This document shows, piece by piece, positions 1 to 64,000 of a DNA stretch of 64,000 bases; the first letter of the stretch is position 1; every line of letters begins with the position of its first letter. The DNA comes from Candidatus Latescibacterota bacterium (GTDB lineage: Bacteria > Latescibacterota > UBA2968 > UBA8231), in assembly GCA_965217585.1 (NCBI GenBank), contig OZ244561.1, forward strand, positions 3,328,001 through 3,392,000, read 5' to 3'. The position numbers and the translations under genes are program-made. The notes beneath the pieces were generated by a model. The model saw nothing but the letters and a program-made list of their open reading frames with translations, was not told where the DNA came from and did not search any database.

Positions 1-1095
1 TCGCTAAAAAACCCATGCCTTCTCTTCCAAGGAACCTGTCATGTCCAACGTATCGTCTTGCCCGTCTTCGGTCAAGCCCTGTCGCCGTCGCTCGAAGGTC
101 GGGTATCGGGTGCGTAATTGGCCGGACTACGATGCGGGGCTACAACAGCGCGGTAGCTTGACCGTGTGGTTCACGCCCCAAGCGGTCGAAGCGTGGTATT
201 ATCAAGGGCCGCCCCAACGGGGGGCCCAATATACCTTTTCGGATGGTGCCATCCAAACGGCGTTGACGCTGCGGCTTTTGTATCACTTGCCGCTGCGCCA
301 AACCGAGGGGTTCGTCGCTTCGGTGTTGGCCTTGATGGGCTTGGCGGTACGGGTGCCGGATCACACGACCCTATCGCGGCGTCAGGCCGACTTGGCGGTG
401 GCGATGCCTACACAGCCCAAGGATCAACCCCTGCACTTGGTCGTCGACGCGACGGGGTTGAAGGTGTATGGCGAAGGCGAGTGGAAGGTGCGTCAGCACG
501 GCTGGAACAAGCGGCGCACGTGGCGCAAATTGCACCTCGGCGTGGATGAAGCCACCGGCGAGATCGTTGCACAGACCTTGACGACGAATAGCCAAGATGA
601 TGCGGGGCAGGTCGAGCCGTTGCTGGATCAAGTCGAAGCCCCCATCGGAGCGGTGGGCGGGGATGGAGCCTATGATCGGCGCAAGGTGTTTGAGGCGTTG
701 GCCGCGCCAGACCGGGGCCCGCCGATGCGTCCGATCATTCCGCCGCGCAAAGACGCCAAGATTGAGCAACATGGCAACCGCAAAGCCGAGCCGTTGCCGC
801 GCGATGAGACGATCCGAACCATCCGTAAACGGGGCCGTCGAACGTGGAAAAAAACCAGCGGCTATCATCGCCGCTCCATCGTCGAAACCCAGATCGGCCG
901 CTACAAACAGATCCTCGGCGACACCTTGCGTGCCCGAACCCTACCCCACCAACAGACCGAAACACGGGTGGGCTGTGCCGTGCTCAACCGGATGCGGGCG
1001 TTGGCCAAACCCGAGTCCTATCCGATAACCAAAAAAGCATAAATCACACGAGACAGGGGGCAACACGGCCCCGCCGGTTTTCATGCAACAAAGCC
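1..1095 (+). mobile_element. IS5-family (IS903-like) insertion sequence, left end outside window
   Basis: Transposase ORF followed by terminal ...TTCATGCAACAAAGCC ending at 1095, the IS903-type GGCTTTGTTG end in reverse complement. Confidence 0.85.
41..1042 (+). CDS. IS5-family DDE transposase
   Basis: YRVRNWPDYDAGLQQRGSLTVW, LVVDATGLK, WRKLHLGVD, GDGAYD, GYHRRSIVET motifs. Confidence 0.93.
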   Translation: MSNVSSCPSSVKPCRRRSKVGYRVRNWPDYDAGLQQRGSLTVWFTPQAVEAWYYQGPPQRGAQYTFSDGAIQTALTLRLLYHLPLRQTEGFVASVLALMGLAVRVPDHTTLSRRQADLAVAMPTQPKDQPLHLVVDATGLKVYGEGEWKVRQHGWNKRRTWRKLHLGVDEATGEIVAQTLTTNSQDDAGQVEPLLDQVEAPIGAVGGDGAYDRRKVFEALAAPDRGPPMRPIIPPRKDAKIEQHGNRKAEPLPRDETIRTIRKRGRRTWKKTSGYHRRSIVETQIGRYKQILGDTLRARTLPHQQTETRVGCAVLNRMRALAKPESYPITKKA

Positions 1096-1101
1096 GTTCT
1101 G

Positions 1102-1110
1102 TGGTATAAT
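1102..1110 (+). promoter_or_regulatory. Extended -10 promoter element (TGGTATAAT)
   Basis: TGn-TATAAT consensus 35 bp upstream of the 1145 start. Confidence 0.45.
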
Positions 1111-1144
1111 CATAATACTTGAAATGCAGAGGGTATCTTAAAAT

Positions 1145-1573
1145 ATGAGCGAAACTCTTCCCGTAATCGTGTACGACGGCGAATGCCGTTTCTGCCTGTG
1201 GAGCGTTGGCCGCATTCGCCGCTTTGACCGCAACGGTCGCTTCGAGTATCTGCCGCGCCAAACGGCCGGCATCGAAGAGCGGTTTCCGGTCCTCTCCCAT
1301 TCCGACTTTGATACGGGCCTGCGCCTCATTCACGCTGGCGGACAGGTCGATGTCGGAGCCGATGCTGTGTACCAGATTTACCGCCGGCTTCCTCCTTGGC
1401 ACCTGTTCATCGGGGTGTACCGCATTCCGGGACTGAAGCAGCTATTTCGCGCTGGCTACGGCCTTATCGCGCGCAATCGGCATCGGTTCGGCAGGGTCGA
1501 ATGCGCCGATGAGGCGTGCGAACTCCCGTACGGCGAGCGGCACAAGGGCACCTCTGAGTCGGCGTCTGCCTGA
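1145..1573 (+). CDS. DCC1-like thiol-disulfide oxidoreductase (DUF393)
   Basis: VIVYDGECRFC N-terminal motif; YGLIARNRHR. Confidence 0.88.
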   Translation: MSETLPVIVYDGECRFCLWSVGRIRRFDRNGRFEYLPRQTAGIEERFPVLSHSDFDTGLRLIHAGGQVDVGADAVYQIYRRLPPWHLFIGVYRIPGLKQLFRAGYGLIARNRHRFGRVECADEACELPYGERHKGTSESASA

Positions 1574-1581
1574 TTGTCCCT

Positions 1582-2916
1582 ATGACTGCCCGCAACGTCC
1601 TATTCCTCATTGCCGACGACTGGAGTCGCATCGCCGGCTGCTACGGCAATAGCGTCGTCCGCACGCCCCGCATTGACGCATTCGCCGGCGAAGGCGCGAT
1701 CTTCGACCAAGCCTTCTGCACCAGTCCTTCGTGCGCGGTCAGCCGCGCCTGCATCCTCACCGGATATCACAGCCACACCCACGGCCAGTACGGCCACTGC
1801 CACGGCATCCACGGCTTCTCGACTCACCCCCATATTACCTCCACGCCTTCCAGCCTTAAGGAGCACGGCTACGCTACGGCCTGCATCGGCAAAAAGCACG
1901 TAGAACCGCCCAGCGTGTATCCGTTCGACTTTGAGCCTGAAGTCAATGCCAGAAATGGCGTCGAATTGGCCCGCGCCGTGCGCGACTTTTGGGCCGCTCA
2001 TCCCGACCAGCCGTTCTATATGCACGTGGGGTTTTCCGACCCGCACCGCGCAGGTCGGGGTTTTGGCAATGAGCGCACCTATCTAGATGTACCCGAAACT
2101 CCGTATAGCCCCGACGACGTGGTGGTGCCGCCCTATCTGCCCGATGTGCCCGACGTGCGCGCCGATCTCGCCGAGTACTATCAGGCAGTCTCCCGCTTCG
2201 ACTTTGGCGTGGGCTGTTTGCTCGACGCACTGGAGGAATCGGGCCGGGCCGAGGAGACCTTGGTCATCGTCACTACGGACCACGCCATGCCCTTCCCCGG
2301 GGCTAAGGCATCTTTCTTCGACAGCGGCCACCACTGTCCTTTTATCCTGCGGGCACCGGGCATCGCCTCTCCCGGCACTCGTAGTCAGGCACTCGTCAAT
2401 TGGACCGATATCCGTCCCACCTTGCACGAATGGTGCGGAGTACCCGCCCCCGAGGATTTGCCGGGCCGCTCCCTCCTGCCGGGCCTAGCCGATCCGTCCG
2501 TCCCCGACTGGGAGTACACGTTCTTTTCGCACTGCTTTCACGAGGTGGTCGATTACAATCCCTATCGGGTGCTGCGCGGACGGCGCTACAAATTCGTGCG
2601 CAACTTGGCCGCTGGTCTCACCACCCTGCTGCCCACGGATCTGTTCCGCTCGACCACCTGGACGGCGGTGCGGCGCGACGCGATTCCCACCATGGGCCAG
2701 CGTCCCACTCGCCACGTGCTCACGCGTACTCCCGAGGAGTTATACGATCTGGAGGCTGATCCCACCGAAAGCGTCAATCGGATCGACGACCCCCACTTGC
2801 AGGAAGTAGTCGCCCAGATGCGCACCCAACTCTACCAGTTCCGCCGCGACACGGCCGACCCTTGGCTGGAAGTGGATTTCCAGGAGGGGCGCATCGATCG
2901 CCTCGAACCTAGATGA
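1582..2916 (+). CDS. Sulfatase (sulfamidase-like)
   Basis: NVLFLIADD, SPSCAVSRACILTG, GKKH, DPH, TTDHA, EELYDLEADPTE. Confidence 0.92.
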   Translation: MTARNVLFLIADDWSRIAGCYGNSVVRTPRIDAFAGEGAIFDQAFCTSPSCAVSRACILTGYHSHTHGQYGHCHGIHGFSTHPHITSTPSSLKEHGYATACIGKKHVEPPSVYPFDFEPEVNARNGVELARAVRDFWAAHPDQPFYMHVGFSDPHRAGRGFGNERTYLDVPETPYSPDDVVVPPYLPDVPDVRADLAEYYQAVSRFDFGVGCLLDALEESGRAEETLVIVTTDHAMPFPGAKASFFDSGHHCPFILRAPGIASPGTRSQALVNWTDIRPTLHEWCGVPAPEDLPGRSLLPGLADPSVPDWEYTFFSHCFHEVVDYNPYRVLRGRRYKFVRNLAAGLTTLLPTDLFRSTTWTAVRRDAIPTMGQRPTRHVLTRTPEELYDLEADPTESVNRIDDPHLQEVVAQMRTQLYQFRRDTADPWLEVDFQEGRIDRLEPR

Positions 2917-3154
2917 CCCAAGCGGTGCTACTGCCGACGCTCTGCTCCTAATGAGAAAAGCCTCTTGCCAGCTAGCGTCTGGCAGGCTTCCCTTTTAGCC
3001 TCCGCTCACTTGAGGAAATTTTTGTAGGCGACGTAGCCTTAAATTTTATTTATATTAGTGAATGGTAACGTTTTCATTAGCGCCTCCAAAATTAGGGTCA
3101 GTACATATATAATTCCCCTCACTTGAGCATTGCTCATCCCAGAGAGGTATCCCA

Positions 3155-5563
3155 ATGAACGTGCGCTCTAGCTTTACTGCATTGGTCTTATTGCTGGGAG
3201 CCGTAGCGGCCTCGGCCCAACAAGGCTCATCCGTAGCTGACAGGACCCTAGCTCCCTTCTTCTTCGTCGATACCGACGATCCGTCAGTGGACCAACTGCC
3301 GCTCAAATCGGTGGCTGCCCAAGTTCACATTGCCGGGGTCATCGCCGACGTGACCATCGAGCAGGTGTACCGCAACGAAGGCACCCGCCCGCTCGAAGCT
3401 ATTTACATATTCCCGGCCTCGACCCGGGCCGCGGTGTACGGCATGGTGATGCACACTGGCGACCGCGAAATCATCGCCGAAATCCGCGAGCGCGAGCAGG
3501 CTCGTCGGGAATACGAGGAGGCGCGCGAGCAGGGCCAGACCGCTTCCCTGCTCGAACAGGAGCGCCCCAACGTCTTCAAGATGAACGTGGCCAATATCCT
3601 GCCGGGCGACTCCATTGCCGTGCGCCTATCCTATACGGAACTATTGGTGCCCACGGAAAAACAGTACGAATTCGTCCTGCCCACTGTGGTCGGTCCGCGC
3701 TATTCCCCCGAGGCGGTCAATGAAATTCTGGCCCCGGGCGGGGCCGAGCGCATTCCCTATTTACACGAGGGCGAAGATCCCAACTACACCTATGCGATCG
3801 AGATGAGCTTGGCCGCTGGCCTACCCATCCAGGCCTACGACTGCCCCACCCACGAAGTGGTCGTCGAAGAGGACACCCCGGATGAATTGCGCCTGACTTT
3901 GGATCCGGCGGGCGGTTTTGGCGGCAACCGCGATTTCATCCTGCACTACCAGCTAGCCGGCCAACAGGTCGAGTCGGGGCTGCTGTTGTACGAGGGGGAA
4001 GAGGAGAATTTCTTTTTACTCATGGCCCAGCCGCCCGCCCGTCCAGAGCTGAGCCAGATCCCGCCGCGCGAATATATCTTTGTGATCGATGTATCCGGCT
4101 CCATGAGGGGCTTCCCCCTCACGGTGTCAAAGGGCCTGATGAAAAATCTGCTCGGCCAATTGCGCCCTGAGGATCGCTTTAACGTCGTCCTCTTCGCCGG
4201 CGCGGCGGCGGTTTTGAGCCCCAGCTCGCTGCCGGCCACTCAGGAAAATCTTGACCAAGCTTGGGCTCTCATTGACGGTCAAGAGGGCGGCGGCGGCACC
4301 GAGTTGCTTATCGGGCTCCGCAGTGCTTTCAACCTGCCTTTGGCCGGGGAGGGCTATGCTCGCATCGTCGCGGTGGTCACCGATGGTAAGGTCAGCTTTG
4401 AAGCAGCCGCCTTTAAGCTGGTGCGCCAGCGCTTGGGTCAAGCCAGCGTATTTGCCTTTGGCATTGGCTCGTCGGTCAACCGCTTCCTCATCGAGGGCCT
4501 CGCCCGTGCGGGCCAAGGCGAGCCTTTTGTGGTGATTGAAGAGGGGCTAGCGCCCGACGAGGCCGCTCGCTTCCAATCGTATATCAGCACCCCCATCCTC
4601 ACTCAGGTAGAGGCGGGATTCGAAGGCTTTGACGCTTATGAAGTGGAACCGGCCTTCATCCCCGATATGCTGGCTGACCGGCCGATCGTCGTTTTTGGCA
4701 AGTGGCGCGGCGCGGCCGCGGGCACTGTGCTGTTGGGAGGTCGCACCGGCGACCAAGCATACAGCGCCCAATTCGACGTATCCGCCTTCCAAGCCCAGCC
4801 CACCAACAAGGCCCTGCGCTATTTGTGGGCCCGCCATCGGATTGACCAACTGAGCGATGATGTGCAGGCTGGTTCCCGCGACGACCTGCGTCCCCAGATC
4901 ACGCAGCTAGGCTTGGACTACAACCTGCTAACCGAGTACACCTCCTTTATTGCCATTGACCGCCGTATCCGCAACGAGGACGGCTTGGAGACCGTGTCGG
5001 TGCCCTTGCCTCTGCCGGAAGGCACCGAGGACTCGGCGGTGGGTGACTCGTACGCTGCTACTGCAGTGGAGGACGAATCTGAAATGGCGACTTGGCTCGG
5101 CCGGTCTTTTTACCGTCAAGACGCGCTGTGGGTCGATGTAGCGTTCCAGTTGGGCATGCCCATCGTCGAGGTCGGCTTCGACGCTCTACCCCCGGACGCG
5201 TTGGCTCCTTTTGTTGGGTTGGGTCTGGATATGGTGGTGGTGATTGAGGGACAAGCGTACCGGTTGCATGCCGAGGCCGCCCGTCCCTTCCTGCAGCAGA
5301 ACGCGCCCAACCCCTTTAATGCTTCCACGGTAATCTCCTTCCAAATCCCCGCCAACATGGCCGGTCCTACGCGCTTGGTCATCTACAACCTAACCGGCCA
5401 GATCGTGCGCGTGCTGACCGATGGCCATCTTAGGTCTGGGGCGCACGTACTGGCTTGGGACGGCAAGGACGGAAGAGGCCAAGAGGCGGCCAGCGGGGTC
5501 TATATCTACCGCTTGGAAGGAACCTCCTTCGCCATCACTCGCCGCATGATGTTGCTGCGGTAA
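3155..5563 (+). CDS. Secreted VIT + vWA domain protein with C-terminal FlgD-Ig/T9SS-like domain
   Basis: Signal peptide; VIT (LEAIYIFP...NVFKMNVANILPG); MIDAS DVSGS, GGT, TDG; C-terminal QNAPNPFNASTVISF...WDGKD...SGVYIYRL. Confidence 0.88.
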   Translation: MNVRSSFTALVLLLGAVAASAQQGSSVADRTLAPFFFVDTDDPSVDQLPLKSVAAQVHIAGVIADVTIEQVYRNEGTRPLEAIYIFPASTRAAVYGMVMHTGDREIIAEIREREQARREYEEAREQGQTASLLEQERPNVFKMNVANILPGDSIAVRLSYTELLVPTEKQYEFVLPTVVGPRYSPEAVNEILAPGGAERIPYLHEGEDPNYTYAIEMSLAAGLPIQAYDCPTHEVVVEEDTPDELRLTLDPAGGFGGNRDFILHYQLAGQQVESGLLLYEGEEENFFLLMAQPPARPELSQIPPREYIFVIDVSGSMRGFPLTVSKGLMKNLLGQLRPEDRFNVVLFAGAAAVLSPSSLPATQENLDQAWALIDGQEGGGGTELLIGLRSAFNLPLAGEGYARIVAVVTDGKVSFEAAAFKLVRQRLGQASVFAFGIGSSVNRFLIEGLARAGQGEPFVVIEEGLAPDEAARFQSYISTPILTQVEAGFEGFDAYEVEPAFIPDMLADRPIVVFGKWRGAAAGTVLLGGRTGDQAYSAQFDVSAFQAQPTNKALRYLWARHRIDQLSDDVQAGSRDDLRPQITQLGLDYNLLTEYTSFIAIDRRIRNEDGLETVSVPLPLPEGTEDSAVGDSYAATAVEDESEMATWLGRSFYRQDALWVDVAFQLGMPIVEVGFDALPPDALAPFVGLGLDMVVVIEGQAYRLHAEAARPFLQQNAPNPFNASTVISFQIPANMAGPTRLVIYNLTGQIVRVLTDGHLRSGAHVLAWDGKDGRGQEAASGVYIYRLEGTSFAITRRMMLLR

Positions 5564-5651
5564 AATCAGCGCTGAAAGGGCCGCCCGCGACTGGATGTGC
5601 ATCCGGCTGCGGGCGGCCTATCGAGGTATCTCTGTGGCTGGTCGGACCGAC

Positions 5652-6839
5652 CTATTCGAACTGTTGTCTGCTCTGACTGACCGCCTTGCCCTTGCCCCGA
5701 ATCAGGTCCGCTCTGTGCCAGGTCGATACCGCGTGGCAGATGGCGTGCGACTCGCCGAGCATGTTCAGGAGTTGGTCCTTCGTAAACCAGTTTCCATCGC
5801 CGAGTGATCCGCGATCCACCTCGGCGTCCGCATACCCGTAGAGCCGCGAAACTCCGCCATCGGTTACGACATCCTCGATGTAGGATGCCCAAGGGATCTC
5901 GACGTTCAACTGACTCTTGACGAGCGACTGCAAGGAGCCGATCCGAGCGCCGATGTCCCAGCCAACCTTTTCTTCTTCCCAACCTTCGCCACCGGGCAGT
6001 TCCCAGCTCCCATTCCCGTCCGTGCTGGTAAGGAGATATCTCGACTCTGAACCGGATGTCGATTCGATGAGCAGTCGGGTGTCTGTGAGCGGTTGGTCGA
6101 AGTGGATGGGTATAAGCCGCTTGCCAGCGTCGCTCAATGCATCGTAGGCGGTGCGGTCGTATGGATAGTAGCCGGCGGCGGGCGGTGCGTTGACGGCGCA
6201 GTACTTGTTAAAGATCCCAACGCGGTCATCAGAAGTAGTTCCTCCCGGTGCCTTGTGCCAGGTATGAGCGTCCATCAGCAACAGATCGCCGGCTTTGAGC
6301 TCGGGATCGACGAAGTCGGGCAGTTGCTCGATATCGGGGCGCGTGAGATCCAAGATGTGCGCATTTGGGTCGATGACTTGCGCGAGTTTATGGGATCCGG
6401 GCGAGACCAGCAGCGGGCCGTATTCGCGGTTGAAGTCGTTCAGCGGGATGATGGCGAAGAGCCAACTCATTGAGGAACCCACAGGACGCCATCGCTTGTA
6501 GTCGCAGTGAGCGCCGCCGCCTTTGTCGCCTGGGGAGCGCAAATAGGCGACATAGGCGGTCAGATGAGCGGGTTGCCCAAGTATGGCTTCGACCGCATCG
6601 ACCACCACAGGATGCTCGGCAATGGGAGACAATCCGGGTTCGGAGATCCGGTTGCCGCTGATGGTGTACTTGCCGGGTGTGGGATACTGCAGAGTGGAAG
6701 GGTACGCTCCTACACGGGCCATCCTCTGGACGATGCTCCTCAGTTCGGATGTCTCCTGAGAGGAGACGACATCGCGGATGATGAGGTAGCCGTTTGCGCG
6801 GTAATCGGCGATCTGTTGATTGGTCAGAGTGTTGGTCAT
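5652..6839 (-). CDS. PhyH-family Fe(II)/2OG dioxygenase with C-terminal Nudix-like extension
   Basis: YRANGYLII, HCD, GPLLVSPGSH, AGDLLL..WH; C-terminal WELPGG. Confidence 0.78.
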   Translation of the reverse strand: MTNTLTNQQIADYRANGYLIIRDVVSSQETSELRSIVQRMARVGAYPSTLQYPTPGKYTISGNRISEPGLSPIAEHPVVVDAVEAILGQPAHLTAYVAYLRSPGDKGGGAHCDYKRWRPVGSSMSWLFAIIPLNDFNREYGPLLVSPGSHKLAQVIDPNAHILDLTRPDIEQLPDFVDPELKAGDLLLMDAHTWHKAPGGTTSDDRVGIFNKYCAVNAPPAAGYYPYDRTAYDALSDAGKRLIPIHFDQPLTDTRLLIESTSGSESRYLLTSTDGNGSWELPGGEGWEEEKVGWDIGARIGSLQSLVKSQLNVEIPWASYIEDVVTDGGVSRLYGYADAEVDRGSLGDGNWFTKDQLLNMLGESHAICHAVSTWHRADLIRGKGKAVSQSRQQFE

Positions 6840-7133
6840 AATGGCCTCGCCAAGAGAAGAGATATCGACTGTTGCGGCGCGGCCTTTGATTTCGACACTG
6901 GTATCAGCGCGAAGTCATCGAGCCGAACGTCGAATGCAATCCATTGGAGCAATAGAACGAAAAGGCCCGTCTTATGCAATTATAGGTTGCGCCTCGCGAC
7001 AGCCGCCATCATCGAGATTGACCGCTTCTGGATAGGTATCTATTATTGCAACTCCTGAGCACTGAAACCTTCCTTCTCTACGCCCTTAAACGACAAAAGA
7101 TATGCACCATGCGAACGAAGAAAGCTGGTCACA

Positions 7134-8990
7134 ATGCTGCTTGATTCCATCCCGCTCCGCTCCCTCTATCGAATAGGTTGCCTCATGGTCATTTCCGCCG
7201 GACTTGTCGCGGCCGATACCTTGCACGAGGGCCTGCCCGATGGGCCGGGTCTGCTCCTCGAAGGCCGCGACGGCCGGATCTATGTCGCTGTCCTCGGCTC
7301 CGGGGGGATCGTCGCCCGCAACGCCCCTGACGATGCCGACACTTGGGAGGTCGTCGCTGAGGGGCGCGTCCAAGGTCTGCAAGTTGCTCCCGACGGGGAT
7401 GCGTGGATGGTCCTCGACGACGAGGTCTTGCGCTATCCCCGTCAGGGAGGCGAGGCGGTTTCCCGAACCCCCTCATTCCTTCTCCAAGGGTCGCCGGGAC
7501 CGTTGCTGGCGACGCGCTGGGGCGATGTTTTGTGCGCCGGGTGCGGTGCCGTGCGTCGGGGCGACGCCATGTTCGAGGCCGCGCCTTTCTCCCCTCCCGG
7601 GTGGGCGATCACGCCGGTATGCGACGACCCCTTCGGCAACGTGTGGGCCGTAGCTGAGGACGGCCAGCAACGGGATATAGCCGTTCTTACTGACCAACAC
7701 CCTCACGGCTGGCAGCGCCTCGACCTGCCCGCGAATCAACTCGCTGGCGCTTGGCAGGGTGCTGTCGCCGATGACGCCGGCTTCGTTTGGGTGGCCTTAG
7801 AAGCCTCCGTCCTGCGCGTCGATCCCCGTTCGTCCGATCCTCGCTCCTTTGCCAACCCCGTCGATGCCCGCATCACTGCGATCGCGCGCGGCGGCGGTCA
7901 GATCATAGTTGGCTTCGCCAATGGCAGCCTGCGCGAGCTAACCGTGGATGCCGACGGCCCGCCGGCTTGGCAGGCGATTCAGGCGGGAGGGGATGGCCCG
8001 GTGCAGGCGCTGCTGCAAGCCCGGTCCGGTAGTCTCTGGGTGTTGAGAGCGGGGCAAGTCCAGCGCCTCGCCGACATCGAGAGTCCTTGGCACGAGCACT
8101 GGGATGAGCAGCCGCGGATGCCGGCCGGCAACCACGACCACATCTTTGCCCGCATCGGGGACCGTCTGTACACCGCAGGCGGCAAGACCTTCTTCGGCTG
8201 GCCCGCGTCGGAGTGGGTGAACCTCGACCACGTGTGGTCCTACCACATCCCCTCGGGCACTTGGCGCGTGGAGCCTCCTATGCTCGAGCCGGGCAAGGCT
8301 TATTCCGGCATCGCCGCTCTCGACGATGAGCTCTGGCTCTTGGGAGGTCACTTCCGCGCCGACAGCGGGACGCGGGCGACGGCGACCGTCGAAATCTTCG
8401 ATCCCCGCACGCGGAGCTATCGCCTCGGTCCGCCGTTACCCCGCAAAGCGGGCCAAGTGGTGGCCCTCACCGTCAATGGCCGGTTGTATGCCGTGGGCGG
8501 TGCCGACGACGAAGGGCCGACAGCAGAGGTCCTGAGCATCGGAACTGGGGAGACGAGTTGGCGGGTTGACGCCTCCGCGCCCGGCTCGGTGTTGCAGGCC
8601 AGCGGCTGCGTTTTGGACGGCAAGATCTACATCGCTGCGGGCCCCTCGTCCCAGTGCCCGGGTCTGTTCGTCTATGACCCCGAGCAGGATAGCTGGAGCC
8701 AAATCGAGCACCCGTCGCGGCCTCCCAGCGCTCCGCTATGCACGGCCTTCAACGGCAGCGTCTGGGTCATGGGAGGACGGGGAGCCAAAAGCGGCCAGAC
8801 GGCGACCTTTGCCTACACACCGGCTACTGGTCAGTGGCGTCAGGGCCCCGATATACCTCTGCCGGTTAGCTGGGGCGCAGCGGCCACTGTCAACGGCCGT
8901 CTGCTGATCGCCGGTGGTGCCTACCGCGACGAGCGGGTCGGCGACTACTTCAACAGCGATCGCGTATTCCTGCTGCGCGGCGCTAGGTGA
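7134..8990 (+). CDS. Secreted beta-propeller protein with C-terminal Kelch repeats
   Basis: Repeats LYTAGG, LWLLGG, LYAVGG, IYIAAG, VWVMGG, LLIAGG with YDP..W spacing. Confidence 0.8.
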   Translation: MLLDSIPLRSLYRIGCLMVISAGLVAADTLHEGLPDGPGLLLEGRDGRIYVAVLGSGGIVARNAPDDADTWEVVAEGRVQGLQVAPDGDAWMVLDDEVLRYPRQGGEAVSRTPSFLLQGSPGPLLATRWGDVLCAGCGAVRRGDAMFEAAPFSPPGWAITPVCDDPFGNVWAVAEDGQQRDIAVLTDQHPHGWQRLDLPANQLAGAWQGAVADDAGFVWVALEASVLRVDPRSSDPRSFANPVDARITAIARGGGQIIVGFANGSLRELTVDADGPPAWQAIQAGGDGPVQALLQARSGSLWVLRAGQVQRLADIESPWHEHWDEQPRMPAGNHDHIFARIGDRLYTAGGKTFFGWPASEWVNLDHVWSYHIPSGTWRVEPPMLEPGKAYSGIAALDDELWLLGGHFRADSGTRATATVEIFDPRTRSYRLGPPLPRKAGQVVALTVNGRLYAVGGADDEGPTAEVLSIGTGETSWRVDASAPGSVLQASGCVLDGKIYIAAGPSSQCPGLFVYDPEQDSWSQIEHPSRPPSAPLCTAFNGSVWVMGGRGAKSGQTATFAYTPATGQWRQGPDIPLPVSWGAAATVNGRLLIAGGAYRDERVGDYFNSDRVFLLRGAR

Positions 8991-9080
8991 TCCTCTTGGA
9001 CTGTGGCTAGGCCGAGCGGCTTTAGCAACTGATTTCCGACAGGTGAATCGGGCACGCGCACCCATCCAATACGGCTATTT

Positions 9081-10121
9081 TCAATGCTCCACCAAGCGCC
9101 GGGTACAGGCCAGGACGTACTTGACATCGTCCGCCTTGATGTGGCGGTGAAAAACCAGGCGCACCTGGTGCGGCGGGCGGGGGTGGCCCAGGATGCCGCA
9201 AGCCTTCCAGCGGTCGACCAATTCTTGGCTGCTCCAGCCTAGACGACTGCAGTCCACGGTCACGAAATTGGTCGGGTGCGGCGGTTGGATGGATTCGAGC
9301 CCGTCCATGTCGGCCAGACCCTCGTGCAGCAATTGGGCGTGGGCCTGGTCCTCGGCCAGGCGCTCGACCATGGTCTCCAAGGCCACGATGGCCCCGGCCG
9401 CGACAATCCCGGCCTGTCGCATGGCGCCGCCTAGGCGCGAGCGCACCTGCCGGGCCCGCTCGATAAACTCGCGCCGCCCGCACAACAGCGAGCCCACGGG
9501 CGCGCTAAGCCCCTTGGAGGCGCAGAACATTACTGAATCGGCGTGCCTGGTATAGGCACGCACATCCACGCCCACGGCTACGGCCGCGTTGAAGATGCGC
9601 GCTCCGTCAATGTGCAAATTGAGCCCGTGTTTGTGGGCGGCCGCGGCCACGGCCTCCACCTGGGCGGGCAACCAGGCCGAGCCGCCGCTCAAATTGTGCG
9701 GATTCTCAATCCACACCAGCGAGGGACGGGCGCGGTTGGGGTTGGCCTGGTCCACGATCTCGTCCACTTGCTCGGGCCGCATGACGCCGAATTCCAGCGG
9801 CACCGGGCACGCGGCTAGACATGCCTCGGCCGCGGATTGGGCCCGGTGTCCGCCAAAGACGTGTGCTCCGGCCCCGTACACCACCTCGTCGCCCGGCCGC
9901 GTGTGCGCCACTAAGGCACAGCGGTTGCCCATGGAGCCAGAGGGCACGTACAGCCCTGCCTCCATGCCCACTTTGGCGGTCGCCAGTTCTTCCAGCCGAT
10001 TGATCGTGGGATCTTCGCCGTACGCGTCGTCGCCCACGGGTGCCGCCATCATGGCCGCCCGCATTGCCTCGGTCGGCTGGGTCACTGTATCGCTGCGCAA
10101 ATCTACCCATCGCTCTGTCAT
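9081..10121 (-). CDS. ltaE: Low-specificity L-threonine aldolase family (PLP)
   Basis: [49 protein letters not shown]; start set at the MTERW ATG. Confidence 0.88.
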
Positions 10122-10242
10122 GGAATGCTCCTCGCTGGGCCTTTGCCGACCAATTATCGGTCGCCCTTTGCCCTCCCTTTTCTCAAAGCCTAAAATTAGG
10201 AACCCCACCGGCACTTATTTTGGCCTTTGAGAAAATATAGAC

Positions 10243-12213
10243 TTGGACGATAAACCGCCCTACCCCTACCGCGGCTGCAGCTTCCGGGCCATAGCCGTGG
10301 GCCTAGCCCTGGCAGCTTTTATGGCCGTGGCCATCCCCTACGGCGACATGATCATCAAGGGCTCGCAGATGGGGGTGTGGAACACCAGCCCGGGGGCCAT
10401 TTTCCTCTTTGTCGTGCTGGTCGGTCTGGTCAATGTCGCCCTGCGCCTGGTACGCCGCGGTCTGGCCCTGGACAAGAGCGAATTGGCCGTCGTGTACATC
10501 CTGCTGCTCATCGCCAATACCCTGCCCGCCCGGGGCTTTACCGCGTACGTCATGCCCATTGCCACCGGGGCGCAGTACTATGCCACGCCCGAAAACGACT
10601 GGGCCGAGCGACTTTTGCCCTTTCTGCCCGACTGGGCCACTGTGCAGGACGAGCGGGTGGTGCGCCAGTACTACGAAGGAGCCGACCAAACCCAGGCCGG
10701 CGTGCCCTGGGACGCTTGGGCCGCTCCGCTGCTCTACTGGCTCCTCTTTGGCCTAGCCCTGTACCTGGTCATGGTCTGCGTCTCGGTCGTGCTGCGCCGC
10801 CAGTGGGTCGAGCGCGAGCGCTTGGTCTATCCCACGATGCAACTGCCCCTGCACATGATCGAGGAGGCGCACAGCGATGCAGAGGAGTCTTCGCCGATCC
10901 CCCCCTTCTTTAAAAACCGCGTCATGTGGCTAGGCTTCCTTCTGCCCTTCCTCATCGGCAATATCAACGCCCTGCACAATTACTTCCACTACATTCCCTC
11001 AATCAGCACCAGCTTTGGCTCCATGACCTTGTTTCGCGGCTCCATTGGCGTGGGCTTCACCCTCAGCTTTACCCTGCTGGGCTTTTCCTTTCTCATCAGC
11101 CGCAACATTGCCGCTGGTCTCTGTTTCTTCTACCTCATCAACGTGGTTGAACAGGGCCTTTTCCGCCTGTTCGGCATCAAAATCGACCCGGGGCCAGTGG
11201 GGGCTTTCGGCCACTACGCCCACCCCATCGTCATGTACCAGGCCATGGGCGGCATGATCGTCTTGGTGCTGATCGGCCTGTGGAACGCCCGCGGCCATTT
11301 GCGCGCGGTCTGGCGCAAGGCCTTTACCGGGGCCGAGGATGTCGACGACGACGACGAGATAATGTCGTACCGCCAAGCCGTCTTGGGCGGTCTGTTGGGT
11401 CTGGGCATCATGACCGTCTGGCTGTGGCAAGCCGGTCTACCCCTGTGGTTAGTGCCCATCCTATTGGGTGCCTGTTTCGTCCTCTTCCTGACCATCACCC
11501 GGGTGGTGGCCGAGGGCGGGGTCGTGGTCATGTTCCCGCCTATCACCGGGCCCGACTTTGTCTCGGCCGGGGTCGGTACCGCGCTGCTGGGGCCCCGCGG
11601 CGGGGCCGCTCTGGCCACCACCTACGTCTGGGCCACAGACGTGCTCATCCTGCTGATGAGCGCCTGCGCCAACGGCCTCAAACTAGCCGAGCAGATCGGC
11701 CGCCACAAAAGGCGCTTGTTCTGGGCCATTATGGGCACGGTTCTGATCACACTGGCCATTTCCATGTGGATCCGCCTAGAGACCGCCTATGCGCACGGAG
11801 CCATCAACCTCAACCAATTCTACGCTGCAAATTCTGCTTGGTATCCCTACCGCTACATGGACATAGTGGTATCCTCCCCACTGGGACCCCACATCGATGG
11901 CTGGATCCAGGTGGGGGTGGGCGCCGGCATCATGGCGATCTTGGAACTGCTGCACTACAAATTCCTCTGGTGGCCCTTCCACCCCCTCGGCTTTCCCATC
12001 AGCTCGGCCTTTGGCTCCATGTGGTTCAGCGTCTTTGCCGCCTTTATCCTCAAAAGCGTCATGCTCAAGTACGGCGGCCCCAACCTCTACCGCAGAGCCG
12101 TACCCTTTTTTCTCGGCCTGATTGTGGGCGAAATCGTCCCGGCCGGCTGCTGGCTGATCATCGACCTGTACACCGGCATGCACGGCAATGTAATAGGCAC
12201 CTTTCTCAACTGA
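10243..12213 (+). CDS. Polytopic membrane protein, DUF6785/DUF6784-like putative transporter
   Basis: Many TM segments; LRRQWVERERLVYP, WWPFHPLGF, LKYGG..LYRRAVPFFLGLIVGE. Confidence 0.75.
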   Translation: MDDKPPYPYRGCSFRAIAVGLALAAFMAVAIPYGDMIIKGSQMGVWNTSPGAIFLFVVLVGLVNVALRLVRRGLALDKSELAVVYILLLIANTLPARGFTAYVMPIATGAQYYATPENDWAERLLPFLPDWATVQDERVVRQYYEGADQTQAGVPWDAWAAPLLYWLLFGLALYLVMVCVSVVLRRQWVERERLVYPTMQLPLHMIEEAHSDAEESSPIPPFFKNRVMWLGFLLPFLIGNINALHNYFHYIPSISTSFGSMTLFRGSIGVGFTLSFTLLGFSFLISRNIAAGLCFFYLINVVEQGLFRLFGIKIDPGPVGAFGHYAHPIVMYQAMGGMIVLVLIGLWNARGHLRAVWRKAFTGAEDVDDDDEIMSYRQAVLGGLLGLGIMTVWLWQAGLPLWLVPILLGACFVLFLTITRVVAEGGVVVMFPPITGPDFVSAGVGTALLGPRGGAALATTYVWATDVLILLMSACANGLKLAEQIGRHKRRLFWAIMGTVLITLAISMWIRLETAYAHGAINLNQFYAANSAWYPYRYMDIVVSSPLGPHIDGWIQVGVGAGIMAILELLHYKFLWWPFHPLGFPISSAFGSMWFSVFAAFILKSVMLKYGGPNLYRRAVPFFLGLIVGEIVPAGCWLIIDLYTGMHGNVIGTFLN

Positions 12214-12624
12214 TTGCTTGGGCCGCCAGATACGCCCGTCGTTCCCGGGCCGGAGGGCATCGTGCAGCACCCAGACCATGGCTTTGCCCAAGCTAGCAAC
12301 TATCTGTCGCGATAATTTGGGAGTCAACTCTATTTTTGTATTGATAATTTTGGAGTTCGGGTCAAAATTCTCGCTTGAGAACTGTCTGTTCGGATACAAG
12401 TAGTTAAACGCCAACGAAACAACAGATACTACAGTGATTGAGAAGTTTTATTCTGTCTTTCCAGCGATGGATGAATTTCTGACGCGGACATTACTTGATT
12501 GAGCAATGATGGTGAAACCGATCGGGACTGAACGAGGCGAGGTCCCCGGTCCCTACGGCTCCGGAAACCTTTGACATCAAACTCGAAGACGAAAAACAAG
12601 TAGGCGGCATGTGGACGAGCCAAC

Positions 12625-13371
12625 ATGAAGTCGCATAAATTCATTGACTACACCTATCTGGAGATCAAGTCGCTTATTGACGCTGGGTGTTTGGCGATCG
12701 TACCCACTGGATGCACGGAGCAGCAGGGGCCACATTTGGCGGTGGATTTCGACACTTGGTTTGCGGAAGCGGTGGCCCTGGAAGCTGCAAAGTATATGAC
12801 GCGCTGTTATAGCATCCGTGCTTTGGTTTTGCCGGCCATGCCATTTGGACCTACGCCCGAACATCGGGGCTTTGGCTCGGGCTATGTCAACATCCCACAC
12901 TCTGTGCATGAAGAGTGTGTCTATTTCGTCCTTGAATCACTTGCGGAGCAGGGCTTCGATACCATCGTTGTCTGGCGCGGCTGCGGCGAGCATCGACTAG
13001 AGGAGGCAGTGGACAGGTTCAACGCGAAATTCTGCCCTTTATGCGTGGCCTACCTTCCCCCTCTGCCGTACCATGACATTTGGTGCCGTGTAGCTGATCC
13101 AAGTGTCTTAGGTGGACACGCCGACAGCTTCACGACCTCAATCGCCCTGTATCGGCGTCCAGACACGGTCCGACTCGACAGGATCCCGTCAACTAGCTCA
13201 AGGGAGGTGGATTGGAACGATCCGCATCTCGATTTCACGAAATATTCAGACACTGGTGTCATAGGCGACGCGACCCAAGCGAGTGCCGAATTGGGGCGCA
13301 GGCTTTGGCAAGAGGTCATATCGACCACGGCAGCGGTATTCAGAGATTGTGGCTCGAACATAGATCGTTGA
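12625..13371 (+). CDS. Creatininase-family amidohydrolase
   Basis: PTGCTEQQGPHLAVDFD, EH, GGHADSFTTS, GVIGDATQASAELG. Confidence 0.85.
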   Translation: MKSHKFIDYTYLEIKSLIDAGCLAIVPTGCTEQQGPHLAVDFDTWFAEAVALEAAKYMTRCYSIRALVLPAMPFGPTPEHRGFGSGYVNIPHSVHEECVYFVLESLAEQGFDTIVVWRGCGEHRLEEAVDRFNAKFCPLCVAYLPPLPYHDIWCRVADPSVLGGHADSFTTSIALYRRPDTVRLDRIPSTSSREVDWNDPHLDFTKYSDTGVIGDATQASAELGRRLWQEVISTTAAVFRDCGSNIDR

Positions 13372-13460
13372 CATCGCACGCCTGCCGATCTATACTGCAC
13401 ACCTGCCGATGGATTGGAACCGTTCGATAGTAAGAAATCGACTTATACATATCGGATTAC

Positions 13461-14489
13461 ATGATTGAAAAGCCCATGATTATATCCCGAATAGCTATAC
13501 ACCAGCCCGCCGGTCTGTTGCGCATTCTGACCGACGCGGGCCTGGAAGGTCGCTGTACTGGTGTGGCGGCCACGGTTGCCGGGGCCGACGTGGCCGAGGC
13601 GGCCTCTATCCTCATCAATGCGAATCCCGTCGATCGCGAACGGATATGGCTGGCGTTCAATGAAATGGACGGGAGCGTGCCTGCCGATCTTCGCGCCTGT
13701 ATCGACGTCGCGTTGTGGGACCTCACGGCTAGGGTCGCTGGCCAGCCGGTGCATAGGCATGTCAATGGCTTTCGCAACCGCATTCCGGTGTGCAGGAGGG
13801 GTTCGGCGCAAAACTCGGCGGAAGAGATCGTCGAGGAAGCGCAGGAAGCGCAGGGTGCAGGTTTCCGGGCTTACAAATTCGACGCCTTTTTGGACGAAGA
13901 AGCGCTCGTCGACCTGATCCACGATGTGCGCAGGGCTGTCGGAGCGGATTTCTGCCTGTTGTTCGACGGCCGGACGCGGTGGATCATTGATAAGGCGATA
14001 CGGATCGGCAGGGCGCTCGACGCTGCGGACTTTTTCTGTTTTGACCGGCCGCGGCCCGACAACGACTTTTCCGGAGGCAGGCAGGTAGCCGTCGCGCTCG
14101 ATACCCCGATAAGCATGGGTGTGTCCAGCCCCATGGAAGCGGCCCAAGTCATGGCAGCCCAGGCGGCCGACCACGTTCGCACCGGGGTAACTCAGGCCGG
14201 TGGCATGACGGATGTGCTCAAGGCCGCCCGCTGTGCCGAAGCCTTCGGGGCCTACTGCCATCTGGACGGTTTAGGGATATGCGACGGTTTCGCCCACCTA
14301 CATCTCGCGGGCACCATTCGGAATACGCCCTTTCTGGAAATAGCTGAAAACGGATCCTCTTCGCCGTTCATCGAGAATCCGCTGCAGATATGCGATGGGT
14401 ACATCGAGGTTCCCGATGCGCCGGGACTGGGCATGGAGATCGACATGGGCACCGTCAACGAGCACACTGAGGAACTGATTGAGATCTGA
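13461..14489 (+). CDS. Enolase-superfamily (mandelate racemase/MLE-like) protein, divergent
   Basis: IDVALWDL..R..GQPV, GFRAYK, GG.T..LK.A..AEAFG, GYIEVPDAPGLG. Confidence 0.8.
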   Translation: MIEKPMIISRIAIHQPAGLLRILTDAGLEGRCTGVAATVAGADVAEAASILINANPVDRERIWLAFNEMDGSVPADLRACIDVALWDLTARVAGQPVHRHVNGFRNRIPVCRRGSAQNSAEEIVEEAQEAQGAGFRAYKFDAFLDEEALVDLIHDVRRAVGADFCLLFDGRTRWIIDKAIRIGRALDAADFFCFDRPRPDNDFSGGRQVAVALDTPISMGVSSPMEAAQVMAAQAADHVRTGVTQAGGMTDVLKAARCAEAFGAYCHLDGLGICDGFAHLHLAGTIRNTPFLEIAENGSSSPFIENPLQICDGYIEVPDAPGLGMEIDMGTVNEHTEELIEI

Positions 14490-14507
14490 GGCTGACTAGG
14501 ATACCCT

Positions 14508-15695
14508 ATGCAGATTCGGGATATTAAGTGTTACCTATTGCAGGGCGAACCCGCGACGCGGCAGGAGAGTTGCGGGAGTAGAGGAAGCATCGCTCCCGTG
14601 CCGCCGGGCATCTCTGGGCTGCTTACCCACGACCAGGGATTCGGTGCCGCCGATCCCGAGGGATTTACGTTCACCGGGGAAGGACCCGAGCCAACGTACC
14701 GCCTGATGATCCGGCTCGTGACGGATGGAGAACTGGATGCATACGCCAACTATGCCACAGGTTTCGATCCTCGGGAACTGGAATGGCAGGCCAAGGCGTT
14801 TCTGGCCCGGTATGCCCACATGCTCATCGGCGTGGATGCCTTCGACCGGGAATACATCTGGCAGCGGTTTTGGATGGCCCAGCGGTTCATGTACACGGGA
14901 AGGGGGCTGCTCGATACCATTGACCGGATGTTGTGGGACTTGGCGAGTCGGAGTGTTCGCCTGCCGATCTACAAGCTGCTCGGGGCCTGCCGCGAAAGCG
15001 TCCCCGCCTACTGCAACGTCGGCGGCCGGACCATTGACGACTTGGTGGCCCACGCGGTGAAACGGGTGGAAGAAGAGGGGTTCATCGGCTGCAAGGATCA
15101 CTCGTACCGGGGGGTGAAAGGCAACGGCGAGATGGCCATGAAGCTGCGGGAGACGCTGGGTGACGATATCCTGCTCTTTCACGACGCCGTCGAGTCGTAT
15201 ACGGTCGAGGAGGCTGTGAAAATCGGCCGCATACTGGAGAAGTGTCGTTACCGGTGGATCGAAGAGCCGCTGCAGGACTACGATATCATGGGTTTGAAGA
15301 AGCTGTGCGACGCCCTCGATCTTCCGGTTTTGACCCTTGAGTGGATCGGTGCCATCGGCGGACAGCCCTACAATACGGCGCCGTACCTGGCGTTACAGGC
15401 CGCCGATATCGTCCGGCAGCGGGGCATCGGCATCACGGGCCAAGTCAAGCAGGCCCAACTGGCCGAAAGCTTCGGTGTGGAGGTGCACGGCGGCGATCCC
15501 CAAGTCATCCTAGCTGTTGGCAACGATCCCGTCTTTGAAGCCTCGGGAGTGCTGCCGCGTCCTCCCGAGGAGGAGCTGGATTGCCGGGGTACGGTTGTCG
15601 TAGAGAACGGCGCTATGTCGATAGCTTGGAGCGACCGTCCCGCGACGGAACCGGACTGGGACGAGGTGGCCCGGAGCGCCGTTTCCGTCATTTGA
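14508..15695 (+). CDS. Enolase-superfamily (mandelate racemase/MLE-like) protein
   Basis: IDRMLWDL, LPIYKLLG..RESVPAY, KDH, WIEEPL. Confidence 0.83.
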   Translation: MQIRDIKCYLLQGEPATRQESCGSRGSIAPVPPGISGLLTHDQGFGAADPEGFTFTGEGPEPTYRLMIRLVTDGELDAYANYATGFDPRELEWQAKAFLARYAHMLIGVDAFDREYIWQRFWMAQRFMYTGRGLLDTIDRMLWDLASRSVRLPIYKLLGACRESVPAYCNVGGRTIDDLVAHAVKRVEEEGFIGCKDHSYRGVKGNGEMAMKLRETLGDDILLFHDAVESYTVEEAVKIGRILEKCRYRWIEEPLQDYDIMGLKKLCDALDLPVLTLEWIGAIGGQPYNTAPYLALQAADIVRQRGIGITGQVKQAQLAESFGVEVHGGDPQVILAVGNDPVFEASGVLPRPPEEELDCRGTVVVENGAMSIAWSDRPATEPDWDEVARSAVSVI

Positions 15696-15751
15696 CCGCG
15701 GAACTATCCTACTAAAGCCAACACGACCGAACCTGTTCGATATAGGAGACC

Positions 15752-15840
15752 GCTGTGTCATAACAGCGAAGGCCTCCTACTCACCCCTCGCCCGCCAAAA
15801 CCTCGCCCAATTCCCGCACCTACCCCTCGTCCTCGGATTA
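15752..15840 (-). repeat. Degenerate copy of the 3' end and downstream flank of gene 45880..47238
   Basis: CTGTGTCATAACAGCGAAGG...TCACCCC.CGCCCGCCAAA.CCTC aligns with 45852-45940. Confidence 0.8.
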
Positions 15841-15864
15841 TTCCATTTGTAATAGGAGGGTATT

Positions 15865-16497
15865 ATGAGCAAGATCAACACAGCGGTGATCACCGGACAA
15901 CATGCCTTTGATGTGCCGGGATTCCACGCGTTGTTCAGAAGTATTCCCGACATTGATTTTTATCTACAGGATTTGGAGAACTTTGCGGCAGATGCTGGCA
16001 AAGTCCGAGCGCAGTATGATGTCCTCGTGTTCTATAACTTCCATCGGCAGACGCCCGACGAAGGGAGCGTCAGGGAAGCCATTGAACAACTCGGTGAAAA
16101 TCAGGCGGGTATCTTGGTGTTGCACCATGCCATCCTCGCGTTTCCGCAGTGGCCATTGTGGTCGGATCTGTGCGGCATTCAAGATCGCAGTTTCGGTTTC
16201 AAGGTTGACCAAAACCTGCGTGTTGACATCGTGGATCCGCAGCACCCGATTCTCCGGGGATTGGCTCCGTGGGGAATGGTGGATGAGACTTATATCATGG
16301 CGGATCCGGGGGACGACAGTGACCTGTTGTTGACCACTGATCACCCTGAGAGTATGAAGACGCTGGCGTGGACTCGACAGTACAAGAACGCTCGGGTGTT
16401 CTGTTGTCAGTCGGGGCACGACAATCAGGTCTTTGCCGACCCAAATTTTCGCACGGTTATTGCGCGGGGTATTCAGTGGCTGGCGGGAAGGATCTAG
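15865..16497 (+). CDS. ThuA-like (class I glutamine amidotransferase fold) protein
   Basis: YDVLVFYN, GILVLHHA, DETY, LAWTR, GHD, RGIQWLAG; strong RBS AGGAGG. Confidence 0.85.
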   Translation: MSKINTAVITGQHAFDVPGFHALFRSIPDIDFYLQDLENFAADAGKVRAQYDVLVFYNFHRQTPDEGSVREAIEQLGENQAGILVLHHAILAFPQWPLWSDLCGIQDRSFGFKVDQNLRVDIVDPQHPILRGLAPWGMVDETYIMADPGDDSDLLLTTDHPESMKTLAWTRQYKNARVFCCQSGHDNQVFADPNFRTVIARGIQWLAGRI

Positions 16498-16511
16498 GGA
16501 GGAAAGGGTCA

Positions 16512-17462
16512 ATGCGGACGTTGAGTATTCAGGGCTTACCTGATAAGAGAAGGCAGAAAGTCCTGGTCCATGATTGGCCTGAGCCGGAGGGACCAACCGG
16601 CAACGAAGTCAAAACCGAGACGATCTACTCCGGGATAACAAACGGCACGGAACGCAATCAACTGATTGGCGGCAACTACGCTCCCAAAGATGAACAACTG
16701 CCCACCGGTGGAGGCGGCTACCAAAATGTGGGACGGGTGATTGAGGTGGGGCCCGCTGTCAGCGAACTACAGATTGGGGATGTGCTGTATATGAGTGCCG
16801 TCCATGCAGAGTACGTCGTGATGCCAGAAGATGGCTTGCTCATCAAGCTGCCTGACTCGATCGACCGCAAGGAGGCGGCGCTTTTTGGGATGACCAGTGT
16901 CGCCATGCGCACCTGCCGTAACGCCGAGTTGCAGATGGGAGAACGGGTGTTGCTCGTGGGGGCTGGCATCATCGGCCAGGTCGCCGCACAGATTGCTACC
17001 AGCATGGGAGCGCGCATCACGCTTTGCGATATCAATGCCAACCGGCTGGAGATTGCTAGGCAGATTGGTGCGGCTGAAACCGTGCTGGATGTTGCAGGGG
17101 ACGGATGGGAAAAAGGGATCGCTGACGGGACGTTCGATGCGGTGATTGACTTTGCCGGCGTACCGGGCATGGAGGATCAGCTTATCAGTGCTGTGCGCCA
17201 GCGCGGCCGGGTTGTATTCATCGCTGGACGGGACGAAGTGACCTATACCTTTAACCTCGGTCAGGGACGCGAGATCCAGCTAAAACAAAACAGTCATTTT
17301 GATCGCGATGACCTGCAGAATCTGTGTCGTCTGGTCGATCGAGGGTTGGTGAAGATTGGGCCCTTAATCCGCGATGTCGTCCCGGTGAGCGAAGCCAAGC
17401 GCATCTATGACACACTGCGGGATCCACCCGATGAACTGTTGGGGACGGTGTTTGTATGGTAA
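16512..17462 (+). CDS. Zinc-binding/MDR alcohol dehydrogenase family
   Basis: SGITNGTE, GYQNVGRVIEVG, GAGIIG Rossmann motif; start at MRTLSI after GGAGG. Confidence 0.83.
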   Translation: MRTLSIQGLPDKRRQKVLVHDWPEPEGPTGNEVKTETIYSGITNGTERNQLIGGNYAPKDEQLPTGGGGYQNVGRVIEVGPAVSELQIGDVLYMSAVHAEYVVMPEDGLLIKLPDSIDRKEAALFGMTSVAMRTCRNAELQMGERVLLVGAGIIGQVAAQIATSMGARITLCDINANRLEIARQIGAAETVLDVAGDGWEKGIADGTFDAVIDFAGVPGMEDQLISAVRQRGRVVFIAGRDEVTYTFNLGQGREIQLKQNSHFDRDDLQNLCRLVDRGLVKIGPLIRDVVPVSEAKRIYDTLRDPPDELLGTVFVW

Positions 17463-17501
17463 GCGAATTCGGTTGCCTCGCCTCTGGAAATCCATGCCGT
17501 T

Positions 17502-17948
17502 ATGATTGACCCCCCTTCGCACGAGCCGACCGGTTACCGCTGCCCGTTCTGCGCAATAGCAGGCGGCGCGGAATCCGAGTTTACGGCGTGGCGCGACGAG
17601 CATGTTCTGGTGCAGATTGCGCTGCACTGGAACCCAGCCAACCCCGGCAAGGCGCTGGTGATCCCGCTGGCACACATTGAGAACATCTACACGCTGCCCG
17701 ACGAGCTGGCCGGCCGCATCGCCCACATGGTGCGCCGCGTGGCGGTCGCCATCCGCACCGGGTATCCCTGTGACGGCGTGACGGTGCGGCAAAACAACGA
17801 GCCGGCCGGTGGCCAGGACGTTTGGCATCTGCACACGCACGTGATCCCGCGGTACATCGGTGATGGGAGGTATCTGGGAGTGCCCGTGCGGGCCGATGAT
17901 CGAGATCGTGCGCGCTACGCGGATCGCCTGCGCGAGCTTCTCAGGTAG
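17502..17948 (+). CDS. HIT family hydrolase
   Basis: CPFC and GGQDVWHLHTHVIPR (HxHxH). Confidence 0.92.
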   Translation: MIDPPSHEPTGYRCPFCAIAGGAESEFTAWRDEHVLVQIALHWNPANPGKALVIPLAHIENIYTLPDELAGRIAHMVRRVAVAIRTGYPCDGVTVRQNNEPAGGQDVWHLHTHVIPRYIGDGRYLGVPVRADDRDRARYADRLRELLR

Positions 17949-18113
17949 GACGCTGGGTGAACTACCCTGGCCTCGGAGTGTCTGCGCATCATCGGTTCGC
18001 AGTGGCTTTCCTTCCTTCGGAGAGGAGTTGCCTAGGTTATTCGAAGAGTTTAACGTGAAGTTGGTGTCGCAGCGTCGCAAAACGCCGTTGCCCATAGAAA
18101 AGGAGCATGACCG

Positions 18114-18314
18114 ATGTCAACCATATCGGAGATTCAGCAGGCGATCATAAGCCTTTCTAAATCCGACTACGCTCAACTGAGGCGCTGGCTCAATGAATAC
18201 GACTGGAAAGAGTGGGATCAGCAAATCGAAGCGGATTCGGACGACGGAAAGCTGGACTTCCTAGTTGATCAGGCCACGGAAGCCAAACGACAAGGCACGC
18301 TGGAAGACCTGTAG
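18114..18314 (+). CDS. Small putative antitoxin
   Basis: 66 aa, WDQQIEAD...GKLD.L; RBS AAGGAG; stop overlaps the toxin start. Confidence 0.75.
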   Translation: MSTISEIQQAIISLSKSDYAQLRRWLNEYDWKEWDQQIEADSDDGKLDFLVDQATEAKRQGTLEDL

Positions 18315-18568
18315 TGCATAGGACGACGCCCGCCTTCTGGTCACATTTCGAACGGCTGCCCGAAGCAGCCCAGAGAGTCGCAAGACGCAATTTCGAACGT
18401 CTCAAGGAGAATCCAAGACACGCCTCACTGCGATTCAAGAAAGTCGGCAGATTCTGGTCAGTCCGGGTCGGGCGTTCCTATCGTGCCCTCGCCGTTGAAG
18501 ATGGAGACGATTTTATATGGGTATGGATTGGCAGTCATGCCGACTACGATAGGATAGTTGGTCTGTAA
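18314..18568 (+). CDS. RelE/ParE-like toxin
   Basis: LKENPRHASLRFKKVG..WSVRVG.SYRAL...WVWIGSHADYD. Confidence 0.8.
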   Translation: MHRTTPAFWSHFERLPEAAQRVARRNFERLKENPRHASLRFKKVGRFWSVRVGRSYRALAVEDGDDFIWVWIGSHADYDRIVGL

Positions 18569-18577
18569 GGACTATTC

Positions 18578-19838
18578 CAGGGCAATCGCACCAAAAATTG
18601 AGATTTGTCATAGGGTTATGTTATATTTTCTGTGTCTTTTTCGATAGCGCTGGTGCGCTGCTTCTCTCCCCTTCTCTTGGAACGTTTCCCCATGGCACCT
18701 TCGGCTGATTCACTGATTGAACATTTTTCCCAGGTACCCGATCCCCGTATCGAGCGCAGCCAAAGGCATCGTCTCATCGATATTGTGGTCATTGCCGTGT
18801 GTGGCGCGATCTGCGGGGCCGACAACTGGGTGCATATCGCTGAGTTTGGGCGATCCAAATACGACTGGCTAAAAACCTTTCTGGCGTTGCCCAATGGCAT
18901 TCCTTCCCATGACACCTTCGGCCGCGTCTTCGCCCGGATCTCGCCCGAGCATTTCCAGGACTGTTTCAGTGCTTGGGTCCAATCCCTCCTCCCCAAGCTT
19001 GAGGAAGAGATTGTGCCTATTGATGGCAAAACGTTGCGCCACTCTTATGACCGAACCTCGGGTAAAGCAGCCGTACATATGGTCAATGCCTGGGCGGTGA
19101 AAAACCGACTGGTGTTAGGCCAGTTCCACTGTGAAGGCGGTCTGGACGAGATCACCCTCATTCCCGAACTGCTGCGTGTGCTGGCGCTCAAAGGCTGCAT
19201 CGTCACCGTCGATGCCATCGGCTGCCACAAAAGCGTGGCCGAACAGGTCATCGACCGGCAAGGCGACTACGTACTGGCCGTCAAGGCTAATCAGCCCAAG
19301 CTGTTGCATCATCTGCGTCAGGTCTTCGACCGAGGGGAGCCTCAACTGCATCAGGATCTATCGGTCGACATGTTTGAGACCTACGATGAAAACCACGGCC
19401 GCATTGAGACCCGCCGGTACTGGACCACCGATCAGGTCGACGCTTTTGCCGATGGGACCGCTTGGAAGGGCTTAGGCTTGTTCGGTATGGTTGAAGCCCA
19501 GCGACAGGTAGGCGATCAAGTCTCCGTGGAACGACGCTACTATATCTCCAGCCTGGACAACGATGCCCAGCGGTTTGGTGAAGCGGTGCGTAGTCATTGG
19601 AGCATTGAAAATTCCTTGCACTGGATACTGGATGTGGTCTTCCGTGAAGATGACTCACGGGTACGCACCGGCCATGCCCCGGAAAATATGGCCCTCCTGC
19701 GACAGATTGCCGTGAGTCTGCTCCAGCAAGAGAAGACGGCCAAGGTCGGCGTCCAGACCAAACGGCTCAAGGCCGGATGGGATAACACCTATTTGGCTAA
19801 AGTATTGTCCGCTGGGCACTTTTGATGCGATTGCCCTG
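18578..19838 (+). mobile_element. ISAs1-family IS, complete
   Basis: Terminal IRs CAGGGCAATCGCA/TGCGATTGCCCTG; 9-bp target duplication GGACTATTC (18569-77, 19839-47). Confidence 0.95.
18692..19825 (+). CDS. ISAs1 (H-repeat) transposase
   Basis: DPR, GIPSHDTFGRVF, IDGKTLR, HWSIENSLHWILDVVFREDDSR. Confidence 0.95.
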   Translation: MAPSADSLIEHFSQVPDPRIERSQRHRLIDIVVIAVCGAICGADNWVHIAEFGRSKYDWLKTFLALPNGIPSHDTFGRVFARISPEHFQDCFSAWVQSLLPKLEEEIVPIDGKTLRHSYDRTSGKAAVHMVNAWAVKNRLVLGQFHCEGGLDEITLIPELLRVLALKGCIVTVDAIGCHKSVAEQVIDRQGDYVLAVKANQPKLLHHLRQVFDRGEPQLHQDLSVDMFETYDENHGRIETRRYWTTDQVDAFADGTAWKGLGLFGMVEAQRQVGDQVSVERRYYISSLDNDAQRFGEAVRSHWSIENSLHWILDVVFREDDSRVRTGHAPENMALLRQIAVSLLQQEKTAKVGVQTKRLKAGWDNTYLAKVLSAGHF

Positions 19839-19997
19839 GGACTATTCATGTATCGAGGGATCTGCAAACGCTTTTTATGGAGCTGGCCTGACCCTTGTTC
19901 GGGCTCAGCGCCCTGACTGAGAATCCCAAAAGGGCCTTTATACCCCCACGTAGGATTGGGACTGTTTCAACATCGACAAATGCACAGGAGGCTTTAG

Positions 19998-22008
19998 ATG
20001 TCCACAATCGAACAAAGTCTTGAATTACTCACCTTGAAGAAGGTTTTCGCTGAGGGGGAAAGGTCATTTATAATTCCTGACTATCAACGCGGATACTCTT
20101 GGGAGCAGGACCAACGCAAGGACTTACTCAAGGATATAGAATATGGAATGAGCGGTGACTACAGCCACTATACTGGCACATTGGTTGCAGTCAAAAAATG
20201 CTCAATCCGAGATAATGATCGCTTCGAAATAGTAGATGGCCAACAGCGACTGACAACTCTGATAATCCTCTTGTCCTGCATCGCTCATGCCTTTAAACGA
20301 ATGAACACTGCGGTACCAGAGGATTTGAGGCGTTGCTTTATTGAAGAAGGGAGCGAGCGAGGATCAACCCTTCGCAATTCACCTTATCAGATGATCAGGA
20401 TTCCCTTTTCTGGCAGAAGGTCAACGAGCCCGACGCCAGTGGAACAGTTGAAAACAAGGGGGATCAAAACATTGTTGACGCATTTGACCAGTTTAAGAGA
20501 TGGTTAGAACTTGAAAATGAAACATCCCTTTATGAAATCTATGAATATGTTACGAGTAGCCTCGGATTCCTAATGTATGCCCCTGATGACACTAAAGAAA
20601 TAGGCATCATGTTCGAAGTTATCAATAACCGAGGTAAACCACTGAGTGAATTGGAAAAAGTTAAAAACCATCTTATGTATTATTCGGAAAAGAATGACAT
20701 TCAGGATTTAAAAACGGTCGTGAAGGACAAGTGGTCAAATATATTATTGAGGACTGCATAGCTAAAGGAATACGGTCTGGGACGAAGCAAGAGTGAGACG
20801 CCATTCCATTAGAAATGCAGAGATCAATAAGACACCTTAATGGCTGTAATCACACATCCAACGATGACGAAAATGGATTCCTCCGCAACTGCTGGATCGT
20901 ATTTCAGGACACTAATAAAAGCAAAAGCTTCTATGTATATGATAACCTGAAAGACCAGTTCCCCACCATCGAGGTCAACAATTGGGAGCGTCTCAGGGAG
21001 TTCGTCGCATTCCTCGAAGAATCAGCGCATACTTATCGGAAGCTTTATACAAGAGAAGATGTAACACATCAAGAAGAAAATGAATGCCTGACTCGTCTTG
21101 GAAATCAACCTGTATTGGCATCAGTGTTACCATTGATTCTTGTAATACTTAACCGCGAGACTGAAACCTCTACTAGAGTGACTTTATTGCAACTGATTGA
21201 AAAACTCAACTTTCGATTCTATGGGACAGGCATTGCCTCCCGGACTGATTCCGGACAGGGGGAACTTTTTGATTTGGCTCACAATTTCTATAACCATCAC
21301 TCAAAAACTCGTGAAGATGGTGTATTGGTCAATGCATCATGGCTTGAAGAAAATTTACGCAAATTTGTGGCAGATAATGCCAATGATCAAAAACTGATCA
21401 AACATCTGACATTGGATAAAGATGAATCAGGAGACTACTATTCTTGGTCATGGCTGAAATATTTTCTAGCAAGTTATGAGGGGCAATTGGAACGCAATGT
21501 GAAGCGTTCTGAAACATTAGGGAGAAAACTGGCTAAGAGAGACCCCCAAAATCCCAATGACTTTTATCATCTAGAACACATTTGGGCGGTTGGCGATTAT
21601 GAAAAAATTGATGATACATATAATCGTGACATAAATAAAAGGCGTCTTGGAAATTTTATATTGCTCAGAGAATCTCGAAACATAAGTATTTCAAACAAAC
21701 CACCTGAGGAAAAAGTTGAGGAATACCTTGAAAATTTAAAAGACACTCCAGATACATTGATGATTCGAGAATTGAAAGATTTATTCGATAAAGCGAGAGA
21801 AGAGATAGACAACAGACGAAGGAATAAGACATGGAGATATTGGTACGAAGTCTATGAAAGATTTCTCGATCTACACGAGGGAAAATACGTGAATTTTGCG
21901 CTAGATAGATGGCGGGTTGACGGTATTATTAAACCAGTGAAAGAGGTTGCTCTTAACAGTCTCTCAGACAGAAATGAAATTTATGAACTGAAATACGAAA
22001 ATATCTAG
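19998..22008 (+). pseudogene. GmrSD-like DUF262-DUF1524 restriction protein, split by a 1-bp frameshift (~20375) and an 81-bp insertion
   Basis: IPDYQRGYSW, VDGQQRLTT, FEVINNRGKPL, LEHIW, LGNFILL...N; AT-rich; the three ORFs join into one when both lesions are removed. Confidence 0.88.
20747..20827. mobile_element. 81-bp MITE-like element with TA target duplication
   Basis: Imperfect terminal IR (TTGAGGACTGCATAGCTAAAGGAAT / ATTCCATTAGAAATGCAGAGATCAA), TA on both sides; excision restores NILRHL in frame. Confidence 0.8.
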
Positions 22009-22226
22009 GATTGACCCTGATAGGTGCCGACGGGTAACCAAGCTGTACTGGGAGCTTTGTCGAAGAATCTGCAAACGATCTTCTCGGCTAACCTTTGCCT
22101 GTGCTTAGTGTCTTGACAAAGAACCTCAAAAGGATCCTTATTTTATCTATACTTTCGGTTGCGACGCCAGCGCTAGACAGGCGACTTGGTTAAGCAGCCC
22201 GCAACCAATAATAGTTAGGGGAGAGC

Positions 22227-25200
22227 GTGGCGGTTAAGGCCATCTTCGTCGGCATCAATCAACACCAGCATGCCGAGATTCCGGAGCTGAACGGTGCCCG
22301 GCGTGACGCGACGGCGTTGTGGGCATTGTTTACTGATACTATTGAAGAATTAGCGGCGAGACTGCTGGTTGATGAAGATGCGACCTATGTCGGGGTCTCG
22401 GACGCCATTCTTGGGATCCTGTCAACAGCGGAACACGATGACGTAATCGTTATCAGTTTCGCAGGTCATGGCTCACCAGACGGCAGTCTGGTGCTGTTCG
22501 ATACCGATGTGGCCGATCTCTCGGGCACAGCCCTGCCGATGGCAAAGTTGGCCGACGCGTTTAAGGCGACCAAAGCCCGTGCGGTTCTATGCATTCTTGA
22601 TTGCTGTTTCAGTGGCCAGGCCCCGGCACGTGTGCTTGAAACCGCATCAGTTCCGCGAAACGCCCTTGCGCTCGCGGACATCTACGGGGAGGGACGCATT
22701 CTGCTCGCGGCATGCGCCCCCAGTGAATCAGCGTGGGAACAGCCAGGCACCGGCCATGGGCTACTCACCTATGCCGCAATAGAAGCCCTAACCAAGGCTG
22801 AGGGAGAGTCGGTGAGCTTTCCCGAGATCGCCGGCGAGATCATCCAGTTGACACGCACCGAGGCGGATCGGATCGGTGTGACCCAAACGCCGGTCTTCTT
22901 GGGAAGCGTGCAAGGCGGCCTGACCTTTCCCGTGCTCAAGCGCGGCGACAACTTCGCTGCGGCGTTTCCCGCGGTCGCGATCCACAAGATGACGGGAACA
23001 TTTGCGGAGTTCGCAAACCACGGGCTTCCCCCGGAAATCGTCGAGCAGTGGACGGCAAATTTTCCGCAGGGGCTCAACGAACTGCAACTCACAGCGGTCA
23101 ACGAGCACGGAGTACTCGAAGGCAAGTCATTGCTCGTCGTCGCACCGACAAGCTCAGGCAAGACGTTGATCGGCGAGTTGGCCGCGGTCCAGGCGGTCAC
23201 GGCCGGAAAGAAAGCGGCTTTCCTCTTGCCGTACCGCGCGTTAGTCAACGAGAAGTTCGATGATTTTAGCCAGCGTTACGGCCCGGCAGGGGTGAGGGTT
23301 GCCCGGTGCAGCGGCGACGCGACGGATGGTATCGGTCCGGTGCTATGCGGTCGCTACGATCTCGGCTTCTTCACATACGAGACCTTCCTCAACTTAGCGC
23401 TCGGCTCGCCACGCCTGCTGAACCAATTGGGCTTGGTGGTGCTCGACGAGGGGCAATTCATCACCGATCCGCATCGCGGAATCACCGTGGAGCTTATCCT
23501 CGCGCTGCTGCTAAGGGCGCGCCAGCAGGGTATCCAACCCCAACTCATGGTGTTATCAGCCGTCATCGGCAACCTCAACAACTTTGATCACTGGCTCGCC
23601 TTGCCAGTGCTGAGGTCGCACAAGCGGCCCGTACCGTTGATCGAAGGCGTGCTGGATCGCTGGGGCAAGTTCCAATTTGTCGATGTGGACGGCGCGACGA
23701 AGACGGAGGAGTTGCTGCCGACACACCAAATCGTGCAACGCCGAGACGAGCCGAGTTCGCAGGACGTGATCGTGCCGTTGGCGAAGCACTTGGTCGCGAA
23801 TGGAGAGAAGTTGCTAATCTTCCGCAACATGCGGGGCACCACCCAGGGGTGCGCCCGGTATTTGTCAAAAGAGCTGGGGCTCGGTCCCGCTACCGTAGTT
23901 ATCGACGATCTACCGAACCAGGATTTGACGGGAGCCTCGCAAAACTTACGCGAGTGCCTGCTCGGCGGAACGGCGTTTCACAACACGAATCTCTTGCGCG
24001 CTGAGCGTGAAGCGATTGAAAAGGGCTTCCGCAACTCTGCTGGTGGGATTCACGCCTTGGCCGCCACCACGACCTTGGCTGCCGGCATCAATACGCCTTC
24101 ATCCACCGTAGTCCTCGCGGAAAACGAGTTCGTGGGGGAGGACGGGCGTCCCTTCACTATCGCAGAGTACAAGAACATGGCCGGACGTGCCGGGCGCCTT
24201 GGCTACAACGAAATCGGCAAGGCCATTATCCTCGCCGATACGCCGTTCGAGCGAGCCCAGCTTTTCCACAAATATGTGTTGGGAACGCCAGAACCTGTCG
24301 CCTCATCGTTCCAGCAGAGCGATCTTCCGACCTGGACACTACGTCTGCTGAGCCAGGTGCGTCGCGTGCAGACTAGCGAAATTCCTAGCCTCTTAGTTAA
24401 CACGTTCGGTGGATACTCGGCCTCTCGGTCCAATCCCCAGTGGGTCCGGTTGGTAAAGGCCGAGGTGTCGGCGTTCGTCGCGCGGCTACTGAAGGCCGGA
24501 CTGGCGGAGCAAGAGGGCGACCTCATCTATTTGACCTTGCTCGGGCGGGCCTGCGGGTCTTCGTCGCTATCGTTCGAGTCGAGCCTGCGGCTGATCGAGC
24601 TAATGAAGGAATTGAACGCCGCACAAGCTCCTCCTGTTCACATGCTTGGATTCATCCAGGTTCTCGACGAGATGGACGCTATCTATACACCTGTGATGAA
24701 GAGGGGCCAGTCCGAGAGCGTTCGCGCGAGCGATGTGGCGCAGCGCTTCGGCCATCAAATGACTCAGATACTACAGCGTTACTGTCGGGATTACTTCGAG
24801 TACTATTCGCGATGCAAACGCGCGTCGCTTCTGTATGACTGGATTAAGGGTACGCCTGTCGAAGTCATTGAGAAGCAATTCTCAACAACGCCTTTCCAGG
24901 GAGCGATTGGCTACGGCAACATCATTGGCATTGCTGATGGTGCACGATTTCACCTTCGCTCCGCGCATCAGATCCTTTCGACCTTGTTCCCGGAAGAACA
25001 GGAGTTTCTTGCGGCGGTGGACGAATTACTGCTGCGACTTGAATTCGGATTACCTGTGGCCGCGATTCCCCTTACCGCCCTGCCCTTGGCATTAAGCAGG
25101 GGACAATACTTGGCCCTCTTTGCGGCAGGCTGCTCGACAGCCGATGAGGTGAACGAGCTTGAGATGGACACGCTCACCGAATGCGTCGGTGCAAATGTCG

Positions 25201-25232
25201 CGTCCTTACTTCGACCGGAGCAGCAAGATTAG
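22227..25232 (+). CDS. Caspase-like (C14) peptidase fused to Ski2-like SF2 helicase
   Basis: FVGIN, FAGHG, ILDCCFSG (His/Cys dyad); APTSSGKT, LDEGQ, SAVI, ATTTLAAGINTP, NMAGRAGR. Confidence 0.9.
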   Translation: MAVKAIFVGINQHQHAEIPELNGARRDATALWALFTDTIEELAARLLVDEDATYVGVSDAILGILSTAEHDDVIVISFAGHGSPDGSLVLFDTDVADLSGTALPMAKLADAFKATKARAVLCILDCCFSGQAPARVLETASVPRNALALADIYGEGRILLAACAPSESAWEQPGTGHGLLTYAAIEALTKAEGESVSFPEIAGEIIQLTRTEADRIGVTQTPVFLGSVQGGLTFPVLKRGDNFAAAFPAVAIHKMTGTFAEFANHGLPPEIVEQWTANFPQGLNELQLTAVNEHGVLEGKSLLVVAPTSSGKTLIGELAAVQAVTAGKKAAFLLPYRALVNEKFDDFSQRYGPAGVRVARCSGDATDGIGPVLCGRYDLGFFTYETFLNLALGSPRLLNQLGLVVLDEGQFITDPHRGITVELILALLLRARQQGIQPQLMVLSAVIGNLNNFDHWLALPVLRSHKRPVPLIEGVLDRWGKFQFVDVDGATKTEELLPTHQIVQRRDEPSSQDVIVPLAKHLVANGEKLLIFRNMRGTTQGCARYLSKELGLGPATVVIDDLPNQDLTGASQNLRECLLGGTAFHNTNLLRAEREAIEKGFRNSAGGIHALAATTTLAAGINTPSSTVVLAENEFVGEDGRPFTIAEYKNMAGRAGRLGYNEIGKAIILADTPFERAQLFHKYVLGTPEPVASSFQQSDLPTWTLRLLSQVRRVQTSEIPSLLVNTFGGYSASRSNPQWVRLVKAEVSAFVARLLKAGLAEQEGDLIYLTLLGRACGSSSLSFESSLRLIELMKELNAAQAPPVHMLGFIQVLDEMDAIYTPVMKRGQSESVRASDVAQRFGHQMTQILQRYCRDYFEYYSRCKRASLLYDWIKGTPVEVIEKQFSTTPFQGAIGYGNIIGIADGARFHLRSAHQILSTLFPEEQEFLAAVDELLLRLEFGLPVAAIPLTALPLALSRGQYLALFAAGCSTADEVNELEMDTLTECVGANVASLLRPEQQD

Positions 25233-25406
25233 GATGCTCATGAGTCCTTGACTCAGGCACGCCTCCTTTGCGCAAGCCCCGGCACCGCCGGGAGGAGAAA
25301 CGAACCCGTGACTCCGCCATGGTTTTATCTTCTTCCACGGCGCTGAGCGGACCGACGGCGATCTGGATAGGGTCAGATGCCGGTCCGCCCCTATCTATCA
25401 GACTAA

Positions 25407-26275
25407 GAAGCTGTTGAGTTATTCAGATGCATTTAGCGACCGTACTCTTTATCATGGCAATACGAATCATGTTCTCTGCGGATTGGGTGAGGATTTCGAA
25501 GTCTTTCGCCAAGCGTCGAAATCCACCCAACCAAGCCAAGGTTCGTTCGATGATCCAGCGTTTGGGCACCACTTGGAACCCTTGGGTTGGTTTATCCGCT
25601 ATATCGAGTCGCAACCCCAACAGGTTTTCAACGAATTCAACGGTGGTACCGCGATAGCCTTGGTCGCCGCAGAAGGCTTCGACCGAATCATACTTTTCCG
25701 CGACCCGATCACATACGTCCCATCCTTGGCTGGTATCGGCCACATGGGCGGCATGTACTTGGATGGTCAGCATATTACCCAGCGTATCGGTGGCGAGGTG
25801 GCGTTTACGTCCTTTGATCTTTTTTCCCCCCATCCACGCCTCGATCCTGACTGGCATATTGGGTTTTAACCGATTGCGAATCGATCAAGGCATAGGTCGG
25901 ATGTTCGTTTTTGCCCTGCTTGTGACGGGCGCGCTCATTCAGCGCGTCCAAGGCTTGTTCCCACACGCCACGCTGATTCCAGCGTCGGTAATGGTCATAG
26001 ACGGTATCCCAAGGGGAAAATCAAGCGGCAGCATCCGCCACGGAATACCCCCTTTGACGACATATAAAATGGCATTGACCACCTCGCGTTTGGCATACTT
26101 GCCGGGGTTGCCCCGGGGATCAGGACGGTCGAAAAACCCCGCGATCAGGGCCCATTCTGGATCAGTCAAGTCACTTGGATACCCGCCCATACTAAAAGCC
26201 TCCCTGCGCAAAAAAGACAGCAAGCAATACATTATACATACAATACATACAGAGCTTTTTTAACTCAACAGCTTC
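25407..26275 (-). mobile_element. IS5-family (IS1031-like) IS
   Basis: Perfect 15-bp IR GAAGCTGTTGAGTTA/TAACTCAACAGCTTC flanked by TAA on both sides. Confidence 0.92.
25423..26190 (-). pseudogene. IS5-family transposase with frameshifts
   Basis: YPSDLTD.EW, WRMLPLDFP, GKKIKGRKRH, KRWIIERT; shifts at a C run (~26012) and at a G6A5 slippery site (~25820). Confidence 0.85.
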
Positions 26276-26432
26276 TAATGATTGTGGAAGCCTGTATTTA
26301 TTCGCTCTGAAGTAGTTCCAGGGGCGAGAGCAGGAGATGGTTCGTCCCATCCGACCATGCGCTTTCGGCGCATAAAAAAGCGCCCGATGCTAGTGAGACA
26401 TCTGACGCTTTGCAGGGGGCGAAGGGTGGGGC

Positions 26433-26650
26433 CTACTTGAGGTAGAGCAGGCGCTGGGTCTGCACGCCGCCCGGATAGTGCCGGCGCACCAGATACACCC
26501 CCGCCGCCACAGTCGCGCCGCGCCGATCTCGGGCGTCCCAGGGCACCTGATAGGAGCCGGCAGCTTGGAATTGATCGACCAGCGTGAGCATAGGTTGTCC
26601 CAGGGGGTTGTAAATCTCCAGTCGCACCGCGCCGGGCGTCGAAAGCGGCG
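26433..26650 (-). pseudogene. Orphan 3' fragment of an FlgD-Ig/T9SS-like domain gene
   Basis: VRLEIYNPLGQ...WDARD...AAGVYL...QRLLYLK*, lacking the NPFN start and any upstream gene body. Confidence 0.75.
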
Positions 26651-26685
26651 AGTTACGGATTGTCTTTGCTAAACAGAACGCAGTC

Positions 26686-27852
26686 TCACCAACTCGATGC
26701 GTCTCCGTGTAGCTTGTCGGGCAGTCGGTAACTGATCCTGTCTTCATCGAGCTCAGATATGTCGAGCAGAGTCATGAAGTTTTTGGTCCGCTGCCTTGGT
26801 CCCCCCGGCCGAAGGGCGTCAAGGACCTCTTGGATTCTGCGCTTCATCCGCAAATACGCCAGCATCCCAACCGTCCGATTTTTGGGGAACTTGAGTTGGT
26901 CGGCGAGCTCGTCTCCGATCAACGCGCGCGAAAGGCGGTACCCATAGTGAACCAAGTCCTTGCGCTCGTCTCTGCCTTCAACGCCGATCACTGAGGGAGC
27001 TAAGTTAATCACCGAGTTTGCCATGGTAATGCTTGCCAGATCGGGGGTCGGCTCGCAGGTGTAGCCCACGCGAAATAGCTCGCGGGCTTCGGTCTCATCG
27101 CGGAACAGTAGGGCGTCGGGCACTCCTATCAGCCAAGCGGTGTAGCGCCAGATTTGCATGAAACTGGCGCGCTCTTCATCGTTCAGACGTGCTCCGATTC
27201 TCCCGGCTGCCCACAGCATCATTCCAGAGAAGTTACAGGACGCGAGCGCAATGTGGGCGGCACTCAGCGGCATTCCGTGCGCTTCTTGGTCCCAGTCTTC
27301 AGAAGCGAGAAGGTGCTGCCTGACCCGCGCATGTACCAGCCGCAGGCGGACGGACAGTTTCCAGCCCTCGCCATACCGCTCTAGGCCGCCTGGCAACATA
27401 ATCTCTAAGAGATGCCGGATATTCTGCCGCAGCCGCCGCACACCTCGATCAGTCAGCCTCTCTGTGACGAAAAACGATTGGCTGATTAGTGTCGTGAAAC
27501 CCCGGATGATAACATCGGTGACAAACGCGGTAAGAAATATATCCGAATAGGCGTGGAAGCCGCGGCATCCGGGATATACTGACTTCGGATCGAACCACTC
27601 AGGTTGAGTTCCGATCCGATCGAAGAACTCCCGAACTACCTGCGGTGCAGTACGCAATGCCTCCTCATCCTGATCCATCCCAGCCCTGATGAACTCGCCC
27701 TGCTGCTCTTGGTCGGCGGTAGCTAGTTCATTGACTAGGGCATCGGCTTCGGGATCGCCGATGAGTGTGTGCTTGATGTACTTATCAGCAAGCTCAGGGT
27801 TGGACGCGCGGGCCTTTTCGTATCCGGGCTGATATGCAATAGGTATTTGCAT
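26686..27852 (-). CDS. Oxygenase MpaB/DUF2236 (Lcp-like) family protein
   Basis: GDPEADALV, PEWFD, VRLRLVHARVR, WRYTAWLIGVP. Confidence 0.8.
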   Translation of the reverse strand: MQIPIAYQPGYEKARASNPELADKYIKHTLIGDPEADALVNELATADQEQQGEFIRAGMDQDEEALRTAPQVVREFFDRIGTQPEWFDPKSVYPGCRGFHAYSDIFLTAFVTDVIIRGFTTLISQSFFVTERLTDRGVRRLRQNIRHLLEIMLPGGLERYGEGWKLSVRLRLVHARVRQHLLASEDWDQEAHGMPLSAAHIALASCNFSGMMLWAAGRIGARLNDEERASFMQIWRYTAWLIGVPDALLFRDETEARELFRVGYTCEPTPDLASITMANSVINLAPSVIGVEGRDERKDLVHYGYRLSRALIGDELADQLKFPKNRTVGMLAYLRMKRRIQEVLDALRPGGPRQRTKNFMTLLDISELDEDRISYRLPDKLHGDASSW

Positions 27853-27884
27853 TGACGGTTGGGCTGGGGCTGGCACGCAAAACA

Positions 27885-27915
27885 AGGGCCGTCCAAGCTG
27901 GTCTTGGACGGCCCT
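27885..27915 (-). terminator. Intrinsic terminator after the surface-protein gene
   Basis: 13-bp stem AGGGCCGTCCAAG/CTTGGACGGCCCT followed by TGTTTT on the minus strand. Confidence 0.7.
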
Positions 27916-27972
27916 GTGTAGTATTGCACCGGGCCACCGTAGGGAACGACGGTGCTTATTCTCTACTCATTA

Positions 27973-30627
27973 CTATCTCAGCAACAACATCCGCCGCACC
28001 TGCATCCCCTGCGGGCTGGACAGCCGAGACAAGTACACCCCGCTGGCCAATGCGGCCCCATTGTCGCTGCGTCCATCCCAGACGGTCTGGTAGCGACCCA
28101 CCTCCTGTACACCCTGCACCAGGGTGCGGATACGCTGCCCCCCGACATTGTAGATGGCCAATTCCACCGGCCCGGCCTCGGGTAGGGTATAGGCGATCTG
28201 GGTTTCGGAGTTGAAGGGATTCGGATAGTTCGCGTCCAGCCCGAAGGCCACCGGCTTGGACGCTGCACCGGTCACTGTCGCCGACAGACTGTTCGACAGG
28301 GCTTTGCCGCCCTTGGTGCAGACGGCACTGTCTGTCTCGCAATCGGTCGTTGGCGACAGCGCGATAGATATGTTTGCATTCGATGATGGCTTCACGGTGA
28401 TTTCCCAACTCATGTTGCTGGGCCTGTTTAGCCGCCGCGCCCTCTTCACGGTGCCCCCGGATACCTCCAGCACATCGTCGCGCACGTTCACATAGCTGAT
28501 CACGATCTCCTCACTGAAATGCAACTCAAAGGTGAACCGGCTTCCATCGTGCGTTGTGGGCATATTCTTAAAGCTCGCCGTCAGCGGCACTGCGTCTGCG
28601 TCGCTGATCGTGACCGCTTCCGTACCGATCGTTGCCCCGCCGTGCGTGGCCGCAACCGCGATCGTCTCGTCGCCTTCCTCGTCGGTATCAACCAACGCCG
28701 TCACCGTCGCCGATACCGAACTCTTTCTTGCGCGCAGTGTCAGCGACTCGGGCGACACCGTGAAGTCCGTGCCCTTTGTCGCCGCGCTCCCGGCGAAGTC
28801 GAGCGCGATCACCTGGTCCTCCGCGAAGGTGACGCCGTTGCTGATCTCGACCCGCACCGTCGTGGACTCGCCTTCTGCGACCTCGGCAGGATCCACCGAC
28901 AGCGCGAACTCCGCAACGTCGTTGTCCTCCATAACCACCTCTGCCGAGGCCGCCGCCGCCGACACCCTATAGCCTTCGCCATCCACCAGCGTTACAGTGA
29001 TGGTCAGGTCATCCCGCACCACCTGATCGTCATATTTCCTGAGGGTGGGCGTCTTGTTTCTCTTGCCGGCCTGGAACAGCACGGGAAGCTTCTGGACCGT
29101 TGAACGGTCGCTCAACGCCCAATTCGTCTGCACGGTCACTGCCTTTGTCGTCGGCCCCGTGCGCGACATCCTGAACTTTGCCGGCTCTCCTTCGGACACG
29201 GGACTCGCCACCGCAACGATCGAAACCACCGGAAGCTCGGAAATCGTCGCTGTCGCTGCGCTGGTCAATGTCTCTTGGTTGCCCGCGTCGTCGGTGAAGC
29301 TGACGCGGACCTTGATAGTTTTACCTGCATCGGCTTCTACAAGTGTGTAGGCCGCGTCGGTCGCGCCGGATATATTCGCGTCACTGGTTCCGTCGTTGGC
29401 AATCCACTGGTAGCTGAAGCTGGCGTTGTTCAGCCCGTCCTCGTCGGCAATGTTCGATACCGATGCCGTCAGCGTCTGTCCCACCTGTGTCGTACCACTG
29501 ATAGTGGGTGTGCCCGTCGCCGGGGTGTTGGGCTTGGGCTTCGTGATGTTGATAGCTACGTCCAACAGCGCACCTGTTGATGTGCCATTTGACGCATGTA
29601 TCGTCACCCGGTACACGTTGTCTCCGTTTGAGTCTGCCGGATTCTCGTAGTCGGGTGGCGTCTTAAAGGTGAGCACGCCGTCGCGGCTGATGGAAAAGTC
29701 GCGTTTGTCGTCTCCCAATAGTGTCCAAGTGACAGTGGTGCCTCCCGCGTCGGCTACCGAGTAGGTGGTCACCGCAGAGGTGCCGTCCTCCGCGTAGTTG
29801 ATCGAGGTGTTTCCAGACACTACGAGGGGAGGATCCTGGTCGTCCACGACTACTTTGATAAACGTCCAGTTAGCTTTGTTAGCGCCGACGATTTGATGCA
29901 ATACTGCCGCCCAGGCATCGATAGCGTCATTGTCGTCATAAGTGGATATCGTCACTGTTTGGGGGGCATCATAGTTGTCCGGAGTGAACGTCAATTGGGC
30001 GGGTGTCACCTGCACAATGGCATAGGGCATTACTTTTACCGTCACATTCTCCGACGGTTGCGAGGCAAGTTTAACGGTGTACGTTCCGCTGCTGCCTTCT
30101 GGTATCGTGATCTCACCTGGGGTCAATACCGCTCCATCAACTAAATTGGAGCCAGGAGACCCAGCGTTGTTCTGCACCGTCTGGGAGGAGAAGTAAGGAA
30201 CGGCGTTCCCGGCAGCGTCAACGAGAAGGCCGCCTGCGTTTCTGACGAATATGTTGTTGTAGGCGACTCGGACCTCATCTCCGGGCCCTGCATAATATGC
30301 CATCTGTAGCGTGAGGTCGGTGCCGGAAAGTGAGGCCCATTCGTGAGTATAGATCACACGCCCGTTGATGGACACATCGAAGGCCGCTCTCAAGAAGAGC
30401 TGAAGGGGAGCGCCAGACCATTCCTTGACGTATCTCACCAGTGGACTAATGAAGATCTCTTCGCTGAAAGTAATAGTGACATAACCACCGTCGGTACTTG
30501 CGCTCACAAATACTGGGCTAACAGTGTCGGCTTCTTGGCTAGTGACATCGGCCGGCCAAGCCGACAGCAGCAGGACGGCGCACAGGGCCAGTCCGAGTGG
30601 CGGGTAGCGATTTGCGGGTGTGTTCAT
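27973..30627 (-). CDS. Secreted multi-Ig surface protein (cadherin-like and Calx-beta-like modules, FlgD-Ig C-terminus)
   Basis: Signal peptide; PDYENPADSNGDNVY; NTPATGTPTISGT..VGQTLT; DTDEEGDETI; NYPNPFNSET...WDGR...SGVY. Confidence 0.82.
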   Translation of the reverse strand: MNTPANRYPPLGLALCAVLLLSAWPADVTSQEADTVSPVFVSASTDGGYVTITFSEEIFISPLVRYVKEWSGAPLQLFLRAAFDVSINGRVIYTHEWASLSGTDLTLQMAYYAGPGDEVRVAYNNIFVRNAGGLLVDAAGNAVPYFSSQTVQNNAGSPGSNLVDGAVLTPGEITIPEGSSGTYTVKLASQPSENVTVKVMPYAIVQVTPAQLTFTPDNYDAPQTVTISTYDDNDAIDAWAAVLHQIVGANKANWTFIKVVVDDQDPPLVVSGNTSINYAEDGTSAVTTYSVADAGGTTVTWTLLGDDKRDFSISRDGVLTFKTPPDYENPADSNGDNVYRVTIHASNGTSTGALLDVAINITKPKPNTPATGTPTISGTTQVGQTLTASVSNIADEDGLNNASFSYQWIANDGTSDANISGATDAAYTLVEADAGKTIKVRVSFTDDAGNQETLTSAATATISELPVVSIVAVASPVSEGEPAKFRMSRTGPTTKAVTVQTNWALSDRSTVQKLPVLFQAGKRNKTPTLRKYDDQVVRDDLTITVTLVDGEGYRVSAAAASAEVVMEDNDVAEFALSVDPAEVAEGESTTVRVEISNGVTFAEDQVIALDFAGSAATKGTDFTVSPESLTLRARKSSVSATVTALVDTDEEGDETIAVAATHGGATIGTEAVTISDADAVPLTASFKNMPTTHDGSRFTFELHFSEEIVISYVNVRDDVLEVSGGTVKRARRLNRPSNMSWEITVKPSSNANISIALSPTTDCETDSAVCTKGGKALSNSLSATVTGAASKPVAFGLDANYPNPFNSETQIAYTLPEAGPVELAIYNVGGQRIRTLVQGVQEVGRYQTVWDGRSDNGAALASGVYLSRLSSPQGMQVRRMLLLR

Positions 30628-31184
30628 TAGGTATCCTCCTGAGTTTGGTGTTCCCACCGGTGTTTAAGAAGCCTAGATCTCTTCTAGGCGATATGCTCTT
30701 TATAGTTGTGGCGACTCGGTTTGGGATCACAGGCCGCCGCAGTTTGGGTCCGGTCCCGCAGCATTCGGCCACGGCGGTGGATCGACGGCGGGGGGATCCA
30801 TTCAAACAACGACTAACTATACTTATGCGGATATGAGTTGCTTCTTTGACTGCACGGAGGAGCACACCAACCTTTTACTTCCTTCTGTTCTGACGCTCAA
30901 ATGGTCTCGTCCGTTGCGCGGGGATGTGATCTCGTTTTGGTATCAGACCCTATCTACAACAGTCAGCTATAGGGGTGGCCAGACAGAGAATCCGGATGCT
31001 GATAGGTTGGTGCGAGCTTTGGTCTTGGAGCTAGTTGGGAGGGAAGTGGGGCGAGAAATCTCCGGCGCAAGACCGGGGATACGAATTGCGGAGCTGGTAA
31101 CGAGATCAAGCCGAAGCGGGCCGGCGTTTGCAAGCGAGACGGAGGGCCCCAAGTTCTCCACTTTGCTTGCAAACGTTTTTAGGC

Positions 31185-31213
31185 TTGCTAAAATAGATCC
31201 TGATAAGTATAGA
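31185..31213 (+). promoter_or_regulatory. Putative sigma70 promoter of the recombinase
   Basis: TTGCTA-17bp-TATAGA. Confidence 0.45.
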
Positions 31214-31287
31214 TAGACGGATTGAAATTACTGGAGAAACCACCAATACAAAGGCCCCGGCGATGCGGCAACATCGGAGAGCGCACC

Positions 31288-32226
31288 ATGCAGCAGCATA
31301 TCTCCTTACAACCCGCCCTCGATCCCACCCCCACGCCCGTATCCATCGACGTGGCTCGATTGATGCAGGCCAGCATCGCACCCAACACGGCGAAGGCGTA
31401 CCACGCCGCCCTCGACAAGCTAGCCGGGCACTTGAACGAGCAACCGCTGACCGACGCGGCGCTGGCCGACTACTTAGCCCGCTTACATGCCGCAGGATTG
31501 GCCCCGGCCTCTGTCGCCATCGCGGTGCAAGCCGTCCGCTTTTGGGAAAAGCTAGAAGGCCACCCGTCGAGTGTCGGCCCGTTGACGACCCGCACCCTAG
31601 CCGGGATCCGCCGCCAAGGACGCGGTCGTGGCCGCGGCCAAGTAACCGGATTGACCCGCGAGACGGTCCAACGCATGGCCCATACCGCCGCCAAGACCAA
31701 CACCGTGGCCGGATTGAGAGACGCCGCCCTATTCCGCGTGATGAGCGACGCCCTGTTGCGGATCGGCGAGGCCGTCGCCATCGACTGCGAGCACATCACG
31801 ACCGAGGCCGACGGTAGCGGGAGACTTGCGATCCACCGCAGCAAGACCGACCAGGAGGGGAAAGGCGCGAGCCTCTATTTGACCGCCCGCACCGTCGAGG
31901 CGATCCGCCAGCTACAGGCCCGCGCTGGCTACACGGATGGCCCGCTCTTTCGCCGGATGTTGAAGGGCGACCGCATGAGCACTGATCGCTTGACGGTGGA
32001 CGGGGCGCGGCTAGCCATCAAAACGTCCGCCAAGCAGGCCGGTGTCGAGGGCGTAAGCGGCCACAGCCTCCGCATTGGCACCGCCCAAGAGCTAGCCCAA
32101 CGCGGTGCTACCTTGGTCGAGTTGCAGAACGCCGGCCGCTGGACCGACAGCCAGATGCCCGCCCACTACACCCGCCAGCAGGCCGCCGGCAAGGGAGCCG
32201 TAGCCCGTTTGCTAGGAGCGGACTAA
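31288..32226 (+). CDS. Tyrosine recombinase (Cre-like)
   Basis: RDAALF..MSDALLRIGE, RSKTDQEG, SGHSLRIG, AGRW, PAHY: catalytic R-K-H-R-W-Y set intact. Confidence 0.92.
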   Translation: MQQHISLQPALDPTPTPVSIDVARLMQASIAPNTAKAYHAALDKLAGHLNEQPLTDAALADYLARLHAAGLAPASVAIAVQAVRFWEKLEGHPSSVGPLTTRTLAGIRRQGRGRGRGQVTGLTRETVQRMAHTAAKTNTVAGLRDAALFRVMSDALLRIGEAVAIDCEHITTEADGSGRLAIHRSKTDQEGKGASLYLTARTVEAIRQLQARAGYTDGPLFRRMLKGDRMSTDRLTVDGARLAIKTSAKQAGVEGVSGHSLRIGTAQELAQRGATLVELQNAGRWTDSQMPAHYTRQQAAGKGAVARLLGAD

Positions 32227-32261
32227 GAGAGTCCGTTGATGGACACTGGTTCCAGAGACGC

Positions 32262-32301
32262 AAAGACGCCCCAACCGTACAGCGGCGGTTGGGGCGTCTT
32301 T
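32262..32301. terminator. Bidirectional intrinsic terminator
   Basis: 16-bp stem AAAGACGCCCCAACCG/CGGTTGGGGCGTCTTT between convergent genes. Confidence 0.8.
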
Positions 32302-32363
32302 ATGCGGGCTAGTGATCCTCTATTCACTGATCGGACTGTCCCGTTTGGTCGTCGAATCCGCAT

Positions 32364-32615
32364 TTAACCGTCGGCATAGACGGGCCTATACAGCACGGAA
32401 GCAGGCAGTGTCATCGGTGGCTCTCCGATTCGTTTGATCAGATATGGACCGCGCCCGAAACGCTCTACGGCGTCTTGAGCGGCCTCTTCAAAAGACGAGT
32501 ATATCTCGACTAGCTTCTCGTCATGAACCAAAACCCACTTACCGAAGTGGTCGGTTTCAAGCGCATCGCGGATGCGCTCATAGGCGGCAATTTCTTTGCT
32601 TAAAGTGGTGGTCAT
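32364..32615 (-). CDS. Small DUF5678-like protein
   Basis: AYE....LE..HFGKWVLVHD...YSSFEEA...A..RFG.GPYLI; RBS AGGAG. Confidence 0.65.
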   Translation of the reverse strand: MTTTLSKEIAAYERIRDALETDHFGKWVLVHDEKLVEIYSSFEEAAQDAVERFGRGPYLIKRIGEPPMTLPASVLYRPVYADG

Positions 32616-32776
32616 GGCGGGGTCTCCTACTCTCCTTGGGTGTACCGTGAAGGTACTGGACGAGATAGAGGGGTGTTAATAAAAAGCAAGAACAAGAGAA
32701 AAGGGCTTCGGAATATTTAAAAAGCAATATCCGTGCCTGTTTTGCGCCGCTAGCGGCCAGATTTCAAAGTGACGCA

Positions 32777-32912
32777 TCACCCCACACCCGCCAAAGCCTC
32801 GCCCAATACCCTCCCTGTCCCTCGCCCTCGGCATTGACCGTAAACAAACACCCGTCGCATTCGTGCCCGGCCATCGCCACACCAGAGCCAATACCTCGCT
32901 TTCGTCCAGTTG
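32777..32912 (-). repeat. Internally deleted copy of the 3' region of gene 45880..47238
   Basis: Matches 45880-45982, then jumps to ~46170-46203; translates LDESEVLALVWR as in the intact gene. Confidence 0.88.
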
Positions 32913-32926
32913 TCCGGTCAGCCTCG

Positions 32927-34276
32927 TCAGGGCGCGACGACCCGCTTGAGTCGATCTTCGAAGTTGTCGCTCATCCTGTATATCCATTTACGCCCACCCG
33001 TGTACTTGACGATTAATCCCAGCCTGTCGAGAGCAAGGAGGTCGGTGCGTGCCGTCTCGTATGTGACGTTGTGGGATCGCCGGTGCCCATCTATGGTGTA
33101 CGAGGTGGCCGGGTGCTTCAGCATGTGCCCCAACAGGGCCACTTGGCGATGGTTTAGCACCAATGCCGCATCAGAACCGCGGAGCATGGCTTCCAGTCTG
33201 CTCGTCTCGCTGGTCTTGCGCGCCAAGTACGTATGCAAGAGGCGGATTGAGTCTAAGATCACCCGCAGGTTGTAGTCGAGAAAATACGTGACGTCGTTGT
33301 CGTCGATCTCGGAGAAGACGTATGCGCGAACGTACTGAGCGGGTGCCTTCTGAATAACCGACGAAATGGAGAGGAACTCGGTCAGCCAATACCCCGATCT
33401 CGCCATAGACCAGTAGAACAGTGCTCTTGCAGTCCGTCCATTTCCGTCTACAAACGGGTGGTCGTAGCCGACCATGAAGTGGAGGAGGATGGCTTTGACG
33501 ACCGGATGCAGGAATTGATCATCCTCGGTGCGTCCATTGGCGAAATCCAAGAGCAGTTCGATGCGGTCGCTGAGCTGACTGGCGTCCGGGGGCGTGTGAA
33601 CGACCTCGCCGTCGCGCTGGTCCACCACAGCGACCACGTCGGTCGGCCGCCGGAGCCGCCCGACTGCATCTGGATCGAGCGTCCCTTCCGTCAGTGTCCT
33701 TTGCAGGTCTATGAGCATGGGGACTGTCAGTTCTTCGTCGATGTTCTCGCGTAGAAACCCCATGCCTAGGTAGTTGTTGACGATCATCCGTTCGCTGTTG
33801 TCGCGTGGCGGGCGGCCTGATCTCAGCAGCTCCTTGGCAACCCGGCGGGTCGTGACGGCACCCTCTAGCTGGCTTGAGGTGATCGCCTCTTCGATCAGAG
33901 AGCTCATCAGATACCGTTCGCGGGAGCCGCTGTTGACCACGTCGCCGTGGGGAACCTCGATTCTCCCGCTCGCGTCCCGGTCCACCTGATGGAGCTGACG
34001 GTACAGGTTCCCCGTGTCGCTGAATGAGAACGGCCTGCCGCGAGTGTCCTTGAATGGCAACTCGTGCCGCGAAACCATGCGCTTGAACTTGACGGCAGTC
34101 CACCAGTCAAGGCTCGCAAACCCTTCCGGCGGGGGCAGGTGACGAAGCTGGTCCCAATGCAGGTACCTGTCCTTGGGCAGGCTGCCAATGTCCGACCTTA
34201 GCAACCTGACCAAGTCATTTGGTTCGTACGACGAGACCAACTCGTCGAAAGGCTTAGGGTTTTTGGGCATTCTCAT
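32927..34276 (-). CDS. Fic-domain protein with C-terminal wHTH
   Basis: SSQLEGA inhibitory motif, HPFVDGNGRTAR catalytic loop, TARTDLLAL..LGLI. Confidence 0.92.
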   Translation of the reverse strand: MRMPKNPKPFDELVSSYEPNDLVRLLRSDIGSLPKDRYLHWDQLRHLPPPEGFASLDWWTAVKFKRMVSRHELPFKDTRGRPFSFSDTGNLYRQLHQVDRDASGRIEVPHGDVVNSGSRERYLMSSLIEEAITSSQLEGAVTTRRVAKELLRSGRPPRDNSERMIVNNYLGMGFLRENIDEELTVPMLIDLQRTLTEGTLDPDAVGRLRRPTDVVAVVDQRDGEVVHTPPDASQLSDRIELLLDFANGRTEDDQFLHPVVKAILLHFMVGYDHPFVDGNGRTARALFYWSMARSGYWLTEFLSISSVIQKAPAQYVRAYVFSEIDDNDVTYFLDYNLRVILDSIRLLHTYLARKTSETSRLEAMLRGSDAALVLNHRQVALLGHMLKHPATSYTIDGHRRSHNVTYETARTDLLALDRLGLIVKYTGGRKWIYRMSDNFEDRLKRVVAP

Positions 34277-34355
34277 GGTTGAAGTCCGCTTCTATCTGAT
34301 GGGGATCGGCGGCGAAATGGCGTGAGTTGCTACTTCAGGATGACGAAATACTAAT

Positions 34356-34386
34356 TAATTACTAATTTATCCAAAATTAGTAATTA
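34356..34386. promoter_or_regulatory. AT-rich palindromic operator upstream of fic
   Basis: Perfect 13-bp IR TAATTACTAATTT-5bp-AAATTAGTAATTA. Confidence 0.6.
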
Positions 34387-34421
34387 GCACAAGCGACGGT
34401 GCTGTGTGAGCGCATCGTGTC

Positions 34422-34540
34422 GGGTGAGGAGTTGGAGTTGCCTAGGTTACTCGAAGAGCTTAACGTGGAATTGATGGCGCAGCGTCACAAGACGCCTTTG
34501 TCCATAGAAAAGGAACATGACTGATGTCGATCATAGCGGA
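34422..34540 (+). repeat. Third, partial copy of the antitoxin upstream region and first codons
   Basis: GAGTTGCCTAGGTTACTCGAAGAGCTTAACGTGG...CATAGAAAAGGAACATGACTGATGTC matches 18020-18130 and 37565-37675. Confidence 0.85.
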
Positions 34541-34641
34541 AGAGCTGTATTCGCTGAATATGCTCTACTGTCTGTGGGGCGGGATCACGCTCGACTTGGA
34601 GCGGGAACGAATCATTTCGCTCTGAAGCTCGCGCAACTGGG

Positions 34642-37212
34642 ATGGAAAGCATGGTGATGCAAAGGAAGGCAAACGTGGAAAACACGGAGCTTTGGAAACA
34701 AGGTTTCGGGGATGAGGGAAATAGCGAGAACGTAGCGCGGCTAGCGACCTCGCTCCGAAGCATCCGGAGGAACGCAGAGGCGCTAACGTCGAGAATAGCA
34801 GGCAGCTTGCCCGGACTGACGATTCACGACATATCCCACTTGGACGCGCTGTGGGAGGTTGCAAGTACTGTGGCGGGGTGTGACTTTCCGCTTAACCCCT
34901 TGGAGGCGTATGTCTTCGGCGCTTCCGTGCTGCTTCATGATGCTGGCCTCTGCTTCGAAGCGTACTCGGGAGGCCGAGCCGCTCTGCGCGACACGCTGGA
35001 GTGGCGTGACGCACACGGACGACTATCAAGGGGCGACGTACAAAACCTGGCGCAGGAGGCAGACTTCGAGGCCCTCAGGGCATTGCATGCATCGCAGGCG
35101 GCCCGGCTTGCGATCGTACCTTGGGTCGGGGAAGATGGAGAACTTTACCTCATCGACGACCGGGAGTTGCGTGAGAACTATGGCCAACTGATCGGCGATC
35201 TCGCGTCATCGCATCACTGGAATCTGGAACTGGTTGTGCAACGATTTTCAACACGGCGCCCGCCGGCCGCGTTCCTGGACGCTGACTGGGAGGTGGATTC
35301 CCTCAAAGTCGCGTGCATGCTTCGGGTTGCGGACGCGGGCCACATGGACGGCACTCGCGCGCCGTCCTTTCTCCTTAGAATCCTCCAGATGAACTCGCTC
35401 TCAAGAGCGCATTGGATGGCCCAAAACCGTCTCGGGAGACTAACAGTCAGACCCGATGATCCTGTGCAGTTAACGATCGCATCGACGAGCCCTTTCCCTC
35501 GGCACGAGGCGGCGGCTTGGTGGGTTGCCTTTGATCTGGTTGAGACCTTCGACAAGGAACTCCGTCAGTGCAACGACGTGCTTGATACTTCGCCGGGCGG
35601 GCCACGACCTACCTTCGCGGGAAAAAGGGTAGCCGGGGCAGGGCAAGTCAGAGAGCAGGTCAAGTACGTCGAAACGACAGGTTGGGAGCCTACGGATTCA
35701 ACCGTGCATGTGTCGGATGTTTCAGCGTTGGTGACCAAGCTGGGTGGGGAGCAGCTTTACGGGAAAGATGCTGATCGTCTCAATATTGCGTTGCGCGAAC
35801 TGATACAGAACGCCGCAGATGCGATCTGCGTGCGGCGGTCATTGGATAGCGGCGAGTTCGTAGGCCGCATCTTGGTCCGACTTAGAAGAGGGATGGACGG
35901 AGGATGGACTTTACAGGTGGACGACGACGGAGTGGGCATGTCGCAGGCGACGCTCACCACTGATTTGCTGGACTTCGGTCGGAGCTTTTGGGCAAGCGAA
36001 CGGGCAGCCCGGGAGTTTCCTGGAATCCATGCTTCGGGATACACGCCGATCGGCCGTTTCGGGATCGGATTCTTCTCGATCTTCATGGCTGCCAAAAAAG
36101 TCAATGTGTTCTCAAGACGGTTTGACAAGGGACTGGAGGACGCTAGGTGTCTGTCGTTCGACAACGGCATATCTCTTCGGCCCACTCTTAGCTACGACCG
36201 CCCGGATGATTTCGGAATGGATCTGTGCACAAGGGTAGAGTTGGAGCTGAAGCCGGATGTTGTGGAAAACCCTGATCAGATCAGGATACGGTGCAACGTC
36301 CAAGGACACGAGGAGTTCTCAGTGACGTTCGGGGACTACGTAGCCGCTATGGTTGCAGGTATCAACGTTCCGGTGGTGGTGGAGACCGCGAGTGGACGAC
36401 GGAGGGTGCACGAGGGATACCCTCCCGAACCTGAAAAACGGGAGGAATGGCTTGAGGCACTATCGTACGTCAACTCCGGAGTGAACGAAAGGGCGAAGGC
36501 AGGTCTGGCTCGGGCGATTCCCAGACTCAGAGAAATCCGGGATGGAGAGAAATGCTACGGTTTGGCAGCCATCGACGTATTGGGGCAGACAGGGGGCGCT
36601 TTTCTGTCCGGTAAAGCGGTCGGCGGTCTCGTAAATCCACATGGCCGCTATGACGATTCGTTCGTGGGCTTGATCGATCACGTTCCGACGACAGCGCGAC
36701 GGGATGCCGGTGAGATGGCAGCACCTCAGCACAGCATCGACACGTGGATGTCGGGGCAGATGGCTCTACTAAAAAAAGCGAATCTTTCGCAGATCGAGTC
36801 GATATTGGCTAGCTACTCGGTCTGTAGTTTAGGGTATGACCCGAAGGACGTTCTTCAAGGGCTCTTAGTAAATTCCCAAAGTCGAACAGCCTTCATGTCT
36901 ATACACGAGATTACGGACCATCTAAAGAGTGGCCTGCGGCTTGGATTTCTTCTGTCGCCTGCTATCGGCCATCACTTGGACCAGTTTTCGAATAGAGTAA
37001 GGATCTCTGGCATCTTGACCTGCGTTGTGATCACGAACGGGAAACTCAACGACGCGGCCATATCGGCTGGCGTTCCCGAAAACATGAACTCGCTCATCGG
37101 TGTTGTGCATCGAGTGCTGGTTGAGGCAGGTGAAAGTCCAAGATGGTCGATACAGGAAAAAGTCTATAGTAGTACGTTCGGTCAGGGGGACTTACTGGAG
37201 GTTTCAGTGTAG
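34642..37212 (+). CDS. HD-CE-like HD domain fused to HSP90/GHKL ATPase
   Basis: TIHD..H, LLHDAG, SHH, LRVAD; LRELIQNAADA, DDDGVGMS, GRFGIGFFS. Confidence 0.85.
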   Translation: MESMVMQRKANVENTELWKQGFGDEGNSENVARLATSLRSIRRNAEALTSRIAGSLPGLTIHDISHLDALWEVASTVAGCDFPLNPLEAYVFGASVLLHDAGLCFEAYSGGRAALRDTLEWRDAHGRLSRGDVQNLAQEADFEALRALHASQAARLAIVPWVGEDGELYLIDDRELRENYGQLIGDLASSHHWNLELVVQRFSTRRPPAAFLDADWEVDSLKVACMLRVADAGHMDGTRAPSFLLRILQMNSLSRAHWMAQNRLGRLTVRPDDPVQLTIASTSPFPRHEAAAWWVAFDLVETFDKELRQCNDVLDTSPGGPRPTFAGKRVAGAGQVREQVKYVETTGWEPTDSTVHVSDVSALVTKLGGEQLYGKDADRLNIALRELIQNAADAICVRRSLDSGEFVGRILVRLRRGMDGGWTLQVDDDGVGMSQATLTTDLLDFGRSFWASERAAREFPGIHASGYTPIGRFGIGFFSIFMAAKKVNVFSRRFDKGLEDARCLSFDNGISLRPTLSYDRPDDFGMDLCTRVELELKPDVVENPDQIRIRCNVQGHEEFSVTFGDYVAAMVAGINVPVVVETASGRRRVHEGYPPEPEKREEWLEALSYVNSGVNERAKAGLARAIPRLREIRDGEKCYGLAAIDVLGQTGGAFLSGKAVGGLVNPHGRYDDSFVGLIDHVPTTARRDAGEMAAPQHSIDTWMSGQMALLKKANLSQIESILASYSVCSLGYDPKDVLQGLLVNSQSRTAFMSIHEITDHLKSGLRLGFLLSPAIGHHLDQFSNRVRISGILTCVVITNGKLNDAAISAGVPENMNSLIGVVHRVLVEAGESPRWSIQEKVYSSTFGQGDLLEVSV

Positions 37213-37658
37213 AAGTACCTCGAACGCGGTGTGCTGTCGGCAATGCGGCCCTACTCGCTTGGGTATTTGCCGCCGAGGTCAGCTCATGTGCGGTCTGGGC
37301 CGTCGCCATCCGCACCGGGTATCCCAGCGACGGCGTGACGGTGCGGCAAAACAACAAACTGGCCGGCGGCTAGGACGTCTGGCATCTGCACACGCACGTG
37401 ATCCCGCTATAGACCCGCGATCAGAAAATCAGGGGCTGTATGTGCGGGCCGACGATCGCGACCGCGCGCTTACGCGGCTCGCCTGCGCGAGCTTCTAAGG
37501 TAGAACGCTGGCTGAAGCGCTCCTAGGCGAGCATCATCGATTCGGAGCGGCTTTCCTTCCTTCGGTGAGGAGTTTCCTGGGTTACTCAAAGAGCTTAACG
37601 TGGAGTTGGTGTCGCAGCGTCACAAGACGCCGTTACCCCTAGAAGAGAAGCATAACCG

Positions 37659-37859
37659 ATGTCAACCATAACGGAGATTCAGCAGGCGATCATAAGCCTT
37701 TCTAAATCTGACTACGCTCAACTGATGCGCTGGCTCAATGAATACGACTGGGAAGGGTGGGATCAGCAGATCGAAGCGGATTCGGACGACGGGAAGCTGG
37801 ACTTCCTAGTGGATCAGGCCACGGAAGCCAAACGACATGGCACGCTGGAAGGCCTGTAG
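37659..37859 (+). CDS. Putative antitoxin, second copy
   Basis: 61/66 aa identical to 18114..18314. Confidence 0.75.
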   Translation: MSTITEIQQAIISLSKSDYAQLMRWLNEYDWEGWDQQIEADSDDGKLDFLVDQATEAKRHGTLEGL

Positions 37860-37965
37860 TGCATAGGACGACGCCCGCTTTCCGGTCGCATTTTGAACGG
37901 CTGCCCGAAGTAGCCCAGAGAGTCGCAAGACGCAATTCTGAGCGCCTCAAGGAGAATCCAAGACA
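37859..37965 (+). pseudogene. Truncated RelE-like toxin
   Basis: VHRTTPAF.SHFERLPE...LKENPRH, then homology is lost. Confidence 0.8.
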
Positions 37966-38051
37966 TGTTGTCGGAGAACGACTTCGCAGCCCCAGAGGCT
38001 TGATAATCCATTGTGAAACGTTGGGAACTAACGCCGTAGGACTGTGGCTAG

Positions 38052-38837
38052 ATGAAGGTACAGATGGACAAGGAATCCCAAGAACGAATGCGGCTGTTGG
38101 CCAAGATGGTAAGGCACGGTGCTACCCAAGTTGAGATAGACGACCTCTTTAAGCAATCGCAGATAATCTGGAGGATCGGAGCGGATCAAGAAATATCTCA
38201 TACTTGCGTTCACTTAGAGGAGTTCATGTCAAGCGCAGCGCGAAACTGCAAGAAGGCTCTCCGAGTGATAGCTCGCATGCACAATTCAGGCAAACGCAAA
38301 GACCCTGACCTTCTAACTGCGTTAAAGAAGTACGTTGAAGATACATGCGAAGCTATTAAGAAGGTCGATAGTACACTCGGTCGTAATAGGTCAAGCCTCA
38401 CATCCCTGATTTACGAAATTCCCAACAAGACGTCAGGGGATGACGTATCGTGGCGCAACCTGATAGCCCGACGTGACGTGATAGCACATAGGCTCCTGAC
38501 TGTTGACGACGAGAGGGTCTATCATGAGGCCGAGCGTGACTTCGGATCCTTGGACGAGTTATTGTCAAAGGCCTACTTTGTCCCCGTCAAGACCGACCTC
38601 GGCAAGGGTGAGGGCTTTTCTCCTTTGCTTAGAGCGGACGCCTTGAGAAACCTCGCCCCCTCCTTGCATGGTAGGACTCCTAACTTAGGCGAATCTCTCA
38701 TATTTGTCTGTGAGGACAAAGTAGATGGATTCTTGTCGTTCAGATTAGGACGCACAGACAGCAACAAGGTCCTGCTTTCTGCATCTGCACCACGCCGCAT
38801 AGATTTCTCTTTACACGGATTGCAAATCGAGAGTTAG
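38052..38837 (+). CDS. Hypothetical protein with HEPN (HepT/DUF86-like) RNase motif
   Basis: SWRNLIARRDVIAH..LTVDDERVY contains R-X4-H in a HepT-like context. Confidence 0.65.
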   Translation: MKVQMDKESQERMRLLAKMVRHGATQVEIDDLFKQSQIIWRIGADQEISHTCVHLEEFMSSAARNCKKALRVIARMHNSGKRKDPDLLTALKKYVEDTCEAIKKVDSTLGRNRSSLTSLIYEIPNKTSGDDVSWRNLIARRDVIAHRLLTVDDERVYHEAERDFGSLDELLSKAYFVPVKTDLGKGEGFSPLLRADALRNLAPSLHGRTPNLGESLIFVCEDKVDGFLSFRLGRTDSNKVLLSASAPRRIDFSLHGLQIES

Positions 38838-39088
38838 TTCCAAGGATGGGAAACGGTCCTTAGTGGCCACGGCCGTGGGCGCTGGCGGGATGCCGCTGAA
38901 AGCGTTGCCCCGACGTACTACGTTGATGGACACTCATTCATTAGTTGGTGTGCTTAACCATTCAAGGTGCCGAGCCAGGGCAATCGCATTATAAGTTGAT
39001 TTTTACCATGCGGTTATGTTCCTTTTTCCCTTTCTATGGAACTTAGGTTCCAGTCCTCCCTTTTCCCTATTGCTTGGAGTGTGTCTGC

Positions 39089-40233
39089 ATGTCCTCATCA
39101 TCCTTGGGGTTGCTGGATTATTTGGCCGATGTTCCCGACCCGCGTATTGAGCGTTGTCGGGCGCATCGCTTGATTGATATCCTTATGATTGCGGTGTGCG
39201 GCTCCATTTGTGGGGCCGACAACTGGGTGGCGATCGCCGAATTTGGCCGGGCTAAAGCCGACTGGCTTAAGACCTTTCTAGCCTTGCCTAACGGCATCCC
39301 CTCGCATGATACCTTCGGTCGCGTGTTTGCCCGTCTTTCGCCTTGGCATTTCCAAGACTGTTTTACCGCTTGGGTGCAATCGCTGACACTCCCGTTGGCC
39401 GACGAGGGCGAGATCGTGCCGCTGGATGGCAAGACGCTGCGCCGCTCCTACGATACGGGTTCGGGCCAAGCCGCCATCCACATGGTGCATGCTTGGGCGG
39501 TAAAAAATCGGCTGGTCTTGGGGCAATTCCATGGTGAAGAAGCCTTGGAAGAAATTGCGATCATTCCCGAGTTATTGCGCGTGTTAGATCTCAAAGGCTG
39601 CCTGGTCACCACCGATGCGTTGGGGTGTCATAAGAGCACGGCCGAGCAGGTCGTCGAACAAGAGGCTGACTATGTGCTGGCCGTCAAGGCCAATCAACCC
39701 AAACTCCACGCCCATCTCCAACAGCTCTTTGACCGCTCCGACTCGAAACACCACGCCGATCCTACCGTAGATTATTGGTTTACTCAAGACCAAAACCACG
39801 GACGTTGCGAAACGCGGCACTACTGGACTACGAACCAGATTGAGACCTTTGCCGGACATGCCCACTGGCCGGGTTTACGCCTGTTCGGTATGGTCGAGGC
39901 GATCCGGCAAAGCGGCGATACGGTCTCGGTCGAACGACGCTACTATATCTCCACGCTGGACAACAACGCCCAACGATTGGGACAGGCCGTGCGCGGTCAT
40001 TGGGCCATTGAAAATTCATTACACTGGATCCTCGATGTCGTCCCCGCGTACGCGGGGATCAGTCCCGCATACGCCGGGGGCATGGCCCCGAAAATATGGC
40101 CGTTATACGCCACATCGCGCTCAATCTACTCCAGCAAGACAAAACGACCAAAGCCGGCATGCAAACCAAGCGGCTCAAGGCCGGGTGGGACCACAAATAT
40201 CTGGCTAACCTGTTGGCACATGGACAGTTATAA
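39089..40233 (+). pseudogene. ISAs1 transposase frameshifted at ~40043
   Basis: Homologous to 18692 up to LHWILDVV; the remainder (DQSRIRRGHGPENMA...GWD) is in another frame. Confidence 0.85.
40037..40065. repeat. Solitary type I-E CRISPR-repeat-like palindrome
   Basis: GTCGTCCCCGCGTACGCGGGGATCAGTCC, 29 bp, single copy in the window. Confidence 0.55.
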
Positions 40234-40262
40234 TGCGATTGCCCTGGGTGCCGAGCTAGGTA

Positions 40263-40751
40263 ATGAACACAATCAATAAATGGGCTGAGCGGGTATACGG
40301 AGAGACCGACTTCGGGCGGAGTGTGGCGACGTCGGTCTCTGGTGTCGCCGGACTGCTAGTTTACCTAGTGTTCTCCGACTGGGTGATCGCGGCATTTTCG
40401 TCAATCATTACGTTCCCGATAGTACGCCTTACCTCGATGGGGCTGCACGAGCGTGCGACTCGCCGAGCGAAGGGACGCTTGGCGCGTGAAGACGCCAAGC
40501 GGGAATACGACCAACTAAGCGACGATGAGAAGCAAGTGGTGTTGGCCTTCGTCGAGGCGGGTGGTTGCGTTCTCACATGGGGGCAGGTGAATGCGCTATC
40601 TCTTTCCACATCGAGTGTAGAGTCGCTGCTCCAGAGAAAACTCCTTTGGCCTTCAGTGACAGTCGACGGCCGTGAGACATTTGTCCTCGACCCGGCAATC
40701 TTTGACGTGGGCCAAGATCGCAAACGTGCGATTTCACCTCGTGCCGTCTAG
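40263..40751 (+). CDS. Two-TM membrane protein with small cytoplasmic domain (SieB-like architecture)
   Basis: Two hydrophobic helices, then LSDDEKQVVLAF...VESLLQRKLL. Confidence 0.6.
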   Translation: MNTINKWAERVYGETDFGRSVATSVSGVAGLLVYLVFSDWVIAAFSSIITFPIVRLTSMGLHERATRRAKGRLAREDAKREYDQLSDDEKQVVLAFVEAGGCVLTWGQVNALSLSTSSVESLLQRKLLWPSVTVDGRETFVLDPAIFDVGQDRKRAISPRAV

Positions 40752-40770
40752 GCCAACCGAGGAATATCCG

Positions 40771-41649
40771 TTGAGTTCGAATATTGTTATGACTTTTCTT
40801 GAGCTAGGCGACGCGACGTCGCACAATCTCGAGTTCTCCCATCGCGAAAACGTTTTTGTCAGCTATGGAGAAGAGACGATCACCGAAAACAATCTGCTCG
40901 AGATCAGGCGGCGGCATCCATGCCGCGTTCACGTCGAGACGTTTTCCAACGCGAAAGAGGCTAAGAACGGCGCGGATTGGGAGTGGCACATTGTCGGTCA
41001 GAAGTTGACCTTGAAAATGCGAGTACAGGCCAAGCGGGTGCAGAGCGACGACAAGCTGAAGATCAAGCACGAGGTCAAGTCTTCCGGTGAGCAGCAGCAC
41101 GACCTGCTTTTGGACGGGGCAACGACAGACAAAGTGAAACCGCTCTACTGCATCTATTGCACCGAACCCCAGCGCTCGTTATGGACGCAATCGCATCCAA
41201 AGAGTTACCAAACCGGCTGTCTGTTGGCGGATGCCAACGACGTGTCTGTGACGACCAAGAAACTAGGTGAAATCGAATGCAAATGCATTCCATGGCATTA
41301 CCTGTTTGAACAAGCAAGATTCATGCGCTGGGAGCACGAACTCATTGATGTTGTGCCTGGTCGTGCAGTGTCTTTCTTCAGGGATATAGTGTCTCTGAGC
41401 GTGGACGATTCAGGCGGTGCCGATAGAGGACGGAGGCGAGAGGAGGGATGGAATGCTCCCACAATCGCCGATCTTAACAGAGGATGGGATGATAATTTCG
41501 ACTCCATCGGCGTCGCCGAAACCAGTGAAGAAGACCTCAAAAGGTTTCGTTCGGCAATGGGGGGGAGAACATACCTTGCAGATCAAGGGGAGATTCGGGA
41601 CCGCGGGATACATCGAATGCTGGTGATCGACGTTCGGCCGGAGCGCTAA
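40771..41649 (+). CDS. DUF6615-like PD-(D/E)XK nuclease-fold protein
   Basis: GEETITE, EAKNGADWEW, MRVQAKR, PLYCIY; TTG start after GAGGA. Confidence 0.65.
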   Translation: MSSNIVMTFLELGDATSHNLEFSHRENVFVSYGEETITENNLLEIRRRHPCRVHVETFSNAKEAKNGADWEWHIVGQKLTLKMRVQAKRVQSDDKLKIKHEVKSSGEQQHDLLLDGATTDKVKPLYCIYCTEPQRSLWTQSHPKSYQTGCLLADANDVSVTTKKLGEIECKCIPWHYLFEQARFMRWEHELIDVVPGRAVSFFRDIVSLSVDDSGGADRGRRREEGWNAPTIADLNRGWDDNFDSIGVAETSEEDLKRFRSAMGGRTYLADQGEIRDRGIHRMLVIDVRPER

Positions 41650-41715
41650 CATGTGCATGAGACGCGAGGCCATGCGAACGGCGGCGATCACTCAGGGCTG
41701 GCGCAAGCCGGTCCG

Positions 41716-41880
41716 AACAGCGAAGGCCTCCAACTCACCCCACCCCCGCTAAAGCCTCGCCCAATACCCGCACCTGCTCCGCGTCCTCGGCATTGACCGT
41801 AAACAAACACCCGTCGCACCCGTGCCCAGCCACTGCCGCATCCAAAGCCCGCACCAGTTCGGGGGACGCTCCCGCTGAAA
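41716..41880 (-). repeat. Copy of the 3' end of gene 45880..47238
   Basis: AACAGCGAAGGCCTCCAACTCACCCCAC...ACCGTAAACAAACACCCGTCGCACC...GCTCCCGCTGA aligns with 45861-46024. Confidence 0.9.
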
Positions 41881-42205
41881 GGCTAACCGTACGGGGCACC
41901 CTGCCGAAGGACCCGCAAACTACCTTTAGGGAGCTTGCCTTACCCCTTGCGCGTGTTCAGCGCATTGACGATAACCTCAATAAGGAGCCTAATTGTAGAT
42001 GGGGCGCGCTTGGGAAATGGGGCTCGGATCGGTCTGCGGTATTTTTTATCGGCATTTTGATGGAAGGCGTATTGCGACGCTAAGACCCTAGAGATGTCGT
42101 CACAATATAAATCTGAGATCAACCTCAGCGTCGAACGGGAGAGGTCGAAATGATTGCGACGGGCGGATATCGTGTAGCATGGCAGTGTATACGCCTTAGA
42201 CAACT

Positions 42206-42838
42206 ATGACCGTCACAGTGATGAGGGCGGCGACGCGCGATCATAGAAAAGCAACCCTGGACGAGAGCGCCATCCGCCGAGCGCTCCACGGCAAATGCCT
42301 CCGGCATCACCGTAGGCATCCGGACACCATCGTGGTCGACGAGCTAGGACTCGCTCATGCCCGGTGCCGTATTGATATCGCTGTGATCAATTGCAGCATT
42401 CATGGCTACGAGATAAAGAGCGATCTCGACACACTCATGCGGCTACCGCAGCAACTCGAATTCTATGCAATGACATTGCAGAAGCTGACTTTGGTTGTTG
42501 GCACGCGGCACCTTGAGGCGGTCGCAACAATGCTGCCAAGCTGGGCCGGTCTTGTGGAGGTCAAAACCGGCCCTCGCGGCGGGATCTCATTCGATCACAT
42601 TCGCCCGGCACGGGCGAACCCGGACATCGATCCATTTATGTTCGTTCATCTGCTCTGGCGTGGTGAAGCCGAAGAGGCACTGCAGGCCTTGGGTGCGCCG
42701 CGCGGCTCGCGTCGTGCCACGCGCAAGGAACTCTATGCCGGTCTGGTTGAAGCCTTGAGCACGGCCGAGTTGACGGCACTGATCAAACGCGCTATGCGGC
42801 AGCGGCAAGGTTGGCGAGCTCTTCCGCCACCAGCGTAA
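42206..42838 (+). CDS. sce7726-family (MmcB-like nuclease fold) protein
   Basis: DELGL....RIDIAVIN..IHGYEIKSD.DTL.RLP.Q, LLWR.E. Confidence 0.82.
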   Translation: MTVTVMRAATRDHRKATLDESAIRRALHGKCLRHHRRHPDTIVVDELGLAHARCRIDIAVINCSIHGYEIKSDLDTLMRLPQQLEFYAMTLQKLTLVVGTRHLEAVATMLPSWAGLVEVKTGPRGGISFDHIRPARANPDIDPFMFVHLLWRGEAEEALQALGAPRGSRRATRKELYAGLVEALSTAELTALIKRAMRQRQGWRALPPPA

Positions 42839-43883
42839 TGTGGTGGTTGATGGCAACTTCTTTCCAACGTCCGAGAGTGCTAGGACCCTTCTTCTTAGCG
42901 GCGCAATCGCTGATATAGGCATCGCCCCCCGAGAACTCTTGGCCGCGAAAGTTGAATTTTGAATCGCACACGATCGCTTGACAATGGATATACATCTGGT
43001 CCCGATCATCGCGAAACGAACCGCCTTTGCGCGTCGCCCATGTCGTTTCGGTCGTGTAGATTATCTTCCCTGCCGGTTTGAGCTTACGCATGTCTTTGGC
43101 CTCGAAATTTGGGTGGACGATCGTGTAGTCGCCATAGACCGGACGCCGTATGCTGCCGGATAAATTCATGAGCAGTGTTTGGTAGAAGAGCCAATCATGC
43201 CGCGGAATCTCATCCGTGCCCCTAGATATATCGGAAAAAGCTTCAGGGATCGCGGTGCTGACAAGGACGAAGTTGCGAAAGACCATGAGGTCGCCTAGCC
43301 GTGGCATGGCAGCGATCAGTGCCGTGGCGAATACGTCGTAGGGCTCGAAATTTGGGGATCCTAGATCGATGATTAGATCGATTTCGTTGAGTTCGACTTG
43401 CAAGTCCTTTGCCAGCGCAACTAACTTGGCTTGCGGGCTGATGGCCATCAGATCTTCGAGGCGGACGAGGATCGCGGCCCCCTGTCCATCTCGCGCGACC
43501 GCCCGCGCAGCCGCGGCGATCGTCTCGGGATCGGTGGCCAAAGGCAGGGCGGGAATGGCCTTCGCATTGTTCGGCCTGAGGCCGTTGAAGACATAGTCGA
43601 AGACGTGGCTGCCGTCATCCATGCGCCCGTTGGCAATCGCCTCATTGAGCGCGATCCAAGCGGGACGCTGTCCCCACTTCTTGTGATAGCGCATGATGAA
43701 GGGATACACATGCTCATCGACTGTCTTTTTCGGCTGCCGCTGTTCGAAGTCGTACTCTACATCGGGGATCGTGATTAATGGCACAATCTGGTCTTTGACT
43801 GTTTGCTCGAGTCTCTCTAAGGCTTGGTACTCGGCCTGCCGCCAGCGTAGTGCCGGCACATAAGTGTCTTCACTCAACTGCAT
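42792..43883 (-). CDS. Beta-family (T4 beta protein-like) protein
   Basis: YVPALRWRQAE..AL, LIIDL, YGDYTIVHP, FS.GD.YI, WK.VAINHH. Confidence 0.8.
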   Translation of the reverse strand: MQLSEDTYVPALRWRQAEYQALERLEQTVKDQIVPLITIPDVEYDFEQRQPKKTVDEHVYPFIMRYHKKWGQRPAWIALNEAIANGRMDDGSHVFDYVFNGLRPNNAKAIPALPLATDPETIAAAARAVARDGQGAAILVRLEDLMAISPQAKLVALAKDLQVELNEIDLIIDLGSPNFEPYDVFATALIAAMPRLGDLMVFRNFVLVSTAIPEAFSDISRGTDEIPRHDWLFYQTLLMNLSGSIRRPVYGDYTIVHPNFEAKDMRKLKPAGKIIYTTETTWATRKGGSFRDDRDQMYIHCQAIVCDSKFNFRGQEFSGGDAYISDCAAKKKGPSTLGRWKEVAINHHITLVAEELANLAAAA

Positions 43884-45147
43884 CGTCGGGCTCTTCAAAT
43901 TGGGGACCCACAGTGCCTTGACCGACCAGATCATTGAGGATGGTGTAGTCGGCTTGCTCTTTCCTGATCCGACCGGCTATGATGCTCGGATCGATCCCTA
44001 GCGTCCCGGCGTCGATTTGCACCGCTTCTTCCGAGAGCGCAAAACGCGATAAGCACTTACCCCAGGCATCGAGGGGTATCAGCGAGTCGAGGGCGAATCG
44101 GTCGGCGTCGGTCTCGACCTTGTCGCTTTCCCGAGTGCCCTCTTCGTCGAAGAAATCGTAGTGCAGGCCGTCCATAAGATGCAGGAACACATGGCCGAGT
44201 TCGTGGAACAGCACAAACCAGAAATTATCCAGCCGATCATAGCGAAGAGTGAGCCCAATAACGGGCCGTCCAGTATCGCCCATCATAGCGGCCCCATCGA
44301 GATAGGTGCCTGGCAGATGCTTCTCCGTGATTAGTACAATGCCCTTTTCCGCGAGGAGATAACGAGCGCGACGAGGCCCGTCCTTACGACGAGTCAGGGC
44401 TACCAACTTCCCGATCCAGCGATCGTCGAGTTCGAATGCGGGGATCCCGTGCCGGCTGATGGCCCCGCGCGCCCGATCCAGTACTCGTGCTTGCCAGGCG
44501 AGGAGGGCGTATTCGTTGGGGACGGTGCCGCTATGCATCTTTTTCCGGTGGAATGCTGTCGCAAACTGCGGTCCAGCTGCGGTGAGGAAATATTCGCGCA
44601 CTTTCTCGATCGGATCGCCGCCACGCGGCACCGAAAACCATTTCCGTTTGATCATGGCTTTGAAGGGAAATTGCCGCCAGACAACGTCTTCGACAGTTTT
44701 CCAAGAGAACACAGAACCGCGCGTTTCTTGATCTGCTTCGAACAGTTCTTCGATGTGAACGCCGAGTAGGCGCGAGATTTCGATCAACTTCGCGAGGCTG
44801 GCACCCATATAGTCGGAGGCCTCGTAGCGTTGAATCTGTTGTGGCTTGAGACTGAGCGCTTTCGCAAGATCGGTCTGGCTCATGCCAGAGGCGATGCGCG
44901 CCTGAATCAGGATCGAGGGCAAGCTCTCCAGCGCGAATGATTTAGCGAAGGTAATTTGCCCCGCCTTAAGCAAGTCATAATGGGCAAGCTCGGCTTCGAT
45001 CTCTTCGATTTGGCTCTTGAGCGCATCGATCTCCGCGGTCTTCAGCCATTCCTGATCGGATTCTCGCATTTGAGTGACACTGAGGGCATCCTTCAGTTTG
45101 GTGAGCTCGCCGTTTGAGATGCGATATTGCTTGTCGCTATAGATCAT
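43870..45147 (-). CDS. XRE-HTH + ImmA/IrrE zinc metallopeptidase
   Basis: ARIASGMSQTDLA..L.LKPQQIQRYE; DGAA, LRYDRLDNFWFVLFHELGH, E..AD.FA. Confidence 0.9.
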   Translation of the reverse strand: MIYSDKQYRISNGELTKLKDALSVTQMRESDQEWLKTAEIDALKSQIEEIEAELAHYDLLKAGQITFAKSFALESLPSILIQARIASGMSQTDLAKALSLKPQQIQRYEASDYMGASLAKLIEISRLLGVHIEELFEADQETRGSVFSWKTVEDVVWRQFPFKAMIKRKWFSVPRGGDPIEKVREYFLTAAGPQFATAFHRKKMHSGTVPNEYALLAWQARVLDRARGAISRHGIPAFELDDRWIGKLVALTRRKDGPRRARYLLAEKGIVLITEKHLPGTYLDGAAMMGDTGRPVIGLTLRYDRLDNFWFVLFHELGHVFLHLMDGLHYDFFDEEGTRESDKVETDADRFALDSLIPLDAWGKCLSRFALSEEAVQIDAGTLGIDPSIIAGRIRKEQADYTILNDLVGQGTVGPQFEEPDDAVE

Positions 45148-45623
45148 GGCATCACCTGTGGTTGCAGCATCGGATCGGTAGGCAGTTCGACGACCACAAT
45201 CCCTTTCCTGTGGCCGCTGTATCGATCCACTTGGAAGAAATCGACAAAACTCTGTCCGACATCGCTACAGATCATCGATGACGGGAAGAATTCACCCTTG
45301 AACCGCGCTTTCTGAGCGGCCCGCTGATTACTAAAGTCGCGAAAAACCGGATCGAGCTTTCTGGAATCGACACCCGTGGGGTCCCAACAGGCATCAAAGT
45401 CTTGGGGCTTTGGTTTGCCCGTCACATAACTGCCATCAAGAAAAATCCGCGCGCAGCCGGCTGTGAGCAGACTACGGACGCCACCTATGAGACCATTGAA
45501 CAGCGAGCGTCGCCATGGATTGGTCGCAAATCTGTTTGCGACCGCGCCAAGGTCAGCGGGGTGCAAGCCTTGAGGCAAGACGGGCCAGGGCGACCCAGGA
45601 ATCGTGACTAGTGTAGGAATCAT
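45144..45623 (-). CDS. DUF6932-like (Pol-beta nucleotidyltransferase fold) protein
   Basis: LPQGLH, FLDGSYVT.K..P.DFD, FFQ.DR....KGIV; ATGA overlap with the next gene. Confidence 0.75.
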   Translation of the reverse strand: MIPTLVTIPGSPWPVLPQGLHPADLGAVANRFATNPWRRSLFNGLIGGVRSLLTAGCARIFLDGSYVTGKPKPQDFDACWDPTGVDSRKLDPVFRDFSNQRAAQKARFKGEFFPSSMICSDVGQSFVDFFQVDRYSGHRKGIVVVELPTDPMLQPQVMP

Positions 45624-45626
45624 ATC

Positions 45627-45659
45627 TACAACAATAATGTTGTAATCGTGGTTTGTCAA
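45627..45659 (-). promoter_or_regulatory. sigma70 promoter with overlapping palindromic operator
   Basis: TTGACA-17bp-TATTGT, 7 bp before ATG 45623; TACAACA-4bp-TGTTGTA covers the -10. Confidence 0.72.
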
Positions 45660-45879
45660 TAGCGGGTGCGGGGTGATCTAGGCGCTAACGTAGGTTTTGA
45701 TTTATTCTGACTGAAAATGACGGAGCGAACGCATCGTTGAACATGTTGGGAATGAGAGATTCCGTCGTACGGAGGCGCTCCTAGGCGAAGTACGGATTCG
45801 GGGAGGGGCCATCCCTTGCTGGCTGCGGCCCACTCGGACGTTCGGGGGCTACTGTATCATAACAGCTAAGACTTCCAAC

Positions 45880-47238
45880 TCACCCCACGCCCGCCAAAGC
45901 CTCCCCCAACATCCTCACCTGCTCTTCGTCCTCGGCATTAACCGTAAACAAACACCCGTCGCACCCATGCCCGGCCACCGCCTCGCCCAATATCCGAACC
46001 AACTCGGGGGCCGCTCCCGCTGAGAGGGGCGGATACAGCGGCACCGTCCCACTGGTCTGCGCTTTTAAGCGAGCCACTTCCCGCTCGTACAGGGCGGCGA
46101 TCGGCAAAGGACCTTCCGCTACCCCCGCCGCAGTCTCCGGCAAATCCAGATCCTCCACCCCGAACATACGCCACACCAGAGCTAATACCTCGCTCTCGTC
46201 CAGCCCTTGAGCGTGCCGACACAAAGCCGCAGTCCACTCCCGCGCCAAGTTGGGCACCCCGGTCGCCCAACCCACCACGCTTCCGTGCGAACTCCCCCCC
46301 GTGAGAAAATCCGTCGCCTCTTCCCACTTGCCGTACCAATGCCCGCCCAACAGCCCTGTGGAGGCGGGAAACACATCGCTGCCAAAGACTTTATCGCGGC
46401 CTCCGGCCTCCTGCACGGCGGCGCGAAATTCCCCCATGCGCTCGGCCAGTATATGGGCGCGGAACTGCACCCAATCGAGCACGGCCCCATCCTGAGCCAA
46501 CAAGCCCAAAAAGTCCATCAAGCTCGGACGCCCCGCGGCCAAGGCCCGCACCTCGGCCAAAGTCAATTGCTCTAGGCGATGGCGCAGGGCCAGTACCCCG
46601 CGCCGCATAGCCGCAAAATCGTAGCCCAAGCGGGCGGCTTCGTCCTGGCAGCTAGCACAGCCGCAGGCCATTAGGCTGTGCACATTGGCTGGGGCCGGAT
46701 AGCGAGCGTGGTCCACGTCAAAGCCGTCGATAGCGTAGCGCTGCACCGCTTCGACCAAGCAGTCGCGCGTCCACTCGTTGACCGCCTTGCGGCTCGGACA
46801 TAGGCCAATGCCCCACTCCTGATAGCGCCGATCCAGTAGTCGTCCCTCCAGATCGCGCAGGGCAAATTCGGGATAAACCTCGCCGCCGTAGCTCCACAGG
46901 CCGATGTGCCCCCACACTTCGATCCCCGTGCTTTTACACGCCTCGATGACGCGCTGCAAGGGCGCATCGTCAAAACCGCTGATAATCCCCGCCACCGGTG
47001 GGTACACCCCCTCCGCACCGCTCGGCCAAGCCTCGATGCGCTGACGCCAGTCCTCAAAAGGCCCCCGCTGGGCCAACTCCGCCGAGGCGCTAAAACCCGA
47101 GGTATGGCACACCGGACTTTCGGGCATAATCGTCGTCAGGCCGACGGCGTCCTTGAGCTTTTGCAGGGACTCGGGATGCTGGGCCACGTATTCTGTTTGG
47201 CAGAACCAGATGCGGCGGGATGTATGAGCGGACGTCAT
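45880..47238 (-). CDS. Hypothetical TIM-barrel (glycoside hydrolase-like) protein; anchor of the hotspot
   Basis: LCPS...V..W, YAIDGFDVDHARY, CGCASC; host-like GC; operonic with the Nudix gene. Confidence 0.65.
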   Translation of the reverse strand: MTSAHTSRRIWFCQTEYVAQHPESLQKLKDAVGLTTIMPESPVCHTSGFSASAELAQRGPFEDWRQRIEAWPSGAEGVYPPVAGIISGFDDAPLQRVIEACKSTGIEVWGHIGLWSYGGEVYPEFALRDLEGRLLDRRYQEWGIGLCPSRKAVNEWTRDCLVEAVQRYAIDGFDVDHARYPAPANVHSLMACGCASCQDEAARLGYDFAAMRRGVLALRHRLEQLTLAEVRALAAGRPSLMDFLGLLAQDGAVLDWVQFRAHILAERMGEFRAAVQEAGGRDKVFGSDVFPASTGLLGGHWYGKWEEATDFLTGGSSHGSVVGWATGVPNLAREWTAALCRHAQGLDESEVLALVWRMFGVEDLDLPETAAGVAEGPLPIAALYEREVARLKAQTSGTVPLYPPLSAGAAPELVRILGEAVAGHGCDGCLFTVNAEDEEQVRMLGEALAGVG

Positions 47239-47834
47239 ATTTTGTCTGGCTCCATCCAAGCGACCAATTGGCGCACGATGCGAAAGGTTAGTCCCCACAA
47301 CAGCGGCCGACCCGGTCCCAATAGGTCGAGCGCTGGAAATGCCTGTTCTTCGTCTCGGTGCCGCAGTTGGTACTGGGTCCGCTTATCGGGATCGCGCAAT
47401 TGGTCGGCTCCCGCCCAAAAAGCCGAATCGACCTCTTCGCTGAGGACCAAGGCCGCTGGCTTCTCCAAGCGATAGACAAAACCAGATACCACCACCGGCA
47501 GCATATGCCCAGTCAAATCATCGACCCGGCCCCAATACTCAGCGTCGGACAGATCGAGCCCGACTTCCTCCAAGGTCTCGCGCTCGGCCGCAGCTCGCGG
47601 CGACGGGTCGTCTGCCTCAATGCGCCCGCCGGGAAAGGCAATGTGCCCCGACCAAGGATCGTCCGGGTGCTGGGCTCGTTCGATGAAAAGCAACTGCAAG
47701 CCCCTCGGCGTTGGCCCCAAGACCACGGCCACCGCGGCCCGCGTCTTGTCCGTAGAGCCTACCAAGCAGGGCCGGTGCTGGGCGAGACCCGTCTGCACCG
47801 CATCCCAAGCGCCTATATCCACGGTCGCTTCCAA
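47235..47834 (-). CDS. CoA pyrophosphatase (NudL-like Nudix)
   Basis: RAAVA, WSGHIAFPGG, AAERETLEEVGL, LWGLT. Confidence 0.88.
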   Translation of the reverse strand: MEATVDIGAWDAVQTGLAQHRPCLVGSTDKTRAAVAVVLGPTPRGLQLLFIERAQHPDDPWSGHIAFPGGRIEADDPSPRAAAERETLEEVGLDLSDAEYWGRVDDLTGHMLPVVVSGFVYRLEKPAALVLSEEVDSAFWAGADQLRDPDKRTQYQLRHRDEEQAFPALDLLGPGRPLLWGLTFRIVRQLVAWMEPDKI

Positions 47835-47837
47835 TCG

Positions 47838-49328
47838 CTAAATATCGTCAAAAGGATACAGTTTGCGGCCCAACCGCTTAAAGGCCAGCTTGGCATCGGC
47901 CGGGTCGTGTACCGACGGTTCGGAAATCACTTGGATCTGGCCGGCCCACGACTCAAAACCAGCGCGGAAATGGGCCGCGGACTTGACGCCGACATAGCGC
48001 ATCTGCTTCGGGTCCAAATCCAAGGTGCGGGAAAATGCCGTGCAAAAAGGTTGCTCGCGCTTGTTCACTAACAGCACGTGTACCCCGCCTTGGCGGATGT
48101 GAGCCGAGGGGCCCATGGTGCCATCTAGGCCGGCGTACATAGGCCCGTCGTAGCGAAAGCGGCCGTCGGTCAAGGCCACTACCTCGGCCCGCATGGAGCA
48201 AGGCTCGCCTTGTAACGGGGACGCCTTGCCGCCCACCTCTAAATCGATCACCGCACCGACGCCCGCTTGGTGGCAAGCGGCCACGGCTTCGGGATCAACT
48301 ATGTACAGCACGCAGGCATCTCGCAGGTCAGCCGCCAAAAAAGTTCGCAACAGCCCGGTGCTGTCGCCGGGTGAACCGCCGCCGGTATTGTCGTTGCGAT
48401 CGGCGAAGATCACGGGGAAACGCCCTGTCCCTTCGGCCGCTTGCAGTGCTTCTGCGGTAGAGGGCATGGCCAACTGCCAATCGGCCCGACGCTCCCAGAG
48501 CCAGGCGGCCAACTCGTCGGCGCAGGATTGGGCCAAGGAGAGGTCGTTGTCGGTCGCTATGTACACCGAGGCCCCCATATCGGGAATGTCGGCCAGGGGG
48601 AAGCAGGTGGCTATGGAGCCGCAGATTACGCCGGGCCGCGCTTCAATTTGGTGCAGGTATTCGATGGCCTGGCGCATGGGCGGGTGGGCCGTCACTTGGT
48701 TCATGCCCCAGACTAGCGGCAGTTGGTGCAAGGCCATGGTCGGCCGCACGCCTTCCCGCACTATGCGCACCAGCACATCGGTGCACTCGCGGCCCCTCGG
48801 TGCCATATCGACCTCTGGATAGGTCTCCCGCCCAATTAGGACATCGGCGGCTTCGATCATGCCTTGGGAGACATTGGAGTGGATGTCCAGTTGCCCGACG
48901 ATGGGCATATCCGGGCCGACCAAGCGGCGCACTGCGGCTAGGATATGCCCGTCGGCGTCGTCAATGCCCTCGGCCACCATGGCCCCGTGCAATTCCAATA
49001 AGACCCCGTCGATAGCACCCGCCGCCTCGATGCCATCGACCAGTTCACCCACTAGCCGATCGAAAATGGGGCGGGGCGTTGGGGCGCTGGGAAAAGCCTC
49101 GGCTAACATCGTCGGCACTGCTTCAAAGCTGTGCGCCTCGGCCCCTTCGATGAAGCCGCCGATGGGCGTATTGACCCCGGCAAAGCGCTCGATAATTTCC
49201 GCTCCGTGGAGATAGCTGCGCTCCCGGAAACTGTCCAACGTGGTGGCTACGTTCGTGAAGGTACTGCTCTCGTGGGAAATGCCTCCGATTGCTACGCGCA
49301 TTTGCTGCTCCTTTCGGTTTTTTTGCAT
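47838..49328 (-). CDS. M81 (MlrC-like) metallopeptidase
   Basis: HESSTF, LHGAMV, DIHSN, TYPEVD, DNTGGGSPGD, VKSAAHFRA. Confidence 0.9.
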   Translation of the reverse strand: MQKNRKEQQMRVAIGGISHESSTFTNVATTLDSFRERSYLHGAEIIERFAGVNTPIGGFIEGAEAHSFEAVPTMLAEAFPSAPTPRPIFDRLVGELVDGIEAAGAIDGVLLELHGAMVAEGIDDADGHILAAVRRLVGPDMPIVGQLDIHSNVSQGMIEAADVLIGRETYPEVDMAPRGRECTDVLVRIVREGVRPTMALHQLPLVWGMNQVTAHPPMRQAIEYLHQIEARPGVICGSIATCFPLADIPDMGASVYIATDNDLSLAQSCADELAAWLWERRADWQLAMPSTAEALQAAEGTGRFPVIFADRNDNTGGGSPGDSTGLLRTFLAADLRDACVLYIVDPEAVAACHQAGVGAVIDLEVGGKASPLQGEPCSMRAEVVALTDGRFRYDGPMYAGLDGTMGPSAHIRQGGVHVLLVNKREQPFCTAFSRTLDLDPKQMRYVGVKSAAHFRAGFESWAGQIQVISEPSVHDPADAKLAFKRLGRKLYPFDDI

Positions 49329-49331
49329 CTG

Positions 49332-49592
49332 TCACTTCGACTCCGATAGGCGGGCGAAGACTTCGCCTGCCGTCATGTCCTCAATGCACAGCCGCTTGTC
49401 CCGCGCCTTGTGTCCCCGCACAATGTGCACCCTGCCCTTGGCGACCTTGAGCCGCTTCGCCAGCAGGGCCACTACTGCGTCGTTGGCCTTGCCGCCCTCC
49501 GGGGCTGCTGTTACCCGCGCTGTTATCTTGTCGCCGTCAATCTCGACGCTGTTGCGCCCGGCCTTTGGCTGCACCCTGATGTTGAATTCCAT
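49332..49592 (-). CDS. DUF167/YggU family protein
   Basis: VQPKA, VTAAPEGGKANDA, IVRG.KAR.K. Confidence 0.88.
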   Translation of the reverse strand: MEFNIRVQPKAGRNSVEIDGDKITARVTAAPEGGKANDAVVALLAKRLKVAKGRVHIVRGHKARDKRLCIEDMTAGEVFARLSESK

Positions 49593-49603
49593 GCGCTGCG
49601 CTT

Positions 49604-49640
49604 GCTAAATCGACGCGAACCAGTCCTTGTCCACTTCCAC
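49604..49640 (-). repeat. Exact 37-bp copy of the mrr 3' end (52116..52152)
   Basis: GCTAAATCGACGCGAACCAGTCCTTGTCCACTTCCAC at both positions. Confidence 0.95.
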
Positions 49641-49675
49641 TAAGGACGACGGAACCAAGTATTCACCGTATCCTA

Positions 49676-50812
49676 TAGCCGTCCTAAATCATTTAAGTGC
49701 CAAATTATATTGGCTTAACTTAGGGAATTGGAAGTATTTTTTCTGTCGAATGCCCTTGACAAATAGGTCTTTAATCTGTTCAAAACAGGTGGTCCATACC
49801 GCATGGGTACGGACAAAAGTCTTGCCTTTTAACCAGATGTCTTCGACCGGGTTTTCTTGCGGTGTATAGGGCGCTAATCGCGTACAGCATATCTTCCATT
49901 CATCAGGCGGTAGATCGGCCTGCATCGTTTGTAGAAAATCGCGCATGGCCTGTTGGTGATGATAGGACACCCCATCCCAAAAGATCAATAACTTTTGTCC
50001 GGGACGCTGTTGTTGTAGGTAGCGTATAAAATCGACCGTATAGTGTGCATTGGCCTTGGGATATGGTTGCATGAGAAAGGTGCCCTTGACTATATCCAAC
50101 GCCCCATAATAGGTTTGTCGTTGCCGTCCATTTTCAATGGCCACCTCCAGCCGTTGGTCTCGACGCCCCCAGCCATAGCCGCAGGCATCGCCCCAGTGTA
50201 GATGCGATTCATCGATGAAAAAGGCACTGACTTGACCCGCTTGGAGTTCGGCCTTATGCTCGGTTAGTTTTTTTTAATCGCTTCGCGTTTAGAAAGCCCC
50301 TGTTGGGGATCGGTCTTGGGGTGCCGAGCTTGGGCCTTTTTCCAGCTATAGCCCGCCTGAGCAAGCAGATCGTAATAGCTTTGCGATGAGCGAAACACGA
50401 CCCCAAACTGCGTTTGGATATAGGAGGCTAATGAGGCGACCGAAGGGTGCGACTGGGTCGCTAACCAAGCGTTGATTTGGGCGCGCTGATCCGCCGACAA
50501 ATACGGCTGTGAGCCTTTATAGCCTAAGCGAAAACAAGCGACCCCTTCGGCCAGATAGCGCTGCTTCCACGTACTGATGAAGCTCGACTGCACACCGAGA
50601 ATCGCTTGAATCGCACCTTGTTTAAGCCCCAAAAGCGTCATCTGAACCGCTAACGCCCGTTTCAGTTCGCGGGCGTCGGGATTGCTCGCGATAAACGCCG
50701 ATAAAGACGAATCCGAAACCATAGAAAACACTCCTAAAAAAGAACAAGCATGAGAAAACATAGAAGCAAGATAAGAAAAAACCAAAACCTCTCAAGTCAT
50801 TTAGGACTGCTA
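49676..50812 (-). mobile_element. IS630-family IS with two-ORF transposase (50722..50264 and ~50270..49689)
   Basis: IRs TAGCCGTCCTAAAT/ATTTAGGACTGCTA with TA flanks; YSWKK, A8 slippery site, FIDE, WDGVSYH, PQENPVEDIW. Confidence 0.92.
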
Positions 50813-52090
50813 TATAACTCACTTGGACTATTATTCGATGCGAATAGCGAGAAATCACGTATAGCTTTGTGTTTGGATTTTGGATTACTATGTGCGTGAG
50901 GAGTATCTTCGCTAAGTGAATCGAATAGCGTCTGTTGGCTATGATTATCTTGGCGATGTGCATCTTTGTTTACGAAATCGCCCATAGCCTGAAGTCCGCT
51001 ATCAAAGCGCTTTAGTATCGTCTTTATCGCTTCAATGCTATTATCTGCACCTATCCAATTGCGTTGCATTTCGTCCGCAACAGCAAGGGTTGTCCCAGAA
51101 CCGGCAAAACAATCAAGCACCATATCACCGGGATTAGAAGAAGCAGCAATAATTCTTCTAATTAACCCTGGATTCTTTTCAGTTGGGTAGCCAGTAATTT
51201 TTATATTCTGGTTATGTGCATCACGGAACTCCAACCATATGTCCTGAACACTAACTCCAGGATGTTCATCAAGATAAACCTTTCTTCTTGGATTTCCGTT
51301 CTTTGACCAGAATATTTCTCCCCTCGCGTCCATTTCATCTAGCCTCTTAGGCGTGTACTGCCAGTGTTTGCCCGGGGGAGGCATTTCCCCCCTCCATGGT
51401 TTACCAGTTTCCCCCTTGCGTGTTCCCGGGGCATGGACAGGGACTTTCATATACTTCCGTCCAGTACCCTCTTCGACGTACTGATATTTTTTTTCTTTCT
51501 TCAGATAAAGGGACAGTTTGTTTATTCCATATATACTTATCTGTTTTGGTATAAAAAAGTACGAAATCTGCAATATTGCCGTATGTTTTTCGCGTATAGT
51601 TTTTAGGATTACATTTCTTCCGAACAATCATATTTCTGTAGTTTTCTGGTCCAAATACTTCATCCATGATAATTTTTATTTCGAAAATCATTTTTTCATC
51701 TAAGTGTAGGTAAATCGATCCTTTATTCGACAACAATTTATGAAGCAAAACAATTCTTTTACGTAAAAATTCAACGAATGGAGCACCACTCAAGGTGTCT
51801 TCATATGCTCGTGATTGCTTTCGGGAAACAAATTGACTTTGAGTGGCAAATGGAGGGTCTATGTATATGAGATGTACCTTTCCGCATACATTAGGATCTG
51901 TCACAAGGACGCGAAGGACATCGAAATTATCGCCGAAATACAATCGCTTATGAGATGGATTGGAATGGAGCTTATCAAAAGGGACTATGGAACCATTGAA
52001 TATTTCTTCCTCAGTCGCTTTACCTCTATAATCGAGATGCACTCCACTATCTAAGAGAGTATTATTTTTTTTGGGAATACCGATTGCCAT
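50797..52090 (-). pseudogene. N6A/N4C DNA methyltransferase (beta class), frameshifted at an A8 tract (51487-51494)
   Basis: IYIDPPF in the 5' ORF; YPTEKN and VLDCFAGSGTT in the 3' ORF; AT-rich. Confidence 0.88.
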
Positions 52091-52116
52091 ATCTAATATC
52101 CTTTCCTTCAAACTCG

Positions 52117-53031
52117 CTAAATCGACGCGAACCAGTCCTTGTCCACTTCCACGACCTCGACCATCTTTGCGGACACGCCGAGTTTGAGTTCCTTCATTTT
52201 ATCCATTAGCAATTCGCCGTCAATCAAGTCTATCGGCGTCGCGCCATCCCGGGTGGCTTCTCGTTGCGCCTCTATTGTGAAGCGACCCGTTGTCAAGATA
52301 AGGCCCTTTTCCGCCCGTCCTACCATCGCGCCGCGAAAGTCCCTGACCACGCTTGCGCCAACGCTGCCGCTGTAGCGCTTGCACTGGAACAGTACGGGAA
52401 AGCTAATCAGCCCCGCGAGACGGATTATGCCATGCCCGTCGATTCCGCCGTCGCTCGATTTTCCCGTGACCTCAACCTCGATAAAGCCCGATTCCCGCAA
52501 GAGCCTTTGGCACAAGCGTTCGAATGCGTCGGGAGGGATGTTGCGGAGGGTGTCGAGCAAATCCTCACGCCAAGAAGCGGTTTCATCTGCGGGGTCTTCG
52601 GCTGAGTTTTCGATTTCTTCGGCTAGGGTGCCTTCCTCAGTTTTCGTTTTTTTGCGAGATCGCTTCTGTTTCAGGTATCGCTGATAAGAATCAACAACTT
52701 CTTTGGAATCAACACGTTGTGTCTCCTGCCCTTTAGCAGTAAGAGACCATACGCCTCTCTCCGAATTATCAATTAAGCCGTAGTTTTTAAGGAAGGTTCT
52801 CGCAAAGCTCAATCGGTACTCTAGCTCTGTCATACGTTCTGCTTGCCCGCTTTTTTTTCCTCGCGCGCAAGGTATTTGAGTAATAGCAGCAGACAGGCCC
52901 ATATCTTCAATTACTTGATTGGCGATTTCGCGCTTGGAAGCACTGCCTCCAAGCGCGTGGAGCGCGGTAAGTGTAGGATTTAGTAGATCAGACTCCCTCG
53001 GGACGTTATCTACATTGACGTTGTCAGTCAT
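52117..53031 (-). CDS. mrr: Mrr-family type IV restriction endonuclease
   Basis: Mrr_N wHTH (LGGSAS, ART.LK..GLI...RGVWSLT); FERLC..LL, DGGIDG, QCKRY, LIDG. Confidence 0.92.
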   Translation of the reverse strand: MTDNVNVDNVPRESDLLNPTLTALHALGGSASKREIANQVIEDMGLSAAITQIPCARGKKSGQAERMTELEYRLSFARTFLKNYGLIDNSERGVWSLTAKGQETQRVDSKEVVDSYQRYLKQKRSRKKTKTEEGTLAEEIENSAEDPADETASWREDLLDTLRNIPPDAFERLCQRLLRESGFIEVEVTGKSSDGGIDGHGIIRLAGLISFPVLFQCKRYSGSVGASVVRDFRGAMVGRAEKGLILTTGRFTIEAQREATRDGATPIDLIDGELLMDKMKELKLGVSAKMVEVVEVDKDWFASI

Positions 53032-53066
53032 CGCAAAAACTCCTTTGCAGAATTACCCGCGTCGCT

Positions 53067-53855
53067 TTACCGACGGATATGCGGCGCTTCCATCACGGCC
53101 CGCTCCTCCTCGGTCATGTCCTCGATGTACTCGGAATACGTCGTCTCGTGCGGTCCCGAGCCATAGGACAGGGTGCCTGGGCTGAACTTGTACAGCAGCG
53201 CCCGCCGCTCGTGCGCGGCCGTCCACGGCAGCGTCCCGTGCGTCAAGGTCTCGGTGAAGATCACTGCGTCGCCGGCCTTGCCATTTACTTCGATCACGTG
53301 CTCTTGGTGCTTTTCCCACTTAATCATGCTCCGCGGACAGGCTAGGTTGGCCTTGTGGCTACCCGGTATCACCGCTACGCCCCCGTCGCCCGGCCCCTCG
53401 TCGGCTAGCAGATACTCGACCACGGTCAGCCCGGTGAAGATGCGACCGTTCTTAAAGAAGTACACCTCCGATATATCCCCGCGCTCCACCCCGCCGCCGT
53501 GCAAAAGCCCGCCCTCGCAGCCTGTGTCCATGGCGATCAGCCCCGGCCCGTGGTCGAGACGATACCCCCGGCCCAAGATTTCTTCGAGATAGGGTTTGAC
53601 TTTGGTATGCGCCAGCAACTTGCGGAACGGCTCGCAATAGGGCCGATCCCAAGCCAACATGCCGCCTAAATCCTTGCGCCGCGAGGTGCCTTGCATCGTC
53701 TGCGAGTCGCCGGACATCGGGCGATCTATCTCGCTCATAAGGTCGTGGTGGCGGTCGATGCCAGCGTTGAGCTGGGACACCTCCTCGGCGGTCAGCACGT
53801 CTCTGAGGACCAAATAGCCCGTCAGGTCAAAGAGATATTTGTCGTCTGCGTTCAT
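53067..53855 (-). CDS. PhyH-family dioxygenase (HGG variant)
   Basis: FDLTGYLVL, LHGG, IPGSHK, AGDAVIF.E.LTHGT, RRALLYKF. Confidence 0.85.
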   Translation of the reverse strand: MNADDKYLFDLTGYLVLRDVLTAEEVSQLNAGIDRHHDLMSEIDRPMSGDSQTMQGTSRRKDLGGMLAWDRPYCEPFRKLLAHTKVKPYLEEILGRGYRLDHGPGLIAMDTGCEGGLLHGGGVERGDISEVYFFKNGRIFTGLTVVEYLLADEGPGDGGVAVIPGSHKANLACPRSMIKWEKHQEHVIEVNGKAGDAVIFTETLTHGTLPWTAAHERRALLYKFSPGTLSYGSGPHETTYSEYIEDMTEEERAVMEAPHIRR

Positions 53856-53952
53856 GGGGGACTCCTTTGGAGAAAGGTAGGCTGAGAAGATGGTAAATTA
53901 GCGAGCGGCAGAGTAGCCCATTACCGCTGATTTGCCGTAATTATTGCAAGTG

Positions 53953-55883
<1,931 letters not shown>

Positions 55884-55887
<4 letters not shown>

Positions 55888-56270
55888 AACGCAAAAACAT
55901 ACCGACTAGCAGCCCGTTTGGCGCGGAGTTCGGTTATTCGCGCGCCGTGCGCGTGGACCGGCACGTCCACGTCGCTGGCACCTGCGCCCAGCCGCCGCAG
56001 GACCAGGGCGATGCCTACGAACAGGCCAAGGGCGCGTTGCAGATCATCGCCACGGCTCTCACCGAAACCGGAGCTAGCCTCGAAGACGTGGTGCGAACGG
56101 TCGTGTACATCACCGATGTGACCCATGCCGCTGGAGTCACCCGCGCTCACCGCGAGGTATTTGGCGAGATTTTGCCGGCTTCGACCTTGGTCGTGATAGC
56201 CGCGCTGCTAAAGCCGCACTTGGTCGTCGAGATCGAAGCCTATGCCGTTTTGCCCACAGAAAGCGCGTGA
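55884..56270 (+). CDS. RidA family protein
   Basis: GYSRAVRV, DVVRT, PAST, VEIEA. Confidence 0.9.
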
Positions 56271-57340
56271 ACAAAGACCGCCAAGTCCTGTCCATTGGCG
56301 TGTTGGGCTGCGGCCCCATCGCCCAATTCGCCCACTTTGAGTCGTGTATCAAGGCCCGCAATACGCGGCTGTACGCGCTGTGCGACCAAGCGTCGGACTT
56401 AGTCGAGCGCATGGCGGCCATTCACCAGCCGGAGAAAACCTACGCCGACTTTGCCGACATGCTCGCGGATCCGCAGGTGGAAGCGGTCATCATCGCCACG
56501 GCTGATGCGTTCCACGTCCCGCTCAGCTTGCAGGCGTTGGCGGCTGGCAAACACGTCTTCGTGGAAAAGCCGCTGGGAACAAGCGTGGAAGAGTGCGAAG
56601 CTCTGCGTCAGGCCGTTGCCGACTCGGGCTGCAAGCTCCAGGTCGGCCACATGAAGCGCTTCGATCCCGGCATTGCTTTTGCCCGGCAGTTTATCCGCGA
56701 GGAGATGGGGTCGCTTTTGGCCCTGAAGGCTTGGTATTGCGATTCGACCTATCGCTACACCATGACTGACAACCTCCAGCCGCTGCCGCTGAGCAGTGAT
56801 CAGGCGCGCAAGCCAGCGGACGATCCCAAGGGCGACAAGCGGCGCTACTTCATGCTGACCCACGGTTCGCATCTCATCGACCTAGCCCGCTTTTTGGGCG
56901 GTCCGCTCGCGGCCGTGCGCGGACGGTGCAAGGAAATGTTCGGGGCGTATTCTTGGTTTGTCGAAGTGGAGTTCGCCAACGGCGGTCAGGGGCATCTCGA
57001 CCTGACGGTGGCCGTGCGCATGGACTACCACGAGGGCTTTCACATCTACGGAGAGCACGGCAGCGTCGTCGGCAAAACCTACCTGCCGTGGTTTTTGAAA
57101 TCCAGCGATGTCGAATGCTTCTCCACGCGAGACGGTCAGTACCACCGGCCTTTAGGGGCCGACGCGCACTTCTACCGACTCCAACTCGAAGGTTTTGCCG
57201 ATACCGTCCTGTACGACGCGCCCCAAATGGGGGCCGATGTGGAGGATGGAACCGAAGCGATGCGGGCGATGGCCGCCATTGTCCGCTCGGTCACCAGCGG
57301 CGATTGGGTCCGCTTGGAGACCGTCACCGGCGGCGTCTAA
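56267..57340 (+). CDS. Gfo/Idh/MocA oxidoreductase
   Basis: GVLGCGPIA, AGKHVFVEKP, GHMKRFDP, HGSHLID. Confidence 0.9.
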   Translation: MNKDRQVLSIGVLGCGPIAQFAHFESCIKARNTRLYALCDQASDLVERMAAIHQPEKTYADFADMLADPQVEAVIIATADAFHVPLSLQALAAGKHVFVEKPLGTSVEECEALRQAVADSGCKLQVGHMKRFDPGIAFARQFIREEMGSLLALKAWYCDSTYRYTMTDNLQPLPLSSDQARKPADDPKGDKRRYFMLTHGSHLIDLARFLGGPLAAVRGRCKEMFGAYSWFVEVEFANGGQGHLDLTVAVRMDYHEGFHIYGEHGSVVGKTYLPWFLKSSDVECFSTRDGQYHRPLGADAHFYRLQLEGFADTVLYDAPQMGADVEDGTEAMRAMAAIVRSVTSGDWVRLETVTGGV

Positions 57341-57352
57341 CACAGCGGATCA

Positions 57353-58897
57353 ATGCCCATGTCCTCGTCCGGCCCTCGCTTATGGCCTCTCTATTTGCTC
57401 GGAGGAGGCGTCGTCTTAGCGCTCCTGCTGATCTGGTTGCCCGAATCCCCCCATCGCCAGCAACAGGTCATGCGCACTATGGCCACCTTCATGCTCGCGA
57501 TTTTCTTTTCTTTGCTCTGGTTGCTCTTCGCGTCGCGGCTGGCCTGGGGACGGCGCCTGCGCTATTTCGGCGGTATCGTCCTCGCCATTGGGCTTGGGAT
57601 CGGGCTTTTTCGCATTAAGGGTATGAGCGGCGACTTCGCACCGATCCTCGAATGGCGTTGGAGTACTGAGGGCGAAGCCACCGCGGTCGAAGGAGGGGAT
57701 GCAACCGCGCTCGACGCCCGCGATTGGCCGCAATTTCTCGGCCCCGAGCGCAACAACCGCCTCCGCGGCGTCCACCTCGAGCGCGACTGGGCCAAGCACC
57801 CGCCGCGCGAAATCTGGCGTCGCCCCGTCGGCGCAGCGTGGTCCTCGTTTGCCATTGTCGGTGGCCGAGCCGTAACCCAGGAGCAACACGGCCCCGAGGA
57901 GCAGGTCGTCTGCTACGACTTGGCAACGGGCCGCAAGCTCTGGCAACACGCCGACTCGACTCGCTACGAGACCGCCATAGCCGGCATCGGCCCGCGCGCT
58001 ACGCCCACCATCGCTGGAGACCGGGTTTTCACGCTGGGCGCTACTGGCATCCTCAACTGCCTAGATCTGGCCAGCGGGGCGCTGATTTGGTCGCGGGACA
58101 TCCTCGCCGACAATCAGGCTAAGGCCCATATATGGGGCATTAGCTGTTCGCCGTTGGTCCTCGACACCTTGGTCGTGGTCAGTGCCGGAGGCCCGGATGA
58201 GCGCTCGCTAGTGGCCTATCACCGCCAAAACGGCGCGTTTGTGTGGGGCGGGGGCGCAGACAAGGCCGGCTTCAGCTCGCCGCGTTTGGTCACTTTAGCT
58301 GGACGCAAGCAGATCCTGATTTTCAACAACCACAGCGTCGTCGCACACGATCCGCAGAGCGGAGTGCCCCTCTGGCGCCAGCCTTGGGATCGGGCTGAAT
58401 GCATTGCCAATCCCCTGCCCTTGCCCGGGGACCGGGTTCTGGTCTCCACCGGCTACGGCATTGGAGCCAAGCTGTATCAAGTGAATGCCGCGCCCAACGG
58501 CGGCTTGACGACCGATATCGTCTGGAAGAGTCCCCGGATCAAGGCCAAATTTGCCAACATGGTCTACCGCGATGGTTTTGTTTATGGCCTCGACGATGGG
58601 GTGCTGGTCTGCCTCGACCCGCAAGACGGCAAGCGTCGCTGGAAGCGCGGGCGCTACGGCCACGGCCAGCTCATCCTGATAGACGATATCCTGCTGATAA
58701 TGAGCGAATCGGGCGACGTGTTACTGGTCGAGGCTCGCCCCGACCGCCACGTAGAACTAGCGCGAATGACGGCCTTCGACGGCAAAACTTGGAATCCCCC
58801 GGCCTTTGCCACACCCTATCTGTTAGTGCGCACGGACAGCGAGGCCGCCTGCTACGAGCTGGCGCTTGCAGACGGTGTCCAGGCGCAGCGCTTCTAA
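57353..58897 (+). CDS. Membrane-anchored PQQ-like beta-propeller protein
   Basis: 3 N-terminal TM segments; DWPQFLGP.RN, GPRATP, SPLV, TWNPP. Confidence 0.85.
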   Translation: MPMSSSGPRLWPLYLLGGGVVLALLLIWLPESPHRQQQVMRTMATFMLAIFFSLLWLLFASRLAWGRRLRYFGGIVLAIGLGIGLFRIKGMSGDFAPILEWRWSTEGEATAVEGGDATALDARDWPQFLGPERNNRLRGVHLERDWAKHPPREIWRRPVGAAWSSFAIVGGRAVTQEQHGPEEQVVCYDLATGRKLWQHADSTRYETAIAGIGPRATPTIAGDRVFTLGATGILNCLDLASGALIWSRDILADNQAKAHIWGISCSPLVLDTLVVVSAGGPDERSLVAYHRQNGAFVWGGGADKAGFSSPRLVTLAGRKQILIFNNHSVVAHDPQSGVPLWRQPWDRAECIANPLPLPGDRVLVSTGYGIGAKLYQVNAAPNGGLTTDIVWKSPRIKAKFANMVYRDGFVYGLDDGVLVCLDPQDGKRRWKRGRYGHGQLILIDDILLIMSESGDVLLVEARPDRHVELARMTAFDGKTWNPPAFATPYLLVRTDSEAACYELALADGVQAQRF

Positions 58898-58981
58898 TAG
58901 GGTCATGGATTTACCCGTTGCCCTGCCAATTGTGACTCTATGTCTGAATTGGTAGTGCCTCTTAAATAAAGGAGGAAAGTC

Positions 58982-59851
58982 ATGAAAGACTATTCGCACA
59001 TTCAGAAGCCGGACTTGGGCTATCGCTATGAGTTTGCCACCGATGAACTCGACGCGATGGACGAGTGCTTGGAGGCGCACGGCTTCGCGGTGATCAAAGA
59101 CGTGCTGCCGCCGGAGATCGTCGCCAAGCTCAAGCAGGCGGTGTGGGACGGCACGGACCCGGAGCACACGTTGCAACCGGGCGAGAGCCGCACGCGGCAC
59201 GCTTGGATCGAGTCCGGCCCGGGCGCTTGGGAAGTGCTCGACTACGAGCCTTTCATGGACATTCACCGGCACCTGATCGGCACCGACGAACTGACGCTCC
59301 ACCGCTCGGCCGCCATCATCCGCCGGACTGGCTCGGCTCCCGTGGGGTGGCATACCGATTGGTGCGGCTACTCGACCGAGATCAAGCATTCGGGCGACGT
59401 CCTCAACCGCGGACTGTGGCCGTCGGGCAAGTGGTTCTACCTGACCGGCTCGCGGCCCGAGCACGGCGGCCTGTGCGTCATTGAGGATTCCCACGTCGAA
59501 GATTGGGAGGGGCCGGAGGGATTCAGCATGACGGCCGACCGGCGCTCCTTCTACCCGGAGGGCACGGAGGAACGCGGCTACAACGGCTTCGACATCCCCG
59601 GCCTCGTCCCCCTCTTCACCAACGGCGGCGACATGATCGTCTTCGCCCATCGCACGTATCACGGCGCGTTCCCCAACCGAATTGAAGAAACGCGCCTCTC
59701 TTGCGGCATCGGCTTCCGTCCCCGCAACCACCGCATCGACATTCCCTGGGAAATCCCCGAGGGAGGCCAGTGGTTTTTGGCCAACCTACCCGAGCATTTG
59801 CGCCGCTATACGGACGGGTACACGAGCATCAATTTGGAGTGGCAGGGCTGA
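58982..59851 (+). CDS. PhyH-family dioxygenase
   Basis: HGFAVIKDVL, WHTD, GLCVIEDSH, GDMIVF..RTYHG; RBS AGGAGG. Confidence 0.85.
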   Translation: MKDYSHIQKPDLGYRYEFATDELDAMDECLEAHGFAVIKDVLPPEIVAKLKQAVWDGTDPEHTLQPGESRTRHAWIESGPGAWEVLDYEPFMDIHRHLIGTDELTLHRSAAIIRRTGSAPVGWHTDWCGYSTEIKHSGDVLNRGLWPSGKWFYLTGSRPEHGGLCVIEDSHVEDWEGPEGFSMTADRRSFYPEGTEERGYNGFDIPGLVPLFTNGGDMIVFAHRTYHGAFPNRIEETRLSCGIGFRPRNHRIDIPWEIPEGGQWFLANLPEHLRRYTDGYTSINLEWQG

Positions 59852-59906
59852 CTGACCAGGACTAATCCTCGCGGCGCGGGCGGACCACAGTTTCGCCGAC
59901 CGGTTC
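59851..59906 (-). repeat. Copy of the 3' end and flank of PhyH gene 61109..61945 (61098..61153)
   Basis: 45-bp core CTAATCCTCGCGGCGCGGGCGGACCAC.GTTTCGCCG.CCGGTTC with 2 mismatches, plus 8/11 flank match. Confidence 0.92.
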
Positions 59907-59926
59907 CTGAAAGAAGAGAGATCGCC

Positions 59927-61069
59927 ATGAAGGATACTCGTCCCCGACTGCTCTTCAATTCCCGTGGGCGCTTGGGCGTATTTGACCTGAATGATTCGCG
60001 GATATGGTATCCTCGCCCGGACGTTCCGGGCATGGTCAGTTGGAGCTGGGGGCCGGTCTTCGAAGATCGTCGCCGGGTGATCGTGTCCGGTTGCGAACCC
60101 GGCAAGGCCTGGGAAGGCAACGTAAGGGTCCATCTGTGGATATATGACCTAGATGAAAACCGGCTGCTGGGGGAGATCGCCCGCAAAAACAGGCCCGCCC
60201 CCTTCATGGTGTGCAGTCATATCCTGCCGGGGGAAGATCGCCTCGTGATGAACCCGATCATCGACGGGAAACAGCGCGTCTGGACCATGGATCTGGATGG
60301 TTCCGAGCCACGGGAAATCACGCGCGTCGAAGACGGGTTTGTTTATTGCGTCCAGATCAGCCCGGACGGCCAGAAGATCGCGTACCACGCGACCATGCTG
60401 TCCGGCCGGGACAGTTACTGCGTTTTCGTCTCGGACCTGGACGGAGGCAACCGGGTGGAAGTCGCCTCGGCCCTGGGTCACTTGTACTTCGGACCCATGT
60501 GGTCGCCGGACGGAAAATGGCTGATCTACCAAGACTGCCACTATCCCGACGATCCGGGCCACGACTGGGCGGACCTTTGCCTGGGCAGCAGAGATGGGTC
60601 GATAAACCGGAAGGTCACGGAGGGCCAGCGCCAGTGGTTCGCCACGTCCTACGGCGACCCGGAAACCCGGGGTGGCGGTTCCAACATGGCCCAGTGGACG
60701 CCGGACGGAAAAAGGGTAACCTACACCCGGGCAGAGCCCGGTTCTCAAACGGCTTGGCCGTACCAGGCGGAACGGCCGGATACCGATCATTTCAACCGGG
60801 ACTACTACCCGGAGGACGCCCGCGGCGGCACCGCCATATGTCTGCTCGATCCCTTTACGGGCGAGGAGACGGAGTTTATACCCTGCGAATCTCGCGTCTG
60901 GAATTTCCGTGCGGTCTGGTCGCCGGACGGCTCTATGTTTGCCTTCTGCCGCGCCGAGGTTGGTTCACCGAGCAGCCTGTGGCTGGTCAATGCCGACGGC
61001 AGTGCCCCGCGCATGTTGACCGACGGATACGAACACCAGGGTGCGGATCACCCGCTATGGGTGGTGTGA
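59927..61069 (+). CDS. TolB-like (PD40 repeat) beta-propeller protein
   Basis: ISPDGQKIAY, WSPDGKWLIY, WTPDGKRVTY, WSPDGSMFAF. Confidence 0.83.
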   Translation: MKDTRPRLLFNSRGRLGVFDLNDSRIWYPRPDVPGMVSWSWGPVFEDRRRVIVSGCEPGKAWEGNVRVHLWIYDLDENRLLGEIARKNRPAPFMVCSHILPGEDRLVMNPIIDGKQRVWTMDLDGSEPREITRVEDGFVYCVQISPDGQKIAYHATMLSGRDSYCVFVSDLDGGNRVEVASALGHLYFGPMWSPDGKWLIYQDCHYPDDPGHDWADLCLGSRDGSINRKVTEGQRQWFATSYGDPETRGGGSNMAQWTPDGKRVTYTRAEPGSQTAWPYQAERPDTDHFNRDYYPEDARGGTAICLLDPFTGEETEFIPCESRVWNFRAVWSPDGSMFAFCRAEVGSPSSLWLVNADGSAPRMLTDGYEHQGADHPLWVV

Positions 61070-61108
61070 CGGGAGCTAGTCCCTCCCTCTGTAGTGAACT
61101 GGCTAGGG

Positions 61109-61945
61109 CTAATCCTCGCGGCGCGGGCGGACCACGGTTTCGCCGTCCGGTTCGATGAGGGGGTGATGGTAGATGTAGGGCGGTTCGAGCACTGCCTGCT
61201 GCGCTGCGGTCAATTCCGACACCCATTCTGGTTGGCTGACCTCGTATGTGCCGCCGTCGTAGTGCAGGTACTTCGGCGTGTACCGGTAGAGCAGGGCGCG
61301 GCGGTCGTGGTCCGCCTGCCACGGCAGGGTGCCGTGCAAGGTGTTTTCGCTAAAGATGACCATGTCGCCGGCCTTCAGGGGCACTTGGTAAACAACCTCT
61401 TGGTGCTCCTCCCAAGTAGTGATCTTCGCAGGGCAAGAAAAGTTTGCCTTGTGGCTGCCCGGGATGACGCAGAGGCCGCCGTCGCCGGGATTCTGATCGT
61501 GTAAAGTGTACTGGACGACCAGAAGGCCACAGCGCATTTGGCCGTTGGAGTACGCGTAGAAGCGGGAGCCATTGAAGAGGACGTTGGTGGTGCCGTGGAT
61601 GCGCAGGCCTTCGATTCCTTTAGGACCGGTAATCATTAACGGCTCGTGGTCGAGCTTCCAGCCGCGTCCGTGCAGGGTGTCGAGGTAGGGCAGGAGCTTG
61701 CGGTGGGCGAGCAGGTCGCGGAATGGCTGGCAATGGGGCTGCTCCCAGGTGAGCATGTCGGTGAAAAGGCCGCGCTTGTTCGTTCCAGCCATGTTGCCGC
61801 TGGGGTCGCCGATTGGGTCTTCGCGGCGCTGGTCCCAGTTGGCGTCGAAAGCGTCGTTGAGCGCTTTGACTTCGCCTTGCGAGAGGAACTCGCGGACGAC
61901 GGTGAAGCCCTGCAGGTCGAAGAGGAATTTTTCGGTGTCGTTCAT
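61109..61945 (-). CDS. PhyH-family dioxygenase (HGT variant)
   Basis: FDLQGF.VV, IHGT, IPGSHK, AGDMVIF.E.TLHGT; paralog of 53067. Confidence 0.85.
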   Translation of the reverse strand: MNDTEKFLFDLQGFTVVREFLSQGEVKALNDAFDANWDQRREDPIGDPSGNMAGTNKRGLFTDMLTWEQPHCQPFRDLLAHRKLLPYLDTLHGRGWKLDHEPLMITGPKGIEGLRIHGTTNVLFNGSRFYAYSNGQMRCGLLVVQYTLHDQNPGDGGLCVIPGSHKANFSCPAKITTWEEHQEVVYQVPLKAGDMVIFSENTLHGTLPWQADHDRRALLYRYTPKYLHYDGGTYEVSQPEWVSELTAAQQAVLEPPYIYHHPLIEPDGETVVRPRRED

Positions 61946-61975
61946 GTCGATTCTGACCTCCCGTCAGTTGTTGAA

Positions 61976-63148
61976 TCACCCATTCCGCCCCAAGCGCACG
62001 TCCTCTGCCGCCAGCCACTCGGCGTATGGGCGCGGCATGGGATCGGGTGGGGGCAGGCCGTTTTCGCGCCGCCAGCGCAGGAGGGGATGGGCGCGGTCTT
62101 GCTGGGGTAAGTCCACCCGTTTGCCGTACGCGGCGGACTCGAAGATGCCCATCATGATTTCCACGATGTGATGGCCGACTGGGCCGCTGCATTCGTGCTC
62201 GCGGCCCGCGTCGAGTGCTGCGACGTACTCCTCTACATAGGCGTAGTCGTCTGGGTGGGCGGAACTCTGTGGATCGTAGCCTGTGCAGTAGATGGGTGGG
62301 AGCACTTCATAGGGTTCTTTTTGGTCGTTGAGGGCATAGTGGGGCTGCGACAGTAGGAACGCGCCGAGGTCCCTTTTCCAGACGAGCTGCGAGAGTACTA
62401 AGCGACCTTCGCTGCCGCAGAATTCTATCACCGGATTGACCGGGGTGGGGAAGCGGTGTTGCAGGAGGGTTGCGGTGACGCCGTCGGCAAAACTGAGCGT
62501 CGCGGTGATGTGTTCGCCAGCGATGGTGCCCATGCCTTGCGGAGAGGGCACCACATCCGTCAGGCTGATGGGGCGGCCATCGGTGGTGGCGGTGGCCACA
62601 ACGCTGTGGCACGGGCCGGCGACCTTGAGCACGTTGTTGATTATGTGCGTGCCGATATTCATTAGGTTGTAGCCGCCGTAGTAGTTCTTGCCGTGGGCGT
62701 GGATGTGGCGCAACTGGCCGATGCGCCCCTCGGCGAGGGCTTTGGCCACGGCTTTCATATAGACGCCGACGCGCCCTTGATGATGCACTGCGATGCGCGC
62801 GTTTTTTTCACGGGCCTTGGCTAGCACCTCGTCGGCCTGCTGGCAATCGACGCACAGCGGTTTTTCAATGTCGATGTGGACGCCGTATTCGAGTGTGCGC
62901 AGCGCTAGCGCGTGGTGGAATTCCGTGCCGGTGGGAATGGCGACGATATCGGGTTGGTGCTGTCCGATCATCGCGTCTAGATCCGTGTAGCGGGCCGCGA
63001 CCCCGAGTTCTTCGCCTAGGGTGTCGAGCCGATCTTGCACGAGGTCGCAGAGGGCGACGATTTCCGTGCGGGGGTGGGCGTGGTACGCGCGTGCTGCGGC
63101 CGTGCCGCGGCCCCGGCAACCTAATATGGCCACGCGATAGCTTTTCAT
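61976..63148 (-). CDS. Gfo/Idh/MocA oxidoreductase
   Basis: AILGCRGRG, IEKPL, NIGTH; RBS AGGAGG. Confidence 0.88.
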   Translation of the reverse strand: MKSYRVAILGCRGRGTAAARAYHAHPRTEIVALCDLVQDRLDTLGEELGVAARYTDLDAMIGQHQPDIVAIPTGTEFHHALALRTLEYGVHIDIEKPLCVDCQQADEVLAKAREKNARIAVHHQGRVGVYMKAVAKALAEGRIGQLRHIHAHGKNYYGGYNLMNIGTHIINNVLKVAGPCHSVVATATTDGRPISLTDVVPSPQGMGTIAGEHITATLSFADGVTATLLQHRFPTPVNPVIEFCGSEGRLVLSQLVWKRDLGAFLLSQPHYALNDQKEPYEVLPPIYCTGYDPQSSAHPDDYAYVEEYVAALDAGREHECSGPVGHHIVEIMMGIFESAAYGKRVDLPQQDRAHPLLRWRRENGLPPPDPMPRPYAEWLAAEDVRLGRNG

Positions 63149-63258
63149 ATCATCCTCCTAGTGGGCTGAGTATTGGAAGCCGAGAAAGCGACGCCTATAT
63201 TGAGCGTGGTCCGCCTCGGCGCGAAACGGTGCTGAGGTATTATACTAAGGAGGAAAAC

Positions 63259-64000
63259 ATGGGACAATTCCACGGGGTAGTGCCGGCGATTATCAGTCCG
63301 AAAAACGAGGATGGCACTCTAAACGAAGAGGCCTTCCGCGCCACAATGGAGTTCAATATACAAGCTGGCGTACACGGCTTTTGGGTCGCCGGCGGCACCG
63401 GCGAGAGCGTCCTGCTCGACGACGAGGAGAACCAGCGCATCGCCGAAATCGCCGCCGATCAGAACGCGGGACGCACCCAAGTCATCATGCACGTGGGGGC
63501 CAATACTACGGCGCGGGCCGAAAAATTGGCGGCGCATGCAGCTCAAGCTGGAGTGGAAGCCGTCTGTGCGGTACCTCCCTTTTTCTACCAAGGCGACGAC
63601 GACGGTGTGGTAGAATACTATCGGGCCGTGGGGGCCGCGGCCGATCGGCCGCTGTTCATCTACAACTTGCCCGGTTGCACCGGCCTCGATGTCAGTCCGG
63701 CCCTGATGCAGCGCCTAGTCGAGGAAGTGCCCCAGACTGTCGGTTTGAAACACTCGTCGCCGGTATTCGCCAACCTGCTCGAATTCGTCGGCATGGGGCT
63801 AGACGCCTTTATCGGCAGCGGCAAGCTGATGTTGCCGGCCATGACTGTCGGGGCCGTTGGGTCGGTCGATGGTCCTTTGTGCGCGGCCCCGGAACTGTGG
63901 ATGGCCATTTGGAATGCCTATCAGGCAGGCGATCTGGCCGCTGCAAAACAGGCCCAGGAACGGGCCACTGCCTTTCACCGCACGGTGGCGCAATTCGGCT
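63259..64000 (+). CDS. Dihydrodipicolinate synthase/N-acetylneuraminate lyase family, runs off the window end
   Basis: Absent from the ORF track; manual translation MGQFHGVVPAIISP...GGTGES...PPFFY...IYNLP...GLKHS; RBS AAGGAGG. Confidence 0.88.
   Translation, partial: MGQFHGVVPAIISPKNEDGTLNEEAFRATMEFNIQAGVHGFWVAGGTGESVLLDDEENQRIAEIAADQNAGRTQVIMHVGANTTARAEKLAAHAAQAGVEAVCAVPPFFYQGDDDGVVEYYRAVGAAADRPLFIYNLPGCTGLDVSPALMQRLVEEVPQTVGLKHSSPVFANLLEFVGMGLDAFIGSGKLMLPAMTVGAVGSVDGPLCAAPELWMAIWNAYQAGDLAAAKQAQERATAFHRTVAQFG

Follow-up and report, generated by a model that had tools for sequence, protein, structure and literature searches.

Integrase targets typically show identity blocks that stop where the target gene ends. 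Insertion with long target duplication was reportedly described by Nobusato et al. in 2000, and homology-facilitated illegitimate recombination (HFIR) from one-sided homology is said to have been characterized by de Vries and Wackernagel in 2002 and by Prudhomme et al. in 2002. Furuta et al. 2010 (PMC2853133) describe restriction-modification (RM) genes between direct repeats of more than 30 bp with the empty site in a relative; a start or stop site is often included in the repeats, so that the target gene stays intact, and the class is defined there for RM genes and ascribed to their DNA-breaking activity. One-sided homology in E. coli yielded, in the work of Amarir-Bouhram et al. 2011 (PMC3240628), 56 of 60 recombinants with a duplication of 109-950 bp of the homologous segment by single crossover. 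In T6SS and Rhs arrays HFIR has been put forward as the mechanism of sequential displacement (Kirchberger et al. 2017; PMC5361080), and it has likewise been suggested to act at dimorphic loci (PMC2884548).

The window, which is the whole 64-kb stretch of DNA that was analysed, contains gene 3' ends (stubs) that recur as direct repeats behind the gene of origin (the anchor), with cargo genes in between. A sequence-only reading had named four anchors, and all of its repeats were recovered at or near where it had placed them. Each of these repeats includes the stop codon of its anchor, every anchor-to-copy pair within the window has a BLAST E-value of 1e-11 or less, and the four named repeats are genuine and not chance matches. 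The predicted enrichment of 3' ends was also obtained genome-wide, where 168 of 5125 genes had their final 60 nt repeated in direct orientation no more than 50 kb downstream, compared with 104, 93, 105, 100 and 100 genes in five controls (Poisson p = 5e-10), an excess of about 65 genes. The genes were called with a crude caller of our own whose start codons are unreliable, which blurs the 5' control; the internal-60-mer control is independent of start positions. By a strict definition there are at least 33 anchors (36 pairs) in the genome, in line with the recurrence that had been claimed. Repeat edges cluster 0-5 nt behind stop codons, where 47 were counted against an average of 6.8 per 6-nt bin, the same genome-wide count showed no pile-up at gene starts, and at gene 159723 two independent cargoes both begin at stop+2. 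The statements that anchors lack a common sequence and that most cargo is neither RM-related nor accompanied by an integrase were likewise borne out: no common junction motif was found across the anchors, the cargo consists of ordinary or defence genes, and a Pfam scan of 20 cargo proteins placed 15 in families, none of which (0 of 15) is mobility-related.

The 472-aa anchor gene (45880-47298, minus strand, no Pfam family) has an ortholog with 88-95 % amino acid identity in 16 of the 24 same-genus genomes searched and is a core gene of the genus, with a stop codon that borders a hot spot of variable cargo; homology with 10 relatives stops 0-34 nt past this codon. Its 3' end is found again at three places. 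Stub a (41716-41882, minus strand; 167 nt, 84 %, E-value 7e-47) is a dead copy of the final 148 nt of the gene with 19 nt of flank, adjoins an older neighbour gene (DUF6615) and is found in the related genome G011 as well. The cargo between stub a and the anchor (41883-45879) comprises PD-Lambda-2-like defence genes (B and C proteins), a DUF6932 gene and a 210-aa gene; it is missing in G005 and G012, in which 83-155 nt separate Fic from the anchor, and G011 has 460 bp in its place. Stub b (32777-32909, minus strand; 103-115 nt at 86 % in 32777-32889) is an older copy just downstream of the Fic gene, in which a further match of 32866-32909 to 46159-46203 indicates a 191-nt internal deletion; its stop-containing part is gone in G012, which is consistent with decay. 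Stub c (15753-15840, minus strand; 89 nt, 82 %) consists of 56 nt of the anchor's 3' end and 27 nt of flank and lies 30 kb off, between MR_MLE and ThuA genes, at a site that has no stub in G005 and a creatininase gene in G003 and G012. All three stubs are nearer to the gene ends of relatives than to that of G000, the genome under study; stub a is 84.5 % identical to the latter versus 91-92 % to those of G001, G011 and G012, and the last 148 nt are the most divergent part of the G000 gene.

At the PhyH anchor (61109-61945, minus strand), the terminal repeat at 61098-61153 recurs at 59851-59906 (minus strand, 51 of 56 nt identical), where the stub abuts the stop of a convergent PhyH paralogue (58982-59851), just as in relatives with the empty site; a strain in sequencing run X23 has a 19-nt deletion within this stub. 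The cargo (59907-61097, plus strand) is a single PD40/WD40-like propeller gene (59927-61069), and at least the last 14 nt of the cargo resemble the flank beside PhyH in the alleles of other genomes.

The HIT gene (17502-17948, plus strand) had been listed as a further anchor with a smaller repeat than the one found. Positions 17741-18420 (plus strand), which hold the last 208 nt of HIT and 472 nt beyond its stop, including a 66-aa ORF, match 37298-37965 (plus strand) over 680 nt at 87 % identity, and both copies then run into related IS elements (71 %). The HIT piece of the second copy (about 37298-37506) is a terminal passenger of an imported HD-CE segment and not a HIT-anchored insertion. 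This HD-CE cargo (34541-37568, plus strand), made up of an HD-CE/HATPase gene (34642-37212) and the HIT 3' fragment, is flanked by a 107-nt intergenic direct repeat (34434-34540 and 37569-37675, both plus strand, 83 % identical), and G011 has the empty site, a single 107-nt copy joining Fic to the sORF-HepT genes.

The expectation of empty sites in relatives was confirmed for 7 of the 12 anchors examined, with single-copy alleles at PhyH (11 of 30 relatives), mrr (three), gene 159723 (five), gene 2921931 (two), gene 1988102 (two), gene 363851 (one) and the 472-aa gene (two), and the repeat structures themselves also occur in relatives. The native flank stays with the stub and the cargo flank with the gene, and in the two cases checked the differences of each repeat copy track its own flank across genomes. 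In the deacetylase case, the clearer of the two, the gene end of G000 carries TAA and is followed by cargo, and its stub carries TGA and the native flank; the empty-site genomes G001 and G019 have TGA, in G011 a newer cargo of 5.4 kb is followed by a displaced 65-nt stub with TAA and the cargo seen in G000, and G012 has that newer junction without a stub. In the radical-SAM case, the two stubs in G000 and G001 have in common about 18 % differences relative to their gene ends, and a displaced stub of the gene-end type is still joined to the radical-SAM gene in G019. This linkage implies that the cargo came with the donor's gene end and that the resident end was displaced.

We consider it reasonably probable that the repeats are scars of integrase-independent, homology-anchored import at hot spots beside conserved genes. 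A donor fragment from a related genome would bring the 3' part of a conserved gene with the cargo behind it, and would either form a circle that enters through one crossover in the short stretch of homology at the gene end, or recombine homologously at the gene side and be joined illegitimately at the cargo side. The resident gene would keep an intact, now donor-derived end followed by the cargo, and its own last 30-200 nt would be pushed behind the cargo with the old downstream flank still attached. Repeated import at one gene would build stub arrays, and the stubs would be functionless and would decay; stub decay is observed. We infer a RecA-type recombination pathway and, likewise, the route of DNA entry; the peak at stop+0-5 nt may arise because cargo and gene end form one haplotype in a compact genome, with selection purging damaging joints.

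Single-crossover recombination or HFIR at hot spots fits this pattern. As in the one-sided-homology experiments, a single homologous arm is enough, the duplication flanks the insert and site specificity is absent; those experiments used engineered laboratory substrates, whereas the structures here are natural footprints with shorter repeats of 29-185 nt that always lie at gene ends. As in T6SS, Rhs and CDI displacement, new modules that enter beside a conserved upstream gene shift the former 3' end, along with the genes next to it, downstream, and arrays build up. There, the conserved 5' or core portion of a polymorphic toxin gene acts as the arm and a variable 3' end is displaced, whereas here any gene can serve as arm, what is displaced has homology to the end that is kept, and the cargo bears no relation to the anchor.

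Several observations count against homology-anchored import. It accounts only in part for how sharply the edges peak 0-5 nt behind the stop. At least 100 nt of apparently non-coding cargo comes after the stop in 9 of the 36 pairs (33 anchors), native spacers behind stubs are up to 200-800 nt long, and the two independent cargoes of gene 159723 share their start at stop+2. Repeats of 29-50 nt are short for a RecA-dependent crossover, stub c is not accounted for, and the gene calls are crude. In one nested case the younger stub has 89 % identity to the gene end and the older one 100 %, so that gene conversion is needed as an extra assumption, and a stub-free donor-type allele was seen for one cargo only. 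The DAO and creatininase genes, both single ORFs, sit at loci that vary from genome to genome, and their homology is confined to the ORF, which import allows but does not predict: DAO lies between other genes in about 15 relatives at a site that is precisely empty in G000, and creatininase is found at three different positions.

Strict insertion with long target duplication, in which cargo alone would enter at staggered breaks 30-200 nt apart and fill-in would duplicate the target, would give an identical end architecture. Direct repeats of more than 30 bp, the one-copy empty site and inserts without mobility genes are all shared with that class, and the mrr locus of relatives is a textbook example. 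In G002, G022, G012 and G042 a methyltransferase gene and a neighbour gene of 291-315 aa lie between the copies of a 93-137-nt repeat that covers both the mrr stop and the beginning of the following gene, matching the class defined for RM systems. In the window, mrr (52117-53031, minus strand) has its terminal repeat at 52113-52152 and a stub at 49601-49640 (minus strand, 39 of 40 nt identical) that retains the native junction to a DUF167 gene (49332-49592). The cargo between them (49641-52112, minus strand) holds a frameshifted N6/N4 DNA methyltransferase gene (50797-52111) and an IS630-family element (about 49671-50817) of which three copies with 100 % identity lie at other places in the genome and which is lacking from this locus in contigs of other runs, and G000 has a 1080-bp deletion from one gene's stop to 4 nt past the mrr stop. 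The mrr repeat named by the sequence-only reading is present, and it is a remnant of a 93-137-nt duplication around a degraded RM insertion. The repeat at the older cargo of gene 2921931, which reaches 31 nt past the stop, also suits target duplication. As a general account it is nevertheless unlikely: both copies should then derive from the resident, whereas allele-specific, flank-linked differences are seen that argue for import on a homologous arm; the PD40 cargo ends in locus-specific flank; and random stagger with selection would not fix one edge at 0-5 nt behind the stop, since repeats that extend beyond this would do no harm. In contrast to the RM class, the cargo here is mostly ordinary metabolic or defence-related, and at least 33 genes in one genome are involved.

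Site-specific integration, with an att site mimicking the gene 3' end, tandem accretion, later loss of integrases and small cassettes moved in trans, is distinctly improbable. The 472-aa gene with its three-stub array favours it, and the likeness to integrase islands in gene 3' ends and to integron arrays extends to identity blocks that stop at the gene end, newest cargo nearest the anchor and arrays of remnants. A tyrosine integrase gene (31222-32226) lies about 550 nt from stub b, in a 14.3-kb island (17955-32215) that begins 7-14 nt behind the HIT stop and also holds an IS element, split GmrSD genes, a HamB-like helicase, an MpaB-like gene and an 894-aa secreted protein. This island is absent in G012, yet the sequence beside stub b is kept there, and no att-like repeat flanking the island was seen. 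Unlike in integrase islands and integrons, neither a cognate recombinase nor a common recombination site or core motif was found: at least 33 anchors stand against five matches to the tyrosine-recombinase family PF00589, the one searched, in the whole genome, inserts of 0.4-2.5 kb contain one ordinary gene, the repeat length differs between events at one gene (54 vs 71 nt; 45 vs 66 nt), and the junction position within one anchor already varies in a few genomes.

A dedicated, undescribed process that places ORF-sized cassettes behind stops independently of target sequence, such as a novel recombinase or an RNA-templated route, is very doubtful; the sequence-only reading had inferred a lineage-wide, sequence-flexible route. 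In its favour are the sharp edge peak even where spacers are long (native spacers behind stubs reach 200-800 nt), the many inserts that consist of just one ORF, in one orientation or the other, with flanks of 10-50 nt, the precise empty DAO site and three creatininase positions, and the stop-to-stop+4 deletion at mrr. No motif, candidate enzyme or terminal structure was found for it. Some junctions in relatives lie inside the coding sequence, 16 and 35 nt before the stop, and the HD-CE event in the window uses an intergenic repeat; special targeting of stop codons is not supported. Such a process would also not need cargo linked to donor gene ends, as it is in the resolvable cases, which point to homology-driven import; ORF-limited homology at 10 % genome divergence can reflect fast spacer decay. 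The sequence-only interpretation is partly supported, in that the acquisition of genes is real and sequence-flexible, but there is probably no dedicated machine behind it, and the similar density of such structures in 0.8 Mb of an outgroup family means that lineage specificity is not shown.

Tandem-paralogue remnants, pseudogenes or assembly artefacts are scarcely credible as the source, even though in each control class about 100 genes match a direct repeat close by, mostly a paralogue, and locus 3653063 sits inside a paralogue array, since the excess is restricted to the 3'-end/downstream class, the exact empty sites in relatives largely refute this account, the assembly is a single 7.32-Mb contig, contigs from other sequencing runs span the repeat junctions, and the same structures occur in the independently assembled genomes G001, G011, G002, G022 and G012.

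Self-comparison of the window confirmed that all of the repeats described in the sequence-only reading exist: the 3' ends of a 472-aa gene, HIT, mrr and PhyH reappear downstream with other genes in between. The resident gene is referred to here as the anchor, the dead displaced copy of its end as the stub, and the DNA between them as the cargo. The observation itself was confirmed, and its interpretation as sequence-flexible insertion of cassettes behind stop codons was supported in part. The window sits in a single 7.32-Mb contig of the source genome, G000, in which 5633 genes were called using a simple codon-usage scorer (a crude gene set with unreliable start codons), and G000 was compared with itself in 100-kb pieces. 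This gave 50 pairs from 43 genes in which a 3'-end copy had a downstream non-coding partner, versus 37 pairs from 23 genes for the mirrored 5'-end case. A strict set, with repeats of at most 200 nt ending at most 12 nt past the stop, contained 36 pairs from 33 genes, with repeat lengths of 29 to 185 nt. The last 60 nt of a gene were repeated directly within 50 kb downstream in 168 of 5125 genes. Controls gave 104 genes when the search ran upstream with this probe, 93 and 105 when the probe was the first 60 nt, and 100 and 100 when it was an internal 60-mer (Poisson p = 5e-10, binomial p = 1e-4). The enrichment check proposed with the original observation was therefore positive, with an excess of approximately 65 genes over controls of 93 to 105. 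In a histogram of all repeat edges, which takes in paralogue pairs and in which the edges are not all independent, 47 edges lay 0 to 5 nt past a stop, versus a mean of 6.8 per 6-nt bin elsewhere; a shoulder was present just within the coding end, and gene starts had no peak.

Single-copy alleles without cargo (empty sites), which the sequence-only reading had proposed to look for, were found in relatives for 7 of the 12 anchors examined. Elsewhere in the genome these included the genes at 159723, 2921931, 1988102 and 363851; a search of five relatives gave no empty site for 2988986, 4992228, 6618467, 5839753 or 3653063, the last of which lies within a paralogue array and could not be interpreted. 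In every case checked, the cargo adjoined the intact gene, and the stub retained its junction with the native downstream flank. Stubs decay: in G001, five of 49 nt are mismatched, and in G005 an internal deletion is present. Nested stubs occur behind a 169-aa gene (G000:C1:2919431-2921995), the older being 100 % identical to the gene end and the younger 89 %; the older carries a variant found in no relative, which suggests gene conversion between the repeat copies.

PhyH (61109-61945, minus strand) has its last 45 nt and stop repeated at 59851-59906 (51 of 56 nt identical), with one PD40-type propeller gene between the repeats. In 11 of 30 genus genomes, a result checked at sequence level, a single copy of the 56-nt repeat is shared by both flanks, and two convergent PhyH genes lie 0 to 35 nt apart. 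At this junction, six other genomes have different, stub-free inserts of 0.6 to 2.8 kb. A search for the PD40 gene in the 30 genomes gave weak 68 % partial matches in two and nothing more, and the PD40 cargo ends in at least 14 nt matching the flank beside this PhyH gene in alleles of other genomes. On the stub side, the sequence corresponds to the compact allele found in the closest relative, and a strain from another sequencing run has a 19-nt deletion in the stub. These comparisons point to the import of a single gene into a compact convergent junction.

Target duplication and import on a homologous arm produce the same final map and differ in the origin of the two repeat copies. The copies have few differences for an allele-to-flank test at PhyH and gene 159723, and allele-specific differences linked to the flanks were found in the deacetylase, radical-SAM and 472-aa cases. 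At gene 363851, the G000 gene terminates in TAA, with the start codon of the deacetylase cargo immediately after it, and the stub has TGA and the native flank; the empty-site alleles of G001 and G019 also have TGA. In G011, a displaced 65-nt TAA stub is joined to the same deacetylase cargo behind a newer 5.4-kb insert, which is joined 16 nt within the coding sequence and provides the gene with a new short end, and G012 has the newer-insert junction with neither stub nor deacetylase. The deacetylase junction is common to G000 and G011 and the stub-free newer junction occurs in G012; no other examples of either were found. At gene 2988986 (radical-SAM cargo), G000 and G001 have matching stubs that are approximately 18 % different from their gene ends. 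In G019, behind a new 1.9-kb insert whose own junction is 35 nt inside the coding sequence, the radical-SAM gene is still attached to a displaced stub of the gene-end type.

The 472-aa gene (45880-47298, minus strand) has three partial copies of its 3' end, designated stub a (41716-41882, 167 nt, 84 % identity), stub b (32777-32909, 86-89 %, with a 191-nt internal deletion) and stub c (15753-15840, 89 nt, 82 %, 30 kb from the gene). All three match the gene ends of relatives better (up to 90-92 %) than the gene's own end in G000 (82-86 %), and the most divergent part of the G000 gene is its last 148 nt. In G005 and G012, the Fic gene directly follows the 472-aa gene, and stub a is missing along with the 11.4 kb at 34410-45873. 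Stub a is present in G011 with another filler, of 460 bp, G012 has lost part of stub b, and G001, G010 and G007 have unrelated DNA past the stop. This distribution fits successive imports, in which import of the Fic gene would have produced stub b and a later cargo stub a, after which a PD-Lambda-2-like defence set would have replaced the filler. Stub c falls outside this account; a mobile creatininase gene was considered as its source, and the link was not shown. The creatininase-family gene (12625-13371) occupies three different positions among relatives, one of them immediately past the 472-aa stop and another at the site of stub c in G000, and is present in two copies in G003.

As import predicts, the gene end at the cargo is of donor type and the displaced copy is of resident type, still on its native flank. 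The deacetylase, radical-SAM, PD40 and 472-aa results together are evidence that cargo and a donor gene end arrived together and displaced the resident end. The footprints match those of import with homology on one side, as known from laboratory work in Escherichia coli and as proposed for T6SS and Rhs arrays and dimorphic loci. [quoted passage not shown] Homologues of ComEC and DprA were considered as a sign of competence; they are present but, judging by control genomes, too widespread to serve as one.

Insertion with long target duplication (Furuta 2010), the repeats of which are described as often spanning start or stop sites (PMC2853133), has the same architecture. In that class the flanking repeats exceed 30 bp, as do the direct repeats of the window (40, 56, 107 and 167 nt; genome-wide pairs start at 29 nt), a relative has a one-copy empty site, as here for the 7 of 12 anchors, and the insert is shorter than 20 kb without mobility genes, which applies here except for the IS630 element at mrr and the 472/HIT region. 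The inserts of that class carry both R and M homologues, whereas here a methyltransferase is found at the mrr locus only and the remaining cargoes are not restriction-modification genes. The term target duplication also implies that both copies derive from the target, whereas the allele differences observed here are linked to the flanks. Compared with that class, the cargo (genes of any type) and the scale are different here, and one copy of the repeat comes, on the present evidence, from a donor.

The mrr locus is a classic restriction-modification insertion with long duplication that has since eroded, the G000 form being a degraded derivative. The last 36 nt and stop of mrr (52117-53031, minus strand) are repeated at 49601-49640 (39 of 40 nt), with a frameshifted DNA methyltransferase and an IS630 element in between, and the site is empty in G001, G041 and G003. 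G002, G022, G012 and G042 have an intact methyltransferase and a neighbour gene of 291-315 aa within a 93-137-nt repeat, which extends over the mrr stop and roughly the first 80 nt of the following gene, DUF167; G013, G014 and G021 appear to share this arrangement. The 291-aa neighbour gene of G002 matched no Pfam family. G000 lacks a 1080-bp segment that begins at the stop of the neighbour gene and ends 4 nt past that of mrr, and the neighbour gene itself has been deleted. The N6/N4 DNA methyltransferase at 50797-52111 is split by a frameshift into two overlapping ORFs, leaving an orphan, decaying restriction-modification remnant adjoining mrr. Contigs from other sequencing runs contain an IS-less form and an empty-site form of the locus. 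The IS630-family element (49671-50817, DDE_3 and HTH ORFs) has three 100 % identical copies elsewhere in G000, which suggests that it is probably active.

The position of the peak 0 to 5 nt past the stop can be accounted for in part by the end of alignment together with selection. In a compact genome (median spacers in G000 of 28-66 nt), the territory of a gene would end at its stop, so that haplotypes with different neighbours would stop aligning there, and selection would trim a broader distribution of joints, for which the joints inside coding sequences in relatives are as expected. Outside this explanation are at least 100 nt of apparently non-coding cargo adjoining the stop in 9 of the 36 pairs (33 anchors), native spacers of up to 200-800 nt behind some stubs, and two unrelated inserts that begin at an identical position behind gene 159723. 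A deletion ratchet that would place the edge at the stop accounts for mrr but fits poorly with the persisting stubs and the long non-coding cargo flanks, and the 200-800-nt native spacers argue against chance. The FAD-oxidoreductase (DAO) gene at G000:C1:161091-162225 lies behind gene 159723 in G000, G001 and G005; in approximately 15 relatives it lies between two convergent genes at a site that is exactly empty in G000 (2340171-2340179), and in G012 the DAO cassette is flanked by an imperfect repeat of approximately 9 nt. The DAO and creatininase relocations, together with the unexplained junction features, leave a small probability for a dedicated, as yet undescribed process that would excise single-ORF cassettes and insert them a few bases behind the stop of any gene, with these relocations as its activity; we regard such a process as distinctly improbable.

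Many inserts consist of one ORF, pointing either way and bordered by 10-50 nt at both ends. Pfam families were assigned to 15 of 20 cargo proteins from small inserts, and all were ordinary: FAD oxidoreductase, polysaccharide deacetylase, PhyH, radical SAM, homocysteine methyltransferase, redoxin, an enolase-superfamily enzyme, glutamate dehydrogenase, permease, ABC transporter, MazF, HepT, FG-GAP and LRR proteins. No mobility-related family was among these 15, in agreement with the earlier claim that most inserts lack an integrase; mobile genes do occur as the IS630 element in the mrr cargo (a later insertion) and, in the large 472/HIT region, as IS elements and an integrase. Integrase/att islands have a cognate recombinase beside an att copy and share a constant repeat core, whereas here the window has one integrase and the whole genome five PF00589 matches, a count that covers tyrosine recombinases. 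In 36 junction sets no shared k-mer was enriched at the junctions or within the repeats, as expected from the claim that the anchors share no sequence, and repeat length varies at one anchor. Scans of the window for tRNA, tmRNA and Rfam families gave no match, hence no RNA-gene integration target is present there. Integron cassettes would be marked by attC-like imperfect palindromes at their ends and an IntI/attI platform; the observation bearing on them is that the k-mer search of junctions gave no common cassette-end motif.

With blocks of 20 kb, a block-wise pipeline detected 25 anchors in G000 (366 blocks) and, in an underpowered outgroup of two genomes from another family of the same class, 2 anchors in 40 blocks (0.8 Mb) with 2.7 expected; two further examples were found in 200 kb from ten relatives. 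The footprint is shared within the genus and, on this small outgroup sample of similar density, not evidently special to it. Gene gain at hot spots without mobile-element genes is an open question in genome evolution, and displaced gene-end stubs are a countable and datable footprint of such gain, comprising at least 33 genes strictly and approximately 65 in excess over controls, or roughly 1 % of the genes in one genome. The cargo ranges from defence genes (PD-Lambda-2-like, HD-CE and a restriction-modification cassette) to plain metabolic genes. No genome-wide description or census of displaced 3' gene ends as an integrase-free footprint of gene gain was found in the literature searched. If the footprint is general, it would provide a measure of one-sided-homology recombination in nature, distinguish donor from resident alleles, and give the order of successive acquisitions at each locus from sequence alone, also in uncultured lineages.

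A hot spot of defence genes adjoins the 472-aa gene at its stop. Between the window repeats are the PD-Lambda-2-like set (42792-45659), a SoFic-like Fic gene, HD-CE/HATPase, HepT-like and DUF6615 genes, two related IS elements, split GmrSD genes in a low-GC stretch, a HamB-like helicase and a tyrosine integrase. The region at 42206-45659 matches the PADLOC models PD-Lambda-2_B and PD-Lambda-2_C, contains a DUF6932 gene and a 'cll'-like 210-aa gene as well, and is probably a defence system riding as cargo. The HIT repeat (17741-18420 and 37298-37965, 680 nt, 87 %) is larger than first reported and extends 472 nt past the stop. A further repeat of 107 nt, absent from the sequence-only reading, lies at 34434-34540 and 37569-37675, with a third copy at 18024-18130 and a single-copy empty site in G011. 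The HIT fragment at 37298 is the far end of a 3-kb import carrying the HD-CE gene, which integrated via the 107-nt intergenic repeat, so that this event has no gene end as its anchor; the repeat taken to mark HIT as an anchor is real, but the insertion went through the intergenic repeat and not the HIT end. Relative to G012, a 14.3-kb integrase-bearing island starts 7-14 nt past the HIT stop, and no att-like repeats were visible at its flanks. Its integrase (31222-32226), the only one in the window, is followed by a 40-nt palindrome and a T run (32262-32301), which looks like a terminator and is conserved in G012 without the integrase. Two IS elements with DDE_Tnp_1 and DDE_Tnp_1_assoc domains (18632-19825 and 39074-40279), only 71 % identical at the DNA level, each lie a few hundred bases behind a copy of the 680-nt repeat. 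The GmrSD N-terminal and C-terminal domains at 19998-22008 are on two separate ORFs of 38-43 % GC, compared with 59 % for the genome, and may represent either a split or a broken gene. The 1001-aa helicase at 22227-25232 matches Hachiman HamB models, with an N-terminal match to the PADLOC 'caspase' model.

Follow-up and report, generated by a model that had tools for sequence, protein, structure and literature searches.

What function is served by a bacterial gene that places a caspase-like protease and a DNA helicase in a single reading frame? The gene in question is an intact open reading frame at 22227-25232 (+) of the 64-kb window (the whole stretch of DNA analysed), and encodes 1001 amino acids plus a stop codon from a GTG start, as read from the open reading frame list and translation. 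Family scans and a full-length AlphaFold2 model (pLDDT 91.7, pTM 0.91) resolve the product into a caspase-like protease and a Hel308-type helicase. The family to which it belongs is widespread, moves horizontally and lies among anti-phage genes, and the protein is therefore probably an immune sensor and executioner in one polypeptide. The reading favored here, to which we assign a probability of roughly 60%, is that of a self-contained, horizontally mobile anti-phage (more broadly anti-mobile-element) defense protein, with the helicase as DNA sensor and as controller of the protease. The initial annotation did not recognize the fusion as a named system, and none of the PADLOC, NCBIfam and Pfam models spans the protein from end to end. 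Database entries for the family read only 'DEAD/DEAH box helicase', and a literature search confined to the main texts of papers available without subscription found no published work on a caspase-helicase defense protein.

Gene start and domain arrangement

The GTG codon is immediately preceded by a Shine-Dalgarno-like purine-rich stretch, AGGGGAGAG (22217-22225, +; direct reading of the sequence), and its position matches that of the homologs, which start at the same position with the pattern 'MA(V/I)KA(I/V)FVG'. A scan for sigma-70 promoters and terminators around the gene gave only chance-level results. The translation contains the motifs FAGHG (His81), LDCC (Cys126-Cys127), APTSSGKT (Walker A, Lys312) and DEGQ (407-410). 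Protease and helicase are joined by an ordered linker (residues 239-266; 22941-23024, +; pLDDT 83-89 in the full-length model), in which G240 and L262 are nearly invariant among the 61 full-length relatives compared (27-52% identity to the query). All 61 retain D27, H81 and C127 in the protease and G311, K312, D407, E408 and the motif VI arginines R654 and R657 in the helicase, and, judged by these residues, both enzymes look active.

Protease domain

Residues 1-238 (22227-22940, +) are recognized as a caspase/metacaspase-fold protease through structural alignment and sequence matches. The AlphaFold2 model of residues 1-265 has a pLDDT of 83.5, and the N-domain model (VIA-align, model residues 1-238) aligns with MALT1 paracaspase (Z 22.4, rmsd 3.4, 215 aligned), Arabidopsis metacaspase-4 (Z 21.6), GSU0716 (Z 21.0) and caspase-9 (Z 20.8), while Foldseek with the same model gives E 4e-10. 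At the sequence level, metacaspase-4 matches with E 1.2e-05 and aligned GHG motifs, the PADLOC 'caspase' model PDLC02987 with E 1.6e-13, and NCBIfam NF047832 ('caspase, EACC1-associated type') over residues 4-191 with E 1.7e-26. Pfam Peptidase_C14 (PF00656) has no match at E 0.01 on the 1001-aa protein, and is precomputed for many relatives of 72-84% identity. The NF047832 score of 93 bits lies under the curated cut-off of 140 bits, and no small upstream partner recurs; assignment to an EACC1-type module was accordingly rejected. By its modeled fold, the domain is a member of the caspase/metacaspase superfamily (clan CD, family C14), with His81 in (S/A)GHG and Cys127 in D-x-C-F-S-G at the canonical positions. 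The description 'caspase-like' thus holds for the fold, but the structural and sequence matches identify metacaspases and paracaspases, not animal caspases, as the closest kin.

The His-Cys dyad that had been read in the N-terminal ~240 residues is present and invariant: the predicted catalytic His81 (codon 22467-22469, +) is found in 61/61 full-length relatives and 32/32 N-domains, and the predicted catalytic Cys127, the second Cys of LD-C-C-FSG (codon 22605-22607, +), in 61/61; the preceding Cys126 varies, some relatives having Ser, Thr or Val there. The conserved acidic residues D27 (61/61) and D125 (60/61) putatively occupy the S1-pocket places of metacaspases such as MCA2, in agreement with the metacaspase-4 alignment. 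Directly after the catalytic Cys lies a disordered loop (residues 129-147; 22611-22667, +; pLDDT <50 in both models), in which basic residues (Lys or Arg) occupy position 135 in 39 of the 61 relatives and position 144 in 30. Caspases self-process at the loop right after the catalytic Cys, and this segment is a candidate self-processing or regulatory loop.

Helicase domain

The SF2 helicase core (RecA1 and RecA2; approximately residues 267-690; 23025-24296, +) is delimited by Pfam DEAD (296-448) and Helicase_C (585-659), and includes the Walker A GKT (residues 311-313; 23157-23165, +), whose T313 is nearly invariant, and the motif II DEGQ (residues 407-410; 23445-23456, +), which among relatives is DExQ or DExH. 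The remainder (approximately residues 691-1001; 24297-25229, +) comprises the Hel308-type C-terminal domains, namely a winged helix, the ratchet domain 4 and the helix-hairpin-helix domain 5, recognized by profile, Foldseek and Pfam (Helicase_dom4_arc at 824-941, 23.2 bits, slightly below the 27-bit cut-off). The family profile matches solved Hel308/Hjm structures (2p6r, 2zj2, 2va8) with E ~1e-121 across all five domains (profile positions 275-1006), and the full-length model matches whole Hel308 chains (Foldseek E 1e-42, target TM 0.79-0.87). By contrast, solved HamB (8vx9) is matched only in its RecA core (profile positions 302-673, E 1.5e-54), and the PADLOC HamB models score E 4e-30 or weaker, mostly in the same core. 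Residues 267-1001 are thus a complete five-domain Hel308-type SF2 helicase. The full SF2 helicase with motif II and a Hel308-like C-terminus had been read correctly at the outset; of the 'Ski2/HamB-like' label, the Ski2/Hel308-type part stands, but the likeness to HamB is mostly limited to the core.

Kinship with Hel308 and Pol-theta, far stronger than with HamB, would by itself suggest repair, and the best matches of residues 267-1001 are indeed repair helicases (Hel308, Hjm and the Pol-theta helicase domain). The gene might accordingly be a housekeeping helicase of Hel308 type, serving DNA repair or replication restart, with a protease acquired for turnover or regulation. The NCBIfam Hel308-type models span 267-993 with E 2.7e-85, but fall under their equivalog cut-offs (NF040935, 210.6 vs 1200 bits; NF002654, 287.2 vs 887 bits), and the distribution described below makes a housekeeping role very improbable.

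A second alternative gives the helicase the effector role, stripping proteins from invading or aberrant DNA or unwinding replication intermediates, with the caspase domain as a regulator limited to processing or inactivating its own polypeptide, for example at loop 129-147. In favor of such a role are the Hel308 motor, complete and conserved with its ratchet and helix-hairpin-helix domains, the disordered, often basic loop after the catalytic Cys, and the fixed protease-helicase arrangement suggested by the predicted pTM of 0.91. However, the strict retention of a whole protease site and a putative S1 Asp pair across 61 diverse relatives exceeds the usual needs of one-off self-cleavage. Helicase-only relatives also seem to bear other terminal domains: P0184 carries a non-caspase N-domain (hhalign probability 0.3) with a weak atlas lead to a Guanylate_cyc-bearing cluster (score 0.89), and the C-terminus of P0230 has weak atlas leads to FokI/Mrr-type clusters (0.78-0.83). 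These leads better fit the caspase as a swappable effector, and we regard a helicase effector with a regulatory caspase as quite unlikely.

Distribution and mobility

The family is abundant: among the 8000 candidates scored in one search, 1842 were matches, and the full architecture forms ~60 clusters at 50% identity. The fusion spans at least six phyla, including Proteobacteria, Acidobacteriota, Bacteroidota, Cyanobacteria and a CPR bacterium. Protease and helicase share one frame at 38/38 metagenome loci that have both parts. Of the helicase-only loci, 35 include 739 nt or more upstream of the helicase, and in none of these does any part of the locus encode a caspase domain, so that no split form with separate caspase and helicase genes was found among them; the fusion is obligate within its clade.

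The initial annotation had set a vertically inherited housekeeping gene as one outcome that would count against defense; homologs of the same architecture proved instead to be numerous and horizontally moving. Full-length copies occur in only 2/41 related genomes (the host genome counted), the second copy being just 45% identical, and the nearest relatives are proteobacterial proteins of 80-90% identity. On the tree, class labels require 12 changes against a minimum of 7, and near-identical proteins are found in Gamma- and Betaproteobacteria. Plasmid records matching at least 80% of the protein number 15, and those matching at any coverage number 129, of which 64 are predicted conjugative. The gene is thus horizontally mobile and patchily distributed, and this patchiness, the incongruent phylogeny, plasmid carriage and the defense-gene neighborhoods all argue against a housekeeping helicase. 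A nucleotide-level blastn search of 5426 E. coli genomes gave no match, a result uninformative for protein-level relatives. Phage records covering at least 80% of the protein are absent (0/50,697) and the fusion is present on just one viral contig, so that the gene does not count as one of phages.

Such mobility raises the alternative that the gene serves its carrier element rather than the cell, through plasmid or ICE competition, exclusion of rivals or an addiction-type function. The plasmid records, recent transfer between classes, and the IS elements, integrases and resolvases frequent nearby are consistent with this alternative, but most fusion loci are chromosomal islands, and their neighbors are anti-phage systems, not transfer or partition genes. 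Service to a carrier element, which is quite unlikely, also overlaps the defense reading, since anti-plasmid defense is likewise defense.

Genomic neighborhoods

The defense hotspot and downstream IS noted at first sight in the window are both real. Upstream of the island lies an IS transposase (18632-19825, +; DDE_Tnp_1_assoc and DDE_Tnp_1, Pfam E 2.7e-36 and 5.5e-18), followed by a GmrSD-type type IV restriction gene (19998-22008, +; Pfam and GC profile, GC 0.40) that is broken into three reading frames (GmrSD_N 1-78 at 19998-20507, GmrSD_N 169-199 at 20573-20761 and GmrSD_C at 20815-22008). Downstream is an IS5-family insertion sequence of two ORFs (25423-26232, -; NF033580 IS5 transposase, E 3.9e-25), with DUF4096 at 25939-26232 and the DDE domain (DDE_Tnp_1) at 25423-25857. 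The island also holds an integrase, a Fic protein, an HD-CE/GHKL ATPase, HepT, a methylase and Mrr. The two DDE_Tnp_1 transposases at 18632 and 39074 share just 71.5% protein identity and give no blastn match, and the idea of a composite transposon was rejected. The flanking IS elements and the decayed GmrSD gene point to an eroding island, in which the intact caspase-helicase gene may be out of use.

The neighbor survey covered 135 genes within two positions of the gene, from 45 loci and the window. Matches include PDC-S32/AbiJ_NTD4 (6), LmuB (5), AriA (4), HEPN (Aga_HEPN/Hypoth_Ymh; 4), MkoA (3; E 1e-252), QatA (2; E 0), AbiEii (2) and PtuA (2), as raw counts uncorrected for background, the PADLOC matches at E 1e-5 including generic ATPase domains. 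N6_Mtase, ResIII and integrases are likewise present. The homologs therefore sit among known or candidate defense genes, the named systems being PDC-S32/AbiJ, QatA, LmuB, Mokosh, AbiE and Septu, and the defense-island association proposed as a check is borne out.

Across the 78 loci with the gene there is no conserved neighbor: the commonest immediate upstream cluster occurs in 3/71 and the commonest immediate downstream cluster in 6/76. An upstream protein of ~365 aa recurs in 7/88 loci; this and another recurrent upstream protein, of 298 aa, have no Pfam or PADLOC match, and no PDB sequence match below E 0.89. Two small ORFs adjoin the gene in the distant loci L161 and L163.

The downstream recurrence bears on a further alternative, that the gene is the orphan of a multi-gene system, without solo function here, whose partner (for example AbiJ-NTD4/PDC-S32-like or HEPN) was lost, perhaps via the IS5 element that now fills the downstream slot. 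A PDC-S32-like gene lies on the same strand exactly 61 nt downstream in L001, L003, L004, L005 and L026, and 42 nt downstream in L007, with a HEPN gene next in four of these loci, and modules of a protease with a latent effector are described as common (PMC12642450, PMC12799240). However, these six of 76 loci all fall within one close subclade (76-80% identity to the query), so that the recurrence is explained by shared descent of the island, and PDC-S32 is itself a single-gene candidate in the PADLOC listing. Neither protein was found anywhere in the host genome with these queries, most loci, distant ones included, have unrelated neighbors, and the active sites are invariant in lineages that lack both neighbors. 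Loss of an obligatory partner here is therefore unlikely; partner dependence is possible in parts of the family.

Proposed mechanism

The defense role is well supported by context, that is, guilt by association, and defense is probably the function of the protein. We further infer DNA as the trigger, control of the protease by the helicase, the substrate and the outcome, along the lines of the 'nucleic-acid-triggered proteolysis' suggested initially. In the proposed mechanism, the sensor would be the C-terminal Hel308-type ATP-driven DNA translocase/helicase, loading in the manner of Hel308 on single-stranded 3' tails, forks and other replication or recombination intermediates, which would abound during phage DNA replication or genome damage. 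DNA engagement and ATP turnover would change the conformation or local concentration of the protein, and this change would turn on the metacaspase-like cysteine protease (His81/Cys127), which would probably cleave on the C-terminal side of Arg or Lys and might also cut itself within the disordered loop 129-147. The active protease would then cut host or phage proteins in trans, and infection would end because the cell stops growing or dies, or because the phage is deprived of a factor that it requires.

A stronger version, which we advance only tentatively and consider doubtful as it stands, is a one-polypeptide 'DNA-sensing death switch', in which a Hel308-type motor on phage intermediates would directly license a metacaspase-type executioner, without an adaptor, second messenger, oligomerizing NTPase or dedicated effector. 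The helicase clade would then be a sensor chassis with swapped effectors, a caspase here, perhaps an N-terminal cyclase-like domain in P0184 and perhaps a C-terminal restriction-endonuclease-like domain in P0230-type proteins. If true, no shorter route from a nucleic-acid structure to caspase-type proteolysis would be known.

Comparison with known systems

Archaeal Hel308/Hjm and the Pol-theta helicase domain share the five-domain architecture and motifs of the C-terminal part, but are repair enzymes without a protease, whereas the caspase-helicase gene is accessory and mobile. Metacaspases, orthocaspases and paracaspase (Arabidopsis MC4, T. brucei MCA2, GSU0716, MALT1) share the predicted fold of the N-domain (Z 21-22) and the (S/A)GHG and D-x-C-x-SG motifs, at a sequence identity of 13-24%. 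Surveys of cyanobacterial orthocaspases include DEAD and Helicase_C among rare accessory domains, in 3/473 proteins (PMC8283722 Table 1; PMC7475262), and the accounts of helicase-bearing proteins in these surveys assign them no function (PMC8283722, PMC7475262).

Protease-based bacterial immunity is described as a major theme, and in every studied case presented there activation of the protease comes from a distinct sensor (STAND NTPase, CRISPR complex, TIR signal or HamAB), and the protease usually cuts a dedicated next-door effector (PMC12799240, PMC12642450). Canu (CanABC) and the caspase-like arm of type IV Thoeris are examples of caspase-family proteases in phage defense, Canu being described with an Ig-like domain, the partner CanB and the pro-nuclease CanC, and with no helicase (PMC12799240). 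Type IV Thoeris also lacks a helicase, unlike the fusion. Its caspase-like arm is reportedly switched on by a TIR-made signal. An effector-less caspase-like defense protein is reported in E. coli 27-18K (PMC12642450). A standalone 321-aa 'caspase family protein' found in 24/5426 E. coli genomes, with DCC at residues 130-132, is 30% identical to residues 4-191 of the fusion (E 2e-14), and may be the published 27-18K protein, a guess from the residue number; this E. coli/Salmonella candidate, unlike the fusion, has no helicase. The protein has no full-length match to gene B of the PADLOC candidate system PDC-M23: the best model scores 108 bits, split over two partial segments, of which the better aligns 569-693 with 615-734 of 1060. 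A latent effector gene (MBL, alpha/beta-hydrolase, Pepco or EACC1) beside the protease is absent from the top-25 Pfam families of the neighbors.

A close parallel in logic is protease-bearing Hachiman (HamM-HamA(trypsin)-HamB; trypsin-MBL modules), in which a Ski2/Hel308-superfamily helicase is likewise coupled to a protease (PMC12799240; 10.1101/2025.09.03.673762), and defense by trypsin-Hachiman is reported to need protease, helicase and nuclease activities (PMC12799240). Membership of Hachiman (HamAB) itself was rejected, the helicase being closer to Hel308 and no HamA being adjacent (HamA, DUF1837, does not adjoin the gene in the window and is not in the top-25 Pfam families of the 135 neighbors elsewhere). 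By analogy, a nucleic-acid motor would control proteolysis in both. However, protease-bearing Hachiman is a three-gene system whose trypsin-like protease is joined to HamA and whose dedicated substrate is an MBL pro-nuclease (PMC12799240), whereas in the caspase-helicase a caspase fold is fused directly to the helicase, with no conserved substrate gene. The family would add to protease-based immunity a caspase-fold protease fused directly to a helicase of the DNA-repair type and working without a partner gene. If defensive, it would offer a compact model for the conversion of helicase activity on DNA into proteolysis and for what an effector-less caspase cuts, and a test case for Hel308-type helicases, familiar from archaeal and eukaryotic repair, as immune sensors.

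Reading frame and protease domain

The caspase-Hel308 fusion is encoded on the forward strand by a 1001-codon ORF (22227-25232) with a GTG start, which is preceded by the purine-rich AGGGGAGAG at 22217-22225 and whose start residue agrees with the start of homologues. Its translation contains FAGHG (His81), LDCC (Cys126 and Cys127), APTSSGKT (Lys312) and DEGQ (407-410), including all three motifs (FAGHG, LDCC and DEGQ) reported by the initial annotation, which proposed a caspase-helicase fusion acting as a single-gene defence system.

The protease domain spans residues 1-238. It matches PADLOC 'caspase' (E 1.6e-13) and NCBIfam NF047832 'caspase, EACC1-associated type' (E 1.7e-26), the latter with 93 bits and thus below its cut-off of 140 bits, for which reason membership of the EACC1-type caspase family was rejected. 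Pfam Peptidase_C14 is precomputed for many close relatives, and gives no match reaching E 0.01 on the window protein itself. A sequence search with a profile of 32 N-domains retrieves metacaspase-4 (E 1.2e-05) as well as T. brucei MCA2. An AlphaFold2 model of residues 1-265 (pLDDT 83.5) gave VIA-align Z scores of 22.4 for MALT1, 21.6 for metacaspase-4, 21.0 for the bacterial GSU0716 and 20.8 for caspases 9 and 8, and a Foldseek E of 4e-10.

Conservation was assessed in an alignment of the window protein with 60 full-length cluster representatives (27-52% identity), in which D27, H81, C127, G311, K312, D407, E408, R654 and R657 are invariant (61/61) and D125 is retained in 60/61. Invariance of the catalytic and motif residues implies that protease and helicase are both under purifying selection. 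Cys126, which precedes the catalytic Cys, is replaced by Ser, Thr or Val in some relatives, identifying C127 as the nucleophile. D27 and D125 presumably stand where metacaspases hold their S1-pocket aspartates, as in MCA2 structures, and the alignment of the N-domain profile with metacaspase-4 and MCA2 is consistent with this placement; by analogy, the predicted cleavage site would then follow an Arg or Lys. The loop following C127 (129-147) is disordered in both the 1-265 and the full-length AlphaFold2 models, and is often basic, with K/R at position 135 in 39/61 sequences and R/K at position 144 in 30/61. Caspases undergo self-processing at a site equivalent to this loop, which is a candidate for such a role in the fusion.

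Helicase domain and whole-protein model

A full Hel308-type helicase occupies residues 267-1001. The family profile, built from 61 sequences, matches solved Hel308/Hjm over positions 275-1006 (E about 1e-121), and also matches ASCC3, Brr2 and the Pol-theta helicase domain, while the defence helicase HamB is matched over the RecA core only (302-673, E 1.5e-54). Hachiman membership was rejected, there being no adjacent HamA and the helicase being closer to Hel308; assignment to Hel308 proper was likewise rejected, with scores far under the equivalog cut-offs. The full-length model has very high confidence (pLDDT 91.7, pTM 0.91), with pLDDT below 50 only at loop 129-147 and the final three residues; superposed on entire Hel308 chains, it gives a target TM of 0.79-0.87. 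Among the structural matches there is no solved structure spanning both halves of the fusion (query TM at most 0.63).

Distribution and mobility

A word-indexed search with the fusion gave 1842 matches among 8000 candidates scored. The best 120 of these have 72-94% identity and are mostly about 1000 aa long with 97-100% query coverage, apart from one 884-aa protein (86% coverage), and any of the 120 with a name is annotated as 'DEAD/DEAH box helicase', 'helicase' or 'replicative superfamily II helicase'. In an exhaustive search of 50%-identity representatives, the full architecture was seen down to about 28% identity. Contigs from one genome per species returned 48 loci, among them loci of Alpha-, Beta- and Gammaproteobacteria, Acidobacteriota, Bacteroidota (Hymenobacter, Niastella), Scytonema, a Nomurabacteria MAG and Polyangiales. 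A FastTree phylogeny was built from 39 full-length rows, excluding those whose ORF is <950 aa. Its class labels require 12 changes, where 7 would be the minimum; the fusion proteins of Pinirhizobacter (Gamma) and several Betaproteobacteria are nearly identical, and the tree partner of the window protein is from a Rhodobacterales MAG (80% identity). In 40 relatives of the host genome, a full-length copy occurs once (45% identical); a second relative has a 256-aa ORF matching the caspase domain only, and a third a caspase domain within a 1223-aa ORF.

Plasmid records covering at least 80% of the fusion number 15, phage records with this coverage were not found, and a single one of the 79 loci returned from viral contigs carries the fusion. 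Two IS transposases, both DDE_Tnp_1_assoc + DDE_Tnp_1 and both on the forward strand (18632-19825 and 39074-40279), flank about 20 kb of the island; a simple composite transposon was ruled out, since they are 71.5% identical as proteins and give no blastn match. No tRNA was found in the 64,000-nt window.

Gene neighbourhoods

Between the first transposase and the fusion lies a GmrSD-type (DUF262/DUF1524) type IV restriction gene (19998-22008, forward strand), broken into three frames (GmrSD_N 1-78, GmrSD_N 169-199 and GmrSD_C), with a GC content of 0.40 against about 0.58 in the surroundings; it looks like a recently acquired defence gene that has already decayed. The fusion is followed by an IS5 element (25423-26232, reverse strand), an 894-aa FlgD-Ig-domain protein (27973-30657, reverse strand), an integrase (31222-32226), a Fic protein (32927-34276, reverse strand) and an 856-aa HD-CE/GHKL ATPase (34642-37212, forward strand; HD-CE E 1.3e-48, then HATPase_c_3), the last a MORC/Tiamat-like combination and possibly another defence gene of the island. 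The C-terminus of the FlgD-Ig protein gives a weak match to a type IX secretion sorting signal (Por_Secre_tail, 25.9 bits, below cut-off), a hint as to the kind of host. A HepT-like protein (38052-38837) precedes the second IS transposase, beyond which are a DUF6615 protein (40672-41649), a 'Beta protein' (PF14350, E 3.4e-80) adjoining an HTH_3 + Peptidase_M78 (ImmA/IrrE-like) regulator (42792-45147, reverse strand), and a DNA methylase (N6_N4_Mtase) near an Mrr-type restriction endonuclease (50797-53031, reverse strand; Mrr at 52117-53031), where GC is again low (0.447 for 50001-52000).

The 135 genes (ORFs ≥100 aa) within two positions of the fusion, from 45 loci and the window, include matches to PDC-S32 (6), LmuB (5, one at E 8e-262), AriA (4), Aga_HEPN (4), MkoA (3, E 1e-252), QatA (2, E 0), AbiEii (2) and PtuA (2), as raw counts without background control; other neighbours include MADS components, N6_Mtase, ResIII, KAP NTPase, integrases and resolvases.

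Fusion integrity and partner genes

Both halves are present in 38 of 80 metagenome loci and the helicase only in the other 42. The gap between the caspase and helicase matches is exactly 76 nt in 30/38 two-half loci, corresponding to the 25 codons left between the two queries. Seven of the 42 helicase-only loci are ended by a contig edge or have <739 nt of upstream sequence, and in the remaining 35, which are at most 35% identical, the caspase domain is absent throughout the locus (E 1e-5); a split form, with separate caspase and helicase genes, was found in none of these 35.

Helicases of neighbouring clades (29-35% identical) lack the caspase. In one of these (P0184, 1020 aa) the N-domain, of 246 aa, is a different one (hhalign probability 0.3 against the caspase profile), and its weak atlas lead points to a cluster with Guanylate_cyc in 63% of the members. 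Others (P0230-type, 850-970 aa) are extended at the C-terminus by about 150-220 aa, for which there are weak leads to FokI/Mrr-type nucleases. Should these leads be real, the helicase would be a chassis with swappable effectors.

Neighbouring ORFs were called crudely (greedy, longest ORFs ≥60 aa) in 87 loci and the window and clustered by BLASTP (E 1e-4, ≥50% coverage), by which remote homology can be missed. The fusion is present in 78 of these 88 sources; the most frequent flank cluster at any position occurs in 7/88, the most frequent immediately upstream in 3/71 and immediately downstream in 6/76. The last is a near full-length match to the PADLOC single-gene candidate PDC-S32 (AbiJ_NTD4, E 9e-45), followed in four loci by a HEPN protein (Hypoth_Ymh/Aga_HEPN); searches of the host genome with the proteins of those loci found neither. 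Two distant metagenome loci (L161 and L163, 29-31% identical) have two small same-strand ORFs (~190 and ~167 aa) downstream of the fusion, which may be clade-specific partners. Across the loci sampled, recurrent partners go with particular clades rather than with the fusion at large.

In a few close relatives, two proteins of ~365 and 298 aa lie directly upstream with operon-like spacing (L001, 7996-9992; L025, 2654-4632; and other loci). They occur in 7/88 and 3/88 sources, respectively, and belong to no known family, with no match in Pfam, PADLOC or the PDB sequences; in the host genome, the ~365-aa protein is represented by a 31% identical paralogue alone, about 380 kb from the fusion.

Proposed function and comparison with known systems

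In its best-supported reading, the fusion is probably a single-protein defence. The Hel308-type motor would act as a sensor of DNA structures arising from infection or genome damage, and the metacaspase-like domain as the effector under its control. Less likely alternatives are that a partner gene has been lost, that the helicase itself is the effector, that the fusion serves its mobile element, or that it acts in repair. Each half of this proposal is made plausible, by analogy, by a published case. According to PMC12799240, a trypsin-bearing Hachiman requires its helicase, protease and nuclease active sites, and according to PMC12642450, an E. coli caspase-like protease without an effector gene guards against T2, T4 and PhiV-1, which mutation of Cys131 abolishes. 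From its sequence, a plausible candidate for the latter is a 321-aa standalone caspase-family protein found in 24/5426 E. coli genomes (up to 98.9% DNA identity), which has GHG at 81-83 and DCC at 130-132, lacks a helicase, and is 30% identical to residues 4-191 of the fusion; in a Salmonella enterica subsp. houtenae record (L049, 4995-5960) its neighbours are a RES-domain gene and an integrase.

Surveys of cyanobacterial orthocaspases list the domain combination as such, with DEAD + Helicase_C in 3/473 proteins (PMC8283722 Table 1; PMC7475262), and give it no function. A full-text literature search, with subscription journals and supplements outside its reach, found no published study of a caspase-Hel308 fusion. 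We rate sensor-controlled protease immunity as the known part of the proposed system, and as its new part the wiring of sensor to effector, with no partner gene.
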